In this document: positions 1 through 64,000 of the stretch, in pieces
Position numbering within the stretch: position 1 is the stretch's first letter
Layout of the letters: each line of letters starts with the position of its first letter
DNA from: an uncultured delta proteobacterium
GTDB lineage: Bacteria; Desulfobacterota; RBG-13-43-22
Length of the DNA stretch: 64,000 bases
Direction: 5' to 3'
NCBI GenBank assembly: GCA_963843145.1
Contig: CAWJJC010000027.1
Span: 1-64,000, forward strand
Program-made: the position numbers and the translations under genes
Notes under the pieces: model-generated
What the model saw: only the letters and a program-made list of their open reading frames with translations
The model's database searches: none
What the model was told of the DNA's origin: nothing

Positions 1-332
1 CATCCTGATCGCGGATACTCTGCGCCATAGTAAATGAATTCCTTCTCTTCTACACTGAAGAAAGTTTGAAAGGTGGTGGCCGCCACCCCATTAAAGAGTT
101 GGTTCTTAGACGTTGGATCATACAAAATCTGAAGACTATTCAAGTCTGGGGTACCATTGTTATTTATGTCATTTATTCTAAAGGTAAATTCCCCACCATT
201 ACCGCTTTGATAAATATCCAAACCGTAGTTACTGAATGTTACTGTATCAGCTCCAACCGATTGCGTCCATGAACATAATGCCACTGCTATGCAAATCACC
301 AAAACAAACTCCCTCAAAGCGTACCTCATCAT
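1..332 (-). CDS. Secreted protein, probably PEP-CTERM type (5' part only; runs off window)
   Basis: Not in ORF track. RBS AAGGGAGG, then MMRYALREFVLVICIAVALCSWTQSVGA (signal peptide)...SGNGGEFTF...TTFQTFFSVEEKEFIY; open to window edge. Sigma-54 promoter and TGT-N11-ACA boxes upstream. Confidence 0.6.
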   Translation of the reverse strand, partial: MMRYALREFVLVICIAVALCSWTQSVGADTVTFSNYGLDIYQSGNGGEFTFRINDINNNGTPDLNSLQILYDPTSKNQLFNGVAATTFQTFFSVEEKEFIYYGAEYPRSG

Positions 333-398
333 GTTTACCCCCCCTCCCTTTTTTTCTTTATATAAGTTGTTTGCAAGCTAACATTTGAAAGCCATATA

Positions 399-488
399 TC
401 ATGCCGTGTGAATCATAATGTAGGCATTCGCACAGAGCGGAAGCGCAAAAAATATTACAAAAAGTAAAATTCCGGTTAATTTTTTCAA
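399..488 (-). pseudogene. Signal-peptide-only remnant of a secreted protein gene (29 aa)
   Basis: GGAGG RBS, TTG start, MKKLTGILLFVIFFALPLCANAYIMIHTA*. Confidence 0.45.
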
Positions 489-594
489 TTTTTACCTCCC
501 ATAAACAGATAAATATCAAAATCCATTGCAAGTAGTAAAAGTAGTATTTTTGTATTTATAGCACGGTATTTTGTATGCTTGAACCAAGTATGTA

Positions 595-610
595 TGCAAT
601 TATTGTTCCA
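595..610 (-). promoter_or_regulatory. Sigma-54 (-24/-12) promoter
   Basis: Minus strand TGGAACAATAATTGCA = GG-N10-GC. Confidence 0.7.
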
Positions 611-689
611 GACTTCCGTTATCGTCATAACTTATAGAATTAACAACATTTTTATAAAAATGCCAATATGCTATCGAAAAGCCAAGAGA

Positions 690-781
690 TGTAAGGTTTC
701 CCGACATAAATTTGCGTTTATTTATAACACTTTGATTTATTTAGAAATATAGAATTCATGATATTGTAAAGTTTTCCGACA
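690..781. promoter_or_regulatory. Two enhancer-binding-protein sites TGT-N11-ACA (PrsR-like)
   Basis: TGTAAGGTTTCCCGACA (690-706) and TGTAAAGTTTTCCGACA (765-781), upstream of the sigma-54 promoter. Confidence 0.6.
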
Positions 782-986
782 AATCCGCTGATTATTAAAC
801 TTCTTGATTGAAGACGGGGCATCTTCCGGGAATCAAGACCTAAAAAATATTATAAAAAATAAAGATTTGTTGCTATGGGAAAAAGAGGAATTTGATGTAC
901 TCCCCATTGTAGGACAAAAGACGATGTTGGATTGGATCTATTGCATTTCTTAATATCCTTGTCAAGCGGAAAGTTTTCATTTTGAG

Positions 987-1150
987 ACAACCAAAGACAA
1001 AAGACGATCTCTCACAGAGCCCACAGAGATCGCAGAGAATAAATAATTTTGAAAAATCGGCGTCTTAGCTATTTTTCAAAAAGTAAATTCGTCTTTCCCT
1101 GCGTCCTCGTCGGATTCGAGCGAAGCGGGCGAGAGATAAAAAGAACACCC
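987..1150 (+). repeat. Internally deleted copy of the ~390-bp MITE family
   Basis: Matches segments of 5944-6333 (aaagacgatctctcacagagcccacagagatcgcagag...cgagcgaagcgggcgagagataaaaagaac). Confidence 0.75.
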
Positions 1151-1176
1151 CACTCCTTCCGGCCGCAAAAGGGAAG

Positions 1177-1200
1177 GGGGACGTTGTTCACTCCATTCAG
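1177..1200 (+). repeat. RAYT-associated end motif GGGGACGTTGTTCACTCCATTCAG
   Basis: Variants at 5146, 10788, 20472; degenerate inverted copy overlaps the RAYT stop (gaatgaaatgaac, 2224-2236). Confidence 0.7.
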
Positions 1201-1242
1201 AAATATATTTACAGGAGAAGCCAAAGAGAGTAGTAAGGTCCT

Positions 1243-2229
1243 ATGCCAAGGCACGCCCGTTTAGATGTCCCCGGTACCCTGCACCATGTCATGGTCCGGG
1301 GGATCGAGGGGACCAATATCTTCCAGGATGAGGAAGATCGCCAGGCCTTCATTGATCGGATCAGGTCCCTGGTCCGGGAAACCGGGACCCGTATTCTGGC
1401 CTGGGCGCTAATGGACAATCACGTTCATTTGTTGTTGATCAGCGGACCAGCCGGGCTGCCGACTTTTATGCGGCGCTTGTTGACGGGGTATGCCGTCGGC
1501 TTTAATCGGAAGCATAGCCGATTCGGACACCTGTTCCAGAACCGTTATAAATCCATCTTATGTGAGCTGGATCCGTATCTGCTGGAGTTGGTCCGCTATA
1601 TTCACCTCAATCCCCTCCGGGCGGCGGTAGTCAAGGACCTGGAGGAATTGGAAAATTATGCCTGGTGCGGTCATGGGGCCTTGACCGGCCGGCAGAAGAA
1701 CGACTGGCAGGAAAAAGATTTTGTGCTCGGCTTTTTCGGGGGCAAAGAAAAGAAGGCCATTAAGGCTTACCGGGAATTCATGGAAGCGGGGAAAGATCTG
1801 GGTCCCAGGCCGGAGCTGGTCGGCGGCGGATTGATCCGCAGTCTGGGGGGCTGGTCGGCCGTATTGTCTCTCCGGCAACAAGGCGAAAGGGAGGCCTATG
1901 ATGAGCGGATCCTCGGGGGCGGCGATTTCGTCCAGGCGGTCCTGGAAGAGGCGGATCAAAAATTGGCCCGGCAAATTCGAGCCCGGGAAAAAACAGGGTC
2001 CTTGGCCCGAATCATTAAAGAACGCTGCCGGGAAGCCGGGGTCAATGAGCAGGAATTGAGATCCGGGAGCCGCCGCCGGGCCGTATCGGAACTTCGACGA
2101 AGCCTCTGTGTTTATTTATACCGGGAACTGGGGATCCCCCTGGCGGAGATCGCCCGGCAGGTGGGGGTGGGGACCAGCGGAGTGGCCATGGCGATTAAGG
2201 GGTTGGAAGCGGGAAATAAAAACGAATGA
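1243..2229 (+). CDS. RAYT-type Y1 HUH transposase with C-terminal HTH
   Basis: MPRHARLDVPGTLHHVMVRGIE start, HUH motif MDNHVHLL, GHLFQNRYKS, catalytic Tyr in VRYIHLNPLRA, C-terminal LAEIARQVGV. Confidence 0.9.
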   Translation: MPRHARLDVPGTLHHVMVRGIEGTNIFQDEEDRQAFIDRIRSLVRETGTRILAWALMDNHVHLLLISGPAGLPTFMRRLLTGYAVGFNRKHSRFGHLFQNRYKSILCELDPYLLELVRYIHLNPLRAAVVKDLEELENYAWCGHGALTGRQKNDWQEKDFVLGFFGGKEKKAIKAYREFMEAGKDLGPRPELVGGGLIRSLGGWSAVLSLRQQGEREAYDERILGGGDFVQAVLEEADQKLARQIRAREKTGSLARIIKERCREAGVNEQELRSGSRRRAVSELRRSLCVYLYRELGIPLAEIARQVGVGTSGVAMAIKGLEAGNKNE

Positions 2230-2415
2230 AATGAACCAAGGGCCGTTCATCTATACGGAAATCGGTTCAGACCAAGATCATCGAAGATTCAAAAAAGCAA
2301 TAAGGGGGGCAAAGGGTCTGTATGAATTTGAGGAGCCGTTTAAATCGTTAGCACGGGGATGGCTGCAGGAAGATCTTGAAACTAACAATAGATCCATGGA
2401 CAAGGAGCAAAATGT

Positions 2416-2664
2416 ATGAAAAGAAAAAAGTGTAATTTCTGCGGCAGCTTGGAATATGAGGACCTTAGGACCGAGTATCTTTATTCGTATAAAGGAAATT
2501 ATCTCCTTGTCCCCAACACCCCAGTCGAGGTTTGTTTGAATTGTGGTATGGTCTATTACGACGCCAAAGTGCTCAAAGAGATCGAAAGGCGGTTCTTTGC
2601 CATCCAGAAGAAAGAAGAAAAGCCAGACGCATATATTGAGCTGCCGCGGCTGGCTTTTGGTTAA
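2416..2664 (+). CDS. YgiT-type zinc-finger protein (MqsA-like antitoxin); only a 3' stub of the upstream toxin remains
   Basis: CNFCGS...PVEVCLNCGMVYY; GGAG RBS; overlaps stub ending ...WLQEDLET... Confidence 0.8.
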   Translation: MKRKKCNFCGSLEYEDLRTEYLYSYKGNYLLVPNTPVEVCLNCGMVYYDAKVLKEIERRFFAIQKKEEKPDAYIELPRLAFG

Positions 2665-2674
2665 TCAGATAATT

Positions 2675-2722
2675 TGCCTATTCCGCTCAAACTGACCACC
2701 GGTTCCGGATAAACTGACCATC
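2675..2722 (+). mobile_element. IS21-family terminal remnant
   Basis: TGCCTATTCCG then two copies of aaactgacca, resembling IS21 subterminal repeats. Confidence 0.5.
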
Positions 2723-2848
2723 CGATAAGAGGGGACGTAAGAGGGGACATCCTATAACGACCCTGTCAAGAGTGGAAAGTCCAGTTGACAATGATCTGAT
2801 TTAATGACAAAATTTTAAGAAAAAGCTTATTTTGAGGGAGCTTTAATC

Positions 2849-3058
2849 ATGCCTATTACCTTTCAAGAAGCATTGGATACGATCGAATCCTTGCCGGAAT
2901 ACCAGCAGGAAGACCTGATCGATATCATTCGTCGTAGATTAATTGAGCAAAAAAGGGACACCTTGGTCCTCCGTGTTCAGGAGGCCAGGGCCGAATACGC
3001 CCAGGGAAAGACAAAAGAAGGAACCGTGCAAGAGCTGTTGAGTGATCTCTCCCAATGA
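2849..3058 (+). CDS. Putative antitoxin
   Basis: 69 aa acidic helical protein overlapping the RelE-like toxin start (ATGA). Confidence 0.75.
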   Translation: MPITFQEALDTIESLPEYQQEDLIDIIRRRLIEQKRDTLVLRVQEARAEYAQGKTKEGTVQELLSDLSQ

Positions 3059-3339
3059 GAAAACTTATTTGGGGCAAGACCTTCATCCGGGCGGTAAAAC
3101 GGGCAAACCGCCGACACCCAGACCTGTTGGAGATTTTGCCAACCACGTTGCAGCTCTTATCCGAGGACCCCTTTGCCCCTCCATTAGAAACGCACAAACT
3201 TAAAGGGAAGTTGTCCGGTTCCTGGGCCTGTAAGGTGGGATACGACCTGCGTATTATTTTTGATTTTCTCAAAACCCAGGAGCAGGGGGAAGATCATATC
3301 TTACTTCTCGAACTTGGATCCCACGAGGAGGTTTATTAG
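3055..3339 (+). CDS. RelE/YafQ-family mRNA interferase toxin
   Basis: THKLKGKLSGSWACKVGYDLRIIF...LGSHEEVY. Confidence 0.9.
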   Translation: MRKLIWGKTFIRAVKRANRRHPDLLEILPTTLQLLSEDPFAPPLETHKLKGKLSGSWACKVGYDLRIIFDFLKTQEQGEDHILLLELGSHEEVY

Positions 3340-3379
3340 GAAAGAAAAGGGGTCACCCATTAAAAGGCCTCTGTCAAGA

Positions 3380-3802
3380 GAAAAGACAATCCCGGCTGCA
3401 AGAAAGAGCATTTTTTCTTACAGAGTCTGGACCTGATAGAACGATTCCCAGGCCCCCAACTCCTTTACCATTGCTGAAATTTCAAAGGTTGTGGTGTCAG
3501 CATTCTTCTTCACTGCACCGGTCACCCATCAGGATCAAGGTCATGGAAAGATATCGCGGGTACCAGTACACCGCTTTACAGTATTTCCTTAAGACCCCTT
3601 CCGCTATTAGCGGACCAGAAAATCTTCAGTACCAGACCGCGCCCAAAGGTTCAGTGACAAATCTCGTGGTTAAAGACCAACCCGTTACTGGTTCAGGGTC
3701 TGGGCAGTAAAAAACCTGGAAGCCTTTTGGGTGGAGCGGACGGCCAATCAAATCTCGTGGTTTTACCAACCCCAAATCAGGACTCGCCGCTCCAGCCAAC
3801 TC
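3380..3802 (-). ncRNA. Putative IS110 bridge/seek RNA
   Basis: Stem-enclosed loops at 3732-3794 (AGATTTGA and GGGGT, target match) and 3652-3690 (near copy); ATGGGTGA at 3522-3529 (donor match). Confidence 0.65.
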
Positions 3803-4822
3803 TTAGGCAAAGACCTTATCGGAATCAAAGGGTACTTGATCCCGCATCACAAAATAAGCCGCCCGGGCCAGTTTATGAGCCAGCGCGCTGTGGGCCACCA
3901 TGAAGTTGGTCTTCGTCGATTTCTTATTGTAGTAAGCCCTGGCCGGATTTTCGTAACGGCGAGCCAATTCAGCCGCCTCCGAGAAGGCCCAAGCCAGGTA
4001 TTTGTTGCCGTTCTTCTTATTCCCTTTCCCCTTGGTCTTTTGGTTGCTGGTCCATTGAGTCGGCACCTTCCGACAGTACGATACATAGTTGCCCACCCTG
4101 GTGAACCGTTCTATCGGACCCGTTTCCAGCATGATGGTCAGGGATAATATCTTGCCCACCCCGTCAATGGTTTGGAGGTATTTGTAGGGGGCCTTCAACT
4201 CCACCTTGTCTTCCACAAATTTTTCTACTTGTTTTATTTGCCGGGTCAGGAAGTCAATGGTCTCCTTGCTGACCCTCCCGCTCAACGCCAGGTCTTCATT
4301 CCCTTCCAAAATTGGAGACACCTCATCCTTTCTAAGCCGTTTCATCTTATTGGCGCTTAATTTTACCCCGCTATTCCGGCTGATAATATTCTGCAAACTG
4401 AGCAGAAGCGAGGTTCTCAGCCGGACGAGATGTCCTCTCTTTCTCAATAAGTCCCGGACCGGCCGCTCTTCTTTGGGATAGATAAAGCCCTCCGGTAAAA
4501 TTCCTAAGCGCAGCATCTCCGCCAGCCAAAAGGCATCATGTTGATCATCGGCGTGCTTTAACCCCGAATACTGTTCCATCGCCGCAGGATTGGCTAAATG
4601 CACCTGGTAGCCTGCACCCATCAACGTATCCACCAGCCAGTACCAGTTAAAGGTCGATTCGACGACGATACCCACCAACTCTTTCTGAAACGGCTTCAAA
4701 ACTTCCAAGATCACTTGGGGATCATTAGGAAGTCTTTTCTTGAATACCCTTTTCCCTTGCTTATTGATAATTCCCAAATAATTGTTGTTGCCATGGAGAT
4801 CAACTCCCGCATACACTTTCAT
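3803..4822 (-). CDS. IS110-family DEDD transposase/recombinase
   Basis: YAGVDLH, VVESTFNW, KHADDQHDA; C-terminal GVGKIL...PTQWTS and KNGNKYLAWAF. Confidence 0.93.
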   Translation of the reverse strand: MKVYAGVDLHGNNNYLGIINKQGKRVFKKRLPNDPQVILEVLKPFQKELVGIVVESTFNWYWLVDTLMGAGYQVHLANPAAMEQYSGLKHADDQHDAFWLAEMLRLGILPEGFIYPKEERPVRDLLRKRGHLVRLRTSLLLSLQNIISRNSGVKLSANKMKRLRKDEVSPILEGNEDLALSGRVSKETIDFLTRQIKQVEKFVEDKVELKAPYKYLQTIDGVGKILSLTIMLETGPIERFTRVGNYVSYCRKVPTQWTSNQKTKGKGNKKNGNKYLAWAFSEAAELARRYENPARAYYNKKSTKTNFMVAHSALAHKLARAAYFVMRDQVPFDSDKVFA

Positions 4823-5336
4823 AAGGCACCTCCTAGGGTTTGATTGATGCGCTTTCCCTAAGCATACCAGGATTAACTTTCTCTTGGTATCTGCGAGGTG
4901 CCTTTTATATGATTATCAAATCTTTAATGTTGACAATTAGGTTTCAATTTGGGGAGACCGGGACGTTGGTGCGCAGAGTTCTCAAAAAAGAGAAGCCAAG
5001 GGTGTGAGGAGGGAATCGATAGTATACGGGAAGGTTACTTCACCGCTTCCTTGGCGAAAACGCCGGGCATAACGAGGCATTTGCCCCTTAAGAAATCGGT
5101 AACGGAACGTTATCTAAAGGAAACTAAAGGGCTTTTAAAATAAAAGGGTACGTTGTTCACTTCATTCAGTAAGTCTCTGGGCTTTTTGGCCTATAAGGGG
5201 GCGGGATCGGGAGAAAGACTTTTTTTTTACGCGGATGGACACGGATACTGCTCATTTCTCAAGAAATCGGGCATTCGATTTCTATCAATAACAGAAAAGT
5301 CTTGATTTTAGACATGTAACTGTATATAGTCACATT

Positions 5337-5558
5337 ATGACCCAACGGGAAAAGCTTTTAGCCCGAGCCATGAGCAACCCGAAGGATCTTTCCTTCGGTG
5401 AATTTCAAACACTTTTACGCCAGGCGGGATGGACCTTCGATCACCAAAAAGGGAGCCATCAAATTTGGTACTCCCCGACCCGGTATCGACTCTCTATTCA
5501 GGAAGGCCGGAGCGGGAAAGCCAAGGGCTATCAGGTCGAGCAATTCCTGGGGCAATAG
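5337..5558 (+). CDS. hicA: HicA-family toxin (possibly with premature TAG)
   Basis: GWTFDHQKGSHQIWY...KAKGYQVEQF; frame continues EVENEKA after the TAG. Confidence 0.85.
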   Translation: MTQREKLLARAMSNPKDLSFGEFQTLLRQAGWTFDHQKGSHQIWYSPTRYRLSIQEGRSGKAKGYQVEQFLGQ

Positions 5559-5568
5559 GAGGTTGAAA

Positions 5569-5913
5569 ATGAAAAAGCCTGATCGGTTCGACGGATATAC
5601 CGTCAATGTGTTTTTGGATGAGGATGGGGAATATCTGGCTCATTTTGTTGAGTTGCCAAACGTATCCGCCTTTGGGGAATCGCCGGAAGAGGCGCTAAGC
5701 GAGCTGACCACGGCCTGGGAAGGCGTGAAGGAAAGTTACAAAAAGCACGAAGAACAGGTTCCTGTGGCACCGGCGAGAAAGAAATACAGTGGTCAATTCA
5801 ACGTTCGACTCGATCGGCGGATACACCGCGCCCTGGCCATTGAGGCGGCCAAAGCCGGTATATCCTTAAATGCCATCGTCTCGCAGAAGCTGGCCAAAAA
5901 CACTCCGGCATAG
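5569..5913 (+). CDS. hicB: HicB-family antitoxin
   Basis: AFGESPEEAL...YSGQFNVRLDRRIHRALAIEA...SLN; GGAGG RBS before ATG 5569. Confidence 0.9.
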   Translation: MKKPDRFDGYTVNVFLDEDGEYLAHFVELPNVSAFGESPEEALSELTTAWEGVKESYKKHEEQVPVAPARKKYSGQFNVRLDRRIHRALAIEAAKAGISLNAIVSQKLAKNTPA

Positions 5914-5943
5914 GGAGATAGGATTTGGGCTTTTTCTTGGGCA

Positions 5944-6333
5944 TATTAACGGTCTCAAAATAATATTGACAGGGTTCCTTAACGTCGCCAGTAACAACCA
6001 AAGACAAAAGACGATCTCTCACAGAGCCCACAGAGATCGCAGAGAATAAATAATTTTTGATTGCCGCTGAGGGGCCGGCAATCAAAAAAAGTCTCCCGCC
6101 CCACTAAAAAAGGGTATTGGCCGTAGGCCTTCAGGAAATGTTTCATGGCCGAAGGCCTTTAGCGGCTAGGAAACATTTCCTCGCCGGAGGCGTGAGTTGT
6201 TTTGAAAAATCGGCGTCTCAGCGATTTTTCAAAAAAGAGATTCGTCTTTCTCTGCGCCCTCTGCGAACTCGAGCGAAGCGGGCGAGAGATAAAAAGAACA
6301 CCCAGTGCAAATACAATTATGAGACTGTTAATA
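5944..6333 (+). mobile_element. MITE with TIR TATTAACGGTCTCA / TGAGACTGTTAATA and internal palindromes
   Basis: Related copies at 987, 20015 and 34107-36440; same TIR at 21691-21853. Confidence 0.7.
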
Positions 6334-6512
6334 CCTCCCCTGTAGGCCTGACGGACGGGGCAAGAGGGAAGATGGGAGATGGAAGCGATTAGCTGCATGG
6401 GTCGTTAATTACCCCTTTATTTTGAGAGGAACTTGACGGAATAAAGCAACCGGAAAGGGCCATAAAACGGGGGTAATTAACAAAAGGAATGGCGGGATTC
6501 GAGGATTTTTGA

Positions 6513-6764
6513 TCACGATAAACCAACCGGTGGAAGTAGCGTAGTAGGGGGGTCCGAGTCGGGATAGAACCCGATGCGACGGTGAGTGAGACCATTGCGG
6601 GAGAGTATCCGGTGGATGGAACTGACCGAGGGCAACGGTTGGATCCCCAGTAGGTTCAAGCGTTGGCGAATGGCTATCGCCCCACAAGGCAACCCCCGGT
6701 TATAGAGATACAGCCTTTTCCAGACAATCAACTGTTCGATTTCGGCAGGGAGGAAACGGGCCAT
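6513..6764 (-). CDS. Small HTH-like transposon-associated protein
   Basis: CGAIAIRQRL...PLPSVSSIHRILSRNGL resembles transposase HTH segments. Confidence 0.55.
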   Translation of the reverse strand: MARFLPAEIEQLIVWKRLYLYNRGLPCGAIAIRQRLNLLGIQPLPSVSSIHRILSRNGLTHRRIGFYPDSDPPTTLLPPVGLS

Positions 6765-6827
6765 AGACCCTCCGGGAAAGACCCGGGTCCGGGGAACGGT
6801 TAAGTCCCCCCAACCCGGGAAGAGCAG

Positions 6828-7631
6828 TTACCCTTCGAGATTTTTCACCTTGAGGACCATGTCGGCGGTAACGGTGCGTTTCTCAGCGAAGAGGGCATAG
6901 GTGAGGGCCGCTTCGGTGACGGCGCCGATTTTCCGGGGGATGCCGAAGCTGACCTCATGGACGGCCCGGAGGGCCTGCTCGTCGAGGAGCGGTTCCCGGG
7001 CGCCGGCCAGTTGGAGGTGATGAGCCACATAGTTTTTGGTTTCTTCGGGTTGGAGACCGGGGAGATGGTAGCGGATGGCAATCCGCTGCTGGAAGGGCTC
7101 CATGACGGCAAAGTCCATGATCCTTCTCAGGTCGGACTGGCCGGAGAGGATGAGGATAAAGGGGTCATAGGAGTCCATTTTGAAGTTGGTCAGGAGCCGG
7201 AGTTCTTCCAGGGGGCCGGTTTGGAGGAGATGGGCCTCGTCGATGATCAGGAGGATGGTTTTTCCGGCCTGCTCTTTGGAGTCCAGGAGGGTTTTCTGGA
7301 TCTGGAGGTAGATGGCGCTTTTGGAGAGTCGGGTGGGCAGGCCCAGGAGCCGGTTGAGATGATACAAGAGATCGGCCCGGCTGAGGGTGGACAGGGGGGT
7401 GTAGATGGGTCGGAAGAGGTTTTCATTGAGCCGGTCCACATAGGCCCGCAGGGCCAGGGTTTTGCCTACCCCGGGATCGCCGGTGAGCAGCAGGATGCCG
7501 CCCCGACGCTTGATATATTCCAGACGGGCGAAGCACTCTTTCAACGGTTCCGTTTCGAAGAGGTCCTGGGTTTTCAGGTTCTTGTCGAAGGGGAAACGCT
7601 TGAGGCCGAACCAGGCCAGGAGATCTTTCAT
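6828..7631 (-). CDS. ExeA-like AAA ATPase (transposition helper)
   Basis: Walker A GDPGVGKT, Walker B IIDEAH, GIPRKI. Confidence 0.9.
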   Translation of the reverse strand: MKDLLAWFGLKRFPFDKNLKTQDLFETEPLKECFARLEYIKRRGGILLLTGDPGVGKTLALRAYVDRLNENLFRPIYTPLSTLSRADLLYHLNRLLGLPTRLSKSAIYLQIQKTLLDSKEQAGKTILLIIDEAHLLQTGPLEELRLLTNFKMDSYDPFILILSGQSDLRRIMDFAVMEPFQQRIAIRYHLPGLQPEETKNYVAHHLQLAGAREPLLDEQALRAVHEVSFGIPRKIGAVTEAALTYALFAEKRTVTADMVLKVKNLEG

Positions 7632-8885
7632 GACCGGACCTTTTTCTTATGGAAGGAGAGCTGGGTGTTGACCTGCTGGGGCCGGAAGGTGCGGGCATTT
7701 TCCCTTTTGTCGAGGAGCTTGATCCGGCCCACTCGCACCCCGTTATCGTAGAGGTAAAGCTCCTGGGGATCATCCACCGGATGACGGAGCTCGATCTTCT
7801 GGCGGATATAGGCGGCCGGCACTTCATAGAGAGCGCCTTTGAAGCTGATGGTGGCGTCATTATTGACCACCCGCTCGTGACGGACGAGGAAGATCTCATC
7901 CAGTTCGGCCTTGGAGAGCCGGCGGATCTCTACCCGGGCGACCGCGGACTGGTAACGGTCCATCGGGCTTTCCCCGAGGCCGCTATGGAGTTTGTGGTGG
8001 TAATCCTCCTGGAGCCAGAGCCAGAAGGCCTGGTTGAGTTCGGCCAGGCTGATCCCGGCCTGGATCCCGGCCAGGAAGCGGTCCCTGACCGTGCGGAAGA
8101 ATCGTTCCACCTTGCCGCGGGAGGGACTGTCGTAGGGTTTGGAGTGGATCAGGGAGATGCCGGCCAGGGCGCAGCTTTTGGCCAGCAAGTCCGAGGAAAA
8201 GGTGGGGCCGTTATCGAAATAGAGGCGCTTGGGGAGACCGTAACTCAGGAAGGCGTCCTTGAGGACGGGGGTCAGGGCGCTGATGGTCTCGGAGGCGTTG
8301 AAGGCCTGGCCCACCACCAGACGGGAGTGATCGTCGATAATCGCGCACAAGATGGCCTTGTGGGAGCGGTTGCCGGCCCGGACCTGGGGGCCGTGGAGGA
8401 AGTCGCCGATCCATAAATCATTGACCTGTTCCACCTCGAAGGCCTTGCGGACATCGGTGCGTTGTCTGCACCGGGAGCCAGCCCTTCATTTTAACCAGGC
8501 GCAGGACCGTATTGTAGTGGACGGGGGGATCGCCCAGGAGATGCAATTCCCCCAGCGTTTCATAAAGTTTCTGGACCGAGTAGTGGGGGTAGGCCTTGGC
8601 TTGGACCTCGATCGCCATTTGTAAGGAATCCTCCAGACGCCGGGGTCGGCCGCCGTCGGAGCGCTTCCGGGGTTTAAGGGCCTCAAAGCCCTGCCGACGG
8701 TATTTGCGGAGCCAGGTCTTCAGGGTGGAGACGCGGATCTTCCTGACCCCGTACCGGGGAAAGGTCAATTCCTGCCCGGCCTGTTTCCGGAAGTAGTCGT
8801 TCTGGGCCCGGGCCGGTTCGGCCAATACGGGGGAGATGATCTGATAACGTTTGAGGGCGATTTTTTCTCGGATGTCTTCTTCCAT
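7628..8885 (-). pseudogene. DDE integrase-core transposase with Mu-type C-terminus, frameshifted near 8430-8460
   Basis: Two ORFs: HTH N-terminus, then LWIGDFLHG, IIDDHSR, YFDNG, GKVERFFRTV. Confidence 0.85.
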
Positions 8886-9111
8886 GGGTTGTTCCTCCTA
8901 AGAGTTTTTTTTGGGGTTTGTACCCCGTTCGTGAACCCAGGAATAACCCATTCTGTTCCCGGCCGTTAGCAAGGTTGTGTAAAACCATTTCCCGAAACCG
9001 GGTGCTGGATTGTTGATGGGGGGGTGGTTGGAGCAACGGGAGAGATAGACCGGCCGAAACCAGATCCCTTTAGGGGTTGGTTCGGGGGCGCCGGGGGTCG
9101 GTTGGACCTGT

Positions 9112-9749
9112 TTAGGAGGCCCCGGAGCGCTTAGGCCCCCGCTGTTGAGCAGGGGTTCCCCACAGAAACCGTTTGGTGGTCCGACTGAAGCGATTGATGA
9201 GGTCCTGAAGCCTTGGACCCCAGCGGATCTCCGGGTTCCAGCCCAGGGAGAGGAAGTAGGCGGCGACTTCCTCCCAGGCTGCGCCGGGGCGCTGGGCCGT
9301 CCGGATACCGCTCAGGTCGTACCAGTGTCTCAGCACGGCGTGGGCACGCTGAAGTCCGCTGCGTACCAACACCAGCCAGCAGGCCACCAGCCAAGGGGTG
9401 ACCAGGCTGTCCGGGTCCACCGCCAAGACGGCGCCTTGAAAACCCTGTTCCCCTTGCTGCCGGGAGGCCAGGCCCAAAAGCAGGGCGCCGATGATGGCCG
9501 CCAACGTGTATTGGCAATAGGGGGCCAACTGGGTCGGCAACAGGGAAAACGTTAGCCGCAGAAGACGGCAGAGAAAACGGGCCACCGGAATCCGCTCTTT
9601 CTTGAACTCCGGAAAGAGCTCTTGGGCATAACGCCAGTAGCAAGGAATCGACTGATAGCAATCCGGACGATGGCAGAGGGGACAGTCCGGTCCCAAAAAG
9701 GCGAAAAAATTAATCTGACCGGACTTCGAATGATTCCTTGTATTCCCAA
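9112..9749 (-). pseudogene. Transposon-associated Zn-finger (DUF6431-like) protein, frameshifted near 5' end
   Basis: CPLCHRPDC...RFLCR...TFSLLPTQLAPY. Confidence 0.6.
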
Positions 9750-10102
9750 ATCGAAGCCAGTGTGTTAGGGTAGGGAAGCTGAATCGTTCAGCGCCTTGCC
9801 CACCGGAGGCAGGACATTGGCCTCGACAACCTTTTTCACTGCTTCCGGTGGGTCTTGGTTATTTTAGCGAGGTTAATTCCTGACCTCGTTATTTCGCCTG
9901 CCCTTATACCACCGGTTGCTTTATCTTGTAAATATTCCTGATTTTTCCAGAGTTATTGCGTGGGAGATAACAAAAGGGAGAAAAAACCGGCAATACCAAA
10001 GCCATTCAGACCACGGCGGTGGTCGCTTTGGTGGTAAGTTCACTTTTTGTCATAAAAGATTTAAGCTTGACATTCGGACAAAAATGACCGATATTTAGAA
10101 CT

Positions 10103-10223
10103 ATGACAGGGAACGAATTTTTCCGAAAAATTAAGATTTCTCGGGAATCTGAAAGATGAACTCAAAAAGGGAACGCTCCATGGAATGCTCGATCAGCTTG
10201 GCCTAAGCCTTGATGATCTTTAG
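10103..10223 (+). pseudogene. hicA: HicA toxin with central deletion
   Basis: MTGNEFFRKIK joined out of frame to LKDELKKGTLHGMLDQLGLSLDDL*; GSH core absent. Confidence 0.7.
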
Positions 10224-10232
10224 GAGGGATTA

Positions 10233-10784
10233 ATGCAAGGTTTTATATATCCTGCCATACTTACACCAGATGAGGCTGAAGGGGGCTTTACGGTCAGGTT
10301 CATTGACCTTCCTGAGGCAATTAAAAAAGGGAATGACGTTGAAGATGCTTTAAGAGAAGCCTCGGATTGTCTTGAGGAGGCCATTGCCAATAGGATTGTA
10401 ATGGGGCTGCCCATTCCAAAACCTACTCGAATCCAAAAAAGGCGATACCCTGTAACCCTTCCCGCTCAAACTGCTGCAAAAGCCGCTCTTTACTTGGCTC
10501 TTCAAGAGGCTAAGATCAACAAGACGGAACTTGCGAAGCGCTTGCGTTGTGATGAAAAGGAAGTACGTCGTTTACTTGATCCTCATCATCCATCGAAGCT
10601 GCCAAGGATTGAAGCTGCAATAGCCGCTATGGGTCGAAATTTGATTGTAGGTCTTCAAGTCGCCGTTAAACTAGTCAAAGGGACCTTCCAACTTCGAGAC
10701 GGGCTGTGGAGATTTAATAGGAATAACCGGGGTCGCCGTATCCCAGGTTTTTCCACTTCGGTCAACACTAAGATAAGGTGGTAA
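10233..10784 (+). CDS. hicB: HicB-family antitoxin with HTH (tail reads through a junction)
   Basis: YPAILTPDEAEGGFTVRFIDLPEA...ELAKRL...VRRLLDPHHPSKL. Confidence 0.85.
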   Translation: MQGFIYPAILTPDEAEGGFTVRFIDLPEAIKKGNDVEDALREASDCLEEAIANRIVMGLPIPKPTRIQKRRYPVTLPAQTAAKAALYLALQEAKINKTELAKRLRCDEKEVRRLLDPHHPSKLPRIEAAIAAMGRNLIVGLQVAVKLVKGTFQLRDGLWRFNRNNRGRRIPGFSTSVNTKIRW

Positions 10785-10787
10785 TGT

Positions 10788-10897
10788 GGGACATCTTCAC
10801 TCCATTCAGTAACTTCCCACCGGCGCTCTGGTCAACGCCATGGCCACCCCGGAGGAGCCATCCCGACCTGCCGGGCGACCTCGGCCAAGGAAACCCT
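10788..10897 (-). pseudogene. 3' fragment of a RAYT plus its end motif
   Basis: Minus strand VSLAEVARQVG..SSGVAMAL followed by ctgaatggagtgaagatgtccc. Confidence 0.7.
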
Positions 10898-11131
10898 TTT
10901 GCCGATTTTTTTCCCGGCTCAAATCGGTAATACCAAACAGACTACTCAGAGTGTAGCCTCGAAAAGCCAACATATTTAAATAATATAATATTTTTATAAG
11001 ATTAGCCGCTAATTTGGGGTTAAAATGGCTGTTTTCGAAGGGGGATCAGTAGTTGGGCTTTCGAGGCTGACGGAAAGGAGGGGAAGTATATTTTCGTTTG
11101 CTTATTATACCTTTTCAGGTATAATAAGTTT

Positions 11132-11356
11132 GTGACGAAACAACCAGAAAAACCGCTCGTATGGTTGGGCGGCAGCAAAAAGGACCTGATGTCTCTGCCG
11201 ATGAGCGTTCGCAAGTTCTTTGGTCATGCCTTGGACTTTGCCCAGCGCGGGGATCAACACGGCGCAGCCAAAGTTCTAAATGGACATCCTCCGCGCGCGC
11301 CTGAAAGTCGCGGAAAAACTTTCACGGGAGATGAGGGATGAACAAGCGAATGATTG
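11132..11356 (+). pseudogene. RelE/Gp49-like (DUF891) toxin with central deletion
   Basis: KPLVWLGGSKKDL...FGHALDFAQRG...AKVL joined out of frame to MDILRARLKVAE. Confidence 0.75.
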
Positions 11357-11435
11357 ATGGCGTAGAAGTGGAGATGAGTTCCGGCAATGTTTTTGCCGAC
11401 CTTGGCTTGCCTAACGCGGATAAACTGAAAATTAA

Positions 11436-12974
11436 CCTGAATGTTGCATAAAAAAATGGCCTTTTGGGGAAAGGTCGGCTAGGCCGCTTCCTTGAACGCA
11501 TCCAGTAATTGGGTAAAATCCCTTTGGACGGCCTCATTGGCACTCAGGGTAAGCGTCAATTTCCCTTTGGGAGTCGTTAAGCGACCGGCTCTTTGAATAA
11601 TGAGGTGTCGCAAGGTCTTTAATTCCTCAAAGCACCAGAGCGGGGATCTTTTTTCGGTCGTTCCTCGATCCTGGAGGCGGGCCACCATTTGAATTTCCCG
11701 GGTCAAATTATGAGCCAGGATCGCAGCCAGGTTATAGAACTGGTTGCCGCCCAGGCGCCGAACGGGGATGTAATCCATCTGAGCCTGGGACTTTAGTTCG
11801 CCAAAGAGGCCTTCTTGGTCGGCGCGACCGTTGTGGAACATTAAGACTTTCTTGGCCTTGACCCGTTTGTTAGTGACGATAGCTTTGAAAGCATAGCCCT
11901 CTTCGTGGGGCTCGAACAGATCCAGTTGGATCGGGCCGCGGAAAACCAGGGGAACGCGTTGGCGAATCAGCAGGAAACGAAATCGACTGTCCCATTTTTT
12001 GGGTTTCCAGAAGGTTTCAAACCAAGACCAGCGAGCGTCCATCCGTTTCCAGCGTTTTCGTTCCTGGATCAGGTGCTTCAACTCGGTAAAGCGTTCAAAG
12101 GGCACCGACAGGCTGAACTCGACTCCCCGGGCTTCCAACAGAGTCACAATCTCATCGTTAAAGAAGGCGCTGTCCAGGCGGGCTTCGATGGTTACGCCGG
12201 GCAAAGCCTCCTGGAGGACCTGGAGACATTGGGTAATAAACGCTTTGGCCCCGTTGGAGTCATGCACATTGCCGGGCCGGAACAAGACATCCAACACCTG
12301 GCCGGTTTGAGCGATGGTGCAGAACAAGGGGTAGTAGCCGCGGGCTCCCTTTTTTTTCTTGTTGTAGCCTACGGCGGTCCCTTCAGCCCGACGCTGGGTG
12401 GTCCAGATCACCGATCCGTCGAAATCCAGGGTCAACCGGGCCGGGGATAATTTCTGTAAACGTTGGATCACCAGATCGCGAACGAGAGCGCGCACCTTGT
12501 CAATCGCCACTTGATCCACGCTCCGTAACGCTCGGGACACGGTGGAAACATCCGGCAGACGCTGGAGTCCCAGCAACCGTTTTACCAGGGGATCATCCTG
12601 GTAATAATCCAGGTCTCGGAGTTTGCGATAGCCCATAATCAGGTGCACAACCAACAGCAGCATGATGACTTGGTGACCAAAGATCTCAGAAACCTTCAAC
12701 TGCGTAAAACACTTTTTGAGCCTTTCTTTGAGTCGTAATTGCTGAAAGACCGGTTGATAGATGACGAGTCCGGCAAATGAGGTCAATCGTTGATCTTCGA
12801 ACTTGATTTCGGGAATTTTAAACACTCGACTGAAAATATGCTTTTTGCTAAACTTCACCTGGGGTGGCCTCCTGATTTGGGTTTTGTAAGACGTGGTAAT
12901 CTCACAATAGCCAATAAGGACGCCACCTTCAACTGTTTTTAGACCAAATAAGCCATTTTTTTATGCAACTACGG
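11436..12974 (-). mobile_element. IS1380-family element
   Basis: Imperfect TIRs CC..GTTGCATAAAAAAATGGC at both ends. Confidence 0.85.
11479..12858 (-). CDS. IS1380-family transposase
   Basis: LTLDFDGS, GYYPLF, RPGNVHDS, RLDSAFF, FHNGRADQEGLFGELK. Confidence 0.9.
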   Translation of the reverse strand: MKFSKKHIFSRVFKIPEIKFEDQRLTSFAGLVIYQPVFQQLRLKERLKKCFTQLKVSEIFGHQVIMLLLVVHLIMGYRKLRDLDYYQDDPLVKRLLGLQRLPDVSTVSRALRSVDQVAIDKVRALVRDLVIQRLQKLSPARLTLDFDGSVIWTTQRRAEGTAVGYNKKKKGARGYYPLFCTIAQTGQVLDVLFRPGNVHDSNGAKAFITQCLQVLQEALPGVTIEARLDSAFFNDEIVTLLEARGVEFSLSVPFERFTELKHLIQERKRWKRMDARWSWFETFWKPKKWDSRFRFLLIRQRVPLVFRGPIQLDLFEPHEEGYAFKAIVTNKRVKAKKVLMFHNGRADQEGLFGELKSQAQMDYIPVRRLGGNQFYNLAAILAHNLTREIQMVARLQDRGTTEKRSPLWCFEELKTLRHLIIQRAGRLTTPKGKLTLTLSANEAVQRDFTQLLDAFKEAA

Positions 12975-13250
12975 AAGTCGGGTCTCGTGATTGAAATTGC
13001 CAAGGCTGTGCGTAATCTTGGTTTATCGCAAGAGGAAGCTGGTCGCCGTATGGGGCTGCCTCAACCAAAACTATCCGGCCTGTTCCGTGGGGATTTTTCC
13101 AACGTATCTGAGCGCAAATTGATGGATTGTTTAAACCGGTTAGGTTACGATATTGAGATCAAGGTTAAGCCTTCAGCCGAACGGGTTGGGCAACTGTTGC
13201 TGGCTGTAGCCTGAATTGGGAGGCAGCTCCCGCAATTTGCGGACGATTTG

Positions 13251-13350
13251 CGTAGTTTCTGAGTAAACTTAGCAGAAGGTATTTCCACTCCAAGACCAAA
13301 GCGGTAAAACCCCTCCGGCCGCGGCCACCCCCTCCGCCAAATTCAATTAT
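13251..13350 (+). repeat. ~100-bp direct repeat (second copy 16521-16613)
   Basis: cgtagtttctgagt...aaaacccctccggccgcggccaccccctccgccaaattcaatta. Confidence 0.8.
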
Positions 13351-13384
13351 GTACTTGACAACATAATGTATTGAAAGACATAAT

Positions 13385-13562
13385 ATGACCAGGCAGTGGA
13401 TAGTTCTGTTTCATGAGGATTTCGAACCGGAGTTTGATGCCTTGCCGGAAGAAGTGCAGGATGAATTGCTGGCTCATGCCAAATTACTCGGACATTGCAA
13501 AAGCCGACGAACGATTTGACAGCCACCTGGCCGGTTTGAAAGAAAGGAAGCCTAAACCATGA
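13385..13562 (+). pseudogene. RelE/HigB-like toxin with central deletion
   Basis: MTRQWIVLFHEDFEPEFDALPEEVQDELLAHAKLL joined out of frame to IAKADERFDSHL. Confidence 0.75.
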
Positions 13563-13885
13563 AGACCATAAACCAGAAGGTGAAAAGCCTTAGCACCAGG
13601 CGTCGGAAGAAGATCGAGGCCCGCGTCGCTGCTCTCATGGGGGAGGAGATGACCCTTCAGGAACTTCGACGAGCGCGTAAGATCACTCAGGTCCGCCTGG
13701 CAAAAGCCCTCGGCATCAGCCAGGACGGCGTATCCCGTCTCGAAAAGCGAAGTGACCTTCTGCTTTCGACCATGAGAAAGAGCGTCGAGGCCATGGGAGG
13801 CAACCTGTCCCTCGTCGCTGAATTTCCCGATCGGAAGCCGGTCATTCTTTCCGGGATTGCTACCGTAGAGCCAGATCCCGCCTAA
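13559..13885 (+). CDS. XRE-HTH antitoxin
   Basis: LQELRRARKITQVRLAKALGISQDGVSRLEKRSDLLLST. Confidence 0.9.
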   Translation: MKTINQKVKSLSTRRRKKIEARVAALMGEEMTLQELRRARKITQVRLAKALGISQDGVSRLEKRSDLLLSTMRKSVEAMGGNLSLVAEFPDRKPVILSGIATVEPDPA

Positions 13886-13915
13886 AATCGCTCAGGACAG
13901 CCGATCTTCCTAGTC

Positions 13916-14506
13916 AATTGGAAAATTATGCCTGGTGCGGTCATGGGGCCTTGACCGGCCGGCAGAAGAACGACTGGCAGGAAAAAGATTTTGTGCTCGG
14001 CTTTTTCGGGGGCAAAGAAAAGAAGGCCATTAAGGCTTACCGGGAATTCATGGAAGCGGGGAAAGATCTGGGTCCCAGGCCGGAGCTGGTCGGCGGCGGA
14101 TTGATCCGCAGTCTGGGGGGCTGGTCGGCCGTATTGTCTCTCCGGCAACAAGGCGAAAGGGCGGCCTATGATGAGCGGATCCTCGGGGGCGGCGATTTCG
14201 TCCAGGCGGTCCTGGAAGAGGCGGATCAAAAATTGGCCCGGCAAATTCGAGCCCGGGAAAAAACAGGGTCCTTGGCCCGAATCATTAAAGAACGCTGCCG
14301 GGAAGCCGGGGTCAATGAGCAGGAATTGAGATCCGGGAGCCGCCGCCGGGCCGTATCGGAACTTCGACGAAGCCTCGGTGTTTATTTATACCGGAAACTG
14401 GGGATCCCCCTGGCGGAGATCGCCCGGCAGGTGGGGGTGGGGACCAGCGGAGTGGCCATGGCGATTAAGGGGTTGGAAGCGGGAAACAAAAACGAATGAA
14501 ATGAAC
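13916..14506 (+). pseudogene. 5'-truncated near-identical copy of the RAYT gene
   Basis: Nearly identical to ~1647-2237; lacks HUH and catalytic Tyr. Confidence 0.9.
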
Positions 14507-14701
14507 AAAGGCCAGTAAAGGGGCTGAATTCGGGCTTATATGGCCCTTTTTTTTGGGGGGGGGCAAAAGCTGGGTTTGGGCATTCCAACGGCAAGAGGAG
14601 CCAACCGCCATTACCTGCCGGGCCAGATTTGGCACATCACCCATCATTAAGCAAGAGTATTTTTGGTTCGCCTATCAACGGGAATATGATAGAATTTCTT
14701 T

Positions 14702-15094
14702 ATGAATAAATCTGTGGAGAATTGGTTAAGATCAAGCGATTACGACTGGAAGACAGCTTCAGCCTTATATAAAAGTGGACGGTATCTTTATGTGATTTTT
14801 ATGTGCCACCTTTCCGTTGAAAAGGCGCTCAAGGCCTTGGTTAATTTAAGGACAGGACAGATTCCACCGAAAACACATGACTTAAGGGTTCTGGCCCGGT
14901 TGACGGGAATGAATATCCCAGAGGAATATGGTATGCTTATCAGTCGACTGAACGAGGTGAGCATCCCTACCCGGTATCCCGAAGATATCAAACGGCTGGT
15001 CAAACAGTACAAGAAATCGGTAACGGAACGTTATCTAAAGGAAACTAAAGGGCTTTTAAAATGGATAAAGAAAAACGAGACGTTAAGCGAATAG
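14702..15094 (+). CDS. HEPN-domain protein
   Basis: FMCHLSVEKALKA, PPKTHDL, TRYP. Confidence 0.9.
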   Translation: MNKSVENWLRSSDYDWKTASALYKSGRYLYVIFMCHLSVEKALKALVNLRTGQIPPKTHDLRVLARLTGMNIPEEYGMLISRLNEVSIPTRYPEDIKRLVKQYKKSVTERYLKETKGLLKWIKKNETLSE

Positions 15095-15393
15095 TCGATG
15101 AACTACTGGTTCGGTTATCGTCAAAAGGTATTGAAATAAATAAACTGATCCTCTTCGGTTCCAGGGTAAGAGCAGAAACCGGTCCATTCAGCGATTGGGA
15201 TGTCGCAGTTGTATCAAAAAGCTTCAATCGGATCGGATTACTGCGACGGCAAGAGTTGCTCGGAGAAGCTATTTGGCAGATGACGTATCCTGTTGAAATC
15301 CTCGGGTATAGCTTAAGAGAATATGAGAGCGCTTCTCGTGGATCCTTTCTTTCTACTATACGGGCATCCGGGCAAATAGTTTATGAAAACTAA
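15061..15393 (+). CDS. Minimal nucleotidyltransferase (HEPN partner)
   Basis: LFGSRVRAE...SDWDVAVVS. Confidence 0.9.
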   Translation: MDKEKRDVKRIVDELLVRLSSKGIEINKLILFGSRVRAETGPFSDWDVAVVSKSFNRIGLLRRQELLGEAIWQMTYPVEILGYSLREYESASRGSFLSTIRASGQIVYEN

Positions 15394-16032
15394 ATATCGT
15401 TTTATTGAACGCATCTCCCCGGAAAAAAAGGTTCAAGAGTCCGAGTAAAGGGGACCTTCTTGAATTAGTTGACTTCTGGGACAAAGACTTTTTTGGCACG
15501 GATTTCACGGATGGGCACGGTTAAAACCATTCATTTCTCAAGAAATCGGGCACTCGATTTCCTGAGACCGGCTGCCGCCGGGGGCGCGTAAAGGGGGACA
15601 TCCTATATTCTTCCTGTCAAGAGGAAATATTTCATTTTGAGAAAGATAACGATTTTGATGGCATAGGAATTGGGCCATTTTTTGACCGCACCTCCCCTGT
15701 AGGGCTGACGGATGGGTGAGAGGGAAGAAGGAAGCGATTAGCTACACTTGGGTCGAAAGAGGGAAGATGAAGCGATTAGCTGCACTTGGGTCAGATGGAA
15801 GATGGAAGAGTGAAGATGGAAGAAAAAACCGAATACCCACCATTCAACCACGTCTTGTCCTTTTAAGTTTATTTTTGCCATGAAAAAGGGGTCAGAACTT
15901 TAAAATTGACAAAAGTGAAAAGGGGGAGACCGAGCAGAAAATCATTTATGGGCGAGACAATTGATTGAGGGATCCCGCGAAGTGGAAAGTACTGTTGAAT
16001 TTTCCCGATGTTAAGTACCCGAAGGAAGGCCC

Positions 16033-16302
16033 TTAGAAGTCATTTAAATCATGTGCAGGAGGGAGAGATACTTTTCGACAGATAGCCCGATGACCTTGAT
16101 TTTCATCAAACCCGGCTTCCTGTAATAAACCCTCCAAGGTCCCAATCTTTTGTGCCTCTTCTAGATTGATTTGGATCACTTCTCCCAAATTTTTTTTGGC
16201 CTGCTCCATCGTTTCTCCACAGGAGGCTATATCGAGTTCCGGGCAATAGGAGACATACATGTTCCCCTCTCTCCATAATTCTTCCGTTAGCTTGAGTTTC
16301 AT
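16033..16302 (-). CDS. HicB-like antitoxin, no cognate toxin
   Basis: EGNMYVSYCPELDIASCGETMEQAKKNL. Confidence 0.75.
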   Translation of the reverse strand: MKLKLTEELWREGNMYVSYCPELDIASCGETMEQAKKNLGEVIQINLEEAQKIGTLEGLLQEAGFDENQGHRAICRKVSLPPAHDLNDF

Positions 16303-16654
16303 ATGTCCTCCTGTTTCTTAAAAAATTGAGCTAATTCTACCATATTACGCAGAAAAGGGGAAGAAAAGGGTTAATGTGCCCCTCCGGGGTCAGGTCATTA
16401 AAATTAACAAAACCGAAAAGGACAAAGGGTTCGAGGAAAGATAGCTCATCATATTGGGACCGGGTCGGGCCCAATGCCCTTAACTTATCGGTAAATCCCC
16501 TCCACCCTCAGCCTATAATACGTAGTTTCTGAGTGAACTTAGCCGATTTCCACTCAAGGACCAAAGAGGTAAAACCCCTCCGGCCGCGGCCACCCCCTCC
16601 GCCAAATTCAATTAGACAGGATAAACAGGGTGGATGGAAATCAGGAAACCAGCG

Positions 16655-16790
16655 TTAAGCGCGATGGGACTTTTTAAATTTCTTAAGCTCCTCAACTTCA
16701 AAGGTATAAGCCCGCCCCAATTTATAGGCAAGCACCCGTCCCTGCTTAACCCATCTTCTTAGCGTAACGGCGGATATTCCTAAATGATCA
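16655..16790 (-). pseudogene. Excisionase-like HTH fragment
   Basis: LGISAVTLRRWVKQGRVLAYKLGRAYTF. Confidence 0.55.
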
Positions 16791-16988
16791 TAATTTGTCA
16801 AAAGACCTTTCAGGTCAGCGAACAGGCGAACCAGGCCAGGGCCTGTCAATTCCCACTCATGGATTAAACCGGGAATATCTTTCCACGCGTATTTACCTTC
16901 CCGCTATACCCCAGGCCAAGTCCCTTTACCGATTTCCACTCAAAGACAAAATCGGTAAATTACCACTCCCTCCGATATTAGTAATGGA

Positions 16989-17079
16989 GGCCGTTGGTGC
17001 AGAAAGTTCTTGAGGATAAAGACGAGCTGTGCGAGAAGTGAACTATGCCGCGATTAGCCCGGTTAGAGGCTCCGGTGTT
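16989..17079 (+). pseudogene. 5' end of a second RAYT family (MPRLARLEAP), cut by IS3
   Basis: Same leader and start at 19012-19067 and 20302-20438. Confidence 0.8.
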
Positions 17080-18358
17080 TGGCGATGGACCCCAGTACTT
17101 GGACAGCCTGAGCATGGGTCTAAGCTCTAAGTCTTGTTTTAGTAAAGGCCTCAGGCGGCCTGAATCACTGGAGCAGTTAAGCCCATATATACCTCATCCG
17201 GGGTTAGGATATCAAACGTTTGGTGGGGGCGTTCCTGGTTGTAGAACTGGAACCACCACTCCAGTCCGGCACGCAGGGCGGCGCCGTTGTCAAAACTGTG
17301 CAAATACAGGTACTGATACTTGGTGCTCCACCAGAGCCGTTCGATAAAGATGTTGTCCTGACGCGGCCACGGCCATCCATGCTGATGCGGATCTGGTGTT
17401 GTTTTAATAAGTCGGTAAAGGCCTGGCTGGTAAATTGGGCGCCCTGATCGGTGTTGAAGATCTCGGGAGTCCCATAGAGGCGAATCGCCTCTTCGAGCGC
17501 CTCCAGACAGAAATCGGTGTCCAGGGTATTGGAAAGCTTCAAGGAAAGCACTTTACGACTATACCAGTCCATGACCGCCACCAGGTACATAAAACCCCGG
17601 GCCATGGGGATGTAGGTGATATCCGAAGTCCAGACCTGGTTGGGACGGTCAATGGTCAGGTTTCGAGCAGATAGGGGTAGATTTGATGGTCCGGATGAGG
17701 CCGGCTGGTCTTCGGCTTGGGATAAATAGCTTCAAGGCCCATCAGGCGCATAAGCCGCTGGATACGTTTCCGGTTAACGTGATAGCCTAGCCTGTGCAAA
17801 TGGAGCCTCATGGAGCGGGATCCGTAGAAAGGCGTCTTCAGATATTGCTCGTCGATCCAGCGCATCAGGTCAAGATCCTGAGGAGCCGTATGGCCAGCGG
17901 TTTATAATACACCGTCGATCGGTTGAGGTTTAATAACCGGCACTGACGGGAAGCGCTCATCCTGGGGATCTTGACAGTCGATCATCTGCTTGCGCTGTTG
18001 TCGGCTTAGAGACTGAGCTTTTTGGACAAAAAATCGTTTTCCACCTTTAGCTGTCCGATCTGGCGATAGAGTTCATCCACCTGAGCTTCATGTTCCTTCT
18101 TGGTTTTCTGGCCTTTATCGAACAACTCGGTCGCCCCTTCGATCAGCGCTCGCTTCCAGTTGTTGATCATGGTGGGGTGAACTCCGAATCTGGCGGCAAG
18201 TTCGGAGACGCTCTCCTCGTTTTTCAGGGCCGCTAACGCTACTTTTGCTTTGAATTCCGGAGGGTGTTGTTGCCGTTTCGTTTCTTAATCATGGTTAGCT
18301 CCTTTCTTGGGGCTGACTCAGAGCTTAGCACATTGTCCAGTTTTTGGGGACCACCTCA
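17080..18358 (-). mobile_element. IS3-family element; orfA and orfB frameshifted
   Basis: TIRs TGAGGTGGTCCCCAAAAACTGGACA / TGGCGATGGACCCCAGTACTTGGACA; EFKAKVALAAL, PFYGSR, MDWYSRKVLS, FNTDQGAQFTS. Confidence 0.88.
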
Positions 18359-18718
18359 CTGCACCGCTTGGGAAAAGTGTTTTATGATCCGCTGAATATG
18401 CTGGGGTGAAATATCTGATTGGTCAAGTTTTGAGTAAATTGTTACCAGGATAAGATGGTGAGATGTCTTCTGCCAGTAGATTAACCGGTATCCCGAACTC
18501 TTCCCTTTCTTAATATCACTGTTCCTGGCTCTGGACTTAAAAAGGGTATAGGCAGAACCTTTTACTTGATTTCCGATTAACGCACCTGTTTGAAGCTGGT
18601 TGATAAGGGGTTGGATATCTGACCGGATATGGCGGTACTTTTTAACCAGCGCACGCAAATTCCTTTTGAATTCGGAAGTGTAATCAATATAGATAACCGA
18701 GTTAGAGTTACCCGTCAT
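18356..18718 (-). CDS. RelE/HigB-like toxin (stop codon supplied by IS3 end)
   Basis: EFKRNLRAL...RNSDIKKGKSSGYRLIY...VTIYSKLDQSDIS. Confidence 0.85.
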   Translation of the reverse strand: MTGNSNSVIYIDYTSEFKRNLRALVKKYRHIRSDIQPLINQLQTGALIGNQVKGSAYTLFKSRARNSDIKKGKSSGYRLIYWQKTSHHLILVTIYSKLDQSDISPQHIQRIIKHFSQAVQ

Positions 18719-18926
18719 CAATCCCATCCCATAAATTTGATACTGGATGAGTTTCCCCCATTAGACTTTCTTTCCATCCCTGGCGGAAACTTTCTTCGGC
18801 CGAATTCAGGGTGACGCTTTGCCGGAAAAGACGAACGATTTGAATCAGATTAGGCAAATATTCCTCGGGAATGTTTTTAATTTCAAAAGCCAGCTTTTTT
18901 TTAAAAAGCGGCAATTGGCCTTCCAT
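18708..18926 (-). CDS. Putative antitoxin
   Basis: IPEEYLPNLIQIVRLFRQS...FRQGWKE...LWDGID; GGAGG RBS; overlaps toxin. Confidence 0.75.
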   Translation of the reverse strand: MEGQLPLFKKKLAFEIKNIPEEYLPNLIQIVRLFRQSVTLNSAEESFRQGWKESLMGETHPVSNLWDGIDDG

Positions 18927-19440
18927 AATTAATCCTCCCAATCTTTATATTTTATACTTTTGTTATTTTACATCTATTTTTTGAAATTTGAACCAAAAAA
19001 GTAAAGTAGGTGAGTGAACTATGCCGCGATTAGCCCGGTTAGAGGCTCCCGGTGTTCTGCACCAGGTTTAGACGGGGGTCGGACCCAATGCCGTTAACTT
19101 AACAGAAAGAGCCTGTTTTTGCTATCTTTAATGGTTTCGGGAGCCAGGGGCCAGGGCTGGGGAACGGGGTATTTACGAGGACGTCCCCGACGACGTTTTT
19201 CCAAACCCCGACTTTTTCGGCGATATTCCTGTCGATCCCGAGTGAACTGACGGCCCGGTTTTATAGACACGCGGTGCCGGGCACAGGATTTTATGAAGAC
19301 TTCCCAGAGAGGTCCGAGTAGCTTTTCCGAAGAGGAAAAGGGCCTTAAACTAACCTTTTTCCGCCTCAAAAGAGGCTTTTAAGGATGGGCGTCTTATCGA
19401 CTCACCTCCTCTATCCGTAGACGGGGGTCGGATCAGGAGA

Positions 19441-19740
19441 TCAGGGTGTTAAATCAGCGAGAAGAAGCCGGAATTGGTCATAAACGTCCCGCCGGTGGCC
19501 GACATAATAGACATGAATCACCTCATGGTCGTCATCAACGGAGTAGATGATCCGGAATCTCCTGGGTATGAAGGATTTGAATTCGGCGAGCTCGTCCTGT
19601 AGATCATCTCCGGCATAGGGCTCCTGCCGAAGTTCGTCCAGGGCCTCTCTTATGATCCTCTTGTTATCGGGATGTAGCCGGGAGATACATCCCGCCGCCT
19701 CCGGCGTGAAACGGAGCCGGCGAGAATACCCGTGGCTCAT
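19441..19740 (-). CDS. RelE/ParE-family toxin, no adjacent antitoxin
   Basis: RRFRIIYSVD...YVGHRRDVYDQF. Confidence 0.8.
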   Translation of the reverse strand: MSHGYSRRLRFTPEAAGCISRLHPDNKRIIREALDELRQEPYAGDDLQDELAEFKSFIPRRFRIIYSVDDDHEVIHVYYVGHRRDVYDQFRLLLADLTP

Positions 19741-20014
19741 AGCCACATCGAGATTCGAGAATCTGTGTTCGATGTTTGACGTTCGTTTATTCTCAAGGGA
19801 AACCCAATTTCGAATTGATCCGCCACGACCTGACCCAGTCCGTTTTCCTCGAGGTGGATGAGATCTACAACTTGGCCTGCCCGGCCTCCCCAATCCATTA
19901 TCAAGTGAGGTGGCTCGCTACCTGGGGGTGACCACTTCCTGCACCAATCGGGTGGTGGGAAGGGGGCGAAAAGATGGGAATAATGAAAGGATGGAAGATT
20001 GGGGTAGGGTGGGT

Positions 20015-20304
20015 TATTAACGGTCTCAAAATAATATTGACAGGATTCCTTAACGCCGCTAAGTCACAATCAAAGAAAAAAGACGATCTCTCACAGAGCG
20101 CACAGAGATCGCAGAGAAATATAATTTTTGATTGCCGCTGAGGGGCCGGCAATCAAAAAAAGATCTCCCGGTCCGCGAATAAGACCCCGCCGGAGGCGTG
20201 AGTTGTTTCGAAAAATCGGCGTCTCAGCGATTTTTCAAAAACTACTTGGTCTTTCTCTGCGCCCTCGGCGAACTCGAGCGAAGCGGGCGAGCGATAAAAA
20301 GAAC
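20015..20304 (+). repeat. MITE copy whose right end is replaced by the RAYT2 leader
   Basis: Collinear with 5944-6300. Confidence 0.75.
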
Positions 20305-20438
20305 GTTGGGGCAGAAAGTTCTTGAGGATAAAGACGAGCTGTGCGAGAAGTGAACTATGCCGCGATTAGCCCGGTTAGAGGCTCCCGGTGTTCTGCACCA
20401 GGTCATCGGCCGGGGGATTGAACGACGAAAGATATTTC
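20302..20438 (+). pseudogene. RAYT2 leader and first ~27 codons
   Basis: MPRLARLEAPGVLHQVIGRGIERRKIF, then junction to a RelE tail snippet. Confidence 0.8.
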
Positions 20439-20610
20439 ATTGGATCCCACGAGGAGGTTTATTAGAAAATGGCGGAACGTTGTCTACTCCATTCAGTGTT
20501 TACCCTTCACCCGCTACGCTCGAGAGCGCTCTCCCGCAGGATGACCCCCTTCAGCGCAAATCCGATATTTCCCTGGCTAGGGGGAATCAAAAAAAGTTTA
20601 ATAATATCAA

Positions 20611-20686
<76 letters not shown>

Positions 20687-20802
20687 TTAATTAATTATTG
20701 TAAATAGTAGCATAACCCCGTCCCAAATAAAAGGGCCAAACCGTGCCCTAAAACGGTCCATTGCCAAACAAACGACTAATCCTTATTTTAAAAAGATCAC
20801 CG

Positions 20803-20961
20803 TTGATAAACTTGCAAAAAGTCCCCCGGGCTGTCATTGCGAGGAGAGAAGCGACGAAGCAATCCCCAAGAATCAGCTAGTTGCCATGGTGGGGATTAGC
20901 TTCCCCCGGATCTAGTCCGGGGTCACAATGACGGGTTTTTCGACTTTTTGCGAAACCATCA
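20803..20961. repeat. MITE/REP-like palindromic element
   Basis: GCAAAAAGTC...GACTTTTTGC ends with internal GTCATTG...CAATGAC. Confidence 0.65.
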
Positions 20962-20994
20962 CCGTTAAAGTGGACAGAAAAGAGGGCGCGGTTC

Positions 20995-21585
20995 ATGGAA
21001 AGACAAGCAGAAACAGCAGAGATAAAGGATAAAACCATTTCGATTCTCGGGATTGCCGGCAGTTTAAGAAAAGACTCTTTTAACAAGGCCCTCTTGCGGG
21101 AGGCGGCAGCCTTGGTACCGGAAGAGGCCAGACTTGAAATCTTTGACCTCGATGGCATTCCGCCCTTTAACCAGGACCTGGAAAGCCAACTCCCGGAGAG
21201 GGTCAAGGAGTTCAAAGAAAAGATTAAGACGGCCGATGCCATTTTGATTGTTACCCCGGAATATAACTACTCCATCCCCGGGGTACTCAAGAATGCCATC
21301 GATTTTGCTTCGCGGCCCCACGGGGATAACGCCTGGAACGGTAAACCGGTGGCCGTTATGGGCGCATCCATAGGCATGCTCGGCACGGCACGGGCTCAAT
21401 ATCACCTCCGGCAGAGCTTTGTCTTTTTGAACATGTACCCATTAAATCAGCCGGAGGTGATGGTACCGTTCGTGGGGCAGAAGATTGACCCCAATGGCCT
21501 GCTGACGGACGACAAAACGAGGGGAAAAATAAGGGAACTGCTTGTCGCTTTGATCGCCTGGACGAGGAAGCTTAAGTCGTCTTAA
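20995..21585 (+). CDS. NADPH-dependent FMN reductase (ChrR/SsuE family)
   Basis: GSLRKDSFN, TPEYNYSIPGVLKNAID, GTARAQYHLRQ. Confidence 0.93.
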   Translation: MERQAETAEIKDKTISILGIAGSLRKDSFNKALLREAAALVPEEARLEIFDLDGIPPFNQDLESQLPERVKEFKEKIKTADAILIVTPEYNYSIPGVLKNAIDFASRPHGDNAWNGKPVAVMGASIGMLGTARAQYHLRQSFVFLNMYPLNQPEVMVPFVGQKIDPNGLLTDDKTRGKIRELLVALIAWTRKLKSS

Positions 21586-21690
21586 GGTAAATGCTGTGTG
21601 CGATCAATTCACCCAGTCGGGACCCCGCTTATGGCCCGCCGCCTCGCCCCATAATTCCTTGAGTCCTTGGTCACGACCGCATCTATAAAG

Positions 21691-21853
21691 GATCTCATAA
21701 TTGTCTGTACATACCACCGACCGTCATCCCCGAGTGTTTTTGTCGGGGATCGAGAATCGTAGCAGATAGAGGCTGGATTCCCGCCCAGAAGCGCTGCGGG
21801 AATGACGATGAGAGAACCTCAAGATAGTCGGTTTTGTTATGAGACCGTTAATA
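21691..21853. repeat. MITE ends enclosing a REP-like double hairpin
   Basis: TCTCATAA...TTATGAGACCGTTAATA with cgtcatccccga...cgggaatgacg. Confidence 0.65.
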
Positions 21854-22025
21854 ATAGTGTTGGTGGTAATCCTCTGCCGGGTAGAAGGCTGAGGCCGGAA
21901 CAATCTCGGTTACAAATAGGTCACTTAAAAGGAGAGATCGATCTGGTTATTCCCCGGTTATTTTCTTTCCCTTAATTCGAGTTGGCGGACCTCGATAGCT
22001 TTTTTGCCGGCAATGAAAAAAAAGC

Positions 22026-22054
22026 TTGACACTACCCCAATAGGTCTTGATAAT
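22026..22054 (+). promoter_or_regulatory. Sigma-70 promoter of the cytochrome operon
   Basis: TTGACA-17-GATAAT. Confidence 0.7.
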
Positions 22055-22122
22055 TCAACGACTATTTGAAAAATTTATTTGGCCGTGCACCCTTTTCGGG
22101 AGGTTGTCCGTGAAAGAAATTT

Positions 22123-22165
22123 AGAAAACCTCAAATCTCGGAGGAGATCTGGGGTTTTCTATTTT
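22123..22165 (+). terminator. Terminator-like hairpin within the 5' leader
   Basis: AGAAAACCTCAAATCTC-GGAG-GAGATCTGGGGTTTTCT followed by ATTTT. Confidence 0.6.
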
Positions 22166-22288
22166 GGGAAATCCGGGGACCTTCTGAAAAGAAGGGAAGA
22201 GAGTTCTTCAACTAAGGGCGGAAGTCGGGGATAAATCCAGGAACATCAAGACGGTCAAGGTCCGGGCCTTGACCGAAAGGGGGAGGCG

Positions 22289-23647
22289 ATGAAGAGAATA
22301 TTTCTGGGAAGTTTCTTTTTGACGGTTTTCTTGGTTTCAATTTTTCCTAAGGATGCGGCGGCCATTCCGGCTTTTGCCCGGAAATACAAAACGGCCTGTA
22401 TGACTTGCCATACTGTCTGGCCGAAACTGTCGGCCGTGGGAGAGGCCTTCCGGATGCTCGGTTACAGGCTGCCCGAGAACGATGAACTCTATGTCAAGGA
22501 TCAGCCGGTCAGTCTGGGGGCGGAGCCCTACAAAAAGCTGTTTCCCAATTCCATCTGGCCCTCCGACATACCCGGGATGCCGCCTCTTTCGATCCGGTCC
22601 ACCGGAGGCGTCAATGTCAACACCGGTGACGCCAATGGAAGCTCATCGAATACCCAGTTTAACTTCCCTGGAGAGGTAGACCTGCTGGGGGCCGGCACCT
22701 TTGGGAAGGACTTCTCTTTCTTTATGAACCTGGCTTTTATTTTCGATTCCGGATCTAACACCACGGAGGGGCAGGCCTGGTTGATGTGGTCGGACCTTTT
22801 CAGTGGAGTTCTCGGCAAACACCACCTGAACATTAAAGCCGGGAATGTGGGCCGGCAATCGATCGCCTTACCCAATTCCCGGGATGAAAATAATTTTACC
22901 ATCAACAGCTACCAGTACCAGGATGTGCTTGCTCTGCAGCCTCAACCCGGTTTCCAGGTCAATGGATTCGGGAGTCGTTGGCGCTACTATGCCGGCCTGG
23001 TGCAGGCCAACACGGACAGCAGTTCTTTGGATTATTACGGTGGTCTGTCTTTCAAAATCGGCGGGTTGGGTTTTGATGGTACCGGGTTGAAATCCGAAGA
23101 GGGCGGGCTGACCACCTCGCCGTCCGGGTTTTGGCGGGACGACTCCATCCTTTTCGGTCTCTTCGGCTATCAGGGGTACACCGGCACGAATGCCGACAGG
23201 GCTACTCGATTTGGAGCGGATGCCCGGGTGAACTACAAAGACCTTTCCCTGGGCGGAGGATATATCAGGCAAAACGCGGATGAGCCTGTTACCCCTCCGA
23301 CGGATACAAGCACGGGCGCAAAAATATTCCCCAATTCAGGGCTACGGAGAATTTCGCTTCTCGACGAACCCTCTACGACGAGTACAACAAAGAATCTCTG
23401 GTTTGTTGAGGGAAACTATTTTATATTTCCCTGGTTGATCCCGTATGCCCGATACGAGGCGCTGACCGTAGACGCCAACGATCAAGATCAAGCCCGAATT
23501 ATTGGCGGTATAGCCTTTTTATTGCGCGCCAATATCAAACTCAACCTGGAATACTTGTACTACACGACAAACCAGCCCAGAGAGGCGGCCGGCCAAAAGC
23601 TTCATGCTGATGATATGATGTCCTTTCAGCTTGATTTTTCTTTTTAG
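22289..23647 (+). CDS. cyc2: Cyc2-like monoheme cytochrome c / outer-membrane beta-barrel fusion
   Basis: Signal peptide, IPAFARKYKTACMTCHTVWPKL..GEAFRMLGY (PxFAR-CxxCH-PxL), amphipathic strands, terminal Phe. Confidence 0.72.
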   Translation: MKRIFLGSFFLTVFLVSIFPKDAAAIPAFARKYKTACMTCHTVWPKLSAVGEAFRMLGYRLPENDELYVKDQPVSLGAEPYKKLFPNSIWPSDIPGMPPLSIRSTGGVNVNTGDANGSSSNTQFNFPGEVDLLGAGTFGKDFSFFMNLAFIFDSGSNTTEGQAWLMWSDLFSGVLGKHHLNIKAGNVGRQSIALPNSRDENNFTINSYQYQDVLALQPQPGFQVNGFGSRWRYYAGLVQANTDSSSLDYYGGLSFKIGGLGFDGTGLKSEEGGLTTSPSGFWRDDSILFGLFGYQGYTGTNADRATRFGADARVNYKDLSLGGGYIRQNADEPVTPPTDTSTGAKIFPNSGLRRISLLDEPSTTSTTKNLWFVEGNYFIFPWLIPYARYEALTVDANDQDQARIIGGIAFLLRANIKLNLEYLYYTTNQPREAAGQKLHADDMMSFQLDFSF

Positions 23648-23683
23648 CGTCCGAGCAGCCTTCTGCTGAAAGAAAGGAATTCC

Positions 23684-24337
23684 ATGGCTAACCCGTTTAA
23701 AAACAGAAGCCTACGTTTATTGGCCGCCGGGATCTTCGCCCTGGCGGTTTGCTTACCGGCCCTGCCGATCCGGGCCCAAGAGACTAAAGGCCATCAATCG
23801 GGAGGGTTCATTAAAGGGGTGGTCAACACCCCTTGGGTGAAACGGTACCCGGCCCTGGTCTACGTGGATCACGTCAAGGGTGAATTTCCCCCTCCCAAAA
23901 AGGAGGCCTTCATGGGTCAGAAGGGCATGGTCTTCACCCCCCATCTTTTGCCCATTCTCAAAGGAACCACGGTCGACTTTACCAATGACGATACCGTGGC
24001 CCACAATGTCTTTGCCCCTCCCGGCTCCGCCACCACTTTTAATCTGGGTCTCTACGGCACGGGCGTCAAAAAGACCGTCAAGTTTGATAATCCGGGTGAG
24101 GTCCCCCTCCTCTGCAATGTCCATCCGGAAATGCTCGGTTATATCATCGTCTTACAAAACCCCTACTTCACCCTTACCGACAATTCCGGGAAATACGAGA
24201 TCAAAAATGTCCCCCCGGGGACCTATAAACTCAAGGTCTGGCATGAGAAGCTCCAAGAGACCTCCAAGGAGGTGGTCGTGGGGGAAGGGAAGACCGTTAC
24301 CGTTGATTTTGAAAAGGATAAATTGAAACAGAGATAG
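23684..24337 (+). CDS. Periplasmic cupredoxin plus carboxypeptidase-regulatory-like domain
   Basis: HNVF...CNVHPEM type-1 Cu ligand set; VPPGTYKLKVWH. Confidence 0.8.
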   Translation: MANPFKNRSLRLLAAGIFALAVCLPALPIRAQETKGHQSGGFIKGVVNTPWVKRYPALVYVDHVKGEFPPPKKEAFMGQKGMVFTPHLLPILKGTTVDFTNDDTVAHNVFAPPGSATTFNLGLYGTGVKKTVKFDNPGEVPLLCNVHPEMLGYIIVLQNPYFTLTDNSGKYEIKNVPPGTYKLKVWHEKLQETSKEVVVGEGKTVTVDFEKDKLKQR

Positions 24338-24350
24338 GGCCAGGGCTTTC

Positions 24351-25154
24351 ATGAGCTTAAGGATGACTAGCGGGAGGAAGGCCAGGCAACTGGTCATTCG
24401 CCTGGGGCTGGTATTAATGATGAGCGGATTGCCGCTGTCTTCCTCCTCGGCCGAGTCGATCAAACTAAAGGAGTATGTGATCCCAGGTAGCACGCTGGAG
24501 GGGAAAACCGAAACGGGGGGAAAGGTTCAGGTCCCCCTGAAAACGATCCAACCCGCCGAGAAAAGCGAGCAGGGAAACCCTCCGGCCGGAAAAAGGGAGG
24601 CACAGCTTTTAGAGAGAATCGATGAACTTCAAAAAAGGATCGAACGGCTTGAAAGAATAATAGAAGGAAGCCGGAAGGTCGATGTTTCACCAACTCCGGG
24701 TCCCGGCCTGGAGAGAAGGCCAGGGGAAGGTCCCGCGCCTTCAAAGACTACGGCCCTTCACGAACAGCTCTTGCTGGAGGAAATGGGCCGGGTGCAAGGA
24801 ATTATTCAATGGCAGGGGAAGCCCCTGGCTAACGGAAAGGTGAGGATCGAGCTCGAGAATTATACGGGTGTCTCACTGGCTTCCGTCAAGAAAATGCTCT
24901 CGGAAGAAGTGAAAGAATCCACCGTCTCCGACCAGGGGATTTTTCTGGCCACGCAAACCGATTCGAAAGGACGGTATGCCTTTGAAAAAGTCCCCCCCGG
25001 GAGTTACCGTTTTTATTGGTGGCCGGACTTTAAAACCGGTTGGGTTCATCGGCTTCGAGAGAAACCCGACTTTGAAGTCCTTTCGGGTAAGCTGACGATC
25101 CAGGACATTCCGGAGAAGCCGACGGTGGTAAAAATCCCCCTGAGGAAACCCTAA
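24351..25154 (+). CDS. Exported protein with coiled coil and carboxypeptidase-regulatory-like domain
   Basis: RIDELQKRIERLE; TDSKGRYAFEKVPPGSYRF. Confidence 0.7.
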   Translation: MSLRMTSGRKARQLVIRLGLVLMMSGLPLSSSSAESIKLKEYVIPGSTLEGKTETGGKVQVPLKTIQPAEKSEQGNPPAGKREAQLLERIDELQKRIERLERIIEGSRKVDVSPTPGPGLERRPGEGPAPSKTTALHEQLLLEEMGRVQGIIQWQGKPLANGKVRIELENYTGVSLASVKKMLSEEVKESTVSDQGIFLATQTDSKGRYAFEKVPPGSYRFYWWPDFKTGWVHRLREKPDFEVLSGKLTIQDIPEKPTVVKIPLRKP

Positions 25155-25157
25155 CGG

Positions 25158-25280
25158 ATGAATGCCCACGAAGAGTACAGTTTTTTCAAAGAAATGCTGA
25201 TTGTCGTCCTCGTAGGGGGGACCCTGGGGGTGTTCTTGCTGGTCCTGGCCGAAATCTTGGTGGCCTTGATCAAGCGATAG
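25158..25280 (+). CDS. 40-aa single-TM protein
   Basis: MNAHEEYSFFKEMLIVVLVGGTLGVFLLVLAEILVALIKR; below ORF-track cutoff. Confidence 0.55.
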   Translation: MNAHEEYSFFKEMLIVVLVGGTLGVFLLVLAEILVALIKR

Positions 25281-25323
25281 CCCCGTTCTCTCGGACCAAC
25301 CTGCGGGGTTTGGAGAATAAGTC

Positions 25324-25782
25324 ATGACCGAAAAGAAGTATACCAGACGGGAAATCTTAAATCAAATCGGCTGGGTGGCGACCTTGGGGAGCTTTGCCGG
25401 CCTCACGGCCGCCTCCGTCCGCTATGTGATTCCCAATGTTCTCTACGAGCCTCCCCTGAACTTCAAGATCAGCAGGCCCGAGGACTATCCGGAGGGCGTG
25501 GACTATATCGATGAGAAAAGGATCTTTGTCCTTCGCCAGGGAAATCTCATTAAGGTCGTCTCGGCCGTTTGCACCCATTTAGGCTGTTCCGTCCAATGGG
25601 CCCCGGAGCGCAATCGCTTTGAGTGTCCCTGTCACGGCAGCCTGTTCAATGCCCGGGGGCAGGTTACCAAAGGACCGGCTCAAAACCCCCTTCCCTGGTA
25701 CGAAGTCACCTTAACCGCGGACGGCAGGCTCCTGGTAGATGAAAGCCGGACGGTTCCTTTTCAACGCACCCTCTCGGTCTAA
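25324..25782 (+). CDS. Rieske [2Fe-2S] subunit
   Basis: Tat motif TRREIL, CTHLGC, CPCHGS. Confidence 0.95.
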   Translation: MTEKKYTRREILNQIGWVATLGSFAGLTAASVRYVIPNVLYEPPLNFKISRPEDYPEGVDYIDEKRIFVLRQGNLIKVVSAVCTHLGCSVQWAPERNRFECPCHGSLFNARGQVTKGPAQNPLPWYEVTLTADGRLLVDESRTVPFQRTLSV

Positions 25783-25821
25783 GGATCAGGCCGTGAATCC
25801 TTTCCAAGGAGAATCCATCCC

Positions 25822-26961
25822 ATGAGAATCGATGCCAGGGATCTCCTCTTCCAGAATCGTTTTTGGAAATCCATCGTCCGAAAAGAGATTCCGGTCAATC
25901 AATGGCTGAGGACCAGGATCCTTGGTCTGGGCCTGATCAACTTTTATCTCTTTATCATCCTGACGATTACCGGGATCCTGTTGATGTTCTATTACACCCC
26001 GGACACGGAAAGGGCCTACCAGGGAATCAAAGATCTGGAATATGTAGCCAGCTTCGGCCTGATCTTCCGCAACATGCATCGTTTTGCCGCTTACCTGATG
26101 CTTATCTCGATCTTTTTGCACATGAGTCGGGTTTTTTATACGGCTGAATATCGGGAACCCAGGGAATTCAATTGGGTGACCGGCCTGCTCCTTTTCCTCT
26201 GTACGGCGGTCATGGCCATAACCGGTTATATCCTGCCTTGGGACCAAAAAGGCTACTGGGCCATGACCATTACCTCCAATGTGGTCACCTCGGCGCCGGT
26301 TATCGGGGAAAAGCTCAAGTATCTGATCCTGGGTGGAAACGAGGTCGGTCAAAACGCCCTGGTCCATGCCTACGGCATGCACGTTAAAATCATCCCCCTG
26401 GTTATCGGATTGGTCATGGGGGTCCATTTCTGGCGGATTCGTAAGGACGATTTTTTGGCCTGGGCCGTCTGGGGCGGACATTTGGATATCAAAGAAGGGG
26501 AGACGGCTCCAACAGCCCAGGGACCGGAGCAGGGATCTTCCCTGTGGCAGGATATCATCGTCCGGGAGCTCAGCAAATTTCTCTTGATCCTGGCCCTGGT
26601 TATGGCGATCTCGCTCCTGTTCAACGCCCCTTTGGAAGAAGGGGCCAACCCCTCGGTAACACCCAGTCCGGTCAAGGCCCCTTGGTTTCTGGTGGGTATG
26701 CAAGAACTCCTGTCCTGGGGAGCCCCCTTCTTTTTCGGTGTCCTGGTTCCCAACGTCATGATTATTCTGATCATCCTGATCCCCTATCTGGATCGGGGCC
26801 GTGAAGGAATCGGGGTCTGGTTTCACCCCAGCCGCCGAAAGGCCAATATCATTTTCACCGCGGTCGTCACGGTGTACTTGGGTCTGATTGTCATCGGGCA
26901 GTTTTTGCGGGGTCCGGGCTGGGTCCTTTACTGGCCCTGGCAGTCCTGGCCCACGCATTGA
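25822..26961 (+). CDS. Cytochrome b (b6 and subunit IV fused)
   Basis: RNMHRF...LHMSRVF, TGYILPWDQKGYWA, MHVKII...VHFWRIRK, KAPWF in place of PEWY. Confidence 0.92.
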   Translation: MRIDARDLLFQNRFWKSIVRKEIPVNQWLRTRILGLGLINFYLFIILTITGILLMFYYTPDTERAYQGIKDLEYVASFGLIFRNMHRFAAYLMLISIFLHMSRVFYTAEYREPREFNWVTGLLLFLCTAVMAITGYILPWDQKGYWAMTITSNVVTSAPVIGEKLKYLILGGNEVGQNALVHAYGMHVKIIPLVIGLVMGVHFWRIRKDDFLAWAVWGGHLDIKEGETAPTAQGPEQGSSLWQDIIVRELSKFLLILALVMAISLLFNAPLEEGANPSVTPSPVKAPWFLVGMQELLSWGAPFFFGVLVPNVMIILIILIPYLDRGREGIGVWFHPSRRKANIIFTAVVTVYLGLIVIGQFLRGPGWVLYWPWQSWPTH

Positions 26962-26985
26962 CTATTTTAGGCCTTTAAAAAGGCG

Positions 26986-28953
26986 GTGGAAATGAAAGAT
27001 ATATTTCAAAGGATCTTTCCCTTTTTGGCTTTATTGGTCTTGCTCCTTTTTATCGGACAGGTTTGGAAAAATTACAATCCCTCTTATCTAACCTATCAGA
27101 AACAATTTAAGTCCCTCCTCCTCCAAAAGGTCACCCAGAAAGGTAAAGGCCCTAACTTTCAATTTGGGGTTCGGCAGCGATGGATTGAAAAACTAAAAAG
27201 GACGGATCGCTGTGAGACTTGTCATCTCGCGATGGAAGACCCGCGGTTTCAAAATGCCCTTCAGCCTTTCCGCTCCCATCCCGACCTGGGTGGGCACGAT
27301 TTCGAAAAAATCGGCTGCACCGTCTGCCACGGGGGACAAGGATTGGCCACCCCTTTGAAGGATGCGCACGGTCCGGTGGAGAATTGGAATCAGGCCATCT
27401 ACCATCAGGACTTTATGGAAAATTCCTGCGGTCTTTGTCACGGCGAGACCCTTCGGGACCAGGCACCGGTTTTGGCCCAAGGACGGACCATCTTTAAGGA
27501 TTACGGCTGCCGGGGCTGCCACCTGGTCAAGGGAAAAGAAAGGACCCTCGTCGGGCCGCCGTTGGATCGGATCAGCCAGTGGGTCAAATCCGATTGGCTC
27601 TATCGCTGGGTCCTGAACCCTAAAGGCTATCTTCCCAAGACCGCCATGCCCAATCCGAAATTCTCTTCCCAGCAGGCAGCGGACGTGGCCGCCTTTCTCT
27701 TCCAAGGCGAACCCCCCCCGGAGGGCAAAGTGGGCGGTTCCACCGAAGAAGGCAAAAAATTATTCAAGGACTCTCGTTGTGTCAGTTGCCATTCCGTTGA
27801 AGGGAGAGGGGGGACCCTGGCCCCTGAACTCAGCAAGATCTCCTCCAAGATGGTTCCGGAACGAATGAGCCGGATTATCAAAAATCCTCATGAGCTCTGG
27901 GCCGCCTCCCGGATGCCGATCTATGGTTTTTCCGATCAGGAAATCCTCAAAATCGTCAACTTTTTAGCGGGAGAATATATCGACCTGAATCTGGATGAGC
28001 GTCAGGTCGCCGCCCAGGCCCGAATGGTTCAGGGGGGCAATAAGCTCCAGGGAAAAGAATTAATAGAAAAACAGGGGTGTACCGCCTGCCATACCAAGAT
28101 CGCAGGTGTAAAGGATCGCGGCGAGATCGGCGTGGAACTGACTACCATCGGGGGGATCCATATCAGCCATCTGGAGTTTGGCCGTGTCCAGGTCACTCCT
28201 CATGATCGCACCGTTCCCAACTGGCTTTACAACAAGATGAAAAACCCCAGGCTCTTCAAAGCAGAGCTAAAGATGCCCGATTACGCCTTCAGCGACCGGG
28301 AAGCCGAAGCCGTAACCACCTATTTATTGGGAATGAAAGGCCAGGAAGTCCCCGCCGCCTATACCCTCCCTTTGGGAGAGAAGCCCTCGACCTACGCTCC
28401 GCAAGGCAAATTTGGCCAGGTACTGGACAAGTACCGCTGTTTTACCTGTCACCAAATCTACGGAAAAGGCGGGGATATGGCCACCGACCTCTCCCAGGAG
28501 GGGAGCCGGGTCAAGAAGACCTGGTTGCAGAAATTCATGAAGGCTCCCGACACCATTCGGCCCATCCTGGTGGAACGCATGCCGCTTTTTAAAATCCAGG
28601 ATTCAGAAATCGAAACGCTTTATGCCTATTTTGGGACTACCCTGGTGGATGACCGGGTTGAGAATTTAACCGGCCGGGCCACTGAGACGGCCAGCCATAA
28701 TACCGCCCTGATCCAGACCGGTAAAGACCTGTACAATAAAAAATACGCCTGCCAGACCTGTCATCAAATCAATCAACAGGGTGGCCTGATCGGACCGGTG
28801 CTGACCAAGGTCGGGGACCGGCTGAGGCTCGAATGGATCCTTTATTATCTACGGGATCCCAAGGCCTTTGTCAAACGCTCGGTTGAGCCGGTCTATAAAT
28901 TGACCGATAAGGAAATCGAGGCCCTGGCGGCCTTTCTGGCCTCTCCCAAATAA
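26986..28953 (+). CDS. Membrane-anchored octaheme cytochrome c
   Basis: 8 CxxCH: CETCH, CTVCH, CGLCH, CRGCH, CVSCH, CTACH, CFTCH, CQTCH. Confidence 0.92.
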   Translation: MEMKDIFQRIFPFLALLVLLLFIGQVWKNYNPSYLTYQKQFKSLLLQKVTQKGKGPNFQFGVRQRWIEKLKRTDRCETCHLAMEDPRFQNALQPFRSHPDLGGHDFEKIGCTVCHGGQGLATPLKDAHGPVENWNQAIYHQDFMENSCGLCHGETLRDQAPVLAQGRTIFKDYGCRGCHLVKGKERTLVGPPLDRISQWVKSDWLYRWVLNPKGYLPKTAMPNPKFSSQQAADVAAFLFQGEPPPEGKVGGSTEEGKKLFKDSRCVSCHSVEGRGGTLAPELSKISSKMVPERMSRIIKNPHELWAASRMPIYGFSDQEILKIVNFLAGEYIDLNLDERQVAAQARMVQGGNKLQGKELIEKQGCTACHTKIAGVKDRGEIGVELTTIGGIHISHLEFGRVQVTPHDRTVPNWLYNKMKNPRLFKAELKMPDYAFSDREAEAVTTYLLGMKGQEVPAAYTLPLGEKPSTYAPQGKFGQVLDKYRCFTCHQIYGKGGDMATDLSQEGSRVKKTWLQKFMKAPDTIRPILVERMPLFKIQDSEIETLYAYFGTTLVDDRVENLTGRATETASHNTALIQTGKDLYNKKYACQTCHQINQQGGLIGPVLTKVGDRLRLEWILYYLRDPKAFVKRSVEPVYKLTDKEIEALAAFLASPK

Positions 28954-28993
28954 CGGCGCTAGGGATCATAGCCGGAGATAAACGCCTGAAGGA

Positions 28994-29461
28994 ATGAAGA
29001 TGGCAAAAAAAATTTTCCTTGTACTTTTGATCAGCGCCTCGATCTTTTTTATTCTGAATTCGCCGGGAGAAAGCCAAAAACCCCCTTCCCCCATTCCTCA
29101 GAACCAGGGGGGGAAACCAATATTCTTGCTTCCCCAAAAACACGGCCAACTCACCTTTGACGAAAAAAAAGGTCGGGCCTTGTTTGACTATTACTGTGTC
29201 CTTTGCCACGGGGCCACCGGGAACGGGGATGGGTTCAATTCTTATACCCTGACCACCCCGCCGGCTAAATTGGCCGACCCGAACCTGATGGCTAAACTAT
29301 CCGATGCCCAGATCACGGAGGTTGTCAAAAAAGGGGGAGCGGCCCTCGGGCTATCCAATCAAATGCCTTCCTGGGGCGGTCTTTTGAAAAATAAGGATAT
29401 TGCCTCCCTGGTCGCCTACATTCGAACCCTTTCTAAATCGGTTGGCGGGAAAGGGAAGTAA
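28994..29461 (+). CDS. Monoheme class I cytochrome c
   Basis: CVLCHGATGNGDG...MPSWG. Confidence 0.9.
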   Translation: MKMAKKIFLVLLISASIFFILNSPGESQKPPSPIPQNQGGKPIFLLPQKHGQLTFDEKKGRALFDYYCVLCHGATGNGDGFNSYTLTTPPAKLADPNLMAKLSDAQITEVVKKGGAALGLSNQMPSWGGLLKNKDIASLVAYIRTLSKSVGGKGK

Positions 29462-29498
29462 AAAAGCAGGCCACAGATAACAATCAACGATCAAACAG

Positions 29499-29537
29499 AA
29501 AGCCCCGGAGGGCATCGAGCCCTAACGGGGTTTTTTT
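29499..29537 (+). terminator. Intrinsic terminator
   Basis: AAAGCCCCG...CGGGGTTTTTTT. Confidence 0.7.
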
Positions 29538-29903
29538 CTTCAACGGCCATTAAGTGCAATCCCCTAGGTTCATGGCCGCCAGGGCCGCTTCGGACGCTAG
29601 GAACCGCCCACCGGGGGGTAGGCCCTTTTTTTGACAAACTCCTTAATTTTTATCAACAATCGACAGCGAGTCGAGGGGAGATTGTAGCCAATTTTCTTCA
29701 AAAGATCCTCTTTGTCCACTTGCCTTTAGCCTTCTTTTCCCTTATACTCTTTCCAGGCTCGGGGAGGACACCCTGATGTCTGAGAATATAGGGAAGGATC
29801 TAAATCTAACTGGTTGACATTAATAATTGAATGCCTATTGACTTAGCTCATAATGATATGGCTTTAGACGGCTATGCTATAATGAATCGTCCGAGTGCAA
29901 AGT

Positions 29904-29989
29904 CGTCATTCCGGACGACCGCAGGGAGATCCGGAATCCAGATCCCAGAGCTTTCAATGCCCTGGATCCCGGATCGAGTCCGGGATGAC
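29904..29989. repeat. REP-like double hairpin (related copy 37797-37884)
   Basis: cgtcattccggac...gatccggaatccag...ctggatcccggatcgagtccgggatgac. Confidence 0.75.
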
Positions 29990-30014
29990 AACTAAAACAA
30001 AATAGGAGGTAGCT

Positions 30015-32294
30015 GTGAAAGAGGCTTTGAATATTGTCGGCCAAAGGGTGGTGCGAAGTGACTCTCTCGCCAAAGTTACCGGCGCGGCGCGTTATACCGC
30101 CGACTTGAAGCTGCCCAATATGCTGGTGGCCAAGGTGCTGCGGAGCCCTTATCCCCATGCCAAGATAGTCCGCATCGACACCCAGCGAGCGCTGAAAGTG
30201 CCGGGTGTGAAGGCGGCCGTGAGCGGTTTTGATGCCTATGGGATCAAATGGGGTGTCTTCCGCTATACGCAGGACCACGCCATGCTACCCACGGACAAGG
30301 TCCGCTATATCGGGGAGGACGTGGCGGCCGTCGCGGCCGTTGACGAAGAAACAGCCCTGGAAGCCCTTTCCTTCATCAAGGTAGACTATGAGCCTCTTCC
30401 CGCCGTTTTTGACCCCATCGAGTCGATGAAGGAGGGTGCGCCCCAGATCCACAACGAATACAAGAACAACATTAACATTCACGTTCATATCGATGTGGGT
30501 GAGGTGGACAAGGCCCTGGAAAGGGCCTTCCTCGTCCGTGAGGATACCTTCAGCGCCGCCGGCGAGGCCTACGCGATGATGGAGCCCTATGCGGTCGTCG
30601 CTTCCTACAAGAACGGTTTCCTCGACCTCTGGATGCCCAACGCCGGACCCCACGTCCGCGCCAAAGCGCTGTCCAACCTCCTCAAGATGCCCCTTAACCG
30701 GGTGCGTGTCCGTCATATCAATTCCGGAGGCGCATTTGGCGGGCGATCCGAGGTGGCGCCCGGTGACCTGGTAGCCTCGCTTTTGTCCATCCAGGCCGGC
30801 AGGCCGGTCAAGCTGGTCCTTTCCCGCGAGGAGAACGCCACGAGCTCAAGACAGATCCACGACATTATCGCCACGGTAAAAACGGGCATGAAAAAGGATG
30901 GCACTATCGTAGCGAAGGACTACCGCGCGGTATATAACGGGGGCGCCTACAGCTCAACGGGCCCTATCGCCACCTCGATCCCCTTTTATGTCTACGAGGA
31001 ATGTTATCGTTTTCCCAACGTCCGATATAATGGGTACCGGGTATTCACGAACAAAGGCATTCGGGGGATGTACGGTTGTCACGGAAGAGCCTTTCTGGCC
31101 GGGAACGAGGCCCAGATGGATTTTATGGCCAAAGAGCTCGGCCTGGATCCCGTGGATATACGCCTCAAGAACGGCCTGACGGCCGGGGAAGTAACGGCGA
31201 CGAAATCTAAGATAACCAGTTGCGGTCTCCAAGAAACCATTAAGGCCTCGGCCGAAAAAACGGACTTCAAAAAAAGATGGGCCGCCAGGTCGAAGCTCAA
31301 AGGGATCGGGATGGGATGCGTGGCCATCATGTGCGGTTTCCCCATGGGCTTCCGTTCCGGCTCGTCGTGCTACGTCAAGATCAATGATGACGGTCAGGTA
31401 GCACTCGTTACCGGCCTCGTGGACAACGGACAGGGGAACGAATCCATGGTCATCCAGGTGGCCTCGGAGGTTCTCGGCGTCCCCATGGAGGACATCAACC
31501 TCGTGAATGCGGATACGGAGGTCACCAACCTCGATCCGGGCGCCTATTCACAGGCAGCCGCCTTCGTGGGAGCCAACGCGGTGAAGGCGGCCTGTGAAAA
31601 GGCACGCCAGCGGATCGTCGCCATTGCCGCGGAAAAGCTCGGCGTGAAAGAGGCGGAGATCAACTTGAAAAACCGGATGGCGTATTCCGTGACCAAACCC
31701 GACAAAAAGATGCCTATTTCCTGGGTGGTGCGGGAGGCCTTCTCCAGGGGAGATCCGATCGTAGCGACCGGTTCTTACTTCCCCCACATCGATTTCGAGA
31801 GGGAATGGGTCTCGAGACCCTGGGGCCAGATGGCCGGGACCTTCTCCTTTGGAACCTCCGTGGCGGAAGTAGCTATTGACCCCGAGACGGGAAAAGTCAC
31901 CATCCCCCATTTCACGGCGGCCCACGATTGCGGGCGTCCCCTAAACCCCATGGCGGTGGAAGGGCAGATGGAGGGGTCTATCCAGCAGGCCGGGGTGGCG
32001 ACCATCACCGAAGAGAACCTTTGGAACGGCGGTTTCCTCCTCAACCCGGATCTTCTGGAATACAAAGTTCCCCTGGCCTGTGACATGCCGGAGATAGAGA
32101 CGATCATTATAAGTTCCCAGGACCCTGAAGGGCCTTTCGGGGCGAAAGAGGGGGGTCTGACCATCCGGATGAACGCCTACAGCGCCGTCGCCTGCGCCGT
32201 GGCCAATGCCACCGGCGCGCTTTTCACAGAGTTGCCGCTCACACCGGACAGGGTGTTGAACCTCTTGGAGCGGGAGAAGGGGGTGAAGGGATGA
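30015..32294 (+). CDS. Xanthine-dehydrogenase-family molybdopterin subunit (HcrA-like, atypical active site)
   Basis: KVTGAARYTADL, LRSPYPHAKI, GGAFGGR, HDCGRPLNP, GPFGAKE. Confidence 0.92.
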   Translation: MKEALNIVGQRVVRSDSLAKVTGAARYTADLKLPNMLVAKVLRSPYPHAKIVRIDTQRALKVPGVKAAVSGFDAYGIKWGVFRYTQDHAMLPTDKVRYIGEDVAAVAAVDEETALEALSFIKVDYEPLPAVFDPIESMKEGAPQIHNEYKNNINIHVHIDVGEVDKALERAFLVREDTFSAAGEAYAMMEPYAVVASYKNGFLDLWMPNAGPHVRAKALSNLLKMPLNRVRVRHINSGGAFGGRSEVAPGDLVASLLSIQAGRPVKLVLSREENATSSRQIHDIIATVKTGMKKDGTIVAKDYRAVYNGGAYSSTGPIATSIPFYVYEECYRFPNVRYNGYRVFTNKGIRGMYGCHGRAFLAGNEAQMDFMAKELGLDPVDIRLKNGLTAGEVTATKSKITSCGLQETIKASAEKTDFKKRWAARSKLKGIGMGCVAIMCGFPMGFRSGSSCYVKINDDGQVALVTGLVDNGQGNESMVIQVASEVLGVPMEDINLVNADTEVTNLDPGAYSQAAAFVGANAVKAACEKARQRIVAIAAEKLGVKEAEINLKNRMAYSVTKPDKKMPISWVVREAFSRGDPIVATGSYFPHIDFEREWVSRPWGQMAGTFSFGTSVAEVAIDPETGKVTIPHFTAAHDCGRPLNPMAVEGQMEGSIQQAGVATITEENLWNGGFLLNPDLLEYKVPLACDMPEIETIIISSQDPEGPFGAKEGGLTIRMNAYSAVACAVANATGALFTELPLTPDRVLNLLEREKGVKG

Positions 32295-33238
32295 TCCTAC
32301 CTAAGTTTGCCTACCAAAGAGCGCAAAACATTGCCGAGGCCATCGACCGCTATGCCCATTTTGACGGGCAGGCTCGTTATCTCGCCGGGGGCACGGATCT
32401 TATCCCACTGTTGAAGCTGCGCTTGTCCACGCCGGTGGCCCTCATTGACCTGAAGCCGATCCACGAATTAAAAACCTTTTCCCGACAGGGCGGGTGGCTG
32501 GTTATAGGTTCGAACGTTACGCTCTTCGAACTGAAGAATGACGCCCGGATAAAAGAAAAATTTCCCGCCCTTTACGAATCCCTCGAGGCCACTTCCTGCG
32601 AAACGCTCCAGATGCGAGGCACCATCGGCGGGAATATCCTCCAGGATACGCGCTGCCTCCTCTATAATAAATCCCTCGAATGGCGTCGCGCGAGAGGCTT
32701 TTGTTGGAAAATGGGCGGCCCGGCGTGTAACGTCGTTCCCCAGGCGCAGACCTGCTTTTCGAATTACTGCAGTGACAACGCGCCCGCACTCCTTACCCTG
32801 TCGGCCCAGGTAAAATTGGTCGGCCCCGGGGGTGAACGGACGGTAAAGTTGGAAAAACTCTTCAGCGGCGATGGTAGGAAGCCCTTGGCGCTGGGGCCGG
32901 GAGAGATCCTGACGCAAATACGGTTACCCTGGGAGAATACGAAAGGAACCTACGAGAAATTGCGGGTCCGGGATTCCGTGGATTATCCCTTGGTGGGGGT
33001 GGCTGTTTCGATGAAAGGTTCTTCCGCCAGGGTCTGTGTCGGAGGTGTCGGTCTGGCACCCCGGGTTTATACGCTCAAAACCCTTGATGAACGCAGTGTC
33101 AAAGATACGGCCGCCCAGGCGGCGGCAGACGCGAAGCCGGTATTGAACGCCACGCTCTCCCCGGTCTACCGGAAGAAAATGGTCGGTGTCCTCTTTAAAC
33201 GGGCGATCAAGAAAGTCCAGCGGGGGGGTGCGCGATGA
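32291..33238 (+). CDS. FAD subunit with [4Fe-4S] insertion (HcrB-like)
   Basis: AGGTDL, TIGGNI, RC..YN...WR...FC......C......C insert. Confidence 0.88.
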   Translation: MILPKFAYQRAQNIAEAIDRYAHFDGQARYLAGGTDLIPLLKLRLSTPVALIDLKPIHELKTFSRQGGWLVIGSNVTLFELKNDARIKEKFPALYESLEATSCETLQMRGTIGGNILQDTRCLLYNKSLEWRRARGFCWKMGGPACNVVPQAQTCFSNYCSDNAPALLTLSAQVKLVGPGGERTVKLEKLFSGDGRKPLALGPGEILTQIRLPWENTKGTYEKLRVRDSVDYPLVGVAVSMKGSSARVCVGGVGLAPRVYTLKTLDERSVKDTAAQAAADAKPVLNATLSPVYRKKMVGVLFKRAIKKVQRGGAR

Positions 33239-33705
33239 AGACGATGAAGGTCACCTTTCAGATAAACGACGAACAGGTCACACTCCAAGTGCGGCCTTAT
33301 GAGACGCTCTTGGAAACTCTACGGGAGAGGCTTTCGCTCACCGGGGCCAAAGAGGCCTGCGGATTGGGTGCTTGCGGGGCCTGCACGGTGGTGGTGAACG
33401 GTACACCGCTGAGGTCCTGCCTGGTCCTGGCCCCCGAAGTGGATGGCGCGGTTATTACGACGGTTGAAGGGCTGCGTCAGGAAGGAAAACTCCATCCGCT
33501 CCAGGAGGCCTTCATGGAGAAAGGTGCCGTTCAGTGCGGTTTTTGCACCTCCGGTATGATCATGACGGCCAAGGCGCTCCTGGATAGAAACGAAAAACCG
33601 ACCAAGAAAGAGATTATCAAAACCATTTCTTCTAATCTCTGCCGCTGCACCGGATACAAGAAAATCATCGAGGCGGTGGAGGCGGCGGGAAAGAAGGCCC
33701 GGTAG
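33235..33705 (+). CDS. 2x[2Fe-2S] subunit (HcrC/CoxS-like)
   Basis: CGLGACGACTV, QCGFCTSG, NLCRCTGY. Confidence 0.95.
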   Translation: MKTMKVTFQINDEQVTLQVRPYETLLETLRERLSLTGAKEACGLGACGACTVVVNGTPLRSCLVLAPEVDGAVITTVEGLRQEGKLHPLQEAFMEKGAVQCGFCTSGMIMTAKALLDRNEKPTKKEIIKTISSNLCRCTGYKKIIEAVEAAGKKAR

Positions 33706-33713
33706 GTGTATAA

Positions 33714-34007
33714 ATGAAAATCAAGGTCAAGATCGATTCCAACCTTCGAATAAAGAATGTTTTTGAACCTCCCCTGCAGATGGATCTTCAGGAGGGTGAA
33801 CATACCTTGAAGGATGTCTTGCAGAAGCTTTCGGGTATGTACCCCCATTTAAGATTCATCGAACGAGGGGAGATGGGAGACGACCTCCGTCATCTTTACC
33901 TCAATGGAGAGAGTCATTTCACATTTTCCGAAGGGTTGAAGAAAAAAGTCAGCGAAGGCGACACCGTCCGGGTGGAAGCCTATATGGACCCGCTGGCTGG
34001 CGGCTGA
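33714..34007 (+). CDS. MoaD/ThiS-like ubiquitin-fold protein
   Basis: YLNG...EGDTV...LAGG C-terminus. Confidence 0.8.
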   Translation: MKIKVKIDSNLRIKNVFEPPLQMDLQEGEHTLKDVLQKLSGMYPHLRFIERGEMGDDLRHLYLNGESHFTFSEGLKKKVSEGDTVRVEAYMDPLAGG

Positions 34008-34352
34008 AAGGGCAAGATGTATCCGGCTTTTTAAGTTAGCGCTTATGCCCCCCAACCCCCTCCCGTCAAGGGAGGGGGAGTCGTTTTGATCATTCGAATT
34101 TAGGTTTATTAACAGTCTCATAATTGTATTTACACGAAGTGGTCTTTTTATCTCTCGCCCGCTTCGCTCGAGTTCGCCGAGGGCACAGAGAAAGACGAAT
34201 CTCTTTTTTGAAAAATCGCTGAGAGGCCGATTTTTCAAAACAGCTCACGCCTCCGGCGGGGTCTTATTCGCGGAGGAGGAGATTTTTTCTGATTGCCGGC
34301 CTCTCAGCGGCAATCAGAAATTAACTATTTTCTGCGATCTCTGTGTCCTCTG

Positions 34353-36355
34353 GTACGCCAGGATAAGCCTGGCTGATCTATATGACTGAAAGGTGTCATA
34401 CTTGTTAATTGCTCGTTCAACAAGAAGTTGCGGCCTCCCGCCTGGGGTAACCGAAAGCGGGGAGTAGGCCGGTCTCTGGCCAAGACGGGTAGAGGCGATA
34501 GGGGAGAGAACCCCCTGGACAACGAAGGCGTGAGCCCTAACGCAAGTGAACCTGATTCGGCCTCGTTACACTTAAATGGCGGCGGCCAACCTGCCAGAGA
34601 AGGTGAAGCCTGCCACCGGTAGGGAAGCAACGAGCGACGGTCCCTACCGGGCCGCCCGGGGTGGTTGGGGAGAGCGCGCGCCGAAAGATCAGCCGAGGAA
34701 CCTGGGAGACCCGGCGAGGTATCGGGAGGGACCGATAACATTTTCAGGGAATCCATAACCTGGAAAGTGGCCACGGCCGGGAGTCGGAGCGGCCCATAGT
34801 AGCGAGGAAGTCCCGGAAAAGGGAGGGAGCGAAGGGGCCGCACTTCAGTCACGTTTCGATCAAAAGAGGGAGAAACCGCTTGAGCCGAAAATGCTCCATT
34901 ACGGAAAAGACGGCGGAAGGGTTCCAACCGGAACCGGGGATGCCGGAGAAGGTCTCTCTGTTGCGATGGAAGCTGGGTTGTAAGGCCAAGCAAGAAAAGC
35001 AGTTTCGGTTTTATGCCCTGTACGACCGGGTATATCGCCGGGATGTATTGGAAACGGCTTGGGCTCGGGTACGGGCGAATCGAGGGAGCCCCGGGAACAG
35101 ACGGGGTGACCATTCGCAGTATCGAGGAAGGAGGCGGGGTCCGGACGTTCCTGGAAGAGATGGAACAGGAACTGCGGGCCAAGACCTACCGACCTCGACC
35201 GGTACGCCGGGTCTATATCCCCAAGATCAACGGCAAGCTGAGACCCTTGGGCATTCCCTGTATACGGGACCGGGTGGTTCAGATGGCCGTACGCTGCTGA
35301 TTCTGGAGCCGATTTTTGAGGCGGATTTTCTGGAATGCTCCTATGGGTTTCGTCCTCGGCGGAAAGCCTGGGACGGGGTGGAGCAGATCCGGAAGAATCT
35401 GGAGGACGGACGGCGAGAGGTGTATGACGCCGACCTGTCCGGCTACTTTGACAGCATTCCCCACGATCGACTGATGCAAAAGGTAGAGCGACGGATTGCC
35501 GACCAATCGGTGTTGAAACTGATCCGGATGTGGCTTGCGGGCGCCGGTAGTGGAAGACAGGGACCCCCGGAAGGAAAGAGACCCGCAAGGGAACGCCCCA
35601 AGGCGGGGTTATCTCCCCCCTGCTGGCTAACCTGTATCTCCATGAAATGGATCGGGCCTTCCATGAGGACCCCCGGGTCCTTACCGGACGGCCAAGGCCC
35701 GCCTGGTCCGATACGCCGATGATTTTGTGATCCTGTCGCACTACTGGAGTAAAGGAATCCGTTGATGGGTGGAAGAGAAGCTGGAAGGAGACCTGGGACT
35801 GGAAATAAATCGGGATAAGACGCGTATCGTAGCCCTGAACCAGAGGGGTAAGCAGTTGGACTTCTTGGGGTTCACCCTGCGATACGACCAGGACCGGAAA
35901 GGGAGGGAGAAGCGGTATCTGAATATCTTTCCCTCGGACAAGGCGGTCAACCGTCTCCGGGAGAAGATCCGAGTCAAGACTCATAGTGGTTATAAGAAGC
36001 CGCTCACCGAAGCGATCCGAGAAACCAATGTGATCCTCCGGGGCTGGGCGAATTATTTTCGGTATGGGTATCCTCGGAAGGTCTTTCGGGACGTCAACCA
36101 TTTTGTCCGTAGCGGTTTTGGTCGATTCCTGAGAAACCGGAGCCAAAGACGTAGCCGCCCGTTCCGTCCGGGAGAAAGCCTGTACGGGGGCCTGAAACGG
36201 TATGGGTTGCTTTATCTGTAAAGTCGGGCACGTCCACAACTCCTTGCGTCTGCCTTACGACAAGAGACTGTCGGAGAGCCGTATGCGGGAAATCCGCATG
36301 TACGGTTCGACGAGGGGGAGCTGAAACCCTATGAGCACTTCTGCCCCAAGTAGAT
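34353..36355 (+). mobile_element. Group II intron (IEP lacks endonuclease domain)
   Basis: 5' GTACGCC; domain V GAGAGCCGTATGCGGGAAATCCGCATGTACGGTTC; 3' end approximate (..AT). Confidence 0.88.
34880..36221 (+). pseudogene. ltrA: Intron-encoded reverse transcriptase/maturase, several frameshifts
   Basis: [50 protein letters not shown] spread over different frames. Confidence 0.9.
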
Positions 36356-36584
36356 GCGTGTGAGAGATCGTCTTTTGTCTCTGGTTGTGACTAAGCGACG
36401 TTACGGAATCCGTGTAAATACAATTATGAGACCGTTAATAAGCCTTTGAATTTTGGACCTTTGAATTTGTTTCGGCCTGCGACGAGCCCTTCGACAGGCT
36501 CAGGGCCTTGAGTTTACCGAAAGGCTCAGCCGAGACGATTTCGTGCTTCGAATTTCGGATTTGGGCCTAAAAGAAGGAGGAATC

Positions 36585-37730
36585 ATGAAGGCATTGGTAG
36601 TAGGCGGCACGGGCGGTATGGGGCAGGGGGTCGCCCGGGACCTCATTAAACAGGAGCAGATTACATCGGTAACGTTGGGCGACATAAATATAGATCCCGC
36701 GAGAGTGCAGGAAAAACTGCGGGCCAGCAATAAAGTGTCGCTTAAAAAAATTGACGTACAGGATCATAACGGCCTGGTGGCTGCCATCGAAGTAGTTGAC
36801 GTGGTCATTAATTGTGCCGGACCCTTCTACAAGACCGCCGTGGCCGTCGCCAGGGCTGCGGTTGAGGCCAAGGTCAACTATATTGATATCTGCGATGACT
36901 ATGAGGCCGTACCCATTCTCTTTTCCGAAGCCGCCATCGATAAAGCCGCTAAAGAGGCGGGAATCACCGTTCTGACGGGGATGGGCTCCGACCCCGGAAC
37001 CAATAATGTTCTGGTCAAGTGGTATGCCAATCAACTGGACCGGGTTAACGAGATCCATCTCTTCTGGGTGGTCAGTATCGCCGAACTGGCGGGTGCGGCC
37101 TGGGATCACAGCCTGCACATGGTGACGGGAAAAATCCCCCAATATCTGGACGGAAAACTGGAGTACGTGGATGGGGGCACGGGCGAGGAGATCGCCACCT
37201 TCCTTGAACCCCTGGGCACCTGTAAAGTTCGCTATGTAGGACATCCTCAGCCGATCACCATCCCCCGCTACATCGAAGGGGTGAAAAAGGTGGTTATTAA
37301 AGGCGCCCTCATACCGGGCTGGGTGGACGAATTGATCAAGGAACAAAATGATACGGGATTTCTCAGCACCGAGGTCCTGGAGGTCAGGGGAACCAAGGTC
37401 GTGCCTTACGACCTGACGCTGAAACTTTGGGATACGATTCCGAAAAGCAGGGATAACGGGCCTAATTCCTCCGGACTTAAAGTGATCGTTAAGGGCGAGC
37501 GAAACGGAAAAAAGGTGACCTATACCGCCGATATGGCGGGCCGGATGGCCCCGGGCACGGGTCTTCCCGCCTCCATTGCGGCTTTAATGATGGAGGCCGG
37601 CGAGGTGACGGTCAAGGGCGTGGTGGCCCCCGAAGGATGTATCGATCCGGAAAAATTCCTGGCCGCCTTGATAAAAAGGGGCGCCAAGATTCACCAGACG
37701 GAAACGATCAGCTCGTTGCTGACAGTGTAG
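36585..37730 (+). CDS. Saccharopine / lysine-6-dehydrogenase-like NAD(P) oxidoreductase
   Basis: VGGTGGMG, INCAGPFY, NYIDICDD, GMGSDPG, GHPQPITIP, GVVAPE; AAGGAGG RBS. Confidence 0.85.
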   Translation: MKALVVGGTGGMGQGVARDLIKQEQITSVTLGDINIDPARVQEKLRASNKVSLKKIDVQDHNGLVAAIEVVDVVINCAGPFYKTAVAVARAAVEAKVNYIDICDDYEAVPILFSEAAIDKAAKEAGITVLTGMGSDPGTNNVLVKWYANQLDRVNEIHLFWVVSIAELAGAAWDHSLHMVTGKIPQYLDGKLEYVDGGTGEEIATFLEPLGTCKVRYVGHPQPITIPRYIEGVKKVVIKGALIPGWVDELIKEQNDTGFLSTEVLEVRGTKVVPYDLTLKLWDTIPKSRDNGPNSSGLKVIVKGERNGKKVTYTADMAGRMAPGTGLPASIAALMMEAGEVTVKGVVAPEGCIDPEKFLAALIKRGAKIHQTETISSLLTV

Positions 37731-37919
37731 TTAAACAGGTCCCGCTGAGGGCTGGGAACCGGCGAAGTCCAAGAAAAAGATTGACCTGATAAGGTTCGTC
37801 ATTCCGGACTACCGAAGGGAGATCCGGAATCCAGGCCTCCCAAGTTTCGAAGGTCCTGGATGCCGGATCAGGTCCGGCATGACGGCTAAAAACAATAGGT
37901 ATGGAAAAGGAAACTTTCT

Positions 37920-39176
37920 ATGAAAAACATGGATAAACTGAATATTGCTAAAAGTCAGGAAATTTATCAAGAGGCCCTGTCTTTGGTCCCCGGGGGAGTC
38001 CTGGGCGCCCGGAAACCCGCTGATTTTATCGAGGGAGAATACCCCATCTTTGTGGAAAGCGGCCGGGGCGGCCGGGTCACCGACGTGGATGGCAATGAAT
38101 ATATCGATTTCCTTTGCGGGTATGGGCCCATAATTTTGGGTTATCGAGAAGAAGAAGTGGACGAAGCGGTTATCCGCCAGTTGAGGGACAAAGGCTTCTG
38201 CTTCACCTTAACCCAACGATATCAGAATGAGCTGGCTAAAAAGCTGAGCCAACTGGTCCCCTGTTCGGAAATGAGTATTTTTTTAAAGACCGGATCCGAT
38301 GCCACCACGGCGAGTATCCGGATTGCCCGGGCCTATACCAACCGGATCAAGGTAATGCGTTGCGGTTACCATGGCTGGCATGATTGGTGTGTGGAGATGA
38401 AGGGGGGCGTTCCTGAAAAGTTCTATGAGGATGTCTTTGAATTTCGGTATAACCGTCTCGATCAACTCGAGGACCTGATGGCCAAGCACGGGGAGCAGAC
38501 CGCGGCCATCATTATGACCCCCTTTGGGCACCCCCTGCATGCCAAGATGGAAGAGCCTAAACCCGGGTTCCTGGAAGGGGTCAGGGAAATCGCCACCCGC
38601 TATGGCGCTATTTTGGTCTTTGATGAAGTGCGGACCGGATTCAGGCTGGCCCTGGGAGGGGCGCAAGCCTATTACGGGGTCACCCCCGACCTGGTGGTCC
38701 TGGGAAAAGGGATGGCCAATGGCTATGCCATTAGTGTGGTTACCGGGAAAAGAGAAGTAATGATGGCTTCCGCCCAGAGGCTTTTCATCTCTTCCACCTT
38801 CTTTCCTAACAGTGACGGGTTTGTGGCCGCGCTGAAAACCATTGAAATTCTCGAACGGGACCGGGTCCTGGACCAGATCTGGGAAAAAGGGACCCGCTTT
38901 TGGAAAAAAATTCAGGGCTGCCTTGACCGCTACGACGTGGGAGCCGAGCTAAGCGGAGTAGCCCCCATGTTTTTCATAACCTTTAAGCGGGATGAAGCCA
39001 AAACCTATCGGGCTAAACGGGATGATTTTTATACCCAGCTTATTCGCCGACGGGTCTTTTTGCACCCGCACCATCATGGCTATATCTGTCACCGGCACAC
39101 CGATGAGGATCTGGCCCTGGCGGTTCAGGCTATAGAGGAGGCCCTGGCCTACGTCAAAGAAAAATACGCCCGTTAA
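37920..39176 (+). CDS. kat: Class III PLP aminotransferase, Kat-like (3-aminobutyryl-CoA aminotransferase)
   Basis: FDEVRTGFR, GKGMANGY, GYHGWHDWCVE, SSTFFPNSDG, HHGYICHRH; similarity to Cloacimonas Kat is from memory and needs BLAST. Confidence 0.65.
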   Translation: MKNMDKLNIAKSQEIYQEALSLVPGGVLGARKPADFIEGEYPIFVESGRGGRVTDVDGNEYIDFLCGYGPIILGYREEEVDEAVIRQLRDKGFCFTLTQRYQNELAKKLSQLVPCSEMSIFLKTGSDATTASIRIARAYTNRIKVMRCGYHGWHDWCVEMKGGVPEKFYEDVFEFRYNRLDQLEDLMAKHGEQTAAIIMTPFGHPLHAKMEEPKPGFLEGVREIATRYGAILVFDEVRTGFRLALGGAQAYYGVTPDLVVLGKGMANGYAISVVTGKREVMMASAQRLFISSTFFPNSDGFVAALKTIEILERDRVLDQIWEKGTRFWKKIQGCLDRYDVGAELSGVAPMFFITFKRDEAKTYRAKRDDFYTQLIRRRVFLHPHHHGYICHRHTDEDLALAVQAIEEALAYVKEKYAR

Positions 39177-39307
39177 GGCGCTTTCATCGTATGTCGGTGG
39201 ATTATTTTCCGCCGGCTGGCTAACCCATCTCCGAACTCAAGCAGAATTTGTGGGCGCTGAATAGGTTCATGCCAGACTCCGTTGCCAGTTCTGCAAGAGG
39301 GATTTGC

Positions 39308-39373
39308 GTGTACGAGTACGTGTACGAGTACGGAACCCCACAATGAGCCCTACTCGTACACCTACTCGTACAC
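39308..39373. repeat. Inverted hexamer tandem repeats
   Basis: (gtgtacgagtac)x2 ... (tactcgtacac)x2. Confidence 0.7.
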
Positions 39374-39459
39374 ACAAATCTACCCGGTAAGGCCCTGAAT
39401 ATCTCAGGTATCAGGATATTCTGCCCTGCCCCTCAATCAATTTCCGCCACCTGCCCGCA

Positions 39460-40478
39460 TTAAAACGTCCCATTTTCTTTTGCTTCCCTCTTCACTCTTC
39501 CATCTTCCATCTCTTGCTCCCCCGCCTGCCAGAGGGAATCCAAGAAATAACCCCGCTGATCTTTCCTCTGCCGAACCACGGCGAATCCTGTTTCCTGCGC
39601 CAGCCGCACGACCTCGGAATCCAGAAACTTCTGGGAACGCTCGGTATGGATCGGTTCCCCGTCTTCAAAATGGAACGCGCGTTTGAGCCGTTCCACGTCC
39701 ACGACCTGCTTTCGGCCGCTGATCAGGTAACTCAAGACGGCCCCCGAGGAGCGGTCGAAATGGCTGAAAAATCGAAAGCCCTCGATCCGGAAATTACCGC
39801 CGAGATCGCGATTGATCCGCCGCAGCAGGTTCAGGTTGAATTGCGCCGTAATTCCCTGGGAGTCATTGTAGGCCTTCTCGATCAGAGGAACGGATTTGAT
39901 TAAATCAAAACCAATCAAGAGGAGGTCCCCTTCATTCAGGGCCTCCCGGAGGTTCCGGAGAAAGACCCGCATTTCGTCCTGGCTGAAATTGCCGATATTG
40001 GATCCCAGAAACAGGACCAGTTTGCGGGGCCCCTTCCGTGCGGACAGCCAGCGCAACCCTTCGAAATATTCCGCCGTCAGTCCTTCGCTGGGAAGATGGG
40101 CCCAGCACTGTTTGAGATTTCCAATCAACTCGTTGACCGCTGCTTCGCAGATATCGATGGGAACGTAACGAAAGTCCAGCCCCGCGCCGAGAAAATGTTC
40201 CAACAATAATTTGGTTTTCCTGCCGTCCCCGGCCCCCAGCTCCACCAGGTTGAAACGAACGCCGGCGAACAGGGATGCCAATTCCGAGCGATAGGTTTGG
40301 AGAATTTCAGACTCACAACGGGTGAGATAATACTCCGGCAACTCCGTGATCTGTTTAAAAAGTCGGCTTCCTTCTTCGTCGTAAAAATACTTGCTGGGAA
40401 GGGATTTGGGTGCCCGGCTCAGCCCCTCGAGGACATCCCGGGCAAAGGTTCCGTTGCCTGTGGAGACTCTTTATCCAT
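39460..40478 (-). CDS. egtD: L-histidine N-alpha-trimethyltransferase (EgtD/EanA); 5' end frameshifted, probably an indel
   Basis: FARDVLEGL..PKSLPSKYFYDEEGSRLF..ITELPEYYLTR, ELGAGDG, GSNIGN, AYNDSQGITAQFNLN, IHTERSQK. Confidence 0.88.
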
Positions 40479-40536
40479 CAACTCGGAGCATCCTGTCCTG
40501 GGACCGGCATACAACCTCCCTTTATCGAACAAAATT

Positions 40537-40644
40537 TGAACGTCCAACATCGAACATCGAACTCCCAACCTCGAATGAAAAACAAACCGCTATCAAATTC
40601 AAATTTCGATGTTCGATGTTCGGATGTTGGATGTTCGATGTTCA
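40537..40644. repeat. Inverted heptamer tandem repeats (AACATCG / CGATGTT)
   Basis: Seen directly between the ergothioneine synthase gene and egtD. Confidence 0.75.
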
Positions 40645-40674
40645 GTCTTAATTTCGCACTAAATAAAGCTCCCC

Positions 40675-43600
40675 TCACCTGCAGGATACAAAACGCACTA
40701 CCGCTTGTTGATTACGGAGGATATCCTCTAAAATCGAGAGGGTCCGGTCAATGTCCTCCAGTGTATTTTCGCGGCCCAGGGAAAAACGCAGGGAGCAATG
40801 GGCTTCCTCCTCGGAAAGCCCCAGGGCCAACAAGACATGGGAGGGTTCCGGGTTCCCGGCGCGGCAGGCCGATCCTGAGGAAACGGCCACTCCCCGTTGA
40901 TCGAGGGCCAGGACCAGCGACTCGCCCCGGAAGCCCGGCAAAGTGACGTTCAAGGTGTTCGGCAGCCGCAGGCGGGGATGGCCGTTGATGCGCGCTTGGG
41001 GGAGAATTTTCAGGATGCCGCGTTCCAGTTGATCCCGTTTTCCCCGGATGGATACCGAGTCCGAGAGATGTTTCAGGGCCAGTTCGGCGGCCTTGCCGAA
41101 GCCGGCGATGCCCAGAACGTTTTCTGTGCCGGCTCGCAGGCCCTGCTCCTGGTGCCCGCCGCTGACCAAGGGATCGAGGGAGACCCCTTGGCGGACGAAG
41201 AGCGCCCCCATCCCTTTAGGACCGTGCAACTTGTGGGCCGAGAGGGTTAACAGATCCACCCCCAGCGCCCCCACGTCCACCGGGATTTTGCCCACCGCTT
41301 GGACGGCATCGCAATGGAAGAGCGCGCCCCGCTCCCGGGCCAGGGCGGACAGTTCGTCCACCGGCTGGAGGGCCCCGGTCTCGTTGTTGGCCAGCATGAC
41401 GCTCACCAGGCAGGTACGATCGTCCAGGGCCGTTCGGAGGTCCTCCGGCCTGACCCGGCCTTCCCGGTTGGACGGAAGATAGGTGACCCGGAAACCTTGC
41501 CGTTCCAGTCCACGGCAGGGTTCGAGCACCGAGGGATGTTCGCTGGCCGAGGTGATGATATGGTCCTTGCCCCGGCCGGCGGCCCAGGCCGTGCCCTTGA
41601 TGGCCAGGTTGTTGGCCTCCGAACCGCCGCCGGTAAAGAGGACTCGCCGGGCCGTGCAGTTGAGCAGCAGGGCGATGGCGCGGCGCGCCGTTTCCATGGC
41701 GGTCCGGGATTCTTTGCCGGCCGCATAGAGGCTGGACGGGTTCCCGTAGCACTCCAAAAAGGCGATCAGGGTCTTCTGAACTTCCGGATCCAGGGGAGTG
41801 GTGGCGTTGTGGTCCAGGTAAATGCGGCGGGGAACCGCCGGAGTTTCCAGGGATCCATCGGCTGTGTATTCCCCCGGGCCGCCGACCGTCACGGTTTCGC
41901 CCTCGATATCCTTCACTACCTCGCAGAGCAGAGCCTTGTACACCGGAAAACCGGAGATCGGATCATAGCGCTGCAGATCGGTCAAGTCGTTTACACAGGC
42001 GTCGCGCCAGGCTTTCGGGCCAAGGGCCCCGCCCCCCATCCCGCTGACCTCAACGGCCCCGGACACGATATCCTCGGTGACCTGAGCATACAGGGGGATG
42101 GATCCCCGTAAAGTGGTTAGCTTGACCGGATCTCCGTTTTGAATTCCACGCGCGGCGGCATCCCGGGGGTTCATCATCACCGTGGGCACGGGTTTTTCCC
42201 GCGAGAGGGAGGGCAGGCTCTGGTGTAGTCCGTGCAAATCAATATTGGAACGAGCCCCGGAATTGAAGACCAGGGGAAACTGCCGGGCTAAGTCCGGCCG
42301 GGCCAGCGGTCCCTCGCCGGGTTCGGTATAGACGGGCAAGGCGTCGTAGCCATGCTCTTCCAGGATGGAAGAGGCGATTTCGAACTTGCCGGAAGGGGTG
42401 TCGAACCCGGGGCGGCCATCCGGGCGCAGCAGCCCTTTTTCCCATTTCTTGTACTCCATCATTACCGTGGGCACCTGAACCATTCCGCCGGCGGCCCGGA
42501 CGGCTTCCGGGGTGAAGCCCGAGCCTTTCAAGACCCGGGCCAGAAGTTCCGCTTCGGTTTGGGGATAGAGGTGGCCGTAGCCGAGGCGGCGGGCGAGTTC
42601 GGAAAGGATAAAGAAGTCATTTCGGGCCTCCCCCAGCGGTTCAATAACCCGTTCCCGGATCCGGAAAAGGGGTCCATAGACCATATAGGATTCGATCTCG
42701 TAGTAGGTGGCGGCCGGGAGGACAATATCGGCGAAGGCGGCATCGGCGGTTAACTGTCGGTCGATGCAGACCAGAAAGTCCAGGGCACCCAGGGTTTTCC
42801 GCCAGACCGCGGACTGGGGCCAGGAACTGATAATCGAGGCCCCCAGGCTGATCAGCAGGCGGATAGGGTAGGGGTCCTGCTCCAGTACCGCCCGGGGCAG
42901 GATGTTGGCATGGAACTCACCGCGGTAGAGGGTATAGATCGGGAAGTTATTGTATCCGGCGGCCTTGCGAATGTCCGGATTGGGGATCAGCCCTTCCCGG
43001 TTGATGGGAAACTTGCTCCGGGCCGGCAGGAAACAGCGGCCGCCGGGTACATCCAGTTGGCCGGCCAGAGCCCAGAGCACCAGGGTGGCGCGGATGGCCT
43101 GCACGGAGCCGTCGCTGTATTCCAGGCCGCTGTACATGACCGGAGACACGCCGTGGGTCCCGGCGAACTCCCGGGCCAGGCGGATGACGGTAGCCGCCGG
43201 CACCCCGGTGATATGTTCCACCACTTCCGGTCGAAAGTGCTGGACATATCGGGCAAAGGCCTCGAATCCGATCGTCCACTCTTTAACGAAAGCTTCATCG
43301 AAAAGCTCTTCCTCGATCAGCACTTGGCACATTCCCAGGGCCAGGGCGCCGTCGGTACCGGGACGAATGGGGACCCATTCGGCATTCGGGTATTTGGCCA
43401 TGACCGTCCGACGGGGATCGATCACCACCAGGCGGGCGCCGCGCCGGTGGGCCCGTTCGATCTGGATAAAATCATCGGGCGGGCAGTGGGCTGCCGGGTT
43501 TTTCCCCCAGATGACGATGAGGTTGGCCTGCTCGATATCCGAGAACATGTTGATGAACATCCCCCCCATGGTGACATGAGGGGCGATCATGGCGAAGGAT

Positions 43601-44052
43601 ACATAGCAGAGGGCCCCTACGCCCAAGGTGTTGGGCGACCCGAAGGGGAAGAGGACGCTGGAAGCCGAAGAAACCGCCACCCCGGCCGGCTGGAAAATAT
43701 CGCAGAGGGATAACTCGAAACTTCCGCTCCCGGTATAGATGGCCGTGGCTTCCGGCCCGGACTCCGCCTTGATCGTTTGTAGTTTCTGGACGATCGTCTC
43801 ATAGGCTTCCTCCCAGGAGATACGCTCGAAATCATAAGTGCCCTTGGGACCCTTGCGGCGCATGGGATATAATAGTCGGTTGGGCGAATAAACGACCTCC
43901 CGGGCCAGTTCGCCCAAGCGGCAGATCTTTCCCAGGGGAGAACCTTCATCAGGTCCCACCGAGTCGATTTTTCCCTCGGTATCATAATCAACCTTCACCC
44001 AGCACCCGGCCGAGCAGATACCGCAGATGGCTTTCTTACTATCGGGTTTCAT
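40675..44052 (-). CDS. mes: Metallopterin-dependent ergothioneine synthase (molybdopterin oxidoreductase fused to IscS-like desulfurase)
   Basis: N-terminal CGICSAGC..C Fe-S and DMSO-reductase-family motifs; C-terminal YLDHNATT, HCDAVQ, SAHKLHGPKG, SSGSAC; adjacent to egtD. Confidence 0.85.
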   Translation of the reverse strand: MKPDSKKAICGICSAGCWVKVDYDTEGKIDSVGPDEGSPLGKICRLGELAREVVYSPNRLLYPMRRKGPKGTYDFERISWEEAYETIVQKLQTIKAESGPEATAIYTGSGSFELSLCDIFQPAGVAVSSASSVLFPFGSPNTLGVGALCYVSFAMIAPHVTMGGMFINMFSDIEQANLIVIWGKNPAAHCPPDDFIQIERAHRRGARLVVIDPRRTVMAKYPNAEWVPIRPGTDGALALGMCQVLIEEELFDEAFVKEWTIGFEAFARYVQHFRPEVVEHITGVPAATVIRLAREFAGTHGVSPVMYSGLEYSDGSVQAIRATLVLWALAGQLDVPGGRCFLPARSKFPINREGLIPNPDIRKAAGYNNFPIYTLYRGEFHANILPRAVLEQDPYPIRLLISLGASIISSWPQSAVWRKTLGALDFLVCIDRQLTADAAFADIVLPAATYYEIESYMVYGPLFRIRERVIEPLGEARNDFFILSELARRLGYGHLYPQTEAELLARVLKGSGFTPEAVRAAGGMVQVPTVMMEYKKWEKGLLRPDGRPGFDTPSGKFEIASSILEEHGYDALPVYTEPGEGPLARPDLARQFPLVFNSGARSNIDLHGLHQSLPSLSREKPVPTVMMNPRDAAARGIQNGDPVKLTTLRGSIPLYAQVTEDIVSGAVEVSGMGGGALGPKAWRDACVNDLTDLQRYDPISGFPVYKALLCEVVKDIEGETVTVGGPGEYTADGSLETPAVPRRIYLDHNATTPLDPEVQKTLIAFLECYGNPSSLYAAGKESRTAMETARRAIALLLNCTARRVLFTGGGSEANNLAIKGTAWAAGRGKDHIITSASEHPSVLEPCRGLERQGFRVTYLPSNREGRVRPEDLRTALDDRTCLVSVMLANNETGALQPVDELSALARERGALFHCDAVQAVGKIPVDVGALGVDLLTLSAHKLHGPKGMGALFVRQGVSLDPLVSGGHQEQGLRAGTENVLGIAGFGKAAELALKHLSDSVSIRGKRDQLERGILKILPQARINGHPRLRLPNTLNVTLPGFRGESLVLALDQRGVAVSSGSACRAGNPEPSHVLLALGLSEEEAHCSLRFSLGRENTLEDIDRTLSILEDILRNQQAVVRFVSCR

Positions 44053-44086
44053 TTAGCAGGATTCAAAAAAAGCGGATTTTCATACT

Positions 44087-44115
44087 AGTATAAGAAGGAA
44101 TTCTTTCGGCGTCAA
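44087..44115 (-). promoter_or_regulatory. Sigma-70 promoter of mes-egtD
   Basis: TTGACG-17-TATACT. Confidence 0.6.
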
Positions 44116-44226
44116 CTCTACTGACTTGAGCCCAGGAATCCTGCCCCTCGACCAAGAGCAGCAACTCATTTTCATTGACAAGGTCCGGGGAGTTAAGCTT
44201 ATAATGTATATAAAAAATTGTGGTTG

Positions 44227-44535
44227 TTCGCCCTTTTGGGTGGGTGGCCACAATATTTGGTAGATTAGACTGAAATCAGGCCTTCGTGGCCGATGGGTCT
44301 CGGCGAAAGGGTTTTCCACCTTGCTTTATAGGTTCTAACCCGGCCCCCATGTTTCTAAATCTTCACGGAGGCAGGGCCGGCCGAAGAAGCATCAAAAGCC
44401 TTTGAGTTTGGGCCTGCTTCAAATAAAATTGGTAATTTAGGCCCGGATTCGAAGTCCGGAGTACCTTTGGAAAGCCCTTTCGCCGAGACCCATCGGCCAT
44501 ACCAGATCTGGGGGGTACCCACCCAAAAGGGCGAA
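44227..44535. repeat. Long imperfect inverted repeat
   Basis: Arms 44227-44318 and 44468-44535. Confidence 0.75.
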
Positions 44536-44612
44536 GCGTCAAAATTGTTTACCGAGTGAAACTGTTTTAATATCCAAATTCGCCCTATGGAACCGGTCTC
44601 GGGAGTTCTGGC

Positions 44613-45452
44613 ATGACCATCGAAGCTGACAGTCAACAAAGCAAACCTGGAGGGCAGCTCGGCAGGCTAGTGACCGGTCCGTTTGCCCTTATCGGCCGGG
44701 TGGCGATCAGTTGGATCGACAATTTAGGCGCCTCAGCCATTTTTCTCCTTATGGCGCTTCTGAGGATCGTACGCCCCAAACAGTTGGATAAGATCGTGCA
44801 GCAGGTCTATTATATCGGGGCCAGATCCACGATGATCATCATGCTCGTCAGTTTCTTCACCGGTATGGTGCTGGGCCTTCAATCCTACCATGCCCTGGTA
44901 AAATTCGGCGCCCAGGGGGCTCTCGGCACCCTGGTGGCCCTGACACTGGTTCGGGAATTGGGACCGGTGCTCACGGCGATCATGATCGCCGCCCGGGCCG
45001 GTTCGGCTATCACCGCCGAGATCGGCATTCAGCGCATCTCCGAACAGATTGACGCCCTGAGCACCATGCGTATTGATCCGCTCCGGTATCTCATCACCCC
45101 TAGGATTACCGCCGCGATCATCAGCTTCCCCTTGCTCACCGCCGTGTTCGACCTCGTCGGCATTATCGGCGGGTACGTCTCCGGCGTCTTGCTCCTGGGC
45201 GCCAATGCCAGCACCTATGTTTATCGTGTTCAGACCAGTATGGACCTGAAAGATATTACCGACGGTCTGGTCAAGTCGATTGTTTTTGCCGTCATCGTCT
45301 CCTTGGTCTGTTGTTTCCAGGGGTATTTTACCCACATGCGCACGGACAGCCATGGCGCCAAGGCCGTCGGGCTCTCCACCACCTCGTCCGTGGTGATCTC
45401 CTGTGTACTGATCCTGGTGTCCGACTATGTGGTCACGTCGCTACTCATCTAA
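44613..45452 (+). CDS. mlaE: Mla ABC permease
   Basis: RELGPVLTAIMIAARAGSAITAEIG..RISEQIDAL. Confidence 0.93.
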   Translation: MTIEADSQQSKPGGQLGRLVTGPFALIGRVAISWIDNLGASAIFLLMALLRIVRPKQLDKIVQQVYYIGARSTMIIMLVSFFTGMVLGLQSYHALVKFGAQGALGTLVALTLVRELGPVLTAIMIAARAGSAITAEIGIQRISEQIDALSTMRIDPLRYLITPRITAAIISFPLLTAVFDLVGIIGGYVSGVLLLGANASTYVYRVQTSMDLKDITDGLVKSIVFAVIVSLVCCFQGYFTHMRTDSHGAKAVGLSTTSSVVISCVLILVSDYVVTSLLI

Positions 45453-45461
45453 GGTTAACCC

Positions 45462-46715
45462 ATGGACAGCCCGTTAATCGAATTCCAGGAGGTCACCAAA
45501 CGTTTCGGCGCCCGAACCGTCCTGGAACGGGTCAACCTGCAGATCTACGAGGGACAGGTCACCACCATTATCGGACTGAGCGGTTCGGGCAAGAGTGTGC
45601 TCCTCAAGCATATCATCGGGCTGCTCAAGCCGGATGCCGGGACTATTCTCTTCAAGGGCAAACCCCTGAGCGAAATGGAAAAAAGTGAAAGCGCCGCCAA
45701 TTTCGCTCGGATAAGTTACATGTTCCAAGACAATGCCCTCTTCGATTCCCTGACCGTCTATGAAAATATCGCCCTTCCCTTGCGGGAGACGACGAACCTG
45801 AAGAAAACCGAGATCGATAGCCAGGTTATGGCCAGAATCGAGCAAACGGAGCTTAAAGAAGCGGTTCACAAGTATCCTTCGGAACTCTCCGGCGGCATGC
45901 AAAAGCGGGCCGCTTTGGCACGGGCTTTGGTAACGGATCCTCGCATCGTCCTCTTTGATGAACCGACTTCCGGCCAAGACCCGGTCCGAAAAAATGCCAT
46001 CCTGGGCATGATCGCCCAGTATCAGCGGAAATTCGGGTTTACGGGGATCCTGGTCAGCCACGAGATACCGGATGTCTATTTTATCTCCAACCGCATACTG
46101 GCCCTTTATGATCGATCTATTGTTTTTCAGGGTTCTCCGGAGGAGTTGGAAAATTTCGACCATCCGTTCAAAGATGAGGTCATTCGCAGTCTGGAAGGGC
46201 TGCAGAATGAGTTAACCGGTCTGTATTCCAAAAGGCAATTTAAAGTGATGCATCATGTCCAGTTGCGGCAGAGCGCCAGCGGGGCAACGTACAGCGTGGC
46301 GGTTTTTTCTCTGGTTGATCCGGAGTTCCTTCGGACGAGCACGGGCTACGACGCGGCCCAGGTGGCCTTGCGAAGTCTGGCCATTTACATCGATAAACAT
46401 TTCGGCGCCATCGGGGGGTTTTCCACCCGCCGTCTCAGCAATGAATTTGTCACGGTGCTCCCCTATTCGGATCTGACGGAAGCGGAGGGTATTCTCCAGG
46501 ATTTTGTCCAGGACCTTCAAGAACGAGGCCTTCGAGAGGCCTGTGCCGGGGATGGCCGACAGGCCGTTTCTACGGAAGTGGTTGAATTTTCGGTCCTGGC
46601 CGGAATTGCCGAGGGCCAACCGGTAGCCGACATCGATCCGGTCATCGAGGCGGCCAAAGCGCAACAAAAAGAAATTGGCCGTATTCGGTGCGATGTGAGG
46701 AGATTAGGTAGATGA
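45462..46715 (+). CDS. mlaF: Mla ABC ATPase with degenerate GGDEF-like C-terminal domain
   Basis: GLSGSGKS, LSGGMQKR, FDEPTSGQDP; tail NELTGLYSKR...RRLSNEFVTVLP. Confidence 0.88.
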   Translation: MDSPLIEFQEVTKRFGARTVLERVNLQIYEGQVTTIIGLSGSGKSVLLKHIIGLLKPDAGTILFKGKPLSEMEKSESAANFARISYMFQDNALFDSLTVYENIALPLRETTNLKKTEIDSQVMARIEQTELKEAVHKYPSELSGGMQKRAALARALVTDPRIVLFDEPTSGQDPVRKNAILGMIAQYQRKFGFTGILVSHEIPDVYFISNRILALYDRSIVFQGSPEELENFDHPFKDEVIRSLEGLQNELTGLYSKRQFKVMHHVQLRQSASGATYSVAVFSLVDPEFLRTSTGYDAAQVALRSLAIYIDKHFGAIGGFSTRRLSNEFVTVLPYSDLTEAEGILQDFVQDLQERGLREACAGDGRQAVSTEVVEFSVLAGIAEGQPVADIDPVIEAAKAQQKEIGRIRCDVRRLGR

Positions 46716-47167
46716 AAAAGTACACTATGGAAACCACGGTTGGGATATTTCTCGTTTTCGGGCTCCTCTGCGTGGGGTATATGACGGTGAAATTGGGTCA
46801 TGTTTCCCTCTTCGGCGACGATACCTATCCGCTCCTGGCCCGATTCACCTCAGTCACCGGCCTGAGGGCCGGCAGCCTGGTTTATATATCCGGGATTGAG
46901 GTAGGGCGCGTGGAGGACCTCTCCATGGATCAGAAAAGCCAGAAGGCCGTGGTGAAGCTTCGCATCCGGAAAGACATCAAAATTTATGACGATGCCATTG
47001 CCTCCATTAAAACGGAAGGGCTGATCGGGGATATGCATATCAGCATTGACCCCGGCGGTGCAGGCACGTTGCTCCCACCGGGGGGCACTATTACCGAAAC
47101 GCAGCCGGCGGTGGACCTCGTAGATCTGGTCAGCAAGTATGCCTTCGGAGACGTGAAGAAACACTAG
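46712..47167 (+). CDS. mlaD: MCE-domain protein
   Basis: FTSVTGLRAGS.V.ISGIEVGRV, IKTEGLIGD. Confidence 0.93.
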   Translation: MKKYTMETTVGIFLVFGLLCVGYMTVKLGHVSLFGDDTYPLLARFTSVTGLRAGSLVYISGIEVGRVEDLSMDQKSQKAVVKLRIRKDIKIYDDAIASIKTEGLIGDMHISIDPGGAGTLLPPGGTITETQPAVDLVDLVSKYAFGDVKKH

Positions 47168-47196
47168 CCGCCTTGGCGGATTAAGAAAGGTACGTT

Positions 47197-47790
47197 ATGA
47201 AAAGACTTATCGTCCTAATGAGCATGAGCCTCTTGTTACTCGGTTCTCTTCCGGTATATGCCGGTACGCCGCTGGAGGCGGTCCAGACCAACGTCAACAA
47301 GGTCCTGGAGGTGTTGCGCGATCCCAAGCTCAAAGCGGCCTCGGCCAAAGAGACCGAAAAGGAAAAACTGCGGCTCATCTATGATACCATGTTTGATGAC
47401 GTCGAACTTTCGAAGCGCACGTTGTCCAGGAACTGGAACAATCTGAACGGCGACCAGCGGCGGGAGTTTGTCCTACTTTTTCGGGAGGTGCTGGAAAAGG
47501 CTTACATCGACAAAATCCTGGCCTACACCAACGAAAAAGTTGTCTTTGAGCATGAAAGCATGGTCTCGGCCACCCAGGCCGAAGTCCCGACGAAGATCGT
47601 TACCTCTTCCAAGGAAATTCCTATCACCTATCGCGTGCTGCTGAAGGGAGGCGTCTGGAAAGTATACGACGTCGTTGTGGAAAACGTGAGCCTGGTTCTA
47701 AATTATCGTACCCAGTTTAATGATATCCTGGCAAAAAATACGCCGGAACAATTATTGGAGATCCTGCGCAAGAAAGTGAAGGGGCAATAG
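47197..47790 (+). CDS. mlaC: Phospholipid-binding shuttle
   Basis: WKVYDVVVENVSLVLNYRTQF. Confidence 0.92.
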   Translation: MKRLIVLMSMSLLLLGSLPVYAGTPLEAVQTNVNKVLEVLRDPKLKAASAKETEKEKLRLIYDTMFDDVELSKRTLSRNWNNLNGDQRREFVLLFREVLEKAYIDKILAYTNEKVVFEHESMVSATQAEVPTKIVTSSKEIPITYRVLLKGGVWKVYDVVVENVSLVLNYRTQFNDILAKNTPEQLLEILRKKVKGQ

Positions 47791-47880
47791 GGCCTGAAGC
47801 GGGAAATGGCGAGTGGTGGGATTAATATTCTCCCCATTACCCTAAATGACCAGAGAAGGATTGAAGGGGTGGCTCGTGTT

Positions 47881-48783
47881 ATGAAGGCATTCTCAGTTCT
47901 CGTTCTCCTGTTCGTTTTTTTCGCGGCGGGGTGTGCTCACAGTCCTGATCCCGCCGTTTCTCTCGGCACGCCGGTTGCAACTCCTCAGACCCAGCAGGTC
48001 CCGGGGGTCTCCGCTTCCGTAAAGACGACTCCCAAGGCCCCGGAGACGCCGGTCGGATCTGAAACCAAAAACGTCGATGACTATGGCGATATTGAAGTTT
48101 CGGAGAAGGGGAGCGAAGGGGCCAAGGTTGGAATAGCCGACCCCCTGGAGCCTTTTAATCGGGCCATGTACCAGTTCAATGACAAGCTGTACTTCTGGGT
48201 GCTTAAACCGGTCGCCCAGGGATATGGCCAGGTCGTTCCCGAGCCCGCCCGGGTCGGCGTGAGCAATTTTTTTGCGAACCTGACCTTCCCGATTCGTTTC
48301 GTTAATTGTCTGCTCCAGGCGAACTTCAAGGGTGCGGCGACGGAACTTGGCCGTTTCACGATAAACACCCTCTGGGGGGTCGGGGGGTTATTGGATCCGT
48401 CATCGAGCCAGGATATCAATCTCTCCAAACAAAATGTGGATTTCGGCCAAACCTTGGGTACCTATGGATGGGGACAGGATTTCTTCATCACCTGGCCCGT
48501 GTTCGGTCCTTCCAGTCCTCGTGATACGTTGGGGCTGATTGGGGATGCCTTCCTGACTCCCTACAGTTATCTTACTCCCTGGTATACCAGCGAGGGGACC
48601 AGGGCCTATGACCTGCTGAATGACACCTCCCTGAGGATCGGCGACTATGAGTCCCTCAAAGGGGCCGCCATCGATCCCTACGTGGCCATCCGCGATGCCT
48701 ATGTCCAATATCGGCTGAAGAAGGTCAACCGCCAGGGCGGGAAGAATCCCGCCAAAGATTCGGGACTACCCAAAAATGAATGA
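47881..48783 (+). CDS. mlaA: VacJ/MlaA lipoprotein
   Basis: Lipobox AAGC, DPLEPFNRAMYQFND, DFGQTLG, DPYVAIRDAY. Confidence 0.92.
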   Translation: MKAFSVLVLLFVFFAAGCAHSPDPAVSLGTPVATPQTQQVPGVSASVKTTPKAPETPVGSETKNVDDYGDIEVSEKGSEGAKVGIADPLEPFNRAMYQFNDKLYFWVLKPVAQGYGQVVPEPARVGVSNFFANLTFPIRFVNCLLQANFKGAATELGRFTINTLWGVGGLLDPSSSQDINLSKQNVDFGQTLGTYGWGQDFFITWPVFGPSSPRDTLGLIGDAFLTPYSYLTPWYTSEGTRAYDLLNDTSLRIGDYESLKGAAIDPYVAIRDAYVQYRLKKVNRQGGKNPAKDSGLPKNE

Positions 48784-48799
48784 AGGGGAAGGCGTTCCT

Positions 48800-49582
48800 A
48801 TGAAAAGTCTGAAAGTGGTCGTAATTATCGTCTTCGTGATGCTGAGTATTCCGGGAAGAGCGGCTGCGGGCGGGCCTTTCGGGCCGCCGCAACCTATGGC
48901 CAAAGAGGCCGGGGGCCTTCACACCGGCCTGGGATATTGGTTTCAGGAGGATAAGTTTAAGAATGGCGCGGAACAGGCAACTCGCCAGAATCAGGTCTAT
49001 TCGGAATTGGGCTACGGATCTCGAAATAGTTGGGAAGTCACCGCCCGAGTGGGGTTGTCGGATTTAAAACTTATCGATGCCTTCAGCTCCTCAACCGCGT
49101 CGACGGTCACCTCCAAGAAGGATTTTGAAGATCAGCGGATATTTTTCAGCACGGTGGGGACCAAGGGTTATTATCCTTTCAACAAGACCTTTGGCCTGGG
49201 GGCCTTTATCCAGGGGACCTATTACTTGAGTGACTTCAGCGACAGCGTTTCGGGAACTCGAAACGGCGCACCTTTTTCGGTCGAACTTTCGGTTAAGAAT
49301 TTTTGGGAGGTGAATGGCGGCCTGGGATTTCAAGCCACCATTCTCGAGGGCCTCAAGGTGTATATCGGACCCTATGTTCATTATTCGGAATTAAAGGTAT
49401 CGTCATCCGGGGATGTCGACGGCCTGGCCTACGCCTCAGGGGAGACGACCATGAAGAACAAGACCGTCTTCGGAGGATATACCGGGGTCGAAGTACCGCT
49501 AGGAAAAGGATTCCGTCTGAACCTGGAAGGGCAGTACACCGAGCGGGTGTCCGTCGGGGCTGCGGTCATCTATGTGTACTAA
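48800..49582 (+). CDS. Outer-membrane beta-barrel protein
   Basis: Signal peptide, amphipathic strands, terminal Tyr. Confidence 0.7.
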   Translation: MKSLKVVVIIVFVMLSIPGRAAAGGPFGPPQPMAKEAGGLHTGLGYWFQEDKFKNGAEQATRQNQVYSELGYGSRNSWEVTARVGLSDLKLIDAFSSSTASTVTSKKDFEDQRIFFSTVGTKGYYPFNKTFGLGAFIQGTYYLSDFSDSVSGTRNGAPFSVELSVKNFWEVNGGLGFQATILEGLKVYIGPYVHYSELKVSSSGDVDGLAYASGETTMKNKTVFGGYTGVEVPLGKGFRLNLEGQYTERVSVGAAVIYVY

Positions 49583-49637
49583 GGCGTTGTCAACCTTGCC
49601 GGCAGGAAACATCATTTCTTAATGGTTCGGCGATTTT

Positions 49638-50705
49638 TTAAGGGCTGATTCGCATGCCCCGCTGGAAAAGATGTACTCCGCTGGAGGAAAGCCTGAAAGC
49701 CGCCTCCTGTCCCGCACGGGAGGGAAACGCCGGATCCACCCGGGCCACCAGCCGGGTCTCCTGAAATTGCAGATAAAGAAAAGCTTCAGCCCCCAGGCGT
49801 TCAATTAACTCTATGGGACCCCTCAGGGGACCATCTCCGGGAATGAGAGCTTCCGGCCGGATTCCCAGGGAAACCGGCTGACCTGCACCCGGTTCCATCC
49901 CGGGGGGGAAAGGCACCTCGATCAAAATGGAATCCCGCCGGAAAAACAATTTTCCCTCTTTTTTCTCCAGGAAACCTTCCAGGATGTTCATTGTCGGGCT
50001 ACCGATAAAATTAGCCACAAAAAGGTTCTCGGGGGTTTGATAGACTTCTTCCGGCGTTCCAATTTGCTGGATTTTGCCCTGATTCAGGAGGATGATCTTC
50101 TGTCCCAGGGTCATGGCCTCCACCTGGTCGTGGGTGACGTAGAGAATGGTCGTTCCGAGTTTCCGGTGCAGCTTGGCCAGTTCGACCCGCATTCCGCTGC
50201 GAAGCTGGGCATCCAGATTGGAAAGAGGTTCGTCAAATAGAAATAAGGAAGGCTGACGGACAATGGCCCGACCGATGGCCACCCGTTGGCGCTGTCCTCC
50301 CGACAATTCCTTCGGCTTCCGGGCTAGGAGAGTGTCGATCCGGAGCAGGGCGGCAGTTGCTTCAACCCGGGCCCGGATCAGCGCTTTTGGAAGCTTCCGG
50401 ATTTTCAAAGGAAAGGCCAGGTTGTCAAAGACGGAGAGGTGGGGGTAGAGGGCATAGCTCTGGAAGACCATGGCCATGTCCCGCTCATTGGGGTTGAGGT
50501 GGTCTACCGGGTTCCCGCCGAGGAGGATTCGGCCCCGGTCAGGTTCCTCCAATCCGGCGATTAGCCGGAGCAGGGTGCTTTTCCCGCACCCCGATGGACC
50601 CAGGAGGATGGCCAATTCGCCGTCCGCCGCTTCAAAGGAAATGTCCTGAAGAACGGTTTGTTTGCCGAAAGATTTGTTCAGGTGTTCCACGCGCAGTCCG
50701 GCCAT
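49638..50705 (-). CDS. Sugar ABC transporter ATPase (MalK/UgpC family)
   Basis: GPSGCGKS, VFQSYALYPH, LSGGQRQR; start MAGLRVE after GGAGA. Confidence 0.92.
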   Translation of the reverse strand: MAGLRVEHLNKSFGKQTVLQDISFEAADGELAILLGPSGCGKSTLLRLIAGLEEPDRGRILLGGNPVDHLNPNERDMAMVFQSYALYPHLSVFDNLAFPLKIRKLPKALIRARVEATAALLRIDTLLARKPKELSGGQRQRVAIGRAIVRQPSLFLFDEPLSNLDAQLRSGMRVELAKLHRKLGTTILYVTHDQVEAMTLGQKIILLNQGKIQQIGTPEEVYQTPENLFVANFIGSPTMNILEGFLEKKEGKLFFRRDSILIEVPFPPGMEPGAGQPVSLGIRPEALIPGDGPLRGPIELIERLGAEAFLYLQFQETRLVARVDPAFPSRAGQEAAFRLSSSGVHLFQRGMRISP

Positions 50706-50713
50706 GGCTTCTC

Positions 50714-51538
50714 CTATTTTACCGCCCCGGCCGAAAGACCGCTGACGATTTTTCTTTGAAACAAGAGGACCATGAGGACCAGGGGAACCGAGGCGACCAC
50801 CGAGGCGGCGGCGATCTCCCCCCAGGGAACGGTATATTGGCCCTGGAAAAGAGCGATTCCGACCGGGAGGGTCTGGTAGGCCCGCTCGGTCATGACCAGG
50901 AGGGCGAAGAAAAACTCGTTCCAGGCGTAGATGAAAACCAGAATGGCCGCCGTGGAGACTCCGGGGAGACACAGAGGGACCATGATCCGAAAAAGGGTCT
51001 GGAGTCGGGTACACCCATCCACCCGGGCCGCATCCTCCAAGTCCGTGGGCAGTTCTTTGAAAAAGCCGGCCAGGATCCAGACGGCCAGGGGGAGGGTCAA
51101 GGTGACATAGGGGATGATCAACCCCTGGTAGGTGTTCAGCCAGTTCAGACGCCGCAGGATCGACCAGACCGGCCCGGCGATCGATATCTGAGGAAACATG
51201 GACACCAACAAGAGGCCCCCCATGATCCACCCGCGGTGGGGGAGGCGGAGACGGGCCAGGGCATATCCGGCCAGAGTGGCCAGAGAGATGGTAATCGGGG
51301 TAACCAGACCGGCCACAATCAGGCTGTTCTTGATAAAGTGAAAGAGACCGTAGGTCCAGATGGCCGATCGATAGAGGTCCAGGTTGAAGGCGGCGGGCCA
51401 CCAGGTGGGGGGGCTGGCCGTCACCTCCAAAGGGGATTTCAGGGAAGTGATGAGAAACCAGAAAAACGGGAAAAGACTGAACAGGACCACCAGGACCAAG
51501 GAGGTCCCGAAAAGGAATTTCCCCCTTTTCCGCTTCAC
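50714..51538 (-). CDS. Sugar ABC permease (MalG type)
   Basis: LEDAARVDGC, WNEFFFAL. Confidence 0.92.
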   Translation of the reverse strand: MKRKRGKFLFGTSLVLVVLFSLFPFFWFLITSLKSPLEVTASPPTWWPAAFNLDLYRSAIWTYGLFHFIKNSLIVAGLVTPITISLATLAGYALARLRLPHRGWIMGGLLLVSMFPQISIAGPVWSILRRLNWLNTYQGLIIPYVTLTLPLAVWILAGFFKELPTDLEDAARVDGCTRLQTLFRIMVPLCLPGVSTAAILVFIYAWNEFFFALLVMTERAYQTLPVGIALFQGQYTVPWGEIAAASVVASVPLVLMVLLFQRKIVSGLSAGAVK

Positions 51539-52452
51539 CGGTCCTCCTGGAAAAGCCTGGTTCCGATGATCCGCAGATAGACCAGGGAGATCAAAAAGAC
51601 GGTCAGAAAAACCAGGACCGAAATGGTGGACCCGTACCCGATAAATCCTTCTCCGAAGATTTTCTTATAGCCGTAAAACTGCAGCACGTTGGTGGCGTCC
51701 GCCGGTCCGCCTTGGGTCATGACAAAGACCAAGTCGAAGACGCGAAAGGCGTCCATGGTCCGAAAGAGAAGGGCTACCAGGATGGCGGGTTTCAACAGGG
51801 GAAGGGTGATTTTCCAGAACTGCTGCCAAGCGGTGGCTCCGTCCATCCGGGACGACTCATAGAGGTCCTCCGGAATGGTCTGGAGACCGGCCAGGATCAG
51901 CAGTGCGGCGAAGGAGGACGTTTTCCAGACATCCGCAACGATAATAGTCAATAGGGCGGTCAGCGGGTCAGCCAACCAGGCCTGATAGCTGCCGACCTGC
52001 TTTCCGTAGAGCAGCAGGTTCAATAATCCGTATTGATCGTTCATGATAAACCGCCACATCTGGGAAGCCACCACGGTGGGAATGGCCCAGGGAATTAAAA
52101 CCGCCGCCCGGCTCCAACCCCGCCCGCGAAAACGTTGGTGGATAAGCAGGGCGATTCCCAAACCCGTCAGCAGTTCCAGAAAGGTGGAACTGAAGACAAA
52201 ACCGAAGGTATTGATCAGTGCCCGAAGGGCCACCGGGTCCTGGAGGAGTTTGCGGTAATTTTGCAGACCCACGAAGGGCGTTCCGAGATGGACGAGGCTC
52301 AGGATCTGGTTGTGCAGGCTCAGATAAAAGGAATAGAAGATAGGATAGAAGGCAAATAGACCCACGAAGATAAAAGTCGGCAGCAACAGAAACCAGCCGA
52401 AAACTTGTTCCCTGATCCTGGGAGTAAGGGGGCGGACGGGCAACGTATTCAC
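51535..52452 (-). CDS. Sugar ABC permease (MalF type)
   Basis: LAGLQTIPEDLYESSRMDGA, FRVFDLV. Confidence 0.92.
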   Translation of the reverse strand: MNTLPVRPLTPRIREQVFGWFLLLPTFIFVGLFAFYPIFYSFYLSLHNQILSLVHLGTPFVGLQNYRKLLQDPVALRALINTFGFVFSSTFLELLTGLGIALLIHQRFRGRGWSRAAVLIPWAIPTVVASQMWRFIMNDQYGLLNLLLYGKQVGSYQAWLADPLTALLTIIVADVWKTSSFAALLILAGLQTIPEDLYESSRMDGATAWQQFWKITLPLLKPAILVALLFRTMDAFRVFDLVFVMTQGGPADATNVLQFYGYKKIFGEGFIGYGSTISVLVFLTVFLISLVYLRIIGTRLFQEDR

Positions 52453-52461
52453 CTGGGTTGG

Positions 52462-53778
52462 TCAGTCTCTTCCCGGCTTAGGGGTCAAGGCCAGCAGATC
52501 GTTGATCTCCCGGCTGGCTGTTTTCATGAGCCCGGGAATATCGGATGAAGGATTGGAAATGGCCTGACTGAAGGTCCGCTGGAGAACATTCGATACCGCC
52601 GGGTAAAGAGGCGTTCGGGGACGCGGAGTAGCGGTCCAGAAAACCTCTTTCATCTCGGCAAATTGCGGGTTGGCCGCCAATATTTGTTCATCCTGATAAA
52701 GGTCCTGCCGGGAGGGGGCTAACCCGGCCTCCACGGCCAGGAGCTTCTGTATCCGCGGGCTGGTTACAAAACGAACGAAGGTCCAGGCCTTTTCCCGGTG
52801 GCGGGAATAACGACTGATTCCGAGTTGCCAGCCACCCAGGGCGGCCACGCTTTTCCCCCCGGGGAAATGGGGCAGCCGGGTAATCCCGACCTGGCCCGCC
52901 ACCCGGGATTTTTGGGGATCGGCGGCGATGCTCCAGGCATAGGGCCAGCTCCTCAAAAAAACCGCCTTCCCTTGAACAAAGGGGGCCAGCGACTCAGGCT
53001 CCTCGTAGGTGAGCACCCCTCGTGAGGCCGCCTGCCCTATCATGCGGTCCCTGACGAAACGGACGGCCTCCAGGGCCGCCTCCCGTTCGAGCAAGCTCCG
53101 GCTACCCGAGGAATCCAGAATCGTTCCCCGGTTACTCTCTATATACTCCAGCAGGTTACAGACCAGTCCCTCGTATTGTTTAAACTGTCCCGAGAAGCCG
53201 GATAGGTCCTGTCCGCGGGCCTTTTCTCCGACTACGATAGCCCGGGCCTGTTCCGCCAACTTATCCCAGGTCTGAGGAGGGCGAAAACCGTATTGCGCCA
53301 ACAGGTCTTTCCGATAGTAGAGGAGCCCGCTGTCGATAAACACCGGCACTCCGTAGCATTTCCCCTCGAAGGTATTGGCCAGGATGGTAGCGGGAATGAA
53401 TTGCTTTTGCTCTTCCGGAGGAAAAAGGGAATCCAAGGGCTCGGCCCAGCCGGCCGAGGCGAATTCAGGAGGCCAGATTACATCCATAAAAAAAACGTCC
53501 AGCCCGGGGTCGCGATTTTTTAGTTTCTGGGTGAGCAGGTCATGGTAGGCACTTGTGGAATGAGGCCCTGTTTCCCGGTCCACTTTCAACCCGGGATGCT
53601 CGTGCTCAAATAATCCGATAATCTTGTCCCAAACTTCGGGGTTGTTGGGCTTCCAGGTTACGAAACGGATATTATTTCCCTCTGGGCCGGTCTCCCGGCC
53701 GCAGTCCGCCGTCATTAAAAGTCCCAGGACGATAATGAGGAATGGGATTGCCCGCCAAGGACCGAGTTTTAGAAACAT
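52462..53778 (-). CDS. Sugar ABC substrate-binding protein (trehalose/maltose-like)
   Basis: MDVIWPPEFA, LYYRKDLL, QYEGLVC, LGGWQL, PRPRTP. Confidence 0.88.
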   Translation of the reverse strand: MFLKLGPWRAIPFLIIVLGLLMTADCGRETGPEGNNIRFVTWKPNNPEVWDKIIGLFEHEHPGLKVDRETGPHSTSAYHDLLTQKLKNRDPGLDVFFMDVIWPPEFASAGWAEPLDSLFPPEEQKQFIPATILANTFEGKCYGVPVFIDSGLLYYRKDLLAQYGFRPPQTWDKLAEQARAIVVGEKARGQDLSGFSGQFKQYEGLVCNLLEYIESNRGTILDSSGSRSLLEREAALEAVRFVRDRMIGQAASRGVLTYEEPESLAPFVQGKAVFLRSWPYAWSIAADPQKSRVAGQVGITRLPHFPGGKSVAALGGWQLGISRYSRHREKAWTFVRFVTSPRIQKLLAVEAGLAPSRQDLYQDEQILAANPQFAEMKEVFWTATPRPRTPLYPAVSNVLQRTFSQAISNPSSDIPGLMKTASREINDLLALTPKPGRD

Positions 53779-54158
53779 TGCCCCTCCTGCTATTACCCTG
53801 CCTGGAAATTTGACCTCCGGCAGCGACCCCCATTTTGGAATCGAATGTTTTCCCGCCCTGAGGGACGGGTCATCGCCAGGGATTGAGGGATTCTGATGAA
53901 AAGAATGAATAAAGGCCTGGAACTCAACATATCAAAATTCGTTCAGGAATTCAAGGTCCCCCGGGTTTATAAGCCAAATCGAGAGACCCTTAATAGCTTT
54001 TCTCTTTCCCCTGGAAGCTAAAAGTTTGATAAAAGATGTTGACATTTGGAAGCAGACTGCGGTACAAAAGAACTCACCTGAAGTGGTTCGGTTATACCCC
54101 TTAGTTCCATCCGGGACTTGTTCCCGAAAAAAATAAAACAACCCAAAATAGATGCGCC

Positions 54159-54473
54159 ATGACCGATATAGGGGATGTCATCCTGGTCTATATCGAGGAC
54201 AAACCGGCTTTTTTCGGCCGGGTTGAGGACGTGATTCCGGATATTAAACCGGGATGGCTGCGTTTAAAATTTCTGATTCTCCAGGTCCCTCCAACTTTGG
54301 GGGAATGGATTTTAAGATCGGAATATGTCCAGGGAAATGAATTTTCCATGGGCGGACGGACGATTAGAATCGAGAAGGTCGTTGCTCCGGTCGAGATTCA
54401 GGAACCGGAACCCGAACCGGAATCGACCGGATCAAAAAAAATAATTCCACTTCGGAAAAGACGAAAACTTTGA
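54159..54473 (+). CDS. Hypothetical protein
   Basis: 104-aa ORF with plausible composition. Confidence 0.7.
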   Translation: MTDIGDVILVYIEDKPAFFGRVEDVIPDIKPGWLRLKFLILQVPPTLGEWILRSEYVQGNEFSMGGRTIRIEKVVAPVEIQEPEPEPESTGSKKIIPLRKRRKL

Positions 54474-54491
54474 AGGACTTTTGATAATTTC

Positions 54492-55244
54492 ATGAAAGAC
54501 TTAATCGAACAGGCCAAAATTTTTCGCCAGACCCTGGGAATTAAATCCGGCCCGGTGGCTATCCGGATTATCACCAACTTGGAAGAAACGCCCGTGGTCT
54601 TTAAAAAGCCGGAGAAACCGCTGCCCAGCATCTGTTTCGCGGTTATGGAAGCCTTTAAAGGGAAGGGCTTATTAGTCGGCAAGGGCGATATCGGTTGCAC
54701 CATGGGGCTGACGGCCTTGGGATTCAAAAAGGAATCGAAAAAAGTGGCCCGTAAACAAACCGTTCAAATGGGGGTTTTTGGGAACCAGGAGGCCGCGCAG
54801 AAGTATTTTGCCGATGGAAACCAGGTTCCTCCCGGACGGACCCAAGCCCTGGTCTTAAGTCCTCTGGAAAAGGCCGTGTTGGGCGTAGATGTCTGTTTGT
54901 TCCGGATGACTTCCGACCAAGCCAAATGGTTGTTGATGGCCAACCAGTACCTGACCGGCGAACGTCATAATCTAAAGGTCGGTACCGGTTACCAGGGGGT
55001 CTGCGGAGATGTTATCGCCTATCCCTACCTGAAAAAAAGGATCAACCTCACCTTAAACGGAGTAGGGGACCGTATTCCTCAAGCCCTGGGGAAAAACGAG
55101 ATCTTTGTGGGTGTGCCCGGGGAGTTATTGGAAGCTATGGCCGTCAATTTGACTGAAATCTACAAGAAGCCGATTTTTAAACAACAGCGATCGGCGAAGA
55201 ATCCGCAGAGAATCGTTCCTTCGCGTACCGGGCCCCGCTCTTAA
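54492..55244 (+). CDS. DUF169-family protein
   Basis: PVAIRI, SICFAV..A..G, GCTMG..ALG, GVCGDV. Confidence 0.7.
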   Translation: MKDLIEQAKIFRQTLGIKSGPVAIRIITNLEETPVVFKKPEKPLPSICFAVMEAFKGKGLLVGKGDIGCTMGLTALGFKKESKKVARKQTVQMGVFGNQEAAQKYFADGNQVPPGRTQALVLSPLEKAVLGVDVCLFRMTSDQAKWLLMANQYLTGERHNLKVGTGYQGVCGDVIAYPYLKKRINLTLNGVGDRIPQALGKNEIFVGVPGELLEAMAVNLTEIYKKPIFKQQRSAKNPQRIVPSRTGPRS

Positions 55245-55746
55245 GCGCCCTAATATTTTTCTCCAAACCTTCCTCCTTAAAATAGTGGGCTAAGGCGGCG
55301 GCTAGTGATCGCAGGGATACCTGCCCGGTTAAAGCGGACAAGGCCCCCAAAGCCACCATATTGGCGGATTGCGGATGTCCGGTGCTCTCCGTGGACAGTC
55401 GGGCCAGGGGAAGGGCCACCTGGGGGACCGGGGGCACTTCCTTCACCAGTTCCGAGTCAACCAGGAGTAGTCCTTGCGGCTTGAGGGCCGGGAAATTTTC
55501 ATCCAAGGCCGCCTGATTCAGGGCCAGCAGGGTATCGAGGCGCAGGGCCTTGGGGTAATCGATTTCCTGGTCGCTGATGATGATATCGGAACGGCTGTTG
55601 GTGCCCCGAGCCTCCGGACCGTAATTCTGCGACTGGACCACCTGTTTCTTTTCCCCGAAGGCGATCGCCTCGGCCAGGATCATTCCGGCCAGGATTAAGC
55701 CCTGGCCGCCGGTACCGCTCAATCGAATTTCATATCGGGAGAACAT
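55177..55746 (-). CDS. korC: 2-oxoacid:ferredoxin oxidoreductase gamma subunit
   Basis: SGTGGQG, NYGPEARG, ANMVALGA. Confidence 0.9.
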   Translation of the reverse strand: MFSRYEIRLSGTGGQGLILAGMILAEAIAFGEKKQVVQSQNYGPEARGTNSRSDIIISDQEIDYPKALRLDTLLALNQAALDENFPALKPQGLLLVDSELVKEVPPVPQVALPLARLSTESTGHPQSANMVALGALSALTGQVSLRSLAAALAHYFKEEGLEKNIRALKSGARYAKERFSADSSPIAVV

Positions 55747-56569
55747 GGGTCTTGGCGTATTCCTTCACTTTTTCATACTCATCCAGAAAGTTCGGTAATT
55801 CCTTGTCCACCAGCACCCCGATGGTAAATTTATCGATCAGCTCTCCGGGTTTGAGTTCCCCGGCCTTCTCCACCGGAACCGCCTGGTCCCGCTGCCACTG
55901 CATCATCTCCACCGTGCTCCCCAGGCGGTTCTTCCGGCCGTAATAGGTCGGGCACTGGGTGATAATCTCCACCAGGGAAAATCCCTTTTTTCGCAGTCCT
56001 TTCTCCAGCAGTTGATGCAGCAGTTGGGCGTGATAAGCCGTTCCCCGGGCCACAAAAACCGCCCCGGCGGTCACGGCCAGTTCGGAAATATTGAAAGCCG
56101 GTTCAATATTGTGCCGGGTGGTAGTAGTGGCCCGCATCCCGTACGGTGTGGCCGGAGAATGCTGGCCCCCGGTCATGCCGAAGATGCTGTTGTTGATGAT
56201 CAGGGCGGTCAGATCGATGTTGCGGCGGGCGGCATGGATGAAATGATTTCCGCCGATAGCCAGGGCATCTCCATCGCCCATGATGACAATGACTTTCAGG
56301 GCGGGTTTGGCCAGCTTGATTCCGGTGGCAAAGGTCAGCGCCCGTCCGTGAGTGGTATGCAGGGTATTGAAATCGGCGTAGACGCTCATCCGTCCCGAGC
56401 AGCCGATCCCGGAGACCAGCACGATCTCATCCTTGGCGTATTTCAAATCGTCGATAGCCCGAATCAGCGCCCCCAGGACAATCCCGTTCCCGCAGCCCGG
56501 GCACCAGAGATGCGGAAATTTTTTGTCGTGACGCAGGTAGTGGTGAATGAGTTTGGTGATCTCCGCCAT
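55730..56569 (-). CDS. korB: 2-oxoacid:ferredoxin oxidoreductase beta subunit
   Basis: WCPGCG, SGIGCS, GDGD..AIGGNH, GMTGGQ. Confidence 0.93.
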   Translation of the reverse strand: MAEITKLIHHYLRHDKKFPHLWCPGCGNGIVLGALIRAIDDLKYAKDEIVLVSGIGCSGRMSVYADFNTLHTTHGRALTFATGIKLAKPALKVIVIMGDGDALAIGGNHFIHAARRNIDLTALIINNSIFGMTGGQHSPATPYGMRATTTTRHNIEPAFNISELAVTAGAVFVARGTAYHAQLLHQLLEKGLRKKGFSLVEIITQCPTYYGRKNRLGSTVEMMQWQRDQAVPVEKAGELKPGELIDKFTIGVLVDKELPNFLDEYEKVKEYAKTHVLPI

Positions 56570-56573
56570 GGTG

Positions 56574-57728
56574 CTATTCGCCGATCATTTTCTGCAGGAT
56601 TTCCCGGGGCTGGATCAGGGTCCCGTCATATTTATTCAGGGTCAACACCCGGCACCGGCCCCGGTTTACCCGTTTCACCTCCCGGGACATTTGACCCCAG
56701 TTCATCTCCGGAACAATCAATACCCGGGCAGTGCCGGTGATCCGCTCCACGGCCGCCCGAGGAAAAGGAAACAGGGTGATCAATTTCAGGAGCCCGGCTT
56801 TAATGCCCCGTTCGCGGGCCAGGCGGACGGCATGAAGGGCGGAGCGGGCCACCGATCCGTAGGCGATCACCACCTGCTCGGCATCCTCCACCCGGTAGTC
56901 TTCCACCCACAGGATGTCCAGCAGGTTTTCGCTGATTTTCTGTCGGAGCCGGTTTTGAAAGGCGGTCACCTCTTCGGGCCGGTTGGTGGGAAAGCCCCGG
57001 ACATCATGGATCAGCCCCGTCACGTGGTATCGGTAGCCTTCCCCGAAAGGGCTCATGGCCGGCACCAACCGTCCTTTGGTTTCGTAGGGAACGAACCATT
57101 CCGGAGGCACCGTGGGTTTCAGGCGATCGTAGACCGGCAAGTCCTCCGGGTGGGGAGTAGTGAAGGTTTCCCGGGTATGAGCCACCACCTCGTCGGAAAG
57201 AATAATGACCGGGGTGCGATATTTCTCCGATAGATTGAAGGCTTGATGGGTGACCCGGTAACAGTCCAGGGTGGTGGAGACCGAAAGGACAATAATCGGA
57301 TGATCGCCGTGAGTTCCCCAGCGGGCCTGAAGCACATCCCCCTGGGCCGGGCTGGTAGGAAGCCCGGTGCTGGGACCGCCACGCATGACATTGATGATCA
57401 CGCAGGGCACTTCGGCCACACAGGCGTAGCCCAAGTTTTCCTGGATCAGCGAAAAACCCGGCCCACTGGTGGCGGTCATGGCCTTGACTCCGGCCAGTGA
57501 AGCCCCAATCACCGCCCCCAATCCGGCAATTTCGTCCTCCATTTGGATGAATACCCCGTCCAGGGCCGGCATCCGTCGGGACATCCCTTCCAGGATTTCC
57601 GTGGCCGGACTGATCGGATACCCGGCGAAGAAACGGCAGCCTGCGGCCAAGGCTCCTTCGACCATGGCCTGGTTTCCCTGCCAGAATACTAACTTAGGGG
57701 GTTTGGGTTTCTTTGTCCGGGTTGGCAA
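56574..57728 (-). CDS. korA: 2-oxoacid:ferredoxin oxidoreductase alpha subunit
   Basis: AGYPISPATE, QMEDEI, TATSGPG, RGGPSTGLPT; TTG start inferred. Confidence 0.92.
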   Translation of the reverse strand: MPTRTKKPKPPKLVFWQGNQAMVEGALAAGCRFFAGYPISPATEILEGMSRRMPALDGVFIQMEDEIAGLGAVIGASLAGVKAMTATSGPGFSLIQENLGYACVAEVPCVIINVMRGGPSTGLPTSPAQGDVLQARWGTHGDHPIIVLSVSTTLDCYRVTHQAFNLSEKYRTPVIILSDEVVAHTRETFTTPHPEDLPVYDRLKPTVPPEWFVPYETKGRLVPAMSPFGEGYRYHVTGLIHDVRGFPTNRPEEVTAFQNRLRQKISENLLDILWVEDYRVEDAEQVVIAYGSVARSALHAVRLARERGIKAGLLKLITLFPFPRAAVERITGTARVLIVPEMNWGQMSREVKRVNRGRCRVLTLNKYDGTLIQPREILQKMIGE

Positions 57729-57945
57729 TGTCCTGGACCTCGATGGCAAAATCAGGGCAGCGAAGTTCACATAACCGGCAGCCGATACACAACGTCGGAT
57801 CAGCCACGTAGGGGAAACCCTCGGCATCCCGCTGGAGCGCACCTTTGGGGCAAAAAGCGGTACAGATCCCGCAATTCTTGCACCAGGATTTATAAATATT
57901 TACGCGGTGGGGCTTAGCCTTTTGTTTGGGTTCGATGGCAGTCAT
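57694..57945 (-). CDS. korD: 2x[4Fe-4S] ferredoxin, delta subunit
   Basis: CKNCGICTAFCP, CIGCRLCELRCPDFAI. Confidence 0.92.
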   Translation of the reverse strand: MTAIEPKQKAKPHRVNIYKSWCKNCGICTAFCPKGALQRDAEGFPYVADPTLCIGCRLCELRCPDFAIEVQDIANPDKETQTP

Positions 57946-58020
57946 GGGCGCCCTGAGTATTAAGTTTAAGGGGATTGGAGATGGAAGTCAATAGCCGCCC
58001 CTGGTAAACCGCGATTTCTG

Positions 58021-58135
58021 TGTCATCTTAGGGAACACTGTATCTTAAAAAGTCAGTCTCCTTTTTCCCCGCAGGACTCTCCGTACCTATAATATCAATA
58101 AGTTATCTAAATTATTTCCTGGCATCAAATTTGAT
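58021..58135 (+). promoter_or_regulatory. Probable sigma-54 promoter with IHF site and UAS
   Basis: TGT-N11-ACA (58021-58037), TATCAATAAGTTA (IHF), TGGCATCAAATTTGAT (non-canonical -12). Confidence 0.5.
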
Positions 58136-58261
58136 ATAGAACGCTTCAATAATCAAGCCGATTTAATCAACCGGCAAGGGGGTGATCAAAAAGGTGGCAG
58201 GGTAAATTTAAGTTAGCGCAAGAATAGAAAAGGTCCAGTTATTTATTTGAAAGGAGAAGAG

Positions 58262-59629
58262 ATGCAGTTAAGAAAATTTTTGATCGGGTGGGTTGGCGCC
58301 CTTTTTTTCTTAGGGCTGACGGCCGGCACTGATACCGGTTACGCCCAGTCCAACCAGGAAGTCATGGAGAAGATCGATAAACTGCAAAAGGTGATTGAGA
58401 ACCAGCAGATCGAAATCCAGAAACTCCAGCAACAATTAAACAACAAACTGGATAGCTCCAAGGCCGATTCCCTGAAAGAAGAACTTCAGGCCTCGGTGAA
58501 GAAAGAGGTGAAGGAAGAAACCGGCAAATTTCAGTTGCCGGAGTGGACCAAACGAATTACCTTCAGCGGGGATTTGCGGCTGCGCTGGGAAGACCGGCAG
58601 GAACTGAAGAGTTACACCCAGGATCCCAAAACCTCGAAATTTAGGGAAACTTCGACCTATAAACGCGACCAGTTCCGCTTCCGTCTACGCCTGGTCTTTG
58701 ACGCCAAGCTGTCGGATGAGTTCAACGCCGTGGCCTCCTTCGGTTCCAGTTCGCCGTTGTCCGGAACCACGGATAATAACACCACGGTTTCCAACGCCAC
58801 TTTCACCAATGAGTTTAACCAAAAGCCGAATTTTATCCTCCTGGCTTATGCCCGCTACCAGCCCAAGTGGTTGGAAGGCCTGCAGTTTTACGGTGGAAAG
58901 TTCAAACCCCCCTGGGTGCAAACGGATATGTTCTTTGATCCGGACACCGCCGTAGAAGGTTTTTATGAGGGCTATAAGTTCAGCAAGTTTAAACCCTTTC
59001 AACCCTTTGCCAACCTGGGCCAGTTTGTGGTCAACGAGGTATCCACCAGCGCGGATGCGATGATGTACCTCTATCAGCTCGGGTTCGAATCAGATTTCGA
59101 TGTGGCTAAAGTCACCCTGGCCGGATCGTATTACGACTGGCGGGATTTGGGCAGCTCGCGGATCGGGTCCACGGCCTTCGGCGGGGGCTTCGGAAACACC
59201 ATTAACAGCGCCGGCGTCCTGACCTTCGATTACAAGATCACGGACCTGATCGGGTTCTTCGATTTTAAAATTGGGAAATTTCCTGTGCGCCTATTTGGCG
59301 AGTATACCAAGAACAATGCCGATAAAGTCAAATACAACACCGCCTGGAATGCCGGATTCAGATTCGGCAAAACGCAAAAACCCGGGGACTGGGAGTTCTA
59401 CTACCAGCACGCCTATATCGAGAACGATGCGGTGGTGGGGGCCTTTTCCGACGGCGACTTTTACTTCGCCAACCGGGAAGGGGACAAGTTCATGTTTACC
59501 TACCGCCTGCTGAAGTTCCTGGACTTCCGGGCTACCTATTTCATCACCGACGTGGTCAACAAGACTTCGTCCAAACCCAATGGGGATCCGGACCAGCGGT
59601 TCCAGTCGGACTTCATCTGGCGCTGGTAG
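58262..59629 (+). CDS. Putative porin with N-terminal coiled coil
   Basis: Signal peptide, ITFSGDLRLRWE, RFRLRL, terminal Trp. Confidence 0.85.
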   Translation: MQLRKFLIGWVGALFFLGLTAGTDTGYAQSNQEVMEKIDKLQKVIENQQIEIQKLQQQLNNKLDSSKADSLKEELQASVKKEVKEETGKFQLPEWTKRITFSGDLRLRWEDRQELKSYTQDPKTSKFRETSTYKRDQFRFRLRLVFDAKLSDEFNAVASFGSSSPLSGTTDNNTTVSNATFTNEFNQKPNFILLAYARYQPKWLEGLQFYGGKFKPPWVQTDMFFDPDTAVEGFYEGYKFSKFKPFQPFANLGQFVVNEVSTSADAMMYLYQLGFESDFDVAKVTLAGSYYDWRDLGSSRIGSTAFGGGFGNTINSAGVLTFDYKITDLIGFFDFKIGKFPVRLFGEYTKNNADKVKYNTAWNAGFRFGKTQKPGDWEFYYQHAYIENDAVVGAFSDGDFYFANREGDKFMFTYRLLKFLDFRATYFITDVVNKTSSKPNGDPDQRFQSDFIWRW

Positions 59630-59680
59630 TTTAAGCCTGATTCAGGGTCTCGGGATGGTTATCCGAGGCCCGGCAAGCAG

Positions 59681-59706
59681 AACGGGGGGCCATTGGCCCC
59701 CCGTTC
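59681..59706. terminator. Hairpin between convergent genes
   Basis: GAACGGGGGGCC-ATT-GGCCCCCCGTTC. Confidence 0.65.
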
Positions 59707-59752
59707 CATTGATAATTGACCATTGATAATTGACCATTGATTATTGATTATT
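59706..59752. repeat. Heptamer tandem repeat
   Basis: ccattgataattgaccattgataattgaccattgattattgattatt. Confidence 0.7.
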
Positions 59753-59772
59753 AAATCTGCCAACAGGTGGGT

Positions 59773-60759
59773 TCACCTGGCTTTAGTGATCTCTTCCGCC
59801 ACCCCGGTTTGCTCGGCCAGGACACTGGCCGCCCTGCCCCAGTCCACCTGAGCGGTCAGTCCTTTTTTTTGGGCCAGCTCCTGGGCATAGTCCCAATAGG
59901 AAAGTGGCAGTTGGTAGACGTTGGGATGGACTTCCAAAAATACTTTTTTATCGGGAGTCTGCGCCAATTTAATCGGCTCGTAAATAATCGAAATGGGAAT
60001 TCCCGACTTAACATGGGGAAACATCTCGGCAATATCCTCGGGGAGCATCCGGATGCAGCCGTGGGACGTGGAGTGGCCGATGCTTTCCGGCCAAATGGTG
60101 GAATGGATCCCATACCCGGCCGCGGAAAGGGGCAACCAGTACTCTCCTAGAGGATTATCCGGCCCGGGGGGAACCTTTTCCACCACCAGCTTGCCTTCTT
60201 TTTGCATCTCTTCCTGGATGGATTGGGGAACGGTCCAGGTGGGATTCTTGAATTTGCCGATAATGGTAAAATGGCCGCGGGGAGTCGGCCAATCCGGGCG
60301 ACCGATGGCCACCGGGTAGCGTTTAATCAGGTTTCCATTGGCGAACAGGTAGATCATATGGCCCGGAAGATTCAACAACAGTCCTTCGGCAACGGCGGAT
60401 TGAGGGAAAATATGACGGTTGTTTACCCGCAGGGTCTTGCCAATGGAGAGAGCAAAGGGGGGTTGAAGTTCGTTGGTTCGGGCCAGGTATTCCCAGCGCT
60501 GCCCTAAACGACCGGCGATGGCATACAGGGAGTCGCGGTTCCGGGTTCGGTAGGACCACTCTCCCCCCTGGATCTGTGACCAGGAAATAGCCGTATTCCC
60601 GTAGGCGCGGGGCAGGCCCAGGGCACCCAGAGCGAAAAGGAAGAAAACCAACCCAAAATAGTGGATTCTTTGGTTGGAAATCTGAAACGATCCTGTTTTG
60701 ATCATCTTAAATAGATTAATAAAACCCTTTTCTTTTTCTGTCAAGCCACGAATATCCAT
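59773..60759 (-). CDS. LysM L,D-transpeptidase (ErfK/YbiS family)
   Basis: YPVAIGR, PPGPDNPLG, YGIHST...SHGCIRM. Confidence 0.92.
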   Translation of the reverse strand: MDIRGLTEKEKGFINLFKMIKTGSFQISNQRIHYFGLVFFLFALGALGLPRAYGNTAISWSQIQGGEWSYRTRNRDSLYAIAGRLGQRWEYLARTNELQPPFALSIGKTLRVNNRHIFPQSAVAEGLLLNLPGHMIYLFANGNLIKRYPVAIGRPDWPTPRGHFTIIGKFKNPTWTVPQSIQEEMQKEGKLVVEKVPPGPDNPLGEYWLPLSAAGYGIHSTIWPESIGHSTSHGCIRMLPEDIAEMFPHVKSGIPISIIYEPIKLAQTPDKKVFLEVHPNVYQLPLSYWDYAQELAQKKGLTAQVDWGRAASVLAEQTGVAEEITKAR

Positions 60760-60854
60760 TTGACCGCCGGATCAATCTCCATTACTATTATTATCGAAAA
60801 AAGGCCCCCCCCACTTAAACCGGAAATGATCACCCCAAGAGCAGGAGTCATCAG

Positions 60855-61781
60855 ATGAGGATTTTTGAAGACATTACCCGGACGATCGGAAACACCCCTC
60901 TGGTTAAACTGCGGCGCGTAACCAGGGGTTGCCTGGCCGAGGTGGTCGGGAAACTGGAGTCCTTTAACCCCTTAAGCTGCGTCAAGGAACGGATCGCCCT
61001 CTCTATGATTGAGGCCGGGGAAAAAGAAAATAGGATCGGTCCCCGGACGGTGATCATTGAGCCCACTTCCGGCAACACCGGAATCGGACTGGCCTGCGTC
61101 TGCGCCTCCCGAGGATATCGGTTGATCCTGGCCATGCCCGAGACCATGAGCATCGAAAGGCGCAAGCTGTTTAAGCTGATGGGTGCGGAAATGGTCTTAA
61201 CCCCGGGGGCCGAGGGGATGCGAGGCGCCATTCAGCGGGCCCAGGAATTGGCCCAAGAATATCCGGATTCTTTTATCCCGCAGCAGTTTCAAAACCCCCA
61301 TAATCCTGAAGCCCATCGCCTGACCACCGCCCGGGAAATTTGGGACGATACGGAGGGACAGGTGGACATCCTGGTCGCCGGGGTGGGAACCGGGGGCACC
61401 ATTACCGGGGTGGCTGAGGTCCTCAAGGCCCGCAAGCCTTCTTTTCGGGCCATTGCCGTGGAACCTCGGGATTCACCGGTTTTATCGGGGGGAAAGCCCG
61501 GCCCCCATAAGATCCAGGGCATCGGGGCCGGTTTCATCCCGGAGGTCTTAAACCTTAACCTGGTCGATGAAATCATCCCGGTCGGCAATGACGAGGCCCT
61601 GGAAACCACTCGCCGCCTGGCCCGGGAGGAAGGGATCGTCTGCGGGATATCCTCGGGAGCGGCTCTCTGGGCGGCCCTGGAAGTGGCCCGGAGGCCGGAA
61701 AACCGGGGCCGGTTGATCGTGGTGATTTTTCCGGATACGGGTGAACGCTACCTGAGCACCGCCTTAGCCGAAATGGATTGA
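60855..61781 (+). CDS. cysK: Cysteine synthase A
   Basis: [44 protein letters not shown]. Confidence 0.95.
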
Positions 61782-61815
61782 CCACACACTTATAGAACAC
61801 AGGTACAACATAATA

Positions 61816-62006
61816 CGTCATTCCCGCAGCGCTTCTGAGCGGGAATCCAGGCTTTTTTCAGGGAATCTTGGATCCCCGATGCAGACATTCGGGGATGACA
61901 AAAATGCTTGCCTTGGTCATTCTGAGGAACGAAGAGACGAAGAATCTCAGCCCTGGTGCCTTGAAAGGGAGAGATTCTTCACTCCCGTTAGTCGTTCAGA
62001 ATGACA
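61816..62006. repeat. Two REP-like palindromic elements
   Basis: cgtcattcccgc...cggggatgac and gtcattctga...tcagaatgac. Confidence 0.7.
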
Positions 62007-62055
62007 GAAAGAAGGACAGCCGGAAAGGCTGAATTCATTCCAAAAAAGGAAAACC

Positions 62056-64000
62056 GTGGAGAAATTCTTCTACCCCAAAAGCGTGGCTGTGATCGGGGTT
62101 TCCAACACACCGGACAACCTGGGCAAAAACATCGTCAACAATCTGATGGAATTCCAATTCTCCGGGGAAATCCATTCGGTAGGAACCAAAGGCGGGGTCC
62201 TGTTCGGCCAAAGAATCTATGCCGAAATCAACCAGATTCCAGGGGAGATCGACCTGGCCGTTATTCTCACCCCGGCCCCAACCGTCCCTAACCTCCTCGA
62301 TCAATGCGGCCGGAAGGGCATTCGCCATGCGATCATTGAATCCGGTGGGTTCCGAGAGTTTTCCCAGGAACGGACCCGACTGGAAGGAGAAATCCTGGAA
62401 GTAGCCCGGAAGCATCACCTTCGGTTTATCGGTCCCAACGGGATTGGCAACATCAACATGGAAAACGGCCTTTGCCTGCCCTTTATGCATTTAAACCGGG
62501 AAATGCGATTGGGCCACATTTCCATCTTGGCCCAAAGCGGTGGAGTAGGCTTGAGTTATCTCGGGTTCTTGGCCAGTGAGAATATCGGGGTCAACAAGTT
62601 TGTCAGTATGGGCAACAAACTCAACGTCGATGAAAACGACCTGCTGGAATACCTGATCCAGGATTCGGGAACCGAGGTGATTTGCCTATACCTGGAGGGG
62701 TTGAGCGATGGACGCCGGCTGATGGAATTGATCAGCGCTTCCCCCAAACCGGTGCTCATTCACAAATCCAATACCGGACCCAGCAGCGCCCGGATCGCCT
62801 TTTCCCATACAGCCGCCATGCTCTCGGATAATAAAGTGGTGGACGCCGCCTTCCAACAAGCCGGGGCTATTCGGGTGCAGGATTTTGAGGAGGTCATTAA
62901 TACCCTAAAAATCTTGACCTTGCCCCGATTGCGGGGCAATCGTTTGGCCGTTATTTCCCGCTCCGGGGGCCACGCCGTGGTGGCGGCCGACGCCTGTTCC
63001 AAATATGGATTCCACCTGCCGGCCTTCCCCCGAATTTTTTTGGAGGAATTCGAGAAACATTTTCGGGCCAGCGTGATCACCTTGTCCAATCCCTTGGATT
63101 TGGGCGACCTCTTCGATCTGCCCGTGTATGTGCAGATCATGGAGGAGACCCTGAAGCGAGAGGATATCGACGGCGCCCTGCTGATCCATGGGTATCGGGC
63201 CGAACAGGAAAAAGAGGATTCCCGGAAGATGATCCAGAAGGCGGAAGAGTTGAGTCTTCGATTTCAAAAACCGGTGGCGGTCTGCATTTTTGCGGAAGAC
63301 CTGGAAATTTCCTACCTGAAAAAACACTATACCATGCCGATCTTTTTGTCTCCCGAAAAGGCGACCCAGGCCCTGCACCTCTCCTTGCGCTTCACCCGAC
63401 AAAAAGTACAGGGGTTAAAAGCCGAACCGGGAGAGCGGACAGTCGACCGGGAAGCCGTAGCCGTCTTATTGAAACGGGCGCAGGAGGCCGGGCGGCCCCT
63501 TTATCTTTACGAGGGACTGGAGGTTTTGGAGCACTACGGTTTTCCGGTCATTCCCCGGGCCTGTGCCCGCTCGCTGGAACAGACCTTGGATCAAGGAGAG
63601 CGACTGGGCTACCCCCTGGCCCTTAAGCTGGCCATCCCCTATGTGGCCCATAAGTATGATGTGGGCGGGGTTCATTTAAATCTGAAGGGCCCGGAGGACC
63701 TCAAACAGGCCTACTATCAACTCCAAGACCTGGCCTTGAAAGAGCCGGCCGTCCACGAGGGTTTCACCGTGGTCCTGCAAAAAATGTCCCCTCGGGGGCG
63801 GGAGATCATCCTCGGCGGCAAACAGGACAGCAGCTTCGGACCGGTCATCGCCTTCGGTATCGGCGGGCTTTATGTGGAAGTGATCGGCGACGTGGTGCTG
63901 CGGGTGGCCCCGATCAATCGCACCGAGGCGCGATCCATGCTCGCGGAAATCAAGGGTATAAAATTGCTCCAGGGCGTGCGCGGTCAAAAGAATTCCGACC
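62056..64000 (+). CDS. ADP-forming acetate/acyl-CoA ligase family protein (runs off window)
   Basis: Not in ORF track. GTG start, FFYPKSVAVIGVS, IGPNGIG, SMGNK, YLEG, SHTAA, NPLDL, FGPVIAFGIGG. Confidence 0.9.
   Translation, partial: MEKFFYPKSVAVIGVSNTPDNLGKNIVNNLMEFQFSGEIHSVGTKGGVLFGQRIYAEINQIPGEIDLAVILTPAPTVPNLLDQCGRKGIRHAIIESGGFREFSQERTRLEGEILEVARKHHLRFIGPNGIGNINMENGLCLPFMHLNREMRLGHISILAQSGGVGLSYLGFLASENIGVNKFVSMGNKLNVDENDLLEYLIQDSGTEVICLYLEGLSDGRRLMELISASPKPVLIHKSNTGPSSARIAFSHTAAMLSDNKVVDAAFQQAGAIRVQDFEEVINTLKILTLPRLRGNRLAVISRSGGHAVVAADACSKYGFHLPAFPRIFLEEFEKHFRASVITLSNPLDLGDLFDLPVYVQIMEETLKREDIDGALLIHGYRAEQEKEDSRKMIQKAEELSLRFQKPVAVCIFAEDLEISYLKKHYTMPIFLSPEKATQALHLSLRFTRQKVQGLKAEPGERTVDREAVAVLLKRAQEAGRPLYLYEGLEVLEHYGFPVIPRACARSLEQTLDQGERLGYPLALKLAIPYVAHKYDVGGVHLNLKGPEDLKQAYYQLQDLALKEPAVHEGFTVVLQKMSPRGREIILGGKQDSSFGPVIAFGIGGLYVEVIGDVVLRVAPINRTEARSMLAEIKGIKLLQGVRGQKNSD

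Follow-up and report, generated by a model that had tools for sequence, protein, structure and literature searches.

The window analysed here, a 64,000-nucleotide stretch of DNA from an uncultured delta proteobacterium, carries in its first 20,600 nucleotides toxin-antitoxin (TA) modules, transposase genes and GGGGAC/GGGGTC motifs. The first-pass annotation had read this array as an integron-like platform with capture of TA cassettes by a Y1 transposase, which raises the question of what the motifs are. Our analysis identified them as the outer tips of terminal inverted repeats (TIRs) that bound TIRYT elements ("TIRtrons"), a kind of element already known, and revealed their local enrichment, their shared orientation and IS insertions among them. 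Nothing shows that these repeats function as an integron-like gene-capture system.

TIRYT elements and their terminal inverted repeats

TIRYT elements were published in 2013 as genes flanked by TIRs that share GGGGWSAS at the tip (PMC3733652), and subclass 2.1 is described as bearing Bac_DnaA_C or other HTH extensions (PMC6006769). In the TIRtrons analysed here, inverted repeats of 16-28 bp enclose a RAYT-like gene for a Y1/HUH transposase that has a DnaA_C-type HTH. As in the published elements, intact paralogues and orthologues have the motifs as TIRs on both sides of the gene, which bears out their earlier description as RAYT-type gene ends. The intact paralogues at C12:95484, C15:55467 and C15:62299 carry GGGACGTTGGTTCTAaATTGCAT and its reverse complement at their flanks, and in relatives a TTGACA box immediately follows the left repeat. 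An inverted pair of 15-28 nt was found in at least 12 of the 32 TIRYT loci examined; each begins, 29-50 bp ahead of the ATG, with GGG(G)AC or GGGGTC or, in C15a, immediately after a GGG tip. All 21 genomes examined from the family carry the A-type TIR, with 2-35 copies each (reversed-pattern control: 0-2). Within the window, the 24-mer at 1177 is repeated at 5146 with 2 mismatches (0 expected), and copies that have diverged further are found at 10783 and 20470.

Of Y1/HUH transposase genes with a DnaA_C-type HTH, the island was confirmed to contain one that is intact and five fragments. The following TIRYT copies and TIRs were located:

1177..1200, +: A-type left TIR GGGGACGTTGTTCACTCCATTCAG, 42 bp upstream of the TIRYT start
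1243..2229, +: intact TIRYT gene, 328 aa, Y1/HUH transposase with C-terminal DnaA_C-type HTH
2222..2245, -: degenerate right TIR overlapping the TIRYT stop codon (own reading)
4960..~5030, +: E''-type left TIR (GGGACGTTGGTGCGCAG...), leader degenerate, counted among the TIRYT fragments, at the second IS110-b junction; end approximate
5146..5169, +: solo A-type TIR, 2 mismatches to the external pattern; junction in X9 contig 5112-5366
10786..10809, +: solo A-type TIR with diverged tip GTGGGACATCTTCACTCCATTCAG, 1 bp past the stop of a HicB-like gene
13916..~14513, +: 3' piece of a second TIRYT copy, sharing 99.2% identity with 1646-2241
14493-14513, -: right TIR of the second TIRYT copy (TIR pattern match)
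15450..15473, +: diverged A-like solo TIR (homology by own reading)
15888..15910, +: solo C-type TIR GGGGTCAGAACTTTAAAATTGAC, 5 mismatches to the L041 TIR
16386..16408, +: solo C-type TIR, 4 mismatches to the pattern derived from 15888
16988..17079, +: E-type left TIR and TIRYT 5' fragment (sequence comparison), followed by an IS3-family element
19013..19067, +: E-type TIRYT 5'-end patch, 55 bp, 100% identical to 20349-20403
20300..20440, +: E-type left TIR and TIRYT 5' fragment, tip replaced by the end of a MITE-like element
20472..20496, +: solo A-type TIR (pattern match), 114 bp from the tRNA

The protein encoded at 1243-2229 matched Pfam Y1_Tnp (1.7e-9) and, below the respective cut-offs, Bac_DnaA_C (8.3e-7; 29.4 bits, cut-off 31.5) and NCBIfam REP_Tyr_transpos (1.1e-16; 61 bits, cut-off 80). 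Its residues H60, H62 and Y119 are kept in at least 23 of 24 full-length homologues. The left TIR of this gene, with 2 mismatches to the pattern of locus L016, is found on both sides of orthologous genes in relatives. At the right TIR about 15 of 24 positions fit the reverse complement of the left one by our own reading, and a pattern search allowing up to 3 mismatches did not find it; the L017 and L036 orthologues retain ...GAACAACGT(T)CCC at this site.

A sequence similar to the TIR at 15888 forms the left end of the TIRYT at C22:479700, and the match at 16386 is not independent because its pattern came from 15888. The approximately 110 bp following the TIR at 15450 (15478-15561) show 76% identity to the stretch that follows the TIR at 5146. 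Left-type TIRs or TIR tips standing alone number about eight in the island and represent at least three subfamilies, in agreement with the several subfamilies described before; the copies are partly non-independent, those at 16988, 20300 and 19013 being duplicates and those at 5146 and 15450 having common downstream sequence.

The 19 positions that the first-pass annotation had treated as one motif set were heterogeneous. Fourteen are TIRs or TIR tips (1177, 2731, 2743, 3349, 4960, 5146, 10788, 15450, 15593, 15888, 16386, 16989, 20302 and 20472), and at three of these (2743, 3349, 15593) the tip runs directly into one end of an IS110-family element. Three further positions (16456, 19069, 19417) are ends of a separate dispersed repeat with 22 genome matches, and for 816 and 10680, the latter within the HicB-like CDS, no repeat membership was found.

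Density and orientation of the repeats

A genome-wide test of clustering and strand bias, as proposed earlier, gave different outcomes for the hexamer and for the longer repeats. GGGGWC was not enriched (1.650/kb in 1-20600 vs 1.499/kb in the genome and 1.567/kb in the remaining window), with 23 occurrences on the + and 11 on the - strand of 1-20600 (two-sided p=0.058), and GGGGWSAS occurred 11 times (10+/1-), which placed the bin 15th among 257 bins of 20 kb. The signal is carried by longer repeats, mostly TIRYT TIRs, rather than by the bare hexamer: TIR-like sequences are 20- to 60-fold denser in the island than genome-wide. Patterns derived only from outside the island placed 3 of 31 matches in it with up to 4 mismatches allowed (P=2.4e-4) and 5 of 66 with up to 5 allowed (P=6.3e-6), every one on the + strand; when island-derived patterns were added, 8 of 38 matches fell in the island.

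The left-type TIRs are co-oriented (5/5 with external patterns, about 11/11 with all patterns). The claim that all motifs point the same way thus holds for left-type copies but not for the right TIRs at 14493-14513 and ~2222-2245, which lie on the - strand. Outside the island, three TIRYT genes are on the G-rich and six on the C-rich strand, and solo TIRs are divided 10 vs 11, so a genome-wide rule does not explain the co-orientation. In six cases a TIR tip follows 1-66 bp behind a + strand ORF or patch. Enrichment, co-orientation and these positions would suit the capture model. There, TA cassettes would be taken up, cut out and shuffled as the Y1 protein cuts and ligates single-stranded DNA at its own terminal motifs, TIRs standing in for attC; the presence of an intact Y1 gene, its HUH and Tyr residues conserved, is also consistent with this model. 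Cassettes on the - strand, however, misfit a polar site.

Insertion sequences and small dispersed repeats

Four DDE/DEDD transposable elements (IS110, IS3-like, IS4-like and rve/AAA_22) are present in the island, together with IS remnants and small dispersed repeats:

2731..2772, +: tandem TIR tips (GGGGACGTAAGA, then GGGGAC) and ~24 bp of IS110-a end (sequence comparison)
3349..4958, -: TIR tip GGGGTC (3349-3354), then IS110-b element (Pfam DEDD_Tnp_IS110 and Transposase_20)
5944..6303, +: MITE-like dispersed element, ~360 bp, pieces of which give 27-35 genome matches
6828..8885, -: AAA_22 ATPase gene and frameshifted rve/Mu-C transposase gene (family matches)
11433..12974, -: IS4-like insertion with DDE_Tnp_1_4 transposase (11479-12858), interrupting a TA operon
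15582..15710, +: TIR tips and 125-bp IS110-a end remnant (15586-15710; sequence comparison)
17204-17605, -: IS3-family element, rve ORF, after the E-type TIRYT 5' fragment 16988-17079
19066..19430, +: dispersed repeat whose ends read GACGGGGGTCGGA, 22 matches; further end at 16456-16486

Several of the 22 matches of the GACGGGGGTCGGA-ended repeat form inverted pairs ~170-220 bp apart. Partial copies of the MITE-like element lie at 987-1150 and 20015-20308, and its copy at C28:781229-781536 is an insertion relative to G002. The empty site of the IS4-like insertion (joint 11432/11433 to 12975) was found in contigs of 4 of 4 runs compared, and contigs of other runs have one base fewer at 8464 or 8466 in the rve/Mu-C and AAA_22 locus.

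The Y1 protein had been named as the only enzyme tied to the motifs, which is wrong: the intact IS110-b element, with its transposase at 3803-4822 (-), lies exactly at a TIR tip and between two motifs, GGGGTC at 3349 and the GGGAC|GTTGG TIR at 4960. The end sequence of this element recurs at C3:9953-10159. It is nevertheless very improbable that IS110-family recombinases (bridge-RNA type) made the TIR-tip breakpoints by targeting the tip, with recombination or abortive insertion at several co-oriented tips then giving hybrid tips, deletions and patches. Members of IS110 that insert into REP sequences are on record in the literature, and all three full IS110-a copies adjoin a tipless A2-type TIR with the tip at the other IS end; these copies are not independent, since two flank one TIRtron and the C12 copy is an apparent segmental duplicate. 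The two flanks of the IS thus rebuild AATATGGGAC joined to GTTGGTTCTAGATTGCAT, one base off the right TIR of C12:95484, and IS110-a end remnants follow a GGGGAC tip at 2743, 15593, C25:~37630 and C10:~252120. The sequence left of GTTG also differs among TIRs (GGGGAC, GGTAC, GGAAC, GGCC, GAAC). However, a search for guide-like complementarity within the 448-nt non-coding 3' end of IS110-b yielded only one 8-mer and several 6-mers, about chance by our estimate, and no recombination product was observed.

Toxin-antitoxin modules and the origin of the island

The ~11 TA modules or remnants reported before are real, as about nine modules with domain support (Pfam/NCBIfam) and two short patches, listed here with the tRNA gene to their right:

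2416..2664, +: MqsA/YokU-like antitoxin gene (Pfam/NCBIfam)
2849..3339, +: TA operon, 69-aa ORF (no family match) and YafQ-type toxin 3055-3339 (Pfam/NCBIfam)
5090..5141, +: HEPN 3' end/MNT start patch, 52 bp, 100% identical to 15011-15062
5337..5913, +: HicA 5337-5558 and HicB 5569-5913 module (Pfam/NCBIfam)
10233..10784, +: HicB-like antitoxin gene (family match below gathering score)
12963-13214, +: XRE/HTH_37 antitoxin-type gene (Pfam/NCBIfam)
13559-13885, +: XRE-type antitoxin gene (Pfam/NCBIfam)
14702..15393, +: HEPN 14702-15094 and MNT 15061-15393 module (Pfam/NCBIfam)
18356..18941, -: RelE-like 18356-18727 (weak) and RelN-like 18708-18941 (below cut-off; Pfam/NCBIfam)
19441..19893, -: ParE-type toxin gene (Pfam/NCBIfam)
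~20444..20466, +: YafQ 3'-end patch, 23 bp, GGATCCCACGAGGAGGTTTATTAG at both places (own reading)
20611..20686, -: tRNA-Arg(TCT), right boundary of the variable region

Two copies of the YafQ 3' end are followed by TIRs of differing subfamilies (3349/4960; 20472), and the HEPN patch stops 4 bp short of a TIR, as might be expected from capture. Cassettes and sites do not alternate regularly, however: the intervals 15450-15582-15888-16386 are gene-free, and no TIR separates the modules at 11132-13885 or at 18356-19893. TA operons have their own promoter-like sites (at 2785-2813 before the 69-aa ORF/YafQ operon), the only intact element has a degenerate right TIR, and the island's remaining TIRYT copies are all fragmentary. 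Family matches for 100 ORFs flanking 27 TIRtron loci in relatives were mostly to ordinary genes; among the 25 of 65 families listed for these flanks, the TA-like ones were DUF433 (twice), DUF4160, HicA and UPF0175. Solo TIRs elsewhere in the genome (G000) adjoin non-TA genes. The accessible text of both TIRYT papers names biochemical tests as future work and reports none (PMC3733652, PMC6006769). Capture of TA cassettes by the Y1 enzyme is therefore quite unlikely.

The array of small, mostly co-oriented TA cassettes might also recall an attC cluster that has lost its integrase. The window begins at a contig end, so that the array is cut on the left and an integrase could lie beyond. Such a remnant is hardly credible: an integron-integrase model gave no match above its cut-off of 265 bits in all of G000 (20 matches, best 86.2 bits), no attC-like recurring imperfect palindrome was found at cassette ends among 21 inverted pairs, and the recurrent sites are TIRYT TIRs. 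The earlier statement that IntI and attC are absent holds for the assembled sequence.

Part of the mosaic could have arisen by misassembly, through wrong joining of short exact repeats from different MAG loci. Exact patches of 52, 55, 64 and 42 bp (5090-5141, 19013-19067, 987-1050, 6050-6091) join unrelated flanks, the genome consists of 32 contigs with 6.89% contamination, one X9 contig has another left context at 5150, and the best-matching run contains a 0.22 share of the sampled words of the stretch. An artefact nonetheless seems unlikely, as difference-free X9 contigs cover 2679-3082 and 5112-5366 across two motif junctions, and the TIRs, the IS junctions and the TA genes are all consistent in themselves; what the TIRs are does not hinge on segment order.

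Breakpoints at the motif, as the capture model had suggested, were not what the comparison with relatives revealed. In G002, G003 and G018 the right edge of the variable region lies ~22-31 bp past the 3' end of tRNA-Arg and not at a TIR. In G002, ABC-transporter genes directly flank this tRNA; the same genes are at C28:775580-781736 in G000.

The locus is probably a variable island beside tRNA-Arg in which mobile DNA piled up and decayed, the window holding what would be its right-hand part. A pure "junkyard" predicts neither the tips 1-66 bp past ORF ends nor the homology breakpoints, which often lie at the outer TIR edge. Random TIRtron decay should also leave right-type solo TIRs, and their absence from the island, besides the two attached to gene 3' ends, counts against accretion and decay, as do the co-orientation of the left-type TIRs and the non-independence of some copies. 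Under this preferred reading, TIRtrons and single TIRs may have come in repeatedly, in the manner of REP-like elements, into short intergenic spaces downstream of genes; IS insertions, deletions and direct duplications on a local scale would later have truncated them. On this view the TA modules would be passengers or stabilisers of the same permissive region and not cargo captured by the Y1 enzyme.

Gene content and mobile elements of the island

The island lies in a genome assembly of 5.35 Mb (32 contigs, 97.9% complete) and is cut on its left by a contig end; the window, which covers the first 64 kb of contig C27, opens at this end, so that the DNA left of position 1 was not assembled with it. 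G+C left of a tRNA-Arg gene is ~45-50%, except for 56-59% at 6-10 kb, a stretch with a transposon, and amounts to 52-61% across most of the remaining window. Scans with Pfam and NCBIfam confirmed the toxin-antitoxin (TA) gene content described in the first-pass annotation and assigned the families MqsA/YokU-like, YafQ, HicA, HicB, HicB-like, two XRE, HEPN, MNT and ParE; a RelE/RelN pair gave a weak match only. Homologues of the YafQ cassette were matched in 5 of 21 genomes (31-42% identity, window itself excepted). The earlier enzyme inventory held for the intact Y1 transposase, but left four further transposable elements unmentioned.

Transposase genes and tRNA of the island (Pfam, for the Y1 gene also NCBIfam; tRNA calls)
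1243-2229: intact Y1 transposase, 328 aa, with DnaA_C-type HTH
3803-4822, minus strand: IS110-family gene
6828-8885, minus strand: AAA_22 gene and frameshifted rve/Mu-C pair
11479-12858, minus strand: DDE_Tnp_1_4 gene, interrupting a TA operon
17204-17605, minus strand: IS3-type rve ORF
20611-20686, minus strand: tRNA-Arg(TCT)

Public data were compared as Logan contigs from four runs of other metagenomes, which cannot reveal circles, rare variants or spanning pairs; the highest share of sampled words in any run was 0.22, and uncovered parts and small shares were not counted as evidence. The rve/Mu-C transposase gene is broken into two frames at 8434-8466, and one base is absent at 8464 or 8466 in contigs from three other runs, so that either the window copy carries a frameshift or the extra base was introduced in assembly. 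An IS4-like element (11433-12974) sits inside a TA operon consisting of a Gp49/HigB-like ORF (our reading, without a Pfam match) and an XRE antitoxin. The uninterrupted site is present in contigs of 4/4 other runs. Between unrelated segments lie very short exact copies of parts of other genes, 52, 55 and 23 bp long, at 5090-5141, 19013-19067 and 20444-20466; either illegitimate recombination left them or the assembler joined segments at shared words. Zero-difference contigs of one public metagenome run cross two of the motif junctions described below, and at 5150 one contig of that run continues differently to the left. Assembly errors at exact repeats of 42-64 bp in part of the island are unlikely, and they would be compatible with the accretion and decay of mobile elements that we favour below.

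A search for direct repeats of tRNA fragments, a sign of tandem integration at a tRNA, detected none, and the tRNA matched other tRNA genes only. Rfam returned the tRNA only, plus a below-threshold match on its opposite strand.

Terminal inverted repeats, their transposase and IS110-family elements

The GGGGAC/GGGGTC motif, to which the first-pass annotation had drawn attention, is as a hexamer not above chance: GGGGWC occurs at 1.65/kb in 1-20600 and at 1.50/kb genome-wide, with 23 copies on the plus and 11 on the minus strand of this region (p=0.058). The signal is real in longer repeats. The published 8-mer GGGGWSAS (consensus from the available text of PMC3733652 and PMC6006769) has 11 occurrences (10+/1-), and the bin ranks 15th of 257. 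Repeat comparison recovered several motif subfamilies, as had been claimed, whereas positions 816 and 10680 of the original list are members of no repeat.

Repeat families of the island (repeat comparison)
A, GGGGACGTTGTTCACTCCATTCAG: 1177, 5146, 10786, 20472; diverged copy at 15450
B, GGGGACATCCTATA...CTGTCAAGAG: 2743, 15593; relative at 3349
C, GGGGTCAG...TTGAC: 15888, 16386
D, GACGGGGGTCGGACCCAATGCCGTTAAC: 16456, 19069, 19417
E, ACGTTGGTGCAGAAAGTTCT...: 4960, 16988, 20300

RAYT-like genes flanked by terminal inverted repeats (TIRs) have been named TIRYTs and their units TIRtrons; they share the TIR tip GGGGWSAS, and TIR copies are single, dimeric or grouped (Di Nocera, De Gregorio and Rocco 2013; PMC3733652). 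Most TIRYTs have been equated with subclass 2.1 of the TnpA(REP) superfamily, which carries Bac_DnaA_C, HTH_23 or HTH_28 extensions (Quentin et al. 2018; PMC6006769). In the available text of both papers TIRYT biochemistry is proposed as future work and none is reported.

The GGGGAC/GGGGTC-type motifs are TIRs of TIRYT elements. Three intact Y1 paralogues elsewhere in the genome carry GGGACGTTGGTTCTAaATTGCAT on their left and its reverse complement on their right. Y1 homologues were found in 16/19 genomes at E ≤ 1e-20; orthologues of the window's gene in relatives are preceded by GGGGACGTTGTTCAYTTNATTCA and followed by TGAATNAAGTGAACAACGTCCCC, and other clades have the TIRs GGGGACGTTCGTGCAGA..., GGGGACGTAGTTTCTGAATAAAC... 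or GGGGTCAGGTC.../GGGGTCAAATC.... In an automatic search of 32 loci, at least 12 showed such inverted pairs, which were 15-28 nt long and located 29-50 bp upstream of the ATG. A-type TIRs are present in 21/21 genomes of the family with 2-35 copies each (control 0-2); the source genome has 10 copies. The fit to GGGGWSAS is 8/8 positions for the C-type GGGGTCAG, 7/8 for GGGGACAT and only 6/8 for the A-type tip GGGGACGT. A second small cluster with three A-type TIRs (locus L042, contig C10:247000-255000) includes, at 3617-5147 of the locus, a protein of 500 aa that combines a Toll/interleukin-receptor-type domain with a beta-helix; it stops 5 bp before a TIR tip and A-type TIR, and a DUF4160/DUF2442 pair adjoins.

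The Y1 protein of the window matched Pfam Y1_Tnp (1.7e-9, 38.3 bits, above the cut-off of 23) and NCBIfam REP_Tyr_transpos (61 bits, under the equivalog cut-off of 80), while transpos_IS200 reached E=0.0058 and 16.9 bits against a cut-off of 55. The HUH histidines H60 and H62, like Y119, are each retained by at least 23 of 24 full-length homologues. Residues 256-319 matched Bac_DnaA_C (E=8.3e-7; 29.4 bits, just under the cut-off of 31.5) and the protein also HTH_23 (0.0023), the C-terminal extension (Bac_DnaA_C/HTH_23/HTH_28) by which TnpA(REP) subclass 2.1 is recognised. The left TIR of the window's own copy is intact; its right TIR matches at ~15/24 positions by our reading and is missed at ≤3 mismatches. 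A promoter scan found no site for this gene, the TTGACA box beside the TIR being read from relatives only, and a look-up of its sequence in a structure database gave no match.

In the B motif, a TIR tip runs directly into the end of IS110-a, an IS110-family element. One end of each full copy (n=3; C15:60470-62240, C15:65060-63278 and C12:249884-248107) is preceded by ...AATA(T/G)GGGAC, and GTTGGTTCTAGATTGCAT lies directly beyond the other end, so that the two flanks rebuild an A2-type TIR, one base different from the right TIR of C12:95484. Two copies, inverted relative to each other, occupy both TIRs of one TIRtron, which accounts for the 165-bp 'TIR' of the automatic inverted-pair search. 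This palindromic composite of two 1.78-kb copies (426-aa transposase) is located at ~8480-13060 of locus L044 (C15:52000-67000); the third full copy is the one at C12:248107-249884. In the window only end remnants of IS110-a are left (~24 bp at 2749-2772 and 125 bp at 15586-15710). A second element, IS110-b (~3355-4958), is intact and was assigned to IS110 by PF01548 (8.1e-16, DEDD) and PF02371 (1.9e-13, Transposase_20). Its two flanks are GGGGTC and GGGAC|GTTGGTGCG, which makes positions 3349 and 4960 its two junctions. Before it inserted, an E''-type left TIR lay within ~10 bp after the YafQ stop codon. IS elements have cut several TIRs, and the intact TIR rebuilt by the flanks of the 1.78-kb copies suggests that this element is aimed at the TIR tip (GGGAC|GTTGG). 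A search for a bridge-RNA guide in the 3' non-coding end of IS110-b gave k-mer matches at chance level only; Rfam gave no match for the element.

Other dispersed repeats were observed in the same region. The D motif represents the ends of a separate repeat with 22 matches, several as inverted pairs 170-220 bp apart. This repeat, with ends GACGGGGGTCGGACCCAATGCCGTTAAC and located in the window at 19066-19430 and 16456-16486, often forms such REPIN-like doublets, e.g. at C6:140345/140558 and C20:638270/638437, and is flanked in the window by a 15-bp direct repeat, TAGACGGGGGTCGGA. A MITE-like element of ~360 bp (5944-6303; also at 987-1150 and 20015-20308) contains CACAGAGCCCACAGAGATCGCAGAGAA and two 13-bp hairpins and has 27-35 genome copies on both strands; its copy at C28:781229-781536 is an insertion relative to the sister species. 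Three tandem units of ~36-38 bp around GGAAGCGATTAGCTRCA occupy 15690-15830, and the genome holds the related sequence AGATGGAAGATGGAAG... at over 20 sites. Immediately to the right of the tRNA, a dispersed repeat (20797-20970) has 64 genome matches, and a second one (21684-21855) recurs in the source genome and three others (G001, G002 and G003) with 78-96% identity.

Local enrichment, polarity and the right edge

TIRs are locally enriched and co-oriented in the island, which makes up 0.39% of the genome. With TIR patterns drawn only from elements outside the island and the reversed genome as null, 3 of 31 genome matches fell into the island at ≤4 mismatches (null 1 match; P=2.4e-4) and 5 of 66 at ≤5 mismatches (null 12; P=6.3e-6). 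All island matches are on the plus strand, compared with 15+/13- and 27+/34- in the rest of the genome, hence the left-type copies are co-oriented. Addition of island-derived patterns raised the count to 8/38, a partly circular number. The statement of the first-pass annotation that all motifs point the same way applies to the left-type copies, but not to the right TIR of a truncated TIRYT copy, which lies on the minus strand (14493-14513) as expected for a right end. Independence of the copies is limited: those at 16988, 20300 and 19013 duplicate one another almost exactly, those at 5146 and 15450 have common downstream sequence, and every internal duplication of the island is direct.

The polarity does not follow from any genome-wide strand rule. 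A replication-strand rule was rejected, both for TIRYT genes outside the island (3 vs 6 by local GC skew) and for solo TIRs outside it (10 vs 11).

The island is absent at the tRNA-Arg of the sister species G002, where ABC-transporter genes directly flank the same tRNA; in the source genome these genes are at C28:775580-781736. Two other relatives (G003 and G018) diverge ~22-31 bp beyond the tRNA. The tRNA flank, not the TIR at 20472, therefore sets the right edge of the variable region, at odds with the expectation that breakpoints between related genomes fall at the motif. The sister species' tRNA neighbours lie near the end of C28 (locus L011, C28:780900-786170), so that the full island may exceed 25 kb and span the contig gap. 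Beyond these genes, L011 holds a Phd-like ORF, AAACGAAA-rich repeats and polysaccharide-synthesis-like genes (Phd-like and polysaccharide being our reading).

Relation to known systems and origin of the island

By its Y1 catalytic motifs, HTH extension and the TIRs on paralogues and orthologues, the island unit belongs to the TIRtron/TIRYT kind; in the window's own copy the right TIR is degenerate. It resembles published TIRtrons in the Y1/HUH gene with a C-terminal Bac_DnaA_C-type HTH, in flanking inverted repeats with tips fitting or nearly fitting GGGGWSAS, and in low-copy families with TIRs single, paired or grouped in the genome. It differs in the A-type tip and in left-type TIRs of several subfamilies co-oriented within 20 kb and interleaved with TA modules, although the published TIR lists may already hold these types. 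By defining features the unit is not a REPtron, integron or IS200/IS605 element. With REPtrons (RAYT plus REP/REPIN) it shares a domesticated-looking Y1 transposase between inverted copies of a genome-dispersed short repeat, and repeats mostly just downstream of genes (available text of PMC3733652), but its repeats are non-palindromic TIRs in tens of copies, not GTAG-tagged hairpins in hundreds, with no palindrome at TIR positions. IS200/IS605 elements have a short TnpA, subterminal hairpins and no TIRs, in contrast to a protein of 328 aa plus HTH and TIRs here. The REP-inserting IS110 elements ISPpu9, ISPpu10 and IS621 are, in the literature available, likewise DEDD elements at a fixed place inside a short repeat of a Y1 system; here the target is the TIRYT TIR tip rather than a REP hairpin, and predicted guide matches are at chance level.

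Like integrons and integrase-less attC clusters, the island is an array of small, TA-rich cassettes of one polarity in which a short site recurs close to many 3' ends. As the first-pass annotation had stated, there is no IntI-type tyrosine integrase (20 TIGR02249 matches in the 97.9%-complete genome, none above cut-off, the island being cut by a contig end) and no attC, judged from an inverted-pair search rather than an attC model, which gave no recurrent inverted-repeat family, and no attC-like folded site, at cassette ends. Spacing is irregular and the sites are transposon ends; an integron remnant has a negligible probability. The proposal of an integron-like platform on which the Y1 enzyme captures TA cassettes at TIRs did not hold up and is quite unlikely. 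Six TIR tips do lie 1-66 bp past the end of a plus-strand ORF or patch, two YafQ 3' ends are each followed by a TIR of a different subfamily, and homology in many cases breaks off at the outer edge of a TIR. However, the first placement equally fits that reported for REPs, mostly just downstream of coding regions (available text of PMC3733652), and breakpoints at TIR edges are the usual look of mobile-element ends. Sites and genes alternate irregularly, the only intact element has a degenerate right TIR, the TA operons have promoter-like sites of their own, 27 TIRtron loci in relatives neighbour mostly ordinary genes with few TA-like families, and the right edge is set by the tRNA flank. That IS110 recombinases recombine at the TIR tips they target is very unlikely.

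The best reading, and a probable one, is accretion of TIRtrons and TIRs followed by decay in a TA-rich island. TIRtrons and single TIRs would have inserted repeatedly into short spacers of a permissive, TA-rich island, and IS insertions, deletions and direct duplications would later have truncated them. The polarity would then be a product of local history and possibly also of repeated insertion beside tips already present, to which tandem tips such as GGGGACGTAAGAGGGGAC point. IS608 insertion is strand-specific.

Modest novelties are the close grouping of co-oriented TIRs from several subfamilies among TA modules and the presence of IS110-family elements at a single, fixed position in the TIR tip. 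It is improbable that the tips are live recombination sites for Y1, IS110-family recombinases or both, the co-oriented run letting the island excise, reinsert and reorder TA modules; if they were, the island would be a cassette exchanger free of attC and tyrosine integrase. Recombination between co-oriented tips would be a new route to cassette arrays, further than the present evidence reaches. A mysterious-looking motif is now named and traced to the ends of TIRYT elements, which form a branch of the RAYT/IS200 superfamily that has received little study. The island is a small natural assortment of TIRYT ends from at least three subfamilies, some intact, others truncated or solo, and a handy starting point on whether TIRYTs cut their TIRs and whether bridge-type recombinases target them.

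Follow-up and report, generated by a model that had tools for sequence, protein, structure and literature searches.

The window, by which we mean the whole 64,000-nt stretch of DNA that was analysed, carries on its minus strand an insertion sequence at 3354..4918, whose junctions were read from the sequence and whose ends are conserved in relatives. Counting one of the two TG cores (4918-4917 and 3355-3354), the element is 1563 bp long, and the A after each TG leaves its boundary ambiguous by 3 nt. Its transposase/recombinase gene (3803..4822, minus strand) encodes a 339-aa DEDD protein, with an N-terminal RuvC-like DEDD domain that matches PF01548 (DEDD_Tnp_IS110) over residues 5-146 at 58.6 bits, against a cut-off of 29, and a C-terminal domain that matches PF02371 (Transposase_20) at 51 bits. 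ISCro4 (6.8e-14) and IS621 (9.4e-13) are matched in the PDB, and a HMMER alignment with their C-terminal domains lays ...WTSN... of the window protein on ...YESG..., Ser on Ser; this serine we take to be the nucleophile. Over its full length (residues 6-329 on 8-329; E 2e-12), the protein is also 24% identical to the transposase of IS4321, a classical IS1111-family element from plasmid R751 (L099). Non-coding sequence amounts to 447 nt after the transposase stop, as against 94 nt before the ATG.

The left end (4895..4916, minus strand) consists of an 8-nt extension, ATAATCAT (4916-4909), and the subterminal inverted repeat ATAAAAGGCACCTC (4908-4895), and is conserved in 60+ relatives. The right end (3356..3377, minus strand), likewise conserved in the alignment, comprises the -35 box TTGACA (3377-3372), the subterminal repeat GAGGCCTTTTAA (3371-3360) and a terminal ATGGG (3360-3356), an extension of 5 nt (plus TG). 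The subterminal inverted repeats, TAAAAGGC/GCCTTTTA, are perfect over 8 bp and longer with one gap, and match at up to 13/16 positions in relatives. Joining the two ends predicts a circle-junction promoter, in which TTGACA is followed by 17 nt and then GATAAT, made up of GA (3354-3353) and the TAAT provided by the left end (4915-4912); this junction, already put forward in the sequence-only reading, holds when read across the ends, and its boxes are conserved among relatives. There, too, the ends (TG followed by ATAATCAT, and TTTAATGGG followed by TG) are conserved and the flanks differ, and in ~96% identical copies on contigs from other metagenomes, drawn from four DNA runs, the similarity stops at 3345-3354 and 4919-4924. 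From the downstream non-coding region, the subterminal repeats, the junction promoter and the Pfam, PDB and IS4321 matches, we assign the element to the IS110 family, as had been claimed, and more exactly to the IS1111 type. The seekRNAs of ISEc11, ISPa11 and ISKpn4 are described as lying in a non-coding region downstream of a ~339-aa DEDD transposase, and IS1111 seekRNA elements as having subterminal inverted repeats and a junction promoter (PMC11187229).

The insertion site reads GGGG and TCA at 3349-3355, and TCA and AATCTTTAATGTTGACAA at 4916-4936. Excising 1563 bp with one TCA kept restores, as proposed, a 25-nt site, which agrees with the motif at 15888 in 21/25 positions and with that at 16386 in 19/25. 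The restored 25-mer was found nowhere in the window at up to 3 mismatches; other copies of the motif diverge further, so a degenerate pattern was needed, and this form is seen 4 times in the window where 0.05 would be expected, with 11 matches genome-wide to a loose form. What had been called an array thus stands as three motif copies in the window, with a few others elsewhere in the genome. The right target half-site, ACCCC (3349..3353, minus strand), lies within this dispersed palindromic motif of ~50 nt, which sits 10-35 nt past the stop of a YafQ/RelE-like toxin gene (3055-3339). The left half-site, ...TTGTCAACATTAAAGATT (4919..4936, minus strand), has an intact cognate site at G000:C22:479678-479700, and GTCAA pairs with TTGAC across the insertion point. 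We considered whether the motif could be an integron attC or a CRISPR and rejected both: there is no IntI-like gene among the ORFs scanned, and GTCAA...TTGAC differs from the attC consensus. TG(A) is the sole sequence common to both junctions, and there is no target duplication beyond the core. The core was earlier taken to be TCA; since the right flanks of some relatives begin with C or T rather than A, the core shared with them is TG, not TCA or TGA, and the half-site logic itself is common to relatives. Site-specific insertion into palindromic repeats without duplication is also reported for IS1111 elements (PMC11187229). The genome holds one copy of the element while two perfect 12-nt sites stand empty, and its mobility in the present host is putative. 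In this genome the element is an ordinary one: a single intact mobile element in a palindromic repeat behind a toxin-antitoxin module.

The predicted guide RNA lies right after the transposase stop, as the sequence-only reading had placed it and where IS1111 seekRNAs are described as starting (PMC11187229). Its first part, loop 1 (3727..3799, minus strand; 81.9 bits with its covariance model, R1), is a target-binding module whose base stem is formed by GGAGCGG (3793-3787) and CCGCTCC (3739-3733). This stem encloses a 5' guide, GGGGT (3773-3769), which complements ACCCC of the right flank; a cap hairpin, TGGTAAAACCA (3768-3758), then CG; and a 3' guide, AGATTTG (3755-3749, or AGATTTG(A) to 3748), which equals the left flank plus TG, with an invariant ATTGG next. 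The guide runs on with AT, the first two bases of the left end, although this AT is invariant and may be structural. The match of loop 1 to both half-sites on opposite strands, 30-54 nt past the stop, had been noticed earlier and stands, and the top-strand match (GGGGT with ACCCC) lies 5' of the bottom-strand match (AGATTTG), in the order that Siddiquee et al. 2024 describe for seekRNAs of IS1111 (PMC11187229).

Loop 2 (3630..3705, minus strand; 66.8 bits with its own model, R2) is an architectural twin of loop 1, with a base stem around CCAGACC/GGTCTGG, a 5' guide (C)GGGT at 3684-3680 (GGGT at 3683-3680), a cap hairpin TGGTCTTTAACCA (3679-3667), then CG, and a 3' guide AGATTTG at 3664-3658 (AGATTTG(T) to 3657). 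A second target-type loop had been noted at 3652-3690; it exists, but the whole module spans 3705-3630. Past it, the alignment reveals conserved hairpins (3537..3629, minus strand), namely CUGAAGAUUUUCUGG, GGUCCGC...GCGGA and AGGGGUC (3599-3593)/GACCUU (3542-3537), the last of which encloses a ~45-nt insertion common only to the two closest relatives; pair 248:303 of this region is CG in 17 sequences, UA in 14 and AU in 3. These hairpins lead to the third guide, GATGGGTGACC (3520..3530, minus strand), which equals the right-end terminus, TG and the first two flank bases. A match to the donor end, ATGGGTGA (3529-3522), had been reported here and is real, but it belongs to a 10-nt repeat, ATGGGTGACC (3529-3520), identical to 3360-3351 (right end plus flank), and so what it matches is the integrated junction rather than just the donor end. 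From this repeat, the third guide is predicted to be a left-donor guide with a handshake-like extension, matching the insertion product. Immediately past it the alignment supports a hairpin, GGUG...CACC (3493..3519, minus strand), in which pair 116:140 is GC in 19 sequences and AU in 10. We also considered a candidate long-range stem that would join UCUUUACUGC, ahead of loop 2, to GCAGUGAAGA, past the third guide: it shows some compensatory changes, with A.C mismatches in several lineages, and competes with the better-supported GGUG/CACC hairpin. A left-end guide (the complement of ATAATCAT) was sought in the RNA region and none was identified; a 4-nt GAUU in a conserved hairpin loop is no evidence for one.

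On its own, the single-sequence minimum-free-energy fold is indistinct from shuffles (z = -1.68), with the guides pairing with each other, and Rfam gave no match in the window at gathering score and two chance-level matches for 3300-4960 at E up to 10. The relatives are more telling. From 261 tblastn-confirmed stretches, 78 loci were kept, and R1 and R2 were scanned over 87 fetched loci: R1 matches 80/87, and R2 matches the window and 82/87, always ~100 nt past loop 1. The clade is large and widespread, with members in Nitrospirota, Desulfobacterota, Geobacter relatives and some Betaproteobacteria plasmids; two closer relatives share 80% and 88% aa identity with the window's transposase. In a structure alignment of 40 sequences, 96.7% of cells are paired compared with 90.0% when shuffled and 33-49% in slid controls, and 21 pairs show double changes compared with 10.8 in shuffles, a count reached in 0/500 shuffles, though such shuffle tests overstate significance, as the relatives share phylogeny. 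Both loops could thus be modelled with homologues, as had been suggested, and both base stems covary, with compensatory changes in 8/11 pairs for loop 1 and 6/8 for loop 2.

The sequence-only reading had seen in the second loop an expansion peculiar to this element, and this view does not survive the comparison: a region of ~400-450 nt with both loops is the clade norm (median 409 nt; 370-460 nt in 45/62 relatives). The predicted twin-loop layout is the clade's conserved design, and not private to this copy. Considering that R1 gives loop 2 only 9.1 bits (E 6.6 over 64 kb, rank 22 of 30), and that the identity between the two loops is restricted to the inner guide-cap-guide part, the idea that loop 2 is a duplicate of loop 1 was set aside, paralogy at module level not being demonstrable. 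In IS4321, one target loop was found by k-mer matching, with a 10-nt bottom-strand-type and a 7-nt top-strand-type match, and the non-coding region is ~265 nt compared with 447 nt here; k-mer comparison (k of at least 6) gave no second loop with both half-site matches, and neither R1 nor R2 matched. By this comparison, the twin-loop layout seems to be specific to the clade. IS4321 does share with our element an 8-nt segment equal to the right end plus the first flank bases. It was used in place of ISEc11, wanted for its long seekRNA, whose copy on a Shigella plasmid turned out to be broken.

Across relatives, the predicted guides of both loops follow the flanks, loop 1 more tightly. The 3' guide of loop 1 is perfect in 23/42 sites (33/42 allowing G.U), with a mean of 0.79 mismatches compared with 2.51 when shuffled, and that of loop 2 in 11/42 (18/42 with G.U), with 1.40 compared with 2.25; in either case 0/5000 shuffles were as low, among sequences that are related. 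The 5' guides (6 nt) give 1.05 compared with 2.06 for loop 1 (0/5000) and 2.00 compared with 2.39 for loop 2 (5/5000), the latter being weakly better than shuffled and ending, in many lineages, in C opposite a flank A. The left guide of loop 2 follows chiefly the 2-3 bases adjoining the core. In lineages with unusual right flanks (CAT.., TCC.., CCCTTT.., TCAAG..), both loops are altered to match. Past its TG, the third guide carries the first 2-3 bases of the right flank: in 13/14 distinct combinations, the two that follow TG equal the first two of that flank, and the guide's GGG/GGA follows the element end across relatives. The covariation between loops and targets, whose absence would have spoken against the original proposal, is thus found.

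What that proposal inferred from the two loops fares less well. If loop 2 were a recent duplication making a multi-target guide, so that the element could address more than one site, two target-type loops would be expected, and these are present; moreover, among relatives the two loops have unlike 7-nt left guides in 35/49 distinct guide sets, and in 6/42 sites loop 2 is a better fit to the flank than loop 1 is (e.g. L021, L069, L082, L088). However, the loops of this element, with an identical left guide, AGATTTG, and near-identical right guides, encode one target, and the two-loop layout is ancient and spans the clade. With differing loops, loop 1 is the better fit to the site in 22/42 cases, and with G.U allowed loop 2 does better in only 4, so we regard a multi-target guide as very improbable.

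We think it just as improbable that loop 2 is a donor-binding loop in the IS621 sense, serving the joined element ends, and that its likeness to the target is coincidental. Its placing as second internal loop, with the same stem and cap architecture, is indeed that of the IS621 donor loop, and Durrant et al. describe IS1111 RNAs as having donor guides (PMC11208160). Yet the ends of the element hardly vary within the clade, whereas the loop 2 guides vary and follow the flanks; neither of these guides matches ATAATCAT, its complement or AATGGG, and the one donor-type match found, ATGGGTG, occurs ~130 nt further on, outside loop 2. The IS621-type layout of one target-binding and one donor-binding loop is absent here, as both internal loops carry flank-tracking guides.

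Somewhat less remote, although still improbable, is the notion that loop 2 serves as a scaffold, for structure or processing, or is a paralogue in decay, and that its guide-like segments have ceased to pair with DNA. ISEc11 can do with an 82-nt one-loop seekRNA (PMC11187229), the loop 2 guides fit the flanks less well than those of loop 1, and the low score given to loop 2 by the loop 1 model also points this way. Against this, loop 2 is kept from 44% to 88% aa identity, with the compensated base stem described above and an invariant cap, and its guides changed along with retargeting in at least 7 flank classes, which decay would not yield.

Taken together, we hold it to be highly probable that this is an intact, single-copy IS1111-type element with an RNA of three guide parts, and that the three-part layout is clade-wide. 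Excision would join the ends and create a strong promoter at the circle junction, from which the transposase and then a structured guide RNA of ~300 nt (about 3802-3490) would be transcribed. Loop 1 would act as the standard IS1111 seekRNA, or target-binding, loop and select the empty target, its 5' guide pairing with the right flank's top strand (ACCCC) and its 3' guide with the bottom strand of the left flank and core (AGATT-TG). Loop 2 shares this architecture and bears target-type guides too, and the third guide, single-stranded and repeating the right-end sequence with the TG core and the first bases of the flank, would match the integrated right junction, i.e. the product. For loop 2 we infer that, jointly with the third guide, it most likely keeps hold, within the synaptic tetramer, of the resident copy's flanks or of a second target-type duplex. 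If so, excision and insertion would be flank-dependent, as reported for circle formation in IS1111 elements (PMC11187229). On the other hand, by analogy with ISEc11, for which the 82-nt one-loop RNA suffices for transposition (PMC11187229), loop 2 may be dispensable.

The guide RNA would work like a bridge RNA, though without the IS621-type layout. Like the bridge RNAs of IS621 and ISCro4, it has two similar internal loops with guides for both duplex strands, a dinucleotide core and, putatively, guide extensions that match the product in a handshake logic (PMC11208160; PMC13626964). It differs from these in lying at the 3' end of the element, in its reversed guide order and in its core, TG rather than CT; compared with IS621, the second loop would read target flanks rather than the donor, and the donor-type guide is single-stranded after a third stem, which fits a remark on 'multi-loop' IS1111 RNAs (PMC11208160). 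In PMC11187229, the short seekRNA measures 82-96 nt and has a single target-match pair, and the long form, of ~150-170 nt, is given no role; our element shows ~300 nt of conserved structure, to which a second target-type loop and a right-junction guide belong. Twin target-binding loops were not found described in the bridge-RNA and seekRNA literature, as far as its main accounts go; the supplements to PMC11187229 (Figs 6-7) and PMC11208160 (Extended Data Fig. 10c, Table 5) may show second loops. In the TBL-only RNA and 'direct transfer' described for CazIS110-1 (bioRxiv 10.1101/2025.10.25.684509), two target-binding loops cooperate, one on the resident junction and one on the new target. In that system a separate truncated RNA from an IS110-group element provides the second target loop, unlike here, and by analogy a twin-loop RNA could build this two-loop logic into a single transcript, although nothing here shows that pathway in use. 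A 190-bp solo right-end piece at G000:C3, carrying the third guide and right end, recalls ssr9 of ISPpu9, a terminal module that also occurs alone elsewhere in its genome (PMC12288879), but the piece is bounded by TG dinucleotides and is not a separate sRNA gene.

Perhaps the clade has hard-wired two target-binding loops and a right-junction guide into one ~300-nt transcript, such that target-type recognition on both dimers of the tetramer scaffolds the recombinase; we offer this tentatively, as a possibility that we consider rather less than even. One loop and the third guide would hold the flank of the resident copy and the other loop the empty site, or else, during excision, each loop would hold one of the two junctions, with the protein-read subterminal repeats replacing most of the RNA-based recognition of the donor. 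If true, hard-wired twin loops would join the IS621 bridge RNA and the one-loop seekRNA as a third architecture for RNA-guided recombination, and could explain why IS1111 elements require cognate flanks to excise.

As tools for programmable DNA insertion, bridge and seek RNAs are still young, and mechanistic work has dealt almost wholly with IS621-like elements, leaving the IS1111 side poorly understood, including the long seekRNA's role and the recognition of the ends. A clade with two flank-reading loops and a product-matching third guide is a concrete and testable design, each part of which is separately reprogrammable, and natural retargeting events already reveal which guide positions change together.

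The 1563-bp element read from the sequence (3354-4918, minus strand) has a sole long ORF (4822-3803, minus strand; 339 aa) with two IS110-family transposase domains in Pfam (DEDD_Tnp_IS110, 58.6 bits; Transposase_20, 51 bits), leaving 94 nt of non-coding sequence before the ATG and 447 nt after the stop. Its product matches two recombinases of solved structure, those of ISCro4 (6.8e-14) and IS621 (9.4e-13), and shares 24% identity over its full length with the IS4321 transposase. Subterminal inverted repeats with extensions (TAAAAGGC/GCCTTTTA) lie at the two ends, and joining right end to left end creates TTGACA-17-GATAAT. These are the hallmarks of the IS1111 group in the excerpted text of Siddiquee et al. 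(PMC11187229), and by its sequence we assign the element to that group, which makes it a new element of a type already known. Once the element is integrated, the flank places TTGTCA 16 nt upstream of the left-end AATCAT (minus strand, 4936-4909), a promoter-like match at 9 of 12 positions; the target motif might thus drive low-level transcription into the integrated element.

Copies ~96% identical on groundwater and coal metagenome contigs diverge from the window sequence at 3345-3354 and 4919-4924, in keeping with these boundaries, and one of them has the same half-sites in a different context. Beyond these, scanning a single genome for each species gave 261 confirmed stretches, from which we kept 78 loci (64-72% aa identity), mostly in Nitrospirota, Desulfobacterota and Geobacter-type genomes; five of 41 related genomes held a match, including one 80% full-length and one 88% partial relative. 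All relatives share the ends TG|ATAATCAT... and ...TTTAATGGG|TG while their flanks vary, and since some right flanks start with C or T, only the dinucleotide TG belongs to the shared core; that TG is followed by A on both sides in the window is a coincidence of flank and left end. The 447 nt of non-coding sequence is typical, as the length in the 62 relatives whose right end could be recognised is 374-1554 nt, with a median of 409 nt and 45 of them within 370-460 nt. Insertions between gene and RNA in ten relatives (L040, L042, L044, L047-L051, L057 and L074) shift the first RNA loop 200-1300 nt from the stop, so the RNA module tolerates separation from the transposase gene.

A consensus structure drawn from 40 distinct non-coding regions (alignment A1) begins with loop 1 (3799-3727), in which a base stem leads through an internal loop to a UGG...CCA cap, and repeats this design about 100 nt further on in loop 2 (3705-3630); two small hairpins follow, then a third stem and a conserved single-stranded segment. 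Across the 40 sequences, 96.7% of cells are paired, against 90.0% in column shuffles and 33-49% with slid partners, and 21 pairs changed on both sides versus 10.8 in shuffles, with none of 500 shuffles reaching the observed value. Compensatory pairs account for 8 of 11 in the base stem of loop 1 and 6 of 8 in that of loop 2, and an extra hairpin 3' of the single-stranded segment covaries too. A covariance model of loop 1 matched 80 of 87 fetched loci, failing on IS4321 and three distant plasmid relatives as well as on a 34% relative, a fragment and a disrupted copy; a model of loop 2 matched the window and 82 of the 87. By eye, plasmid elements of Paraburkholderia (47% aa) and Undibacterium (44.5% aa) have the same three parts. 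Rfam, searched with the window, holds no model for this structure. With the model of loop 1, loop 2 reaches only 9.1 bits; the two loops are twins in design, not demonstrably recent duplicates.

Do these loops encode the target? We parsed guides and flanks per locus and counted distinct guide-site combinations, comparing 3' guides with the 5 nt before TG and 5' guides with 6 nt of right flank in two registers (omitting L050 and L080, whose loop 2 was mis-parsed, from the right-flank count). The 3' guide of loop 1 fits perfectly in 23 of 42 combinations and with G.U in 33 (mean mismatches 0.79, shuffled 2.51), that of loop 2 in 11 and 18 of 42 (1.40, shuffled 2.25), and the 5' guides average 1.05 (shuffled 2.06) and 2.00 (shuffled 2.39) mismatches respectively; values as low arose in 0 of 5000 shuffles in all cases save the loop 2 5' guide (5 of 5000), figures that overstate independence as the sequences are related. 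More telling is qualitative evidence, the co-change of both loops in retargeted lineages: at unusual right flanks (CAT.., TCC.., TCCCC, CCCTTT.., CAC.., CATTAAA.., TCAAG..), the 5' guides of both have changed to match. Loop 1 fits the flanks better at 22 sites and loop 2 at 6, and the 3' guide of loop 2 tracks two to three core-adjacent bases, its distal bases remaining AGA. In L034/L035 identical RNA occurs at both AGATT and AGACT sites, consistent with U.G tolerance. The sequence-only reading had proposed an expanded, multi-target guide; this fails for the window copy, as both loops encode the same site, and in relatives multi-target guiding would at best be a minority behaviour.

The single-stranded segment provides a third guide (3530-3520), in which GAUGGGUG plus 2-3 bases corresponds to right end, core and first flank bases. 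The two bases past TG equal the first two of the right flank in 13 of 14 distinct combinations, which include four different dinucleotides, and an end change from GGG to GGA is mirrored in the guide; what the guide matches is therefore the right junction of the integrated element rather than the circle junction. In IS621 the handshake positions also correspond to products, biasing the reaction (PMC13626964), and we read the segment accordingly, taking it for a left-donor guide whose extension is handshake-like.

The sequence data show what the element is, where it ends, that its RNA structure is conserved and that three sets of guides track flanks or ends; how might the parts work together? 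Loop 1 would be the seekRNA-type target selector. Loop 2, in the reading we favour, would serve the other recombinase dimer as a second unit of target-type recognition and, jointly with the third guide, hold the resident copy's right junction; alternatively, within the same scheme, the two loops could hold the two junctions. A second recognition unit would fit both the published need of IS1111 elements for cognate flanks in circle formation (PMC11187229) and a report that an IS110 element can use two target loops in cooperation (bioRxiv 10.1101/2025.10.25.684509). Against a necessary role stands ISEc11, for which an 82-nt one-loop RNA is reported to be sufficient (PMC11187229).

The genome holds one full copy, 14 nt past the stop of a YafQ/RelE-like toxin gene within an island of toxin-antitoxin and transposase genes. 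The island (1-20000) has many internal repeats, and its toxin-antitoxin and mobile-element genes include MqsA/YokU-like (2416-2664) and YafQ-like (3055-3339) genes, HicA (5337-5558), HicB (5398-5913), a Y1/IS200-like transposase with a DnaA_C HTH (1243-2229, with an identical 300-bp repeat at 13916-14215), a Mu-type rve and AAA_22 pair (6828-8434) and an IS4-like DDE transposase (11479-12858); further along, Rfam places a tRNA (20614-20686, minus; 79.9 bits) and a group II intron catalytic domain (36274-36332, plus; 48.5 bits), both at gathering score. The restored site agrees with the motifs at 15888 and 16386 at 21 and 19 of 25 positions, and as each differs from the left guide by one non-wobble position, both are near-cognate and empty. 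Two intact 12-nt cognate sites lie elsewhere in the genome, the one on contig C22 with the whole palindromic motif. The motif array noted earlier is present, if modest (three copies in the window, a handful in the genome), and the five sequence statements made alongside it, on the restored motif, circle junction, first loop, near copy and donor-end match, were all correct. A solo right-end module of ~190 bp on another contig (G000:C3:9953-10159; locus L002, 1501-1707), 89% identical to 3543-3354, comprises the 3' strand of the third stem, third guide, next hairpin and right end, with TG at both borders; the CCCCTTTTC flank that follows is shared too. This piece may be what an internal deletion left behind, or a module mobilised on its own, in parallel to ISPpu9/ssr9.

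In this clade the targets are frequently repeats of the GTCA...TGAC-CCCC type set in arrays; at 11 of 44 reconstructed sites an exact inverted repeat spans the insertion point, and five loci (L014, L019, L021, L027, L043) lie in short tandem arrays with the half-sites again 15-35 nt downstream. In L054 and L026 the right end has its final ~22 nt in tandem duplication (two and three copies); the -35 box CTTGACA contains TTG|AC, resembling the clade's commonest target core, a likeness that may invite self-targeting.

How general is the twin loop? In k-mer comparison, IS4321 (R751) has one loop with 10-nt and 7-nt matches to the two target strands and an additional 8-nt right-junction match, and its ~265-nt non-coding region shows no second loop matching both half-sites. 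Given this single loop, the twin-loop layout appears to be a property of the clade, as far as one outgroup shows. As far as our searches of partial literature text reach, figures and supplements apart, no description of this clade-wide twin-loop and junction-guide architecture was found. Its functional role is putative; the twin-loop feature itself is real and testable.
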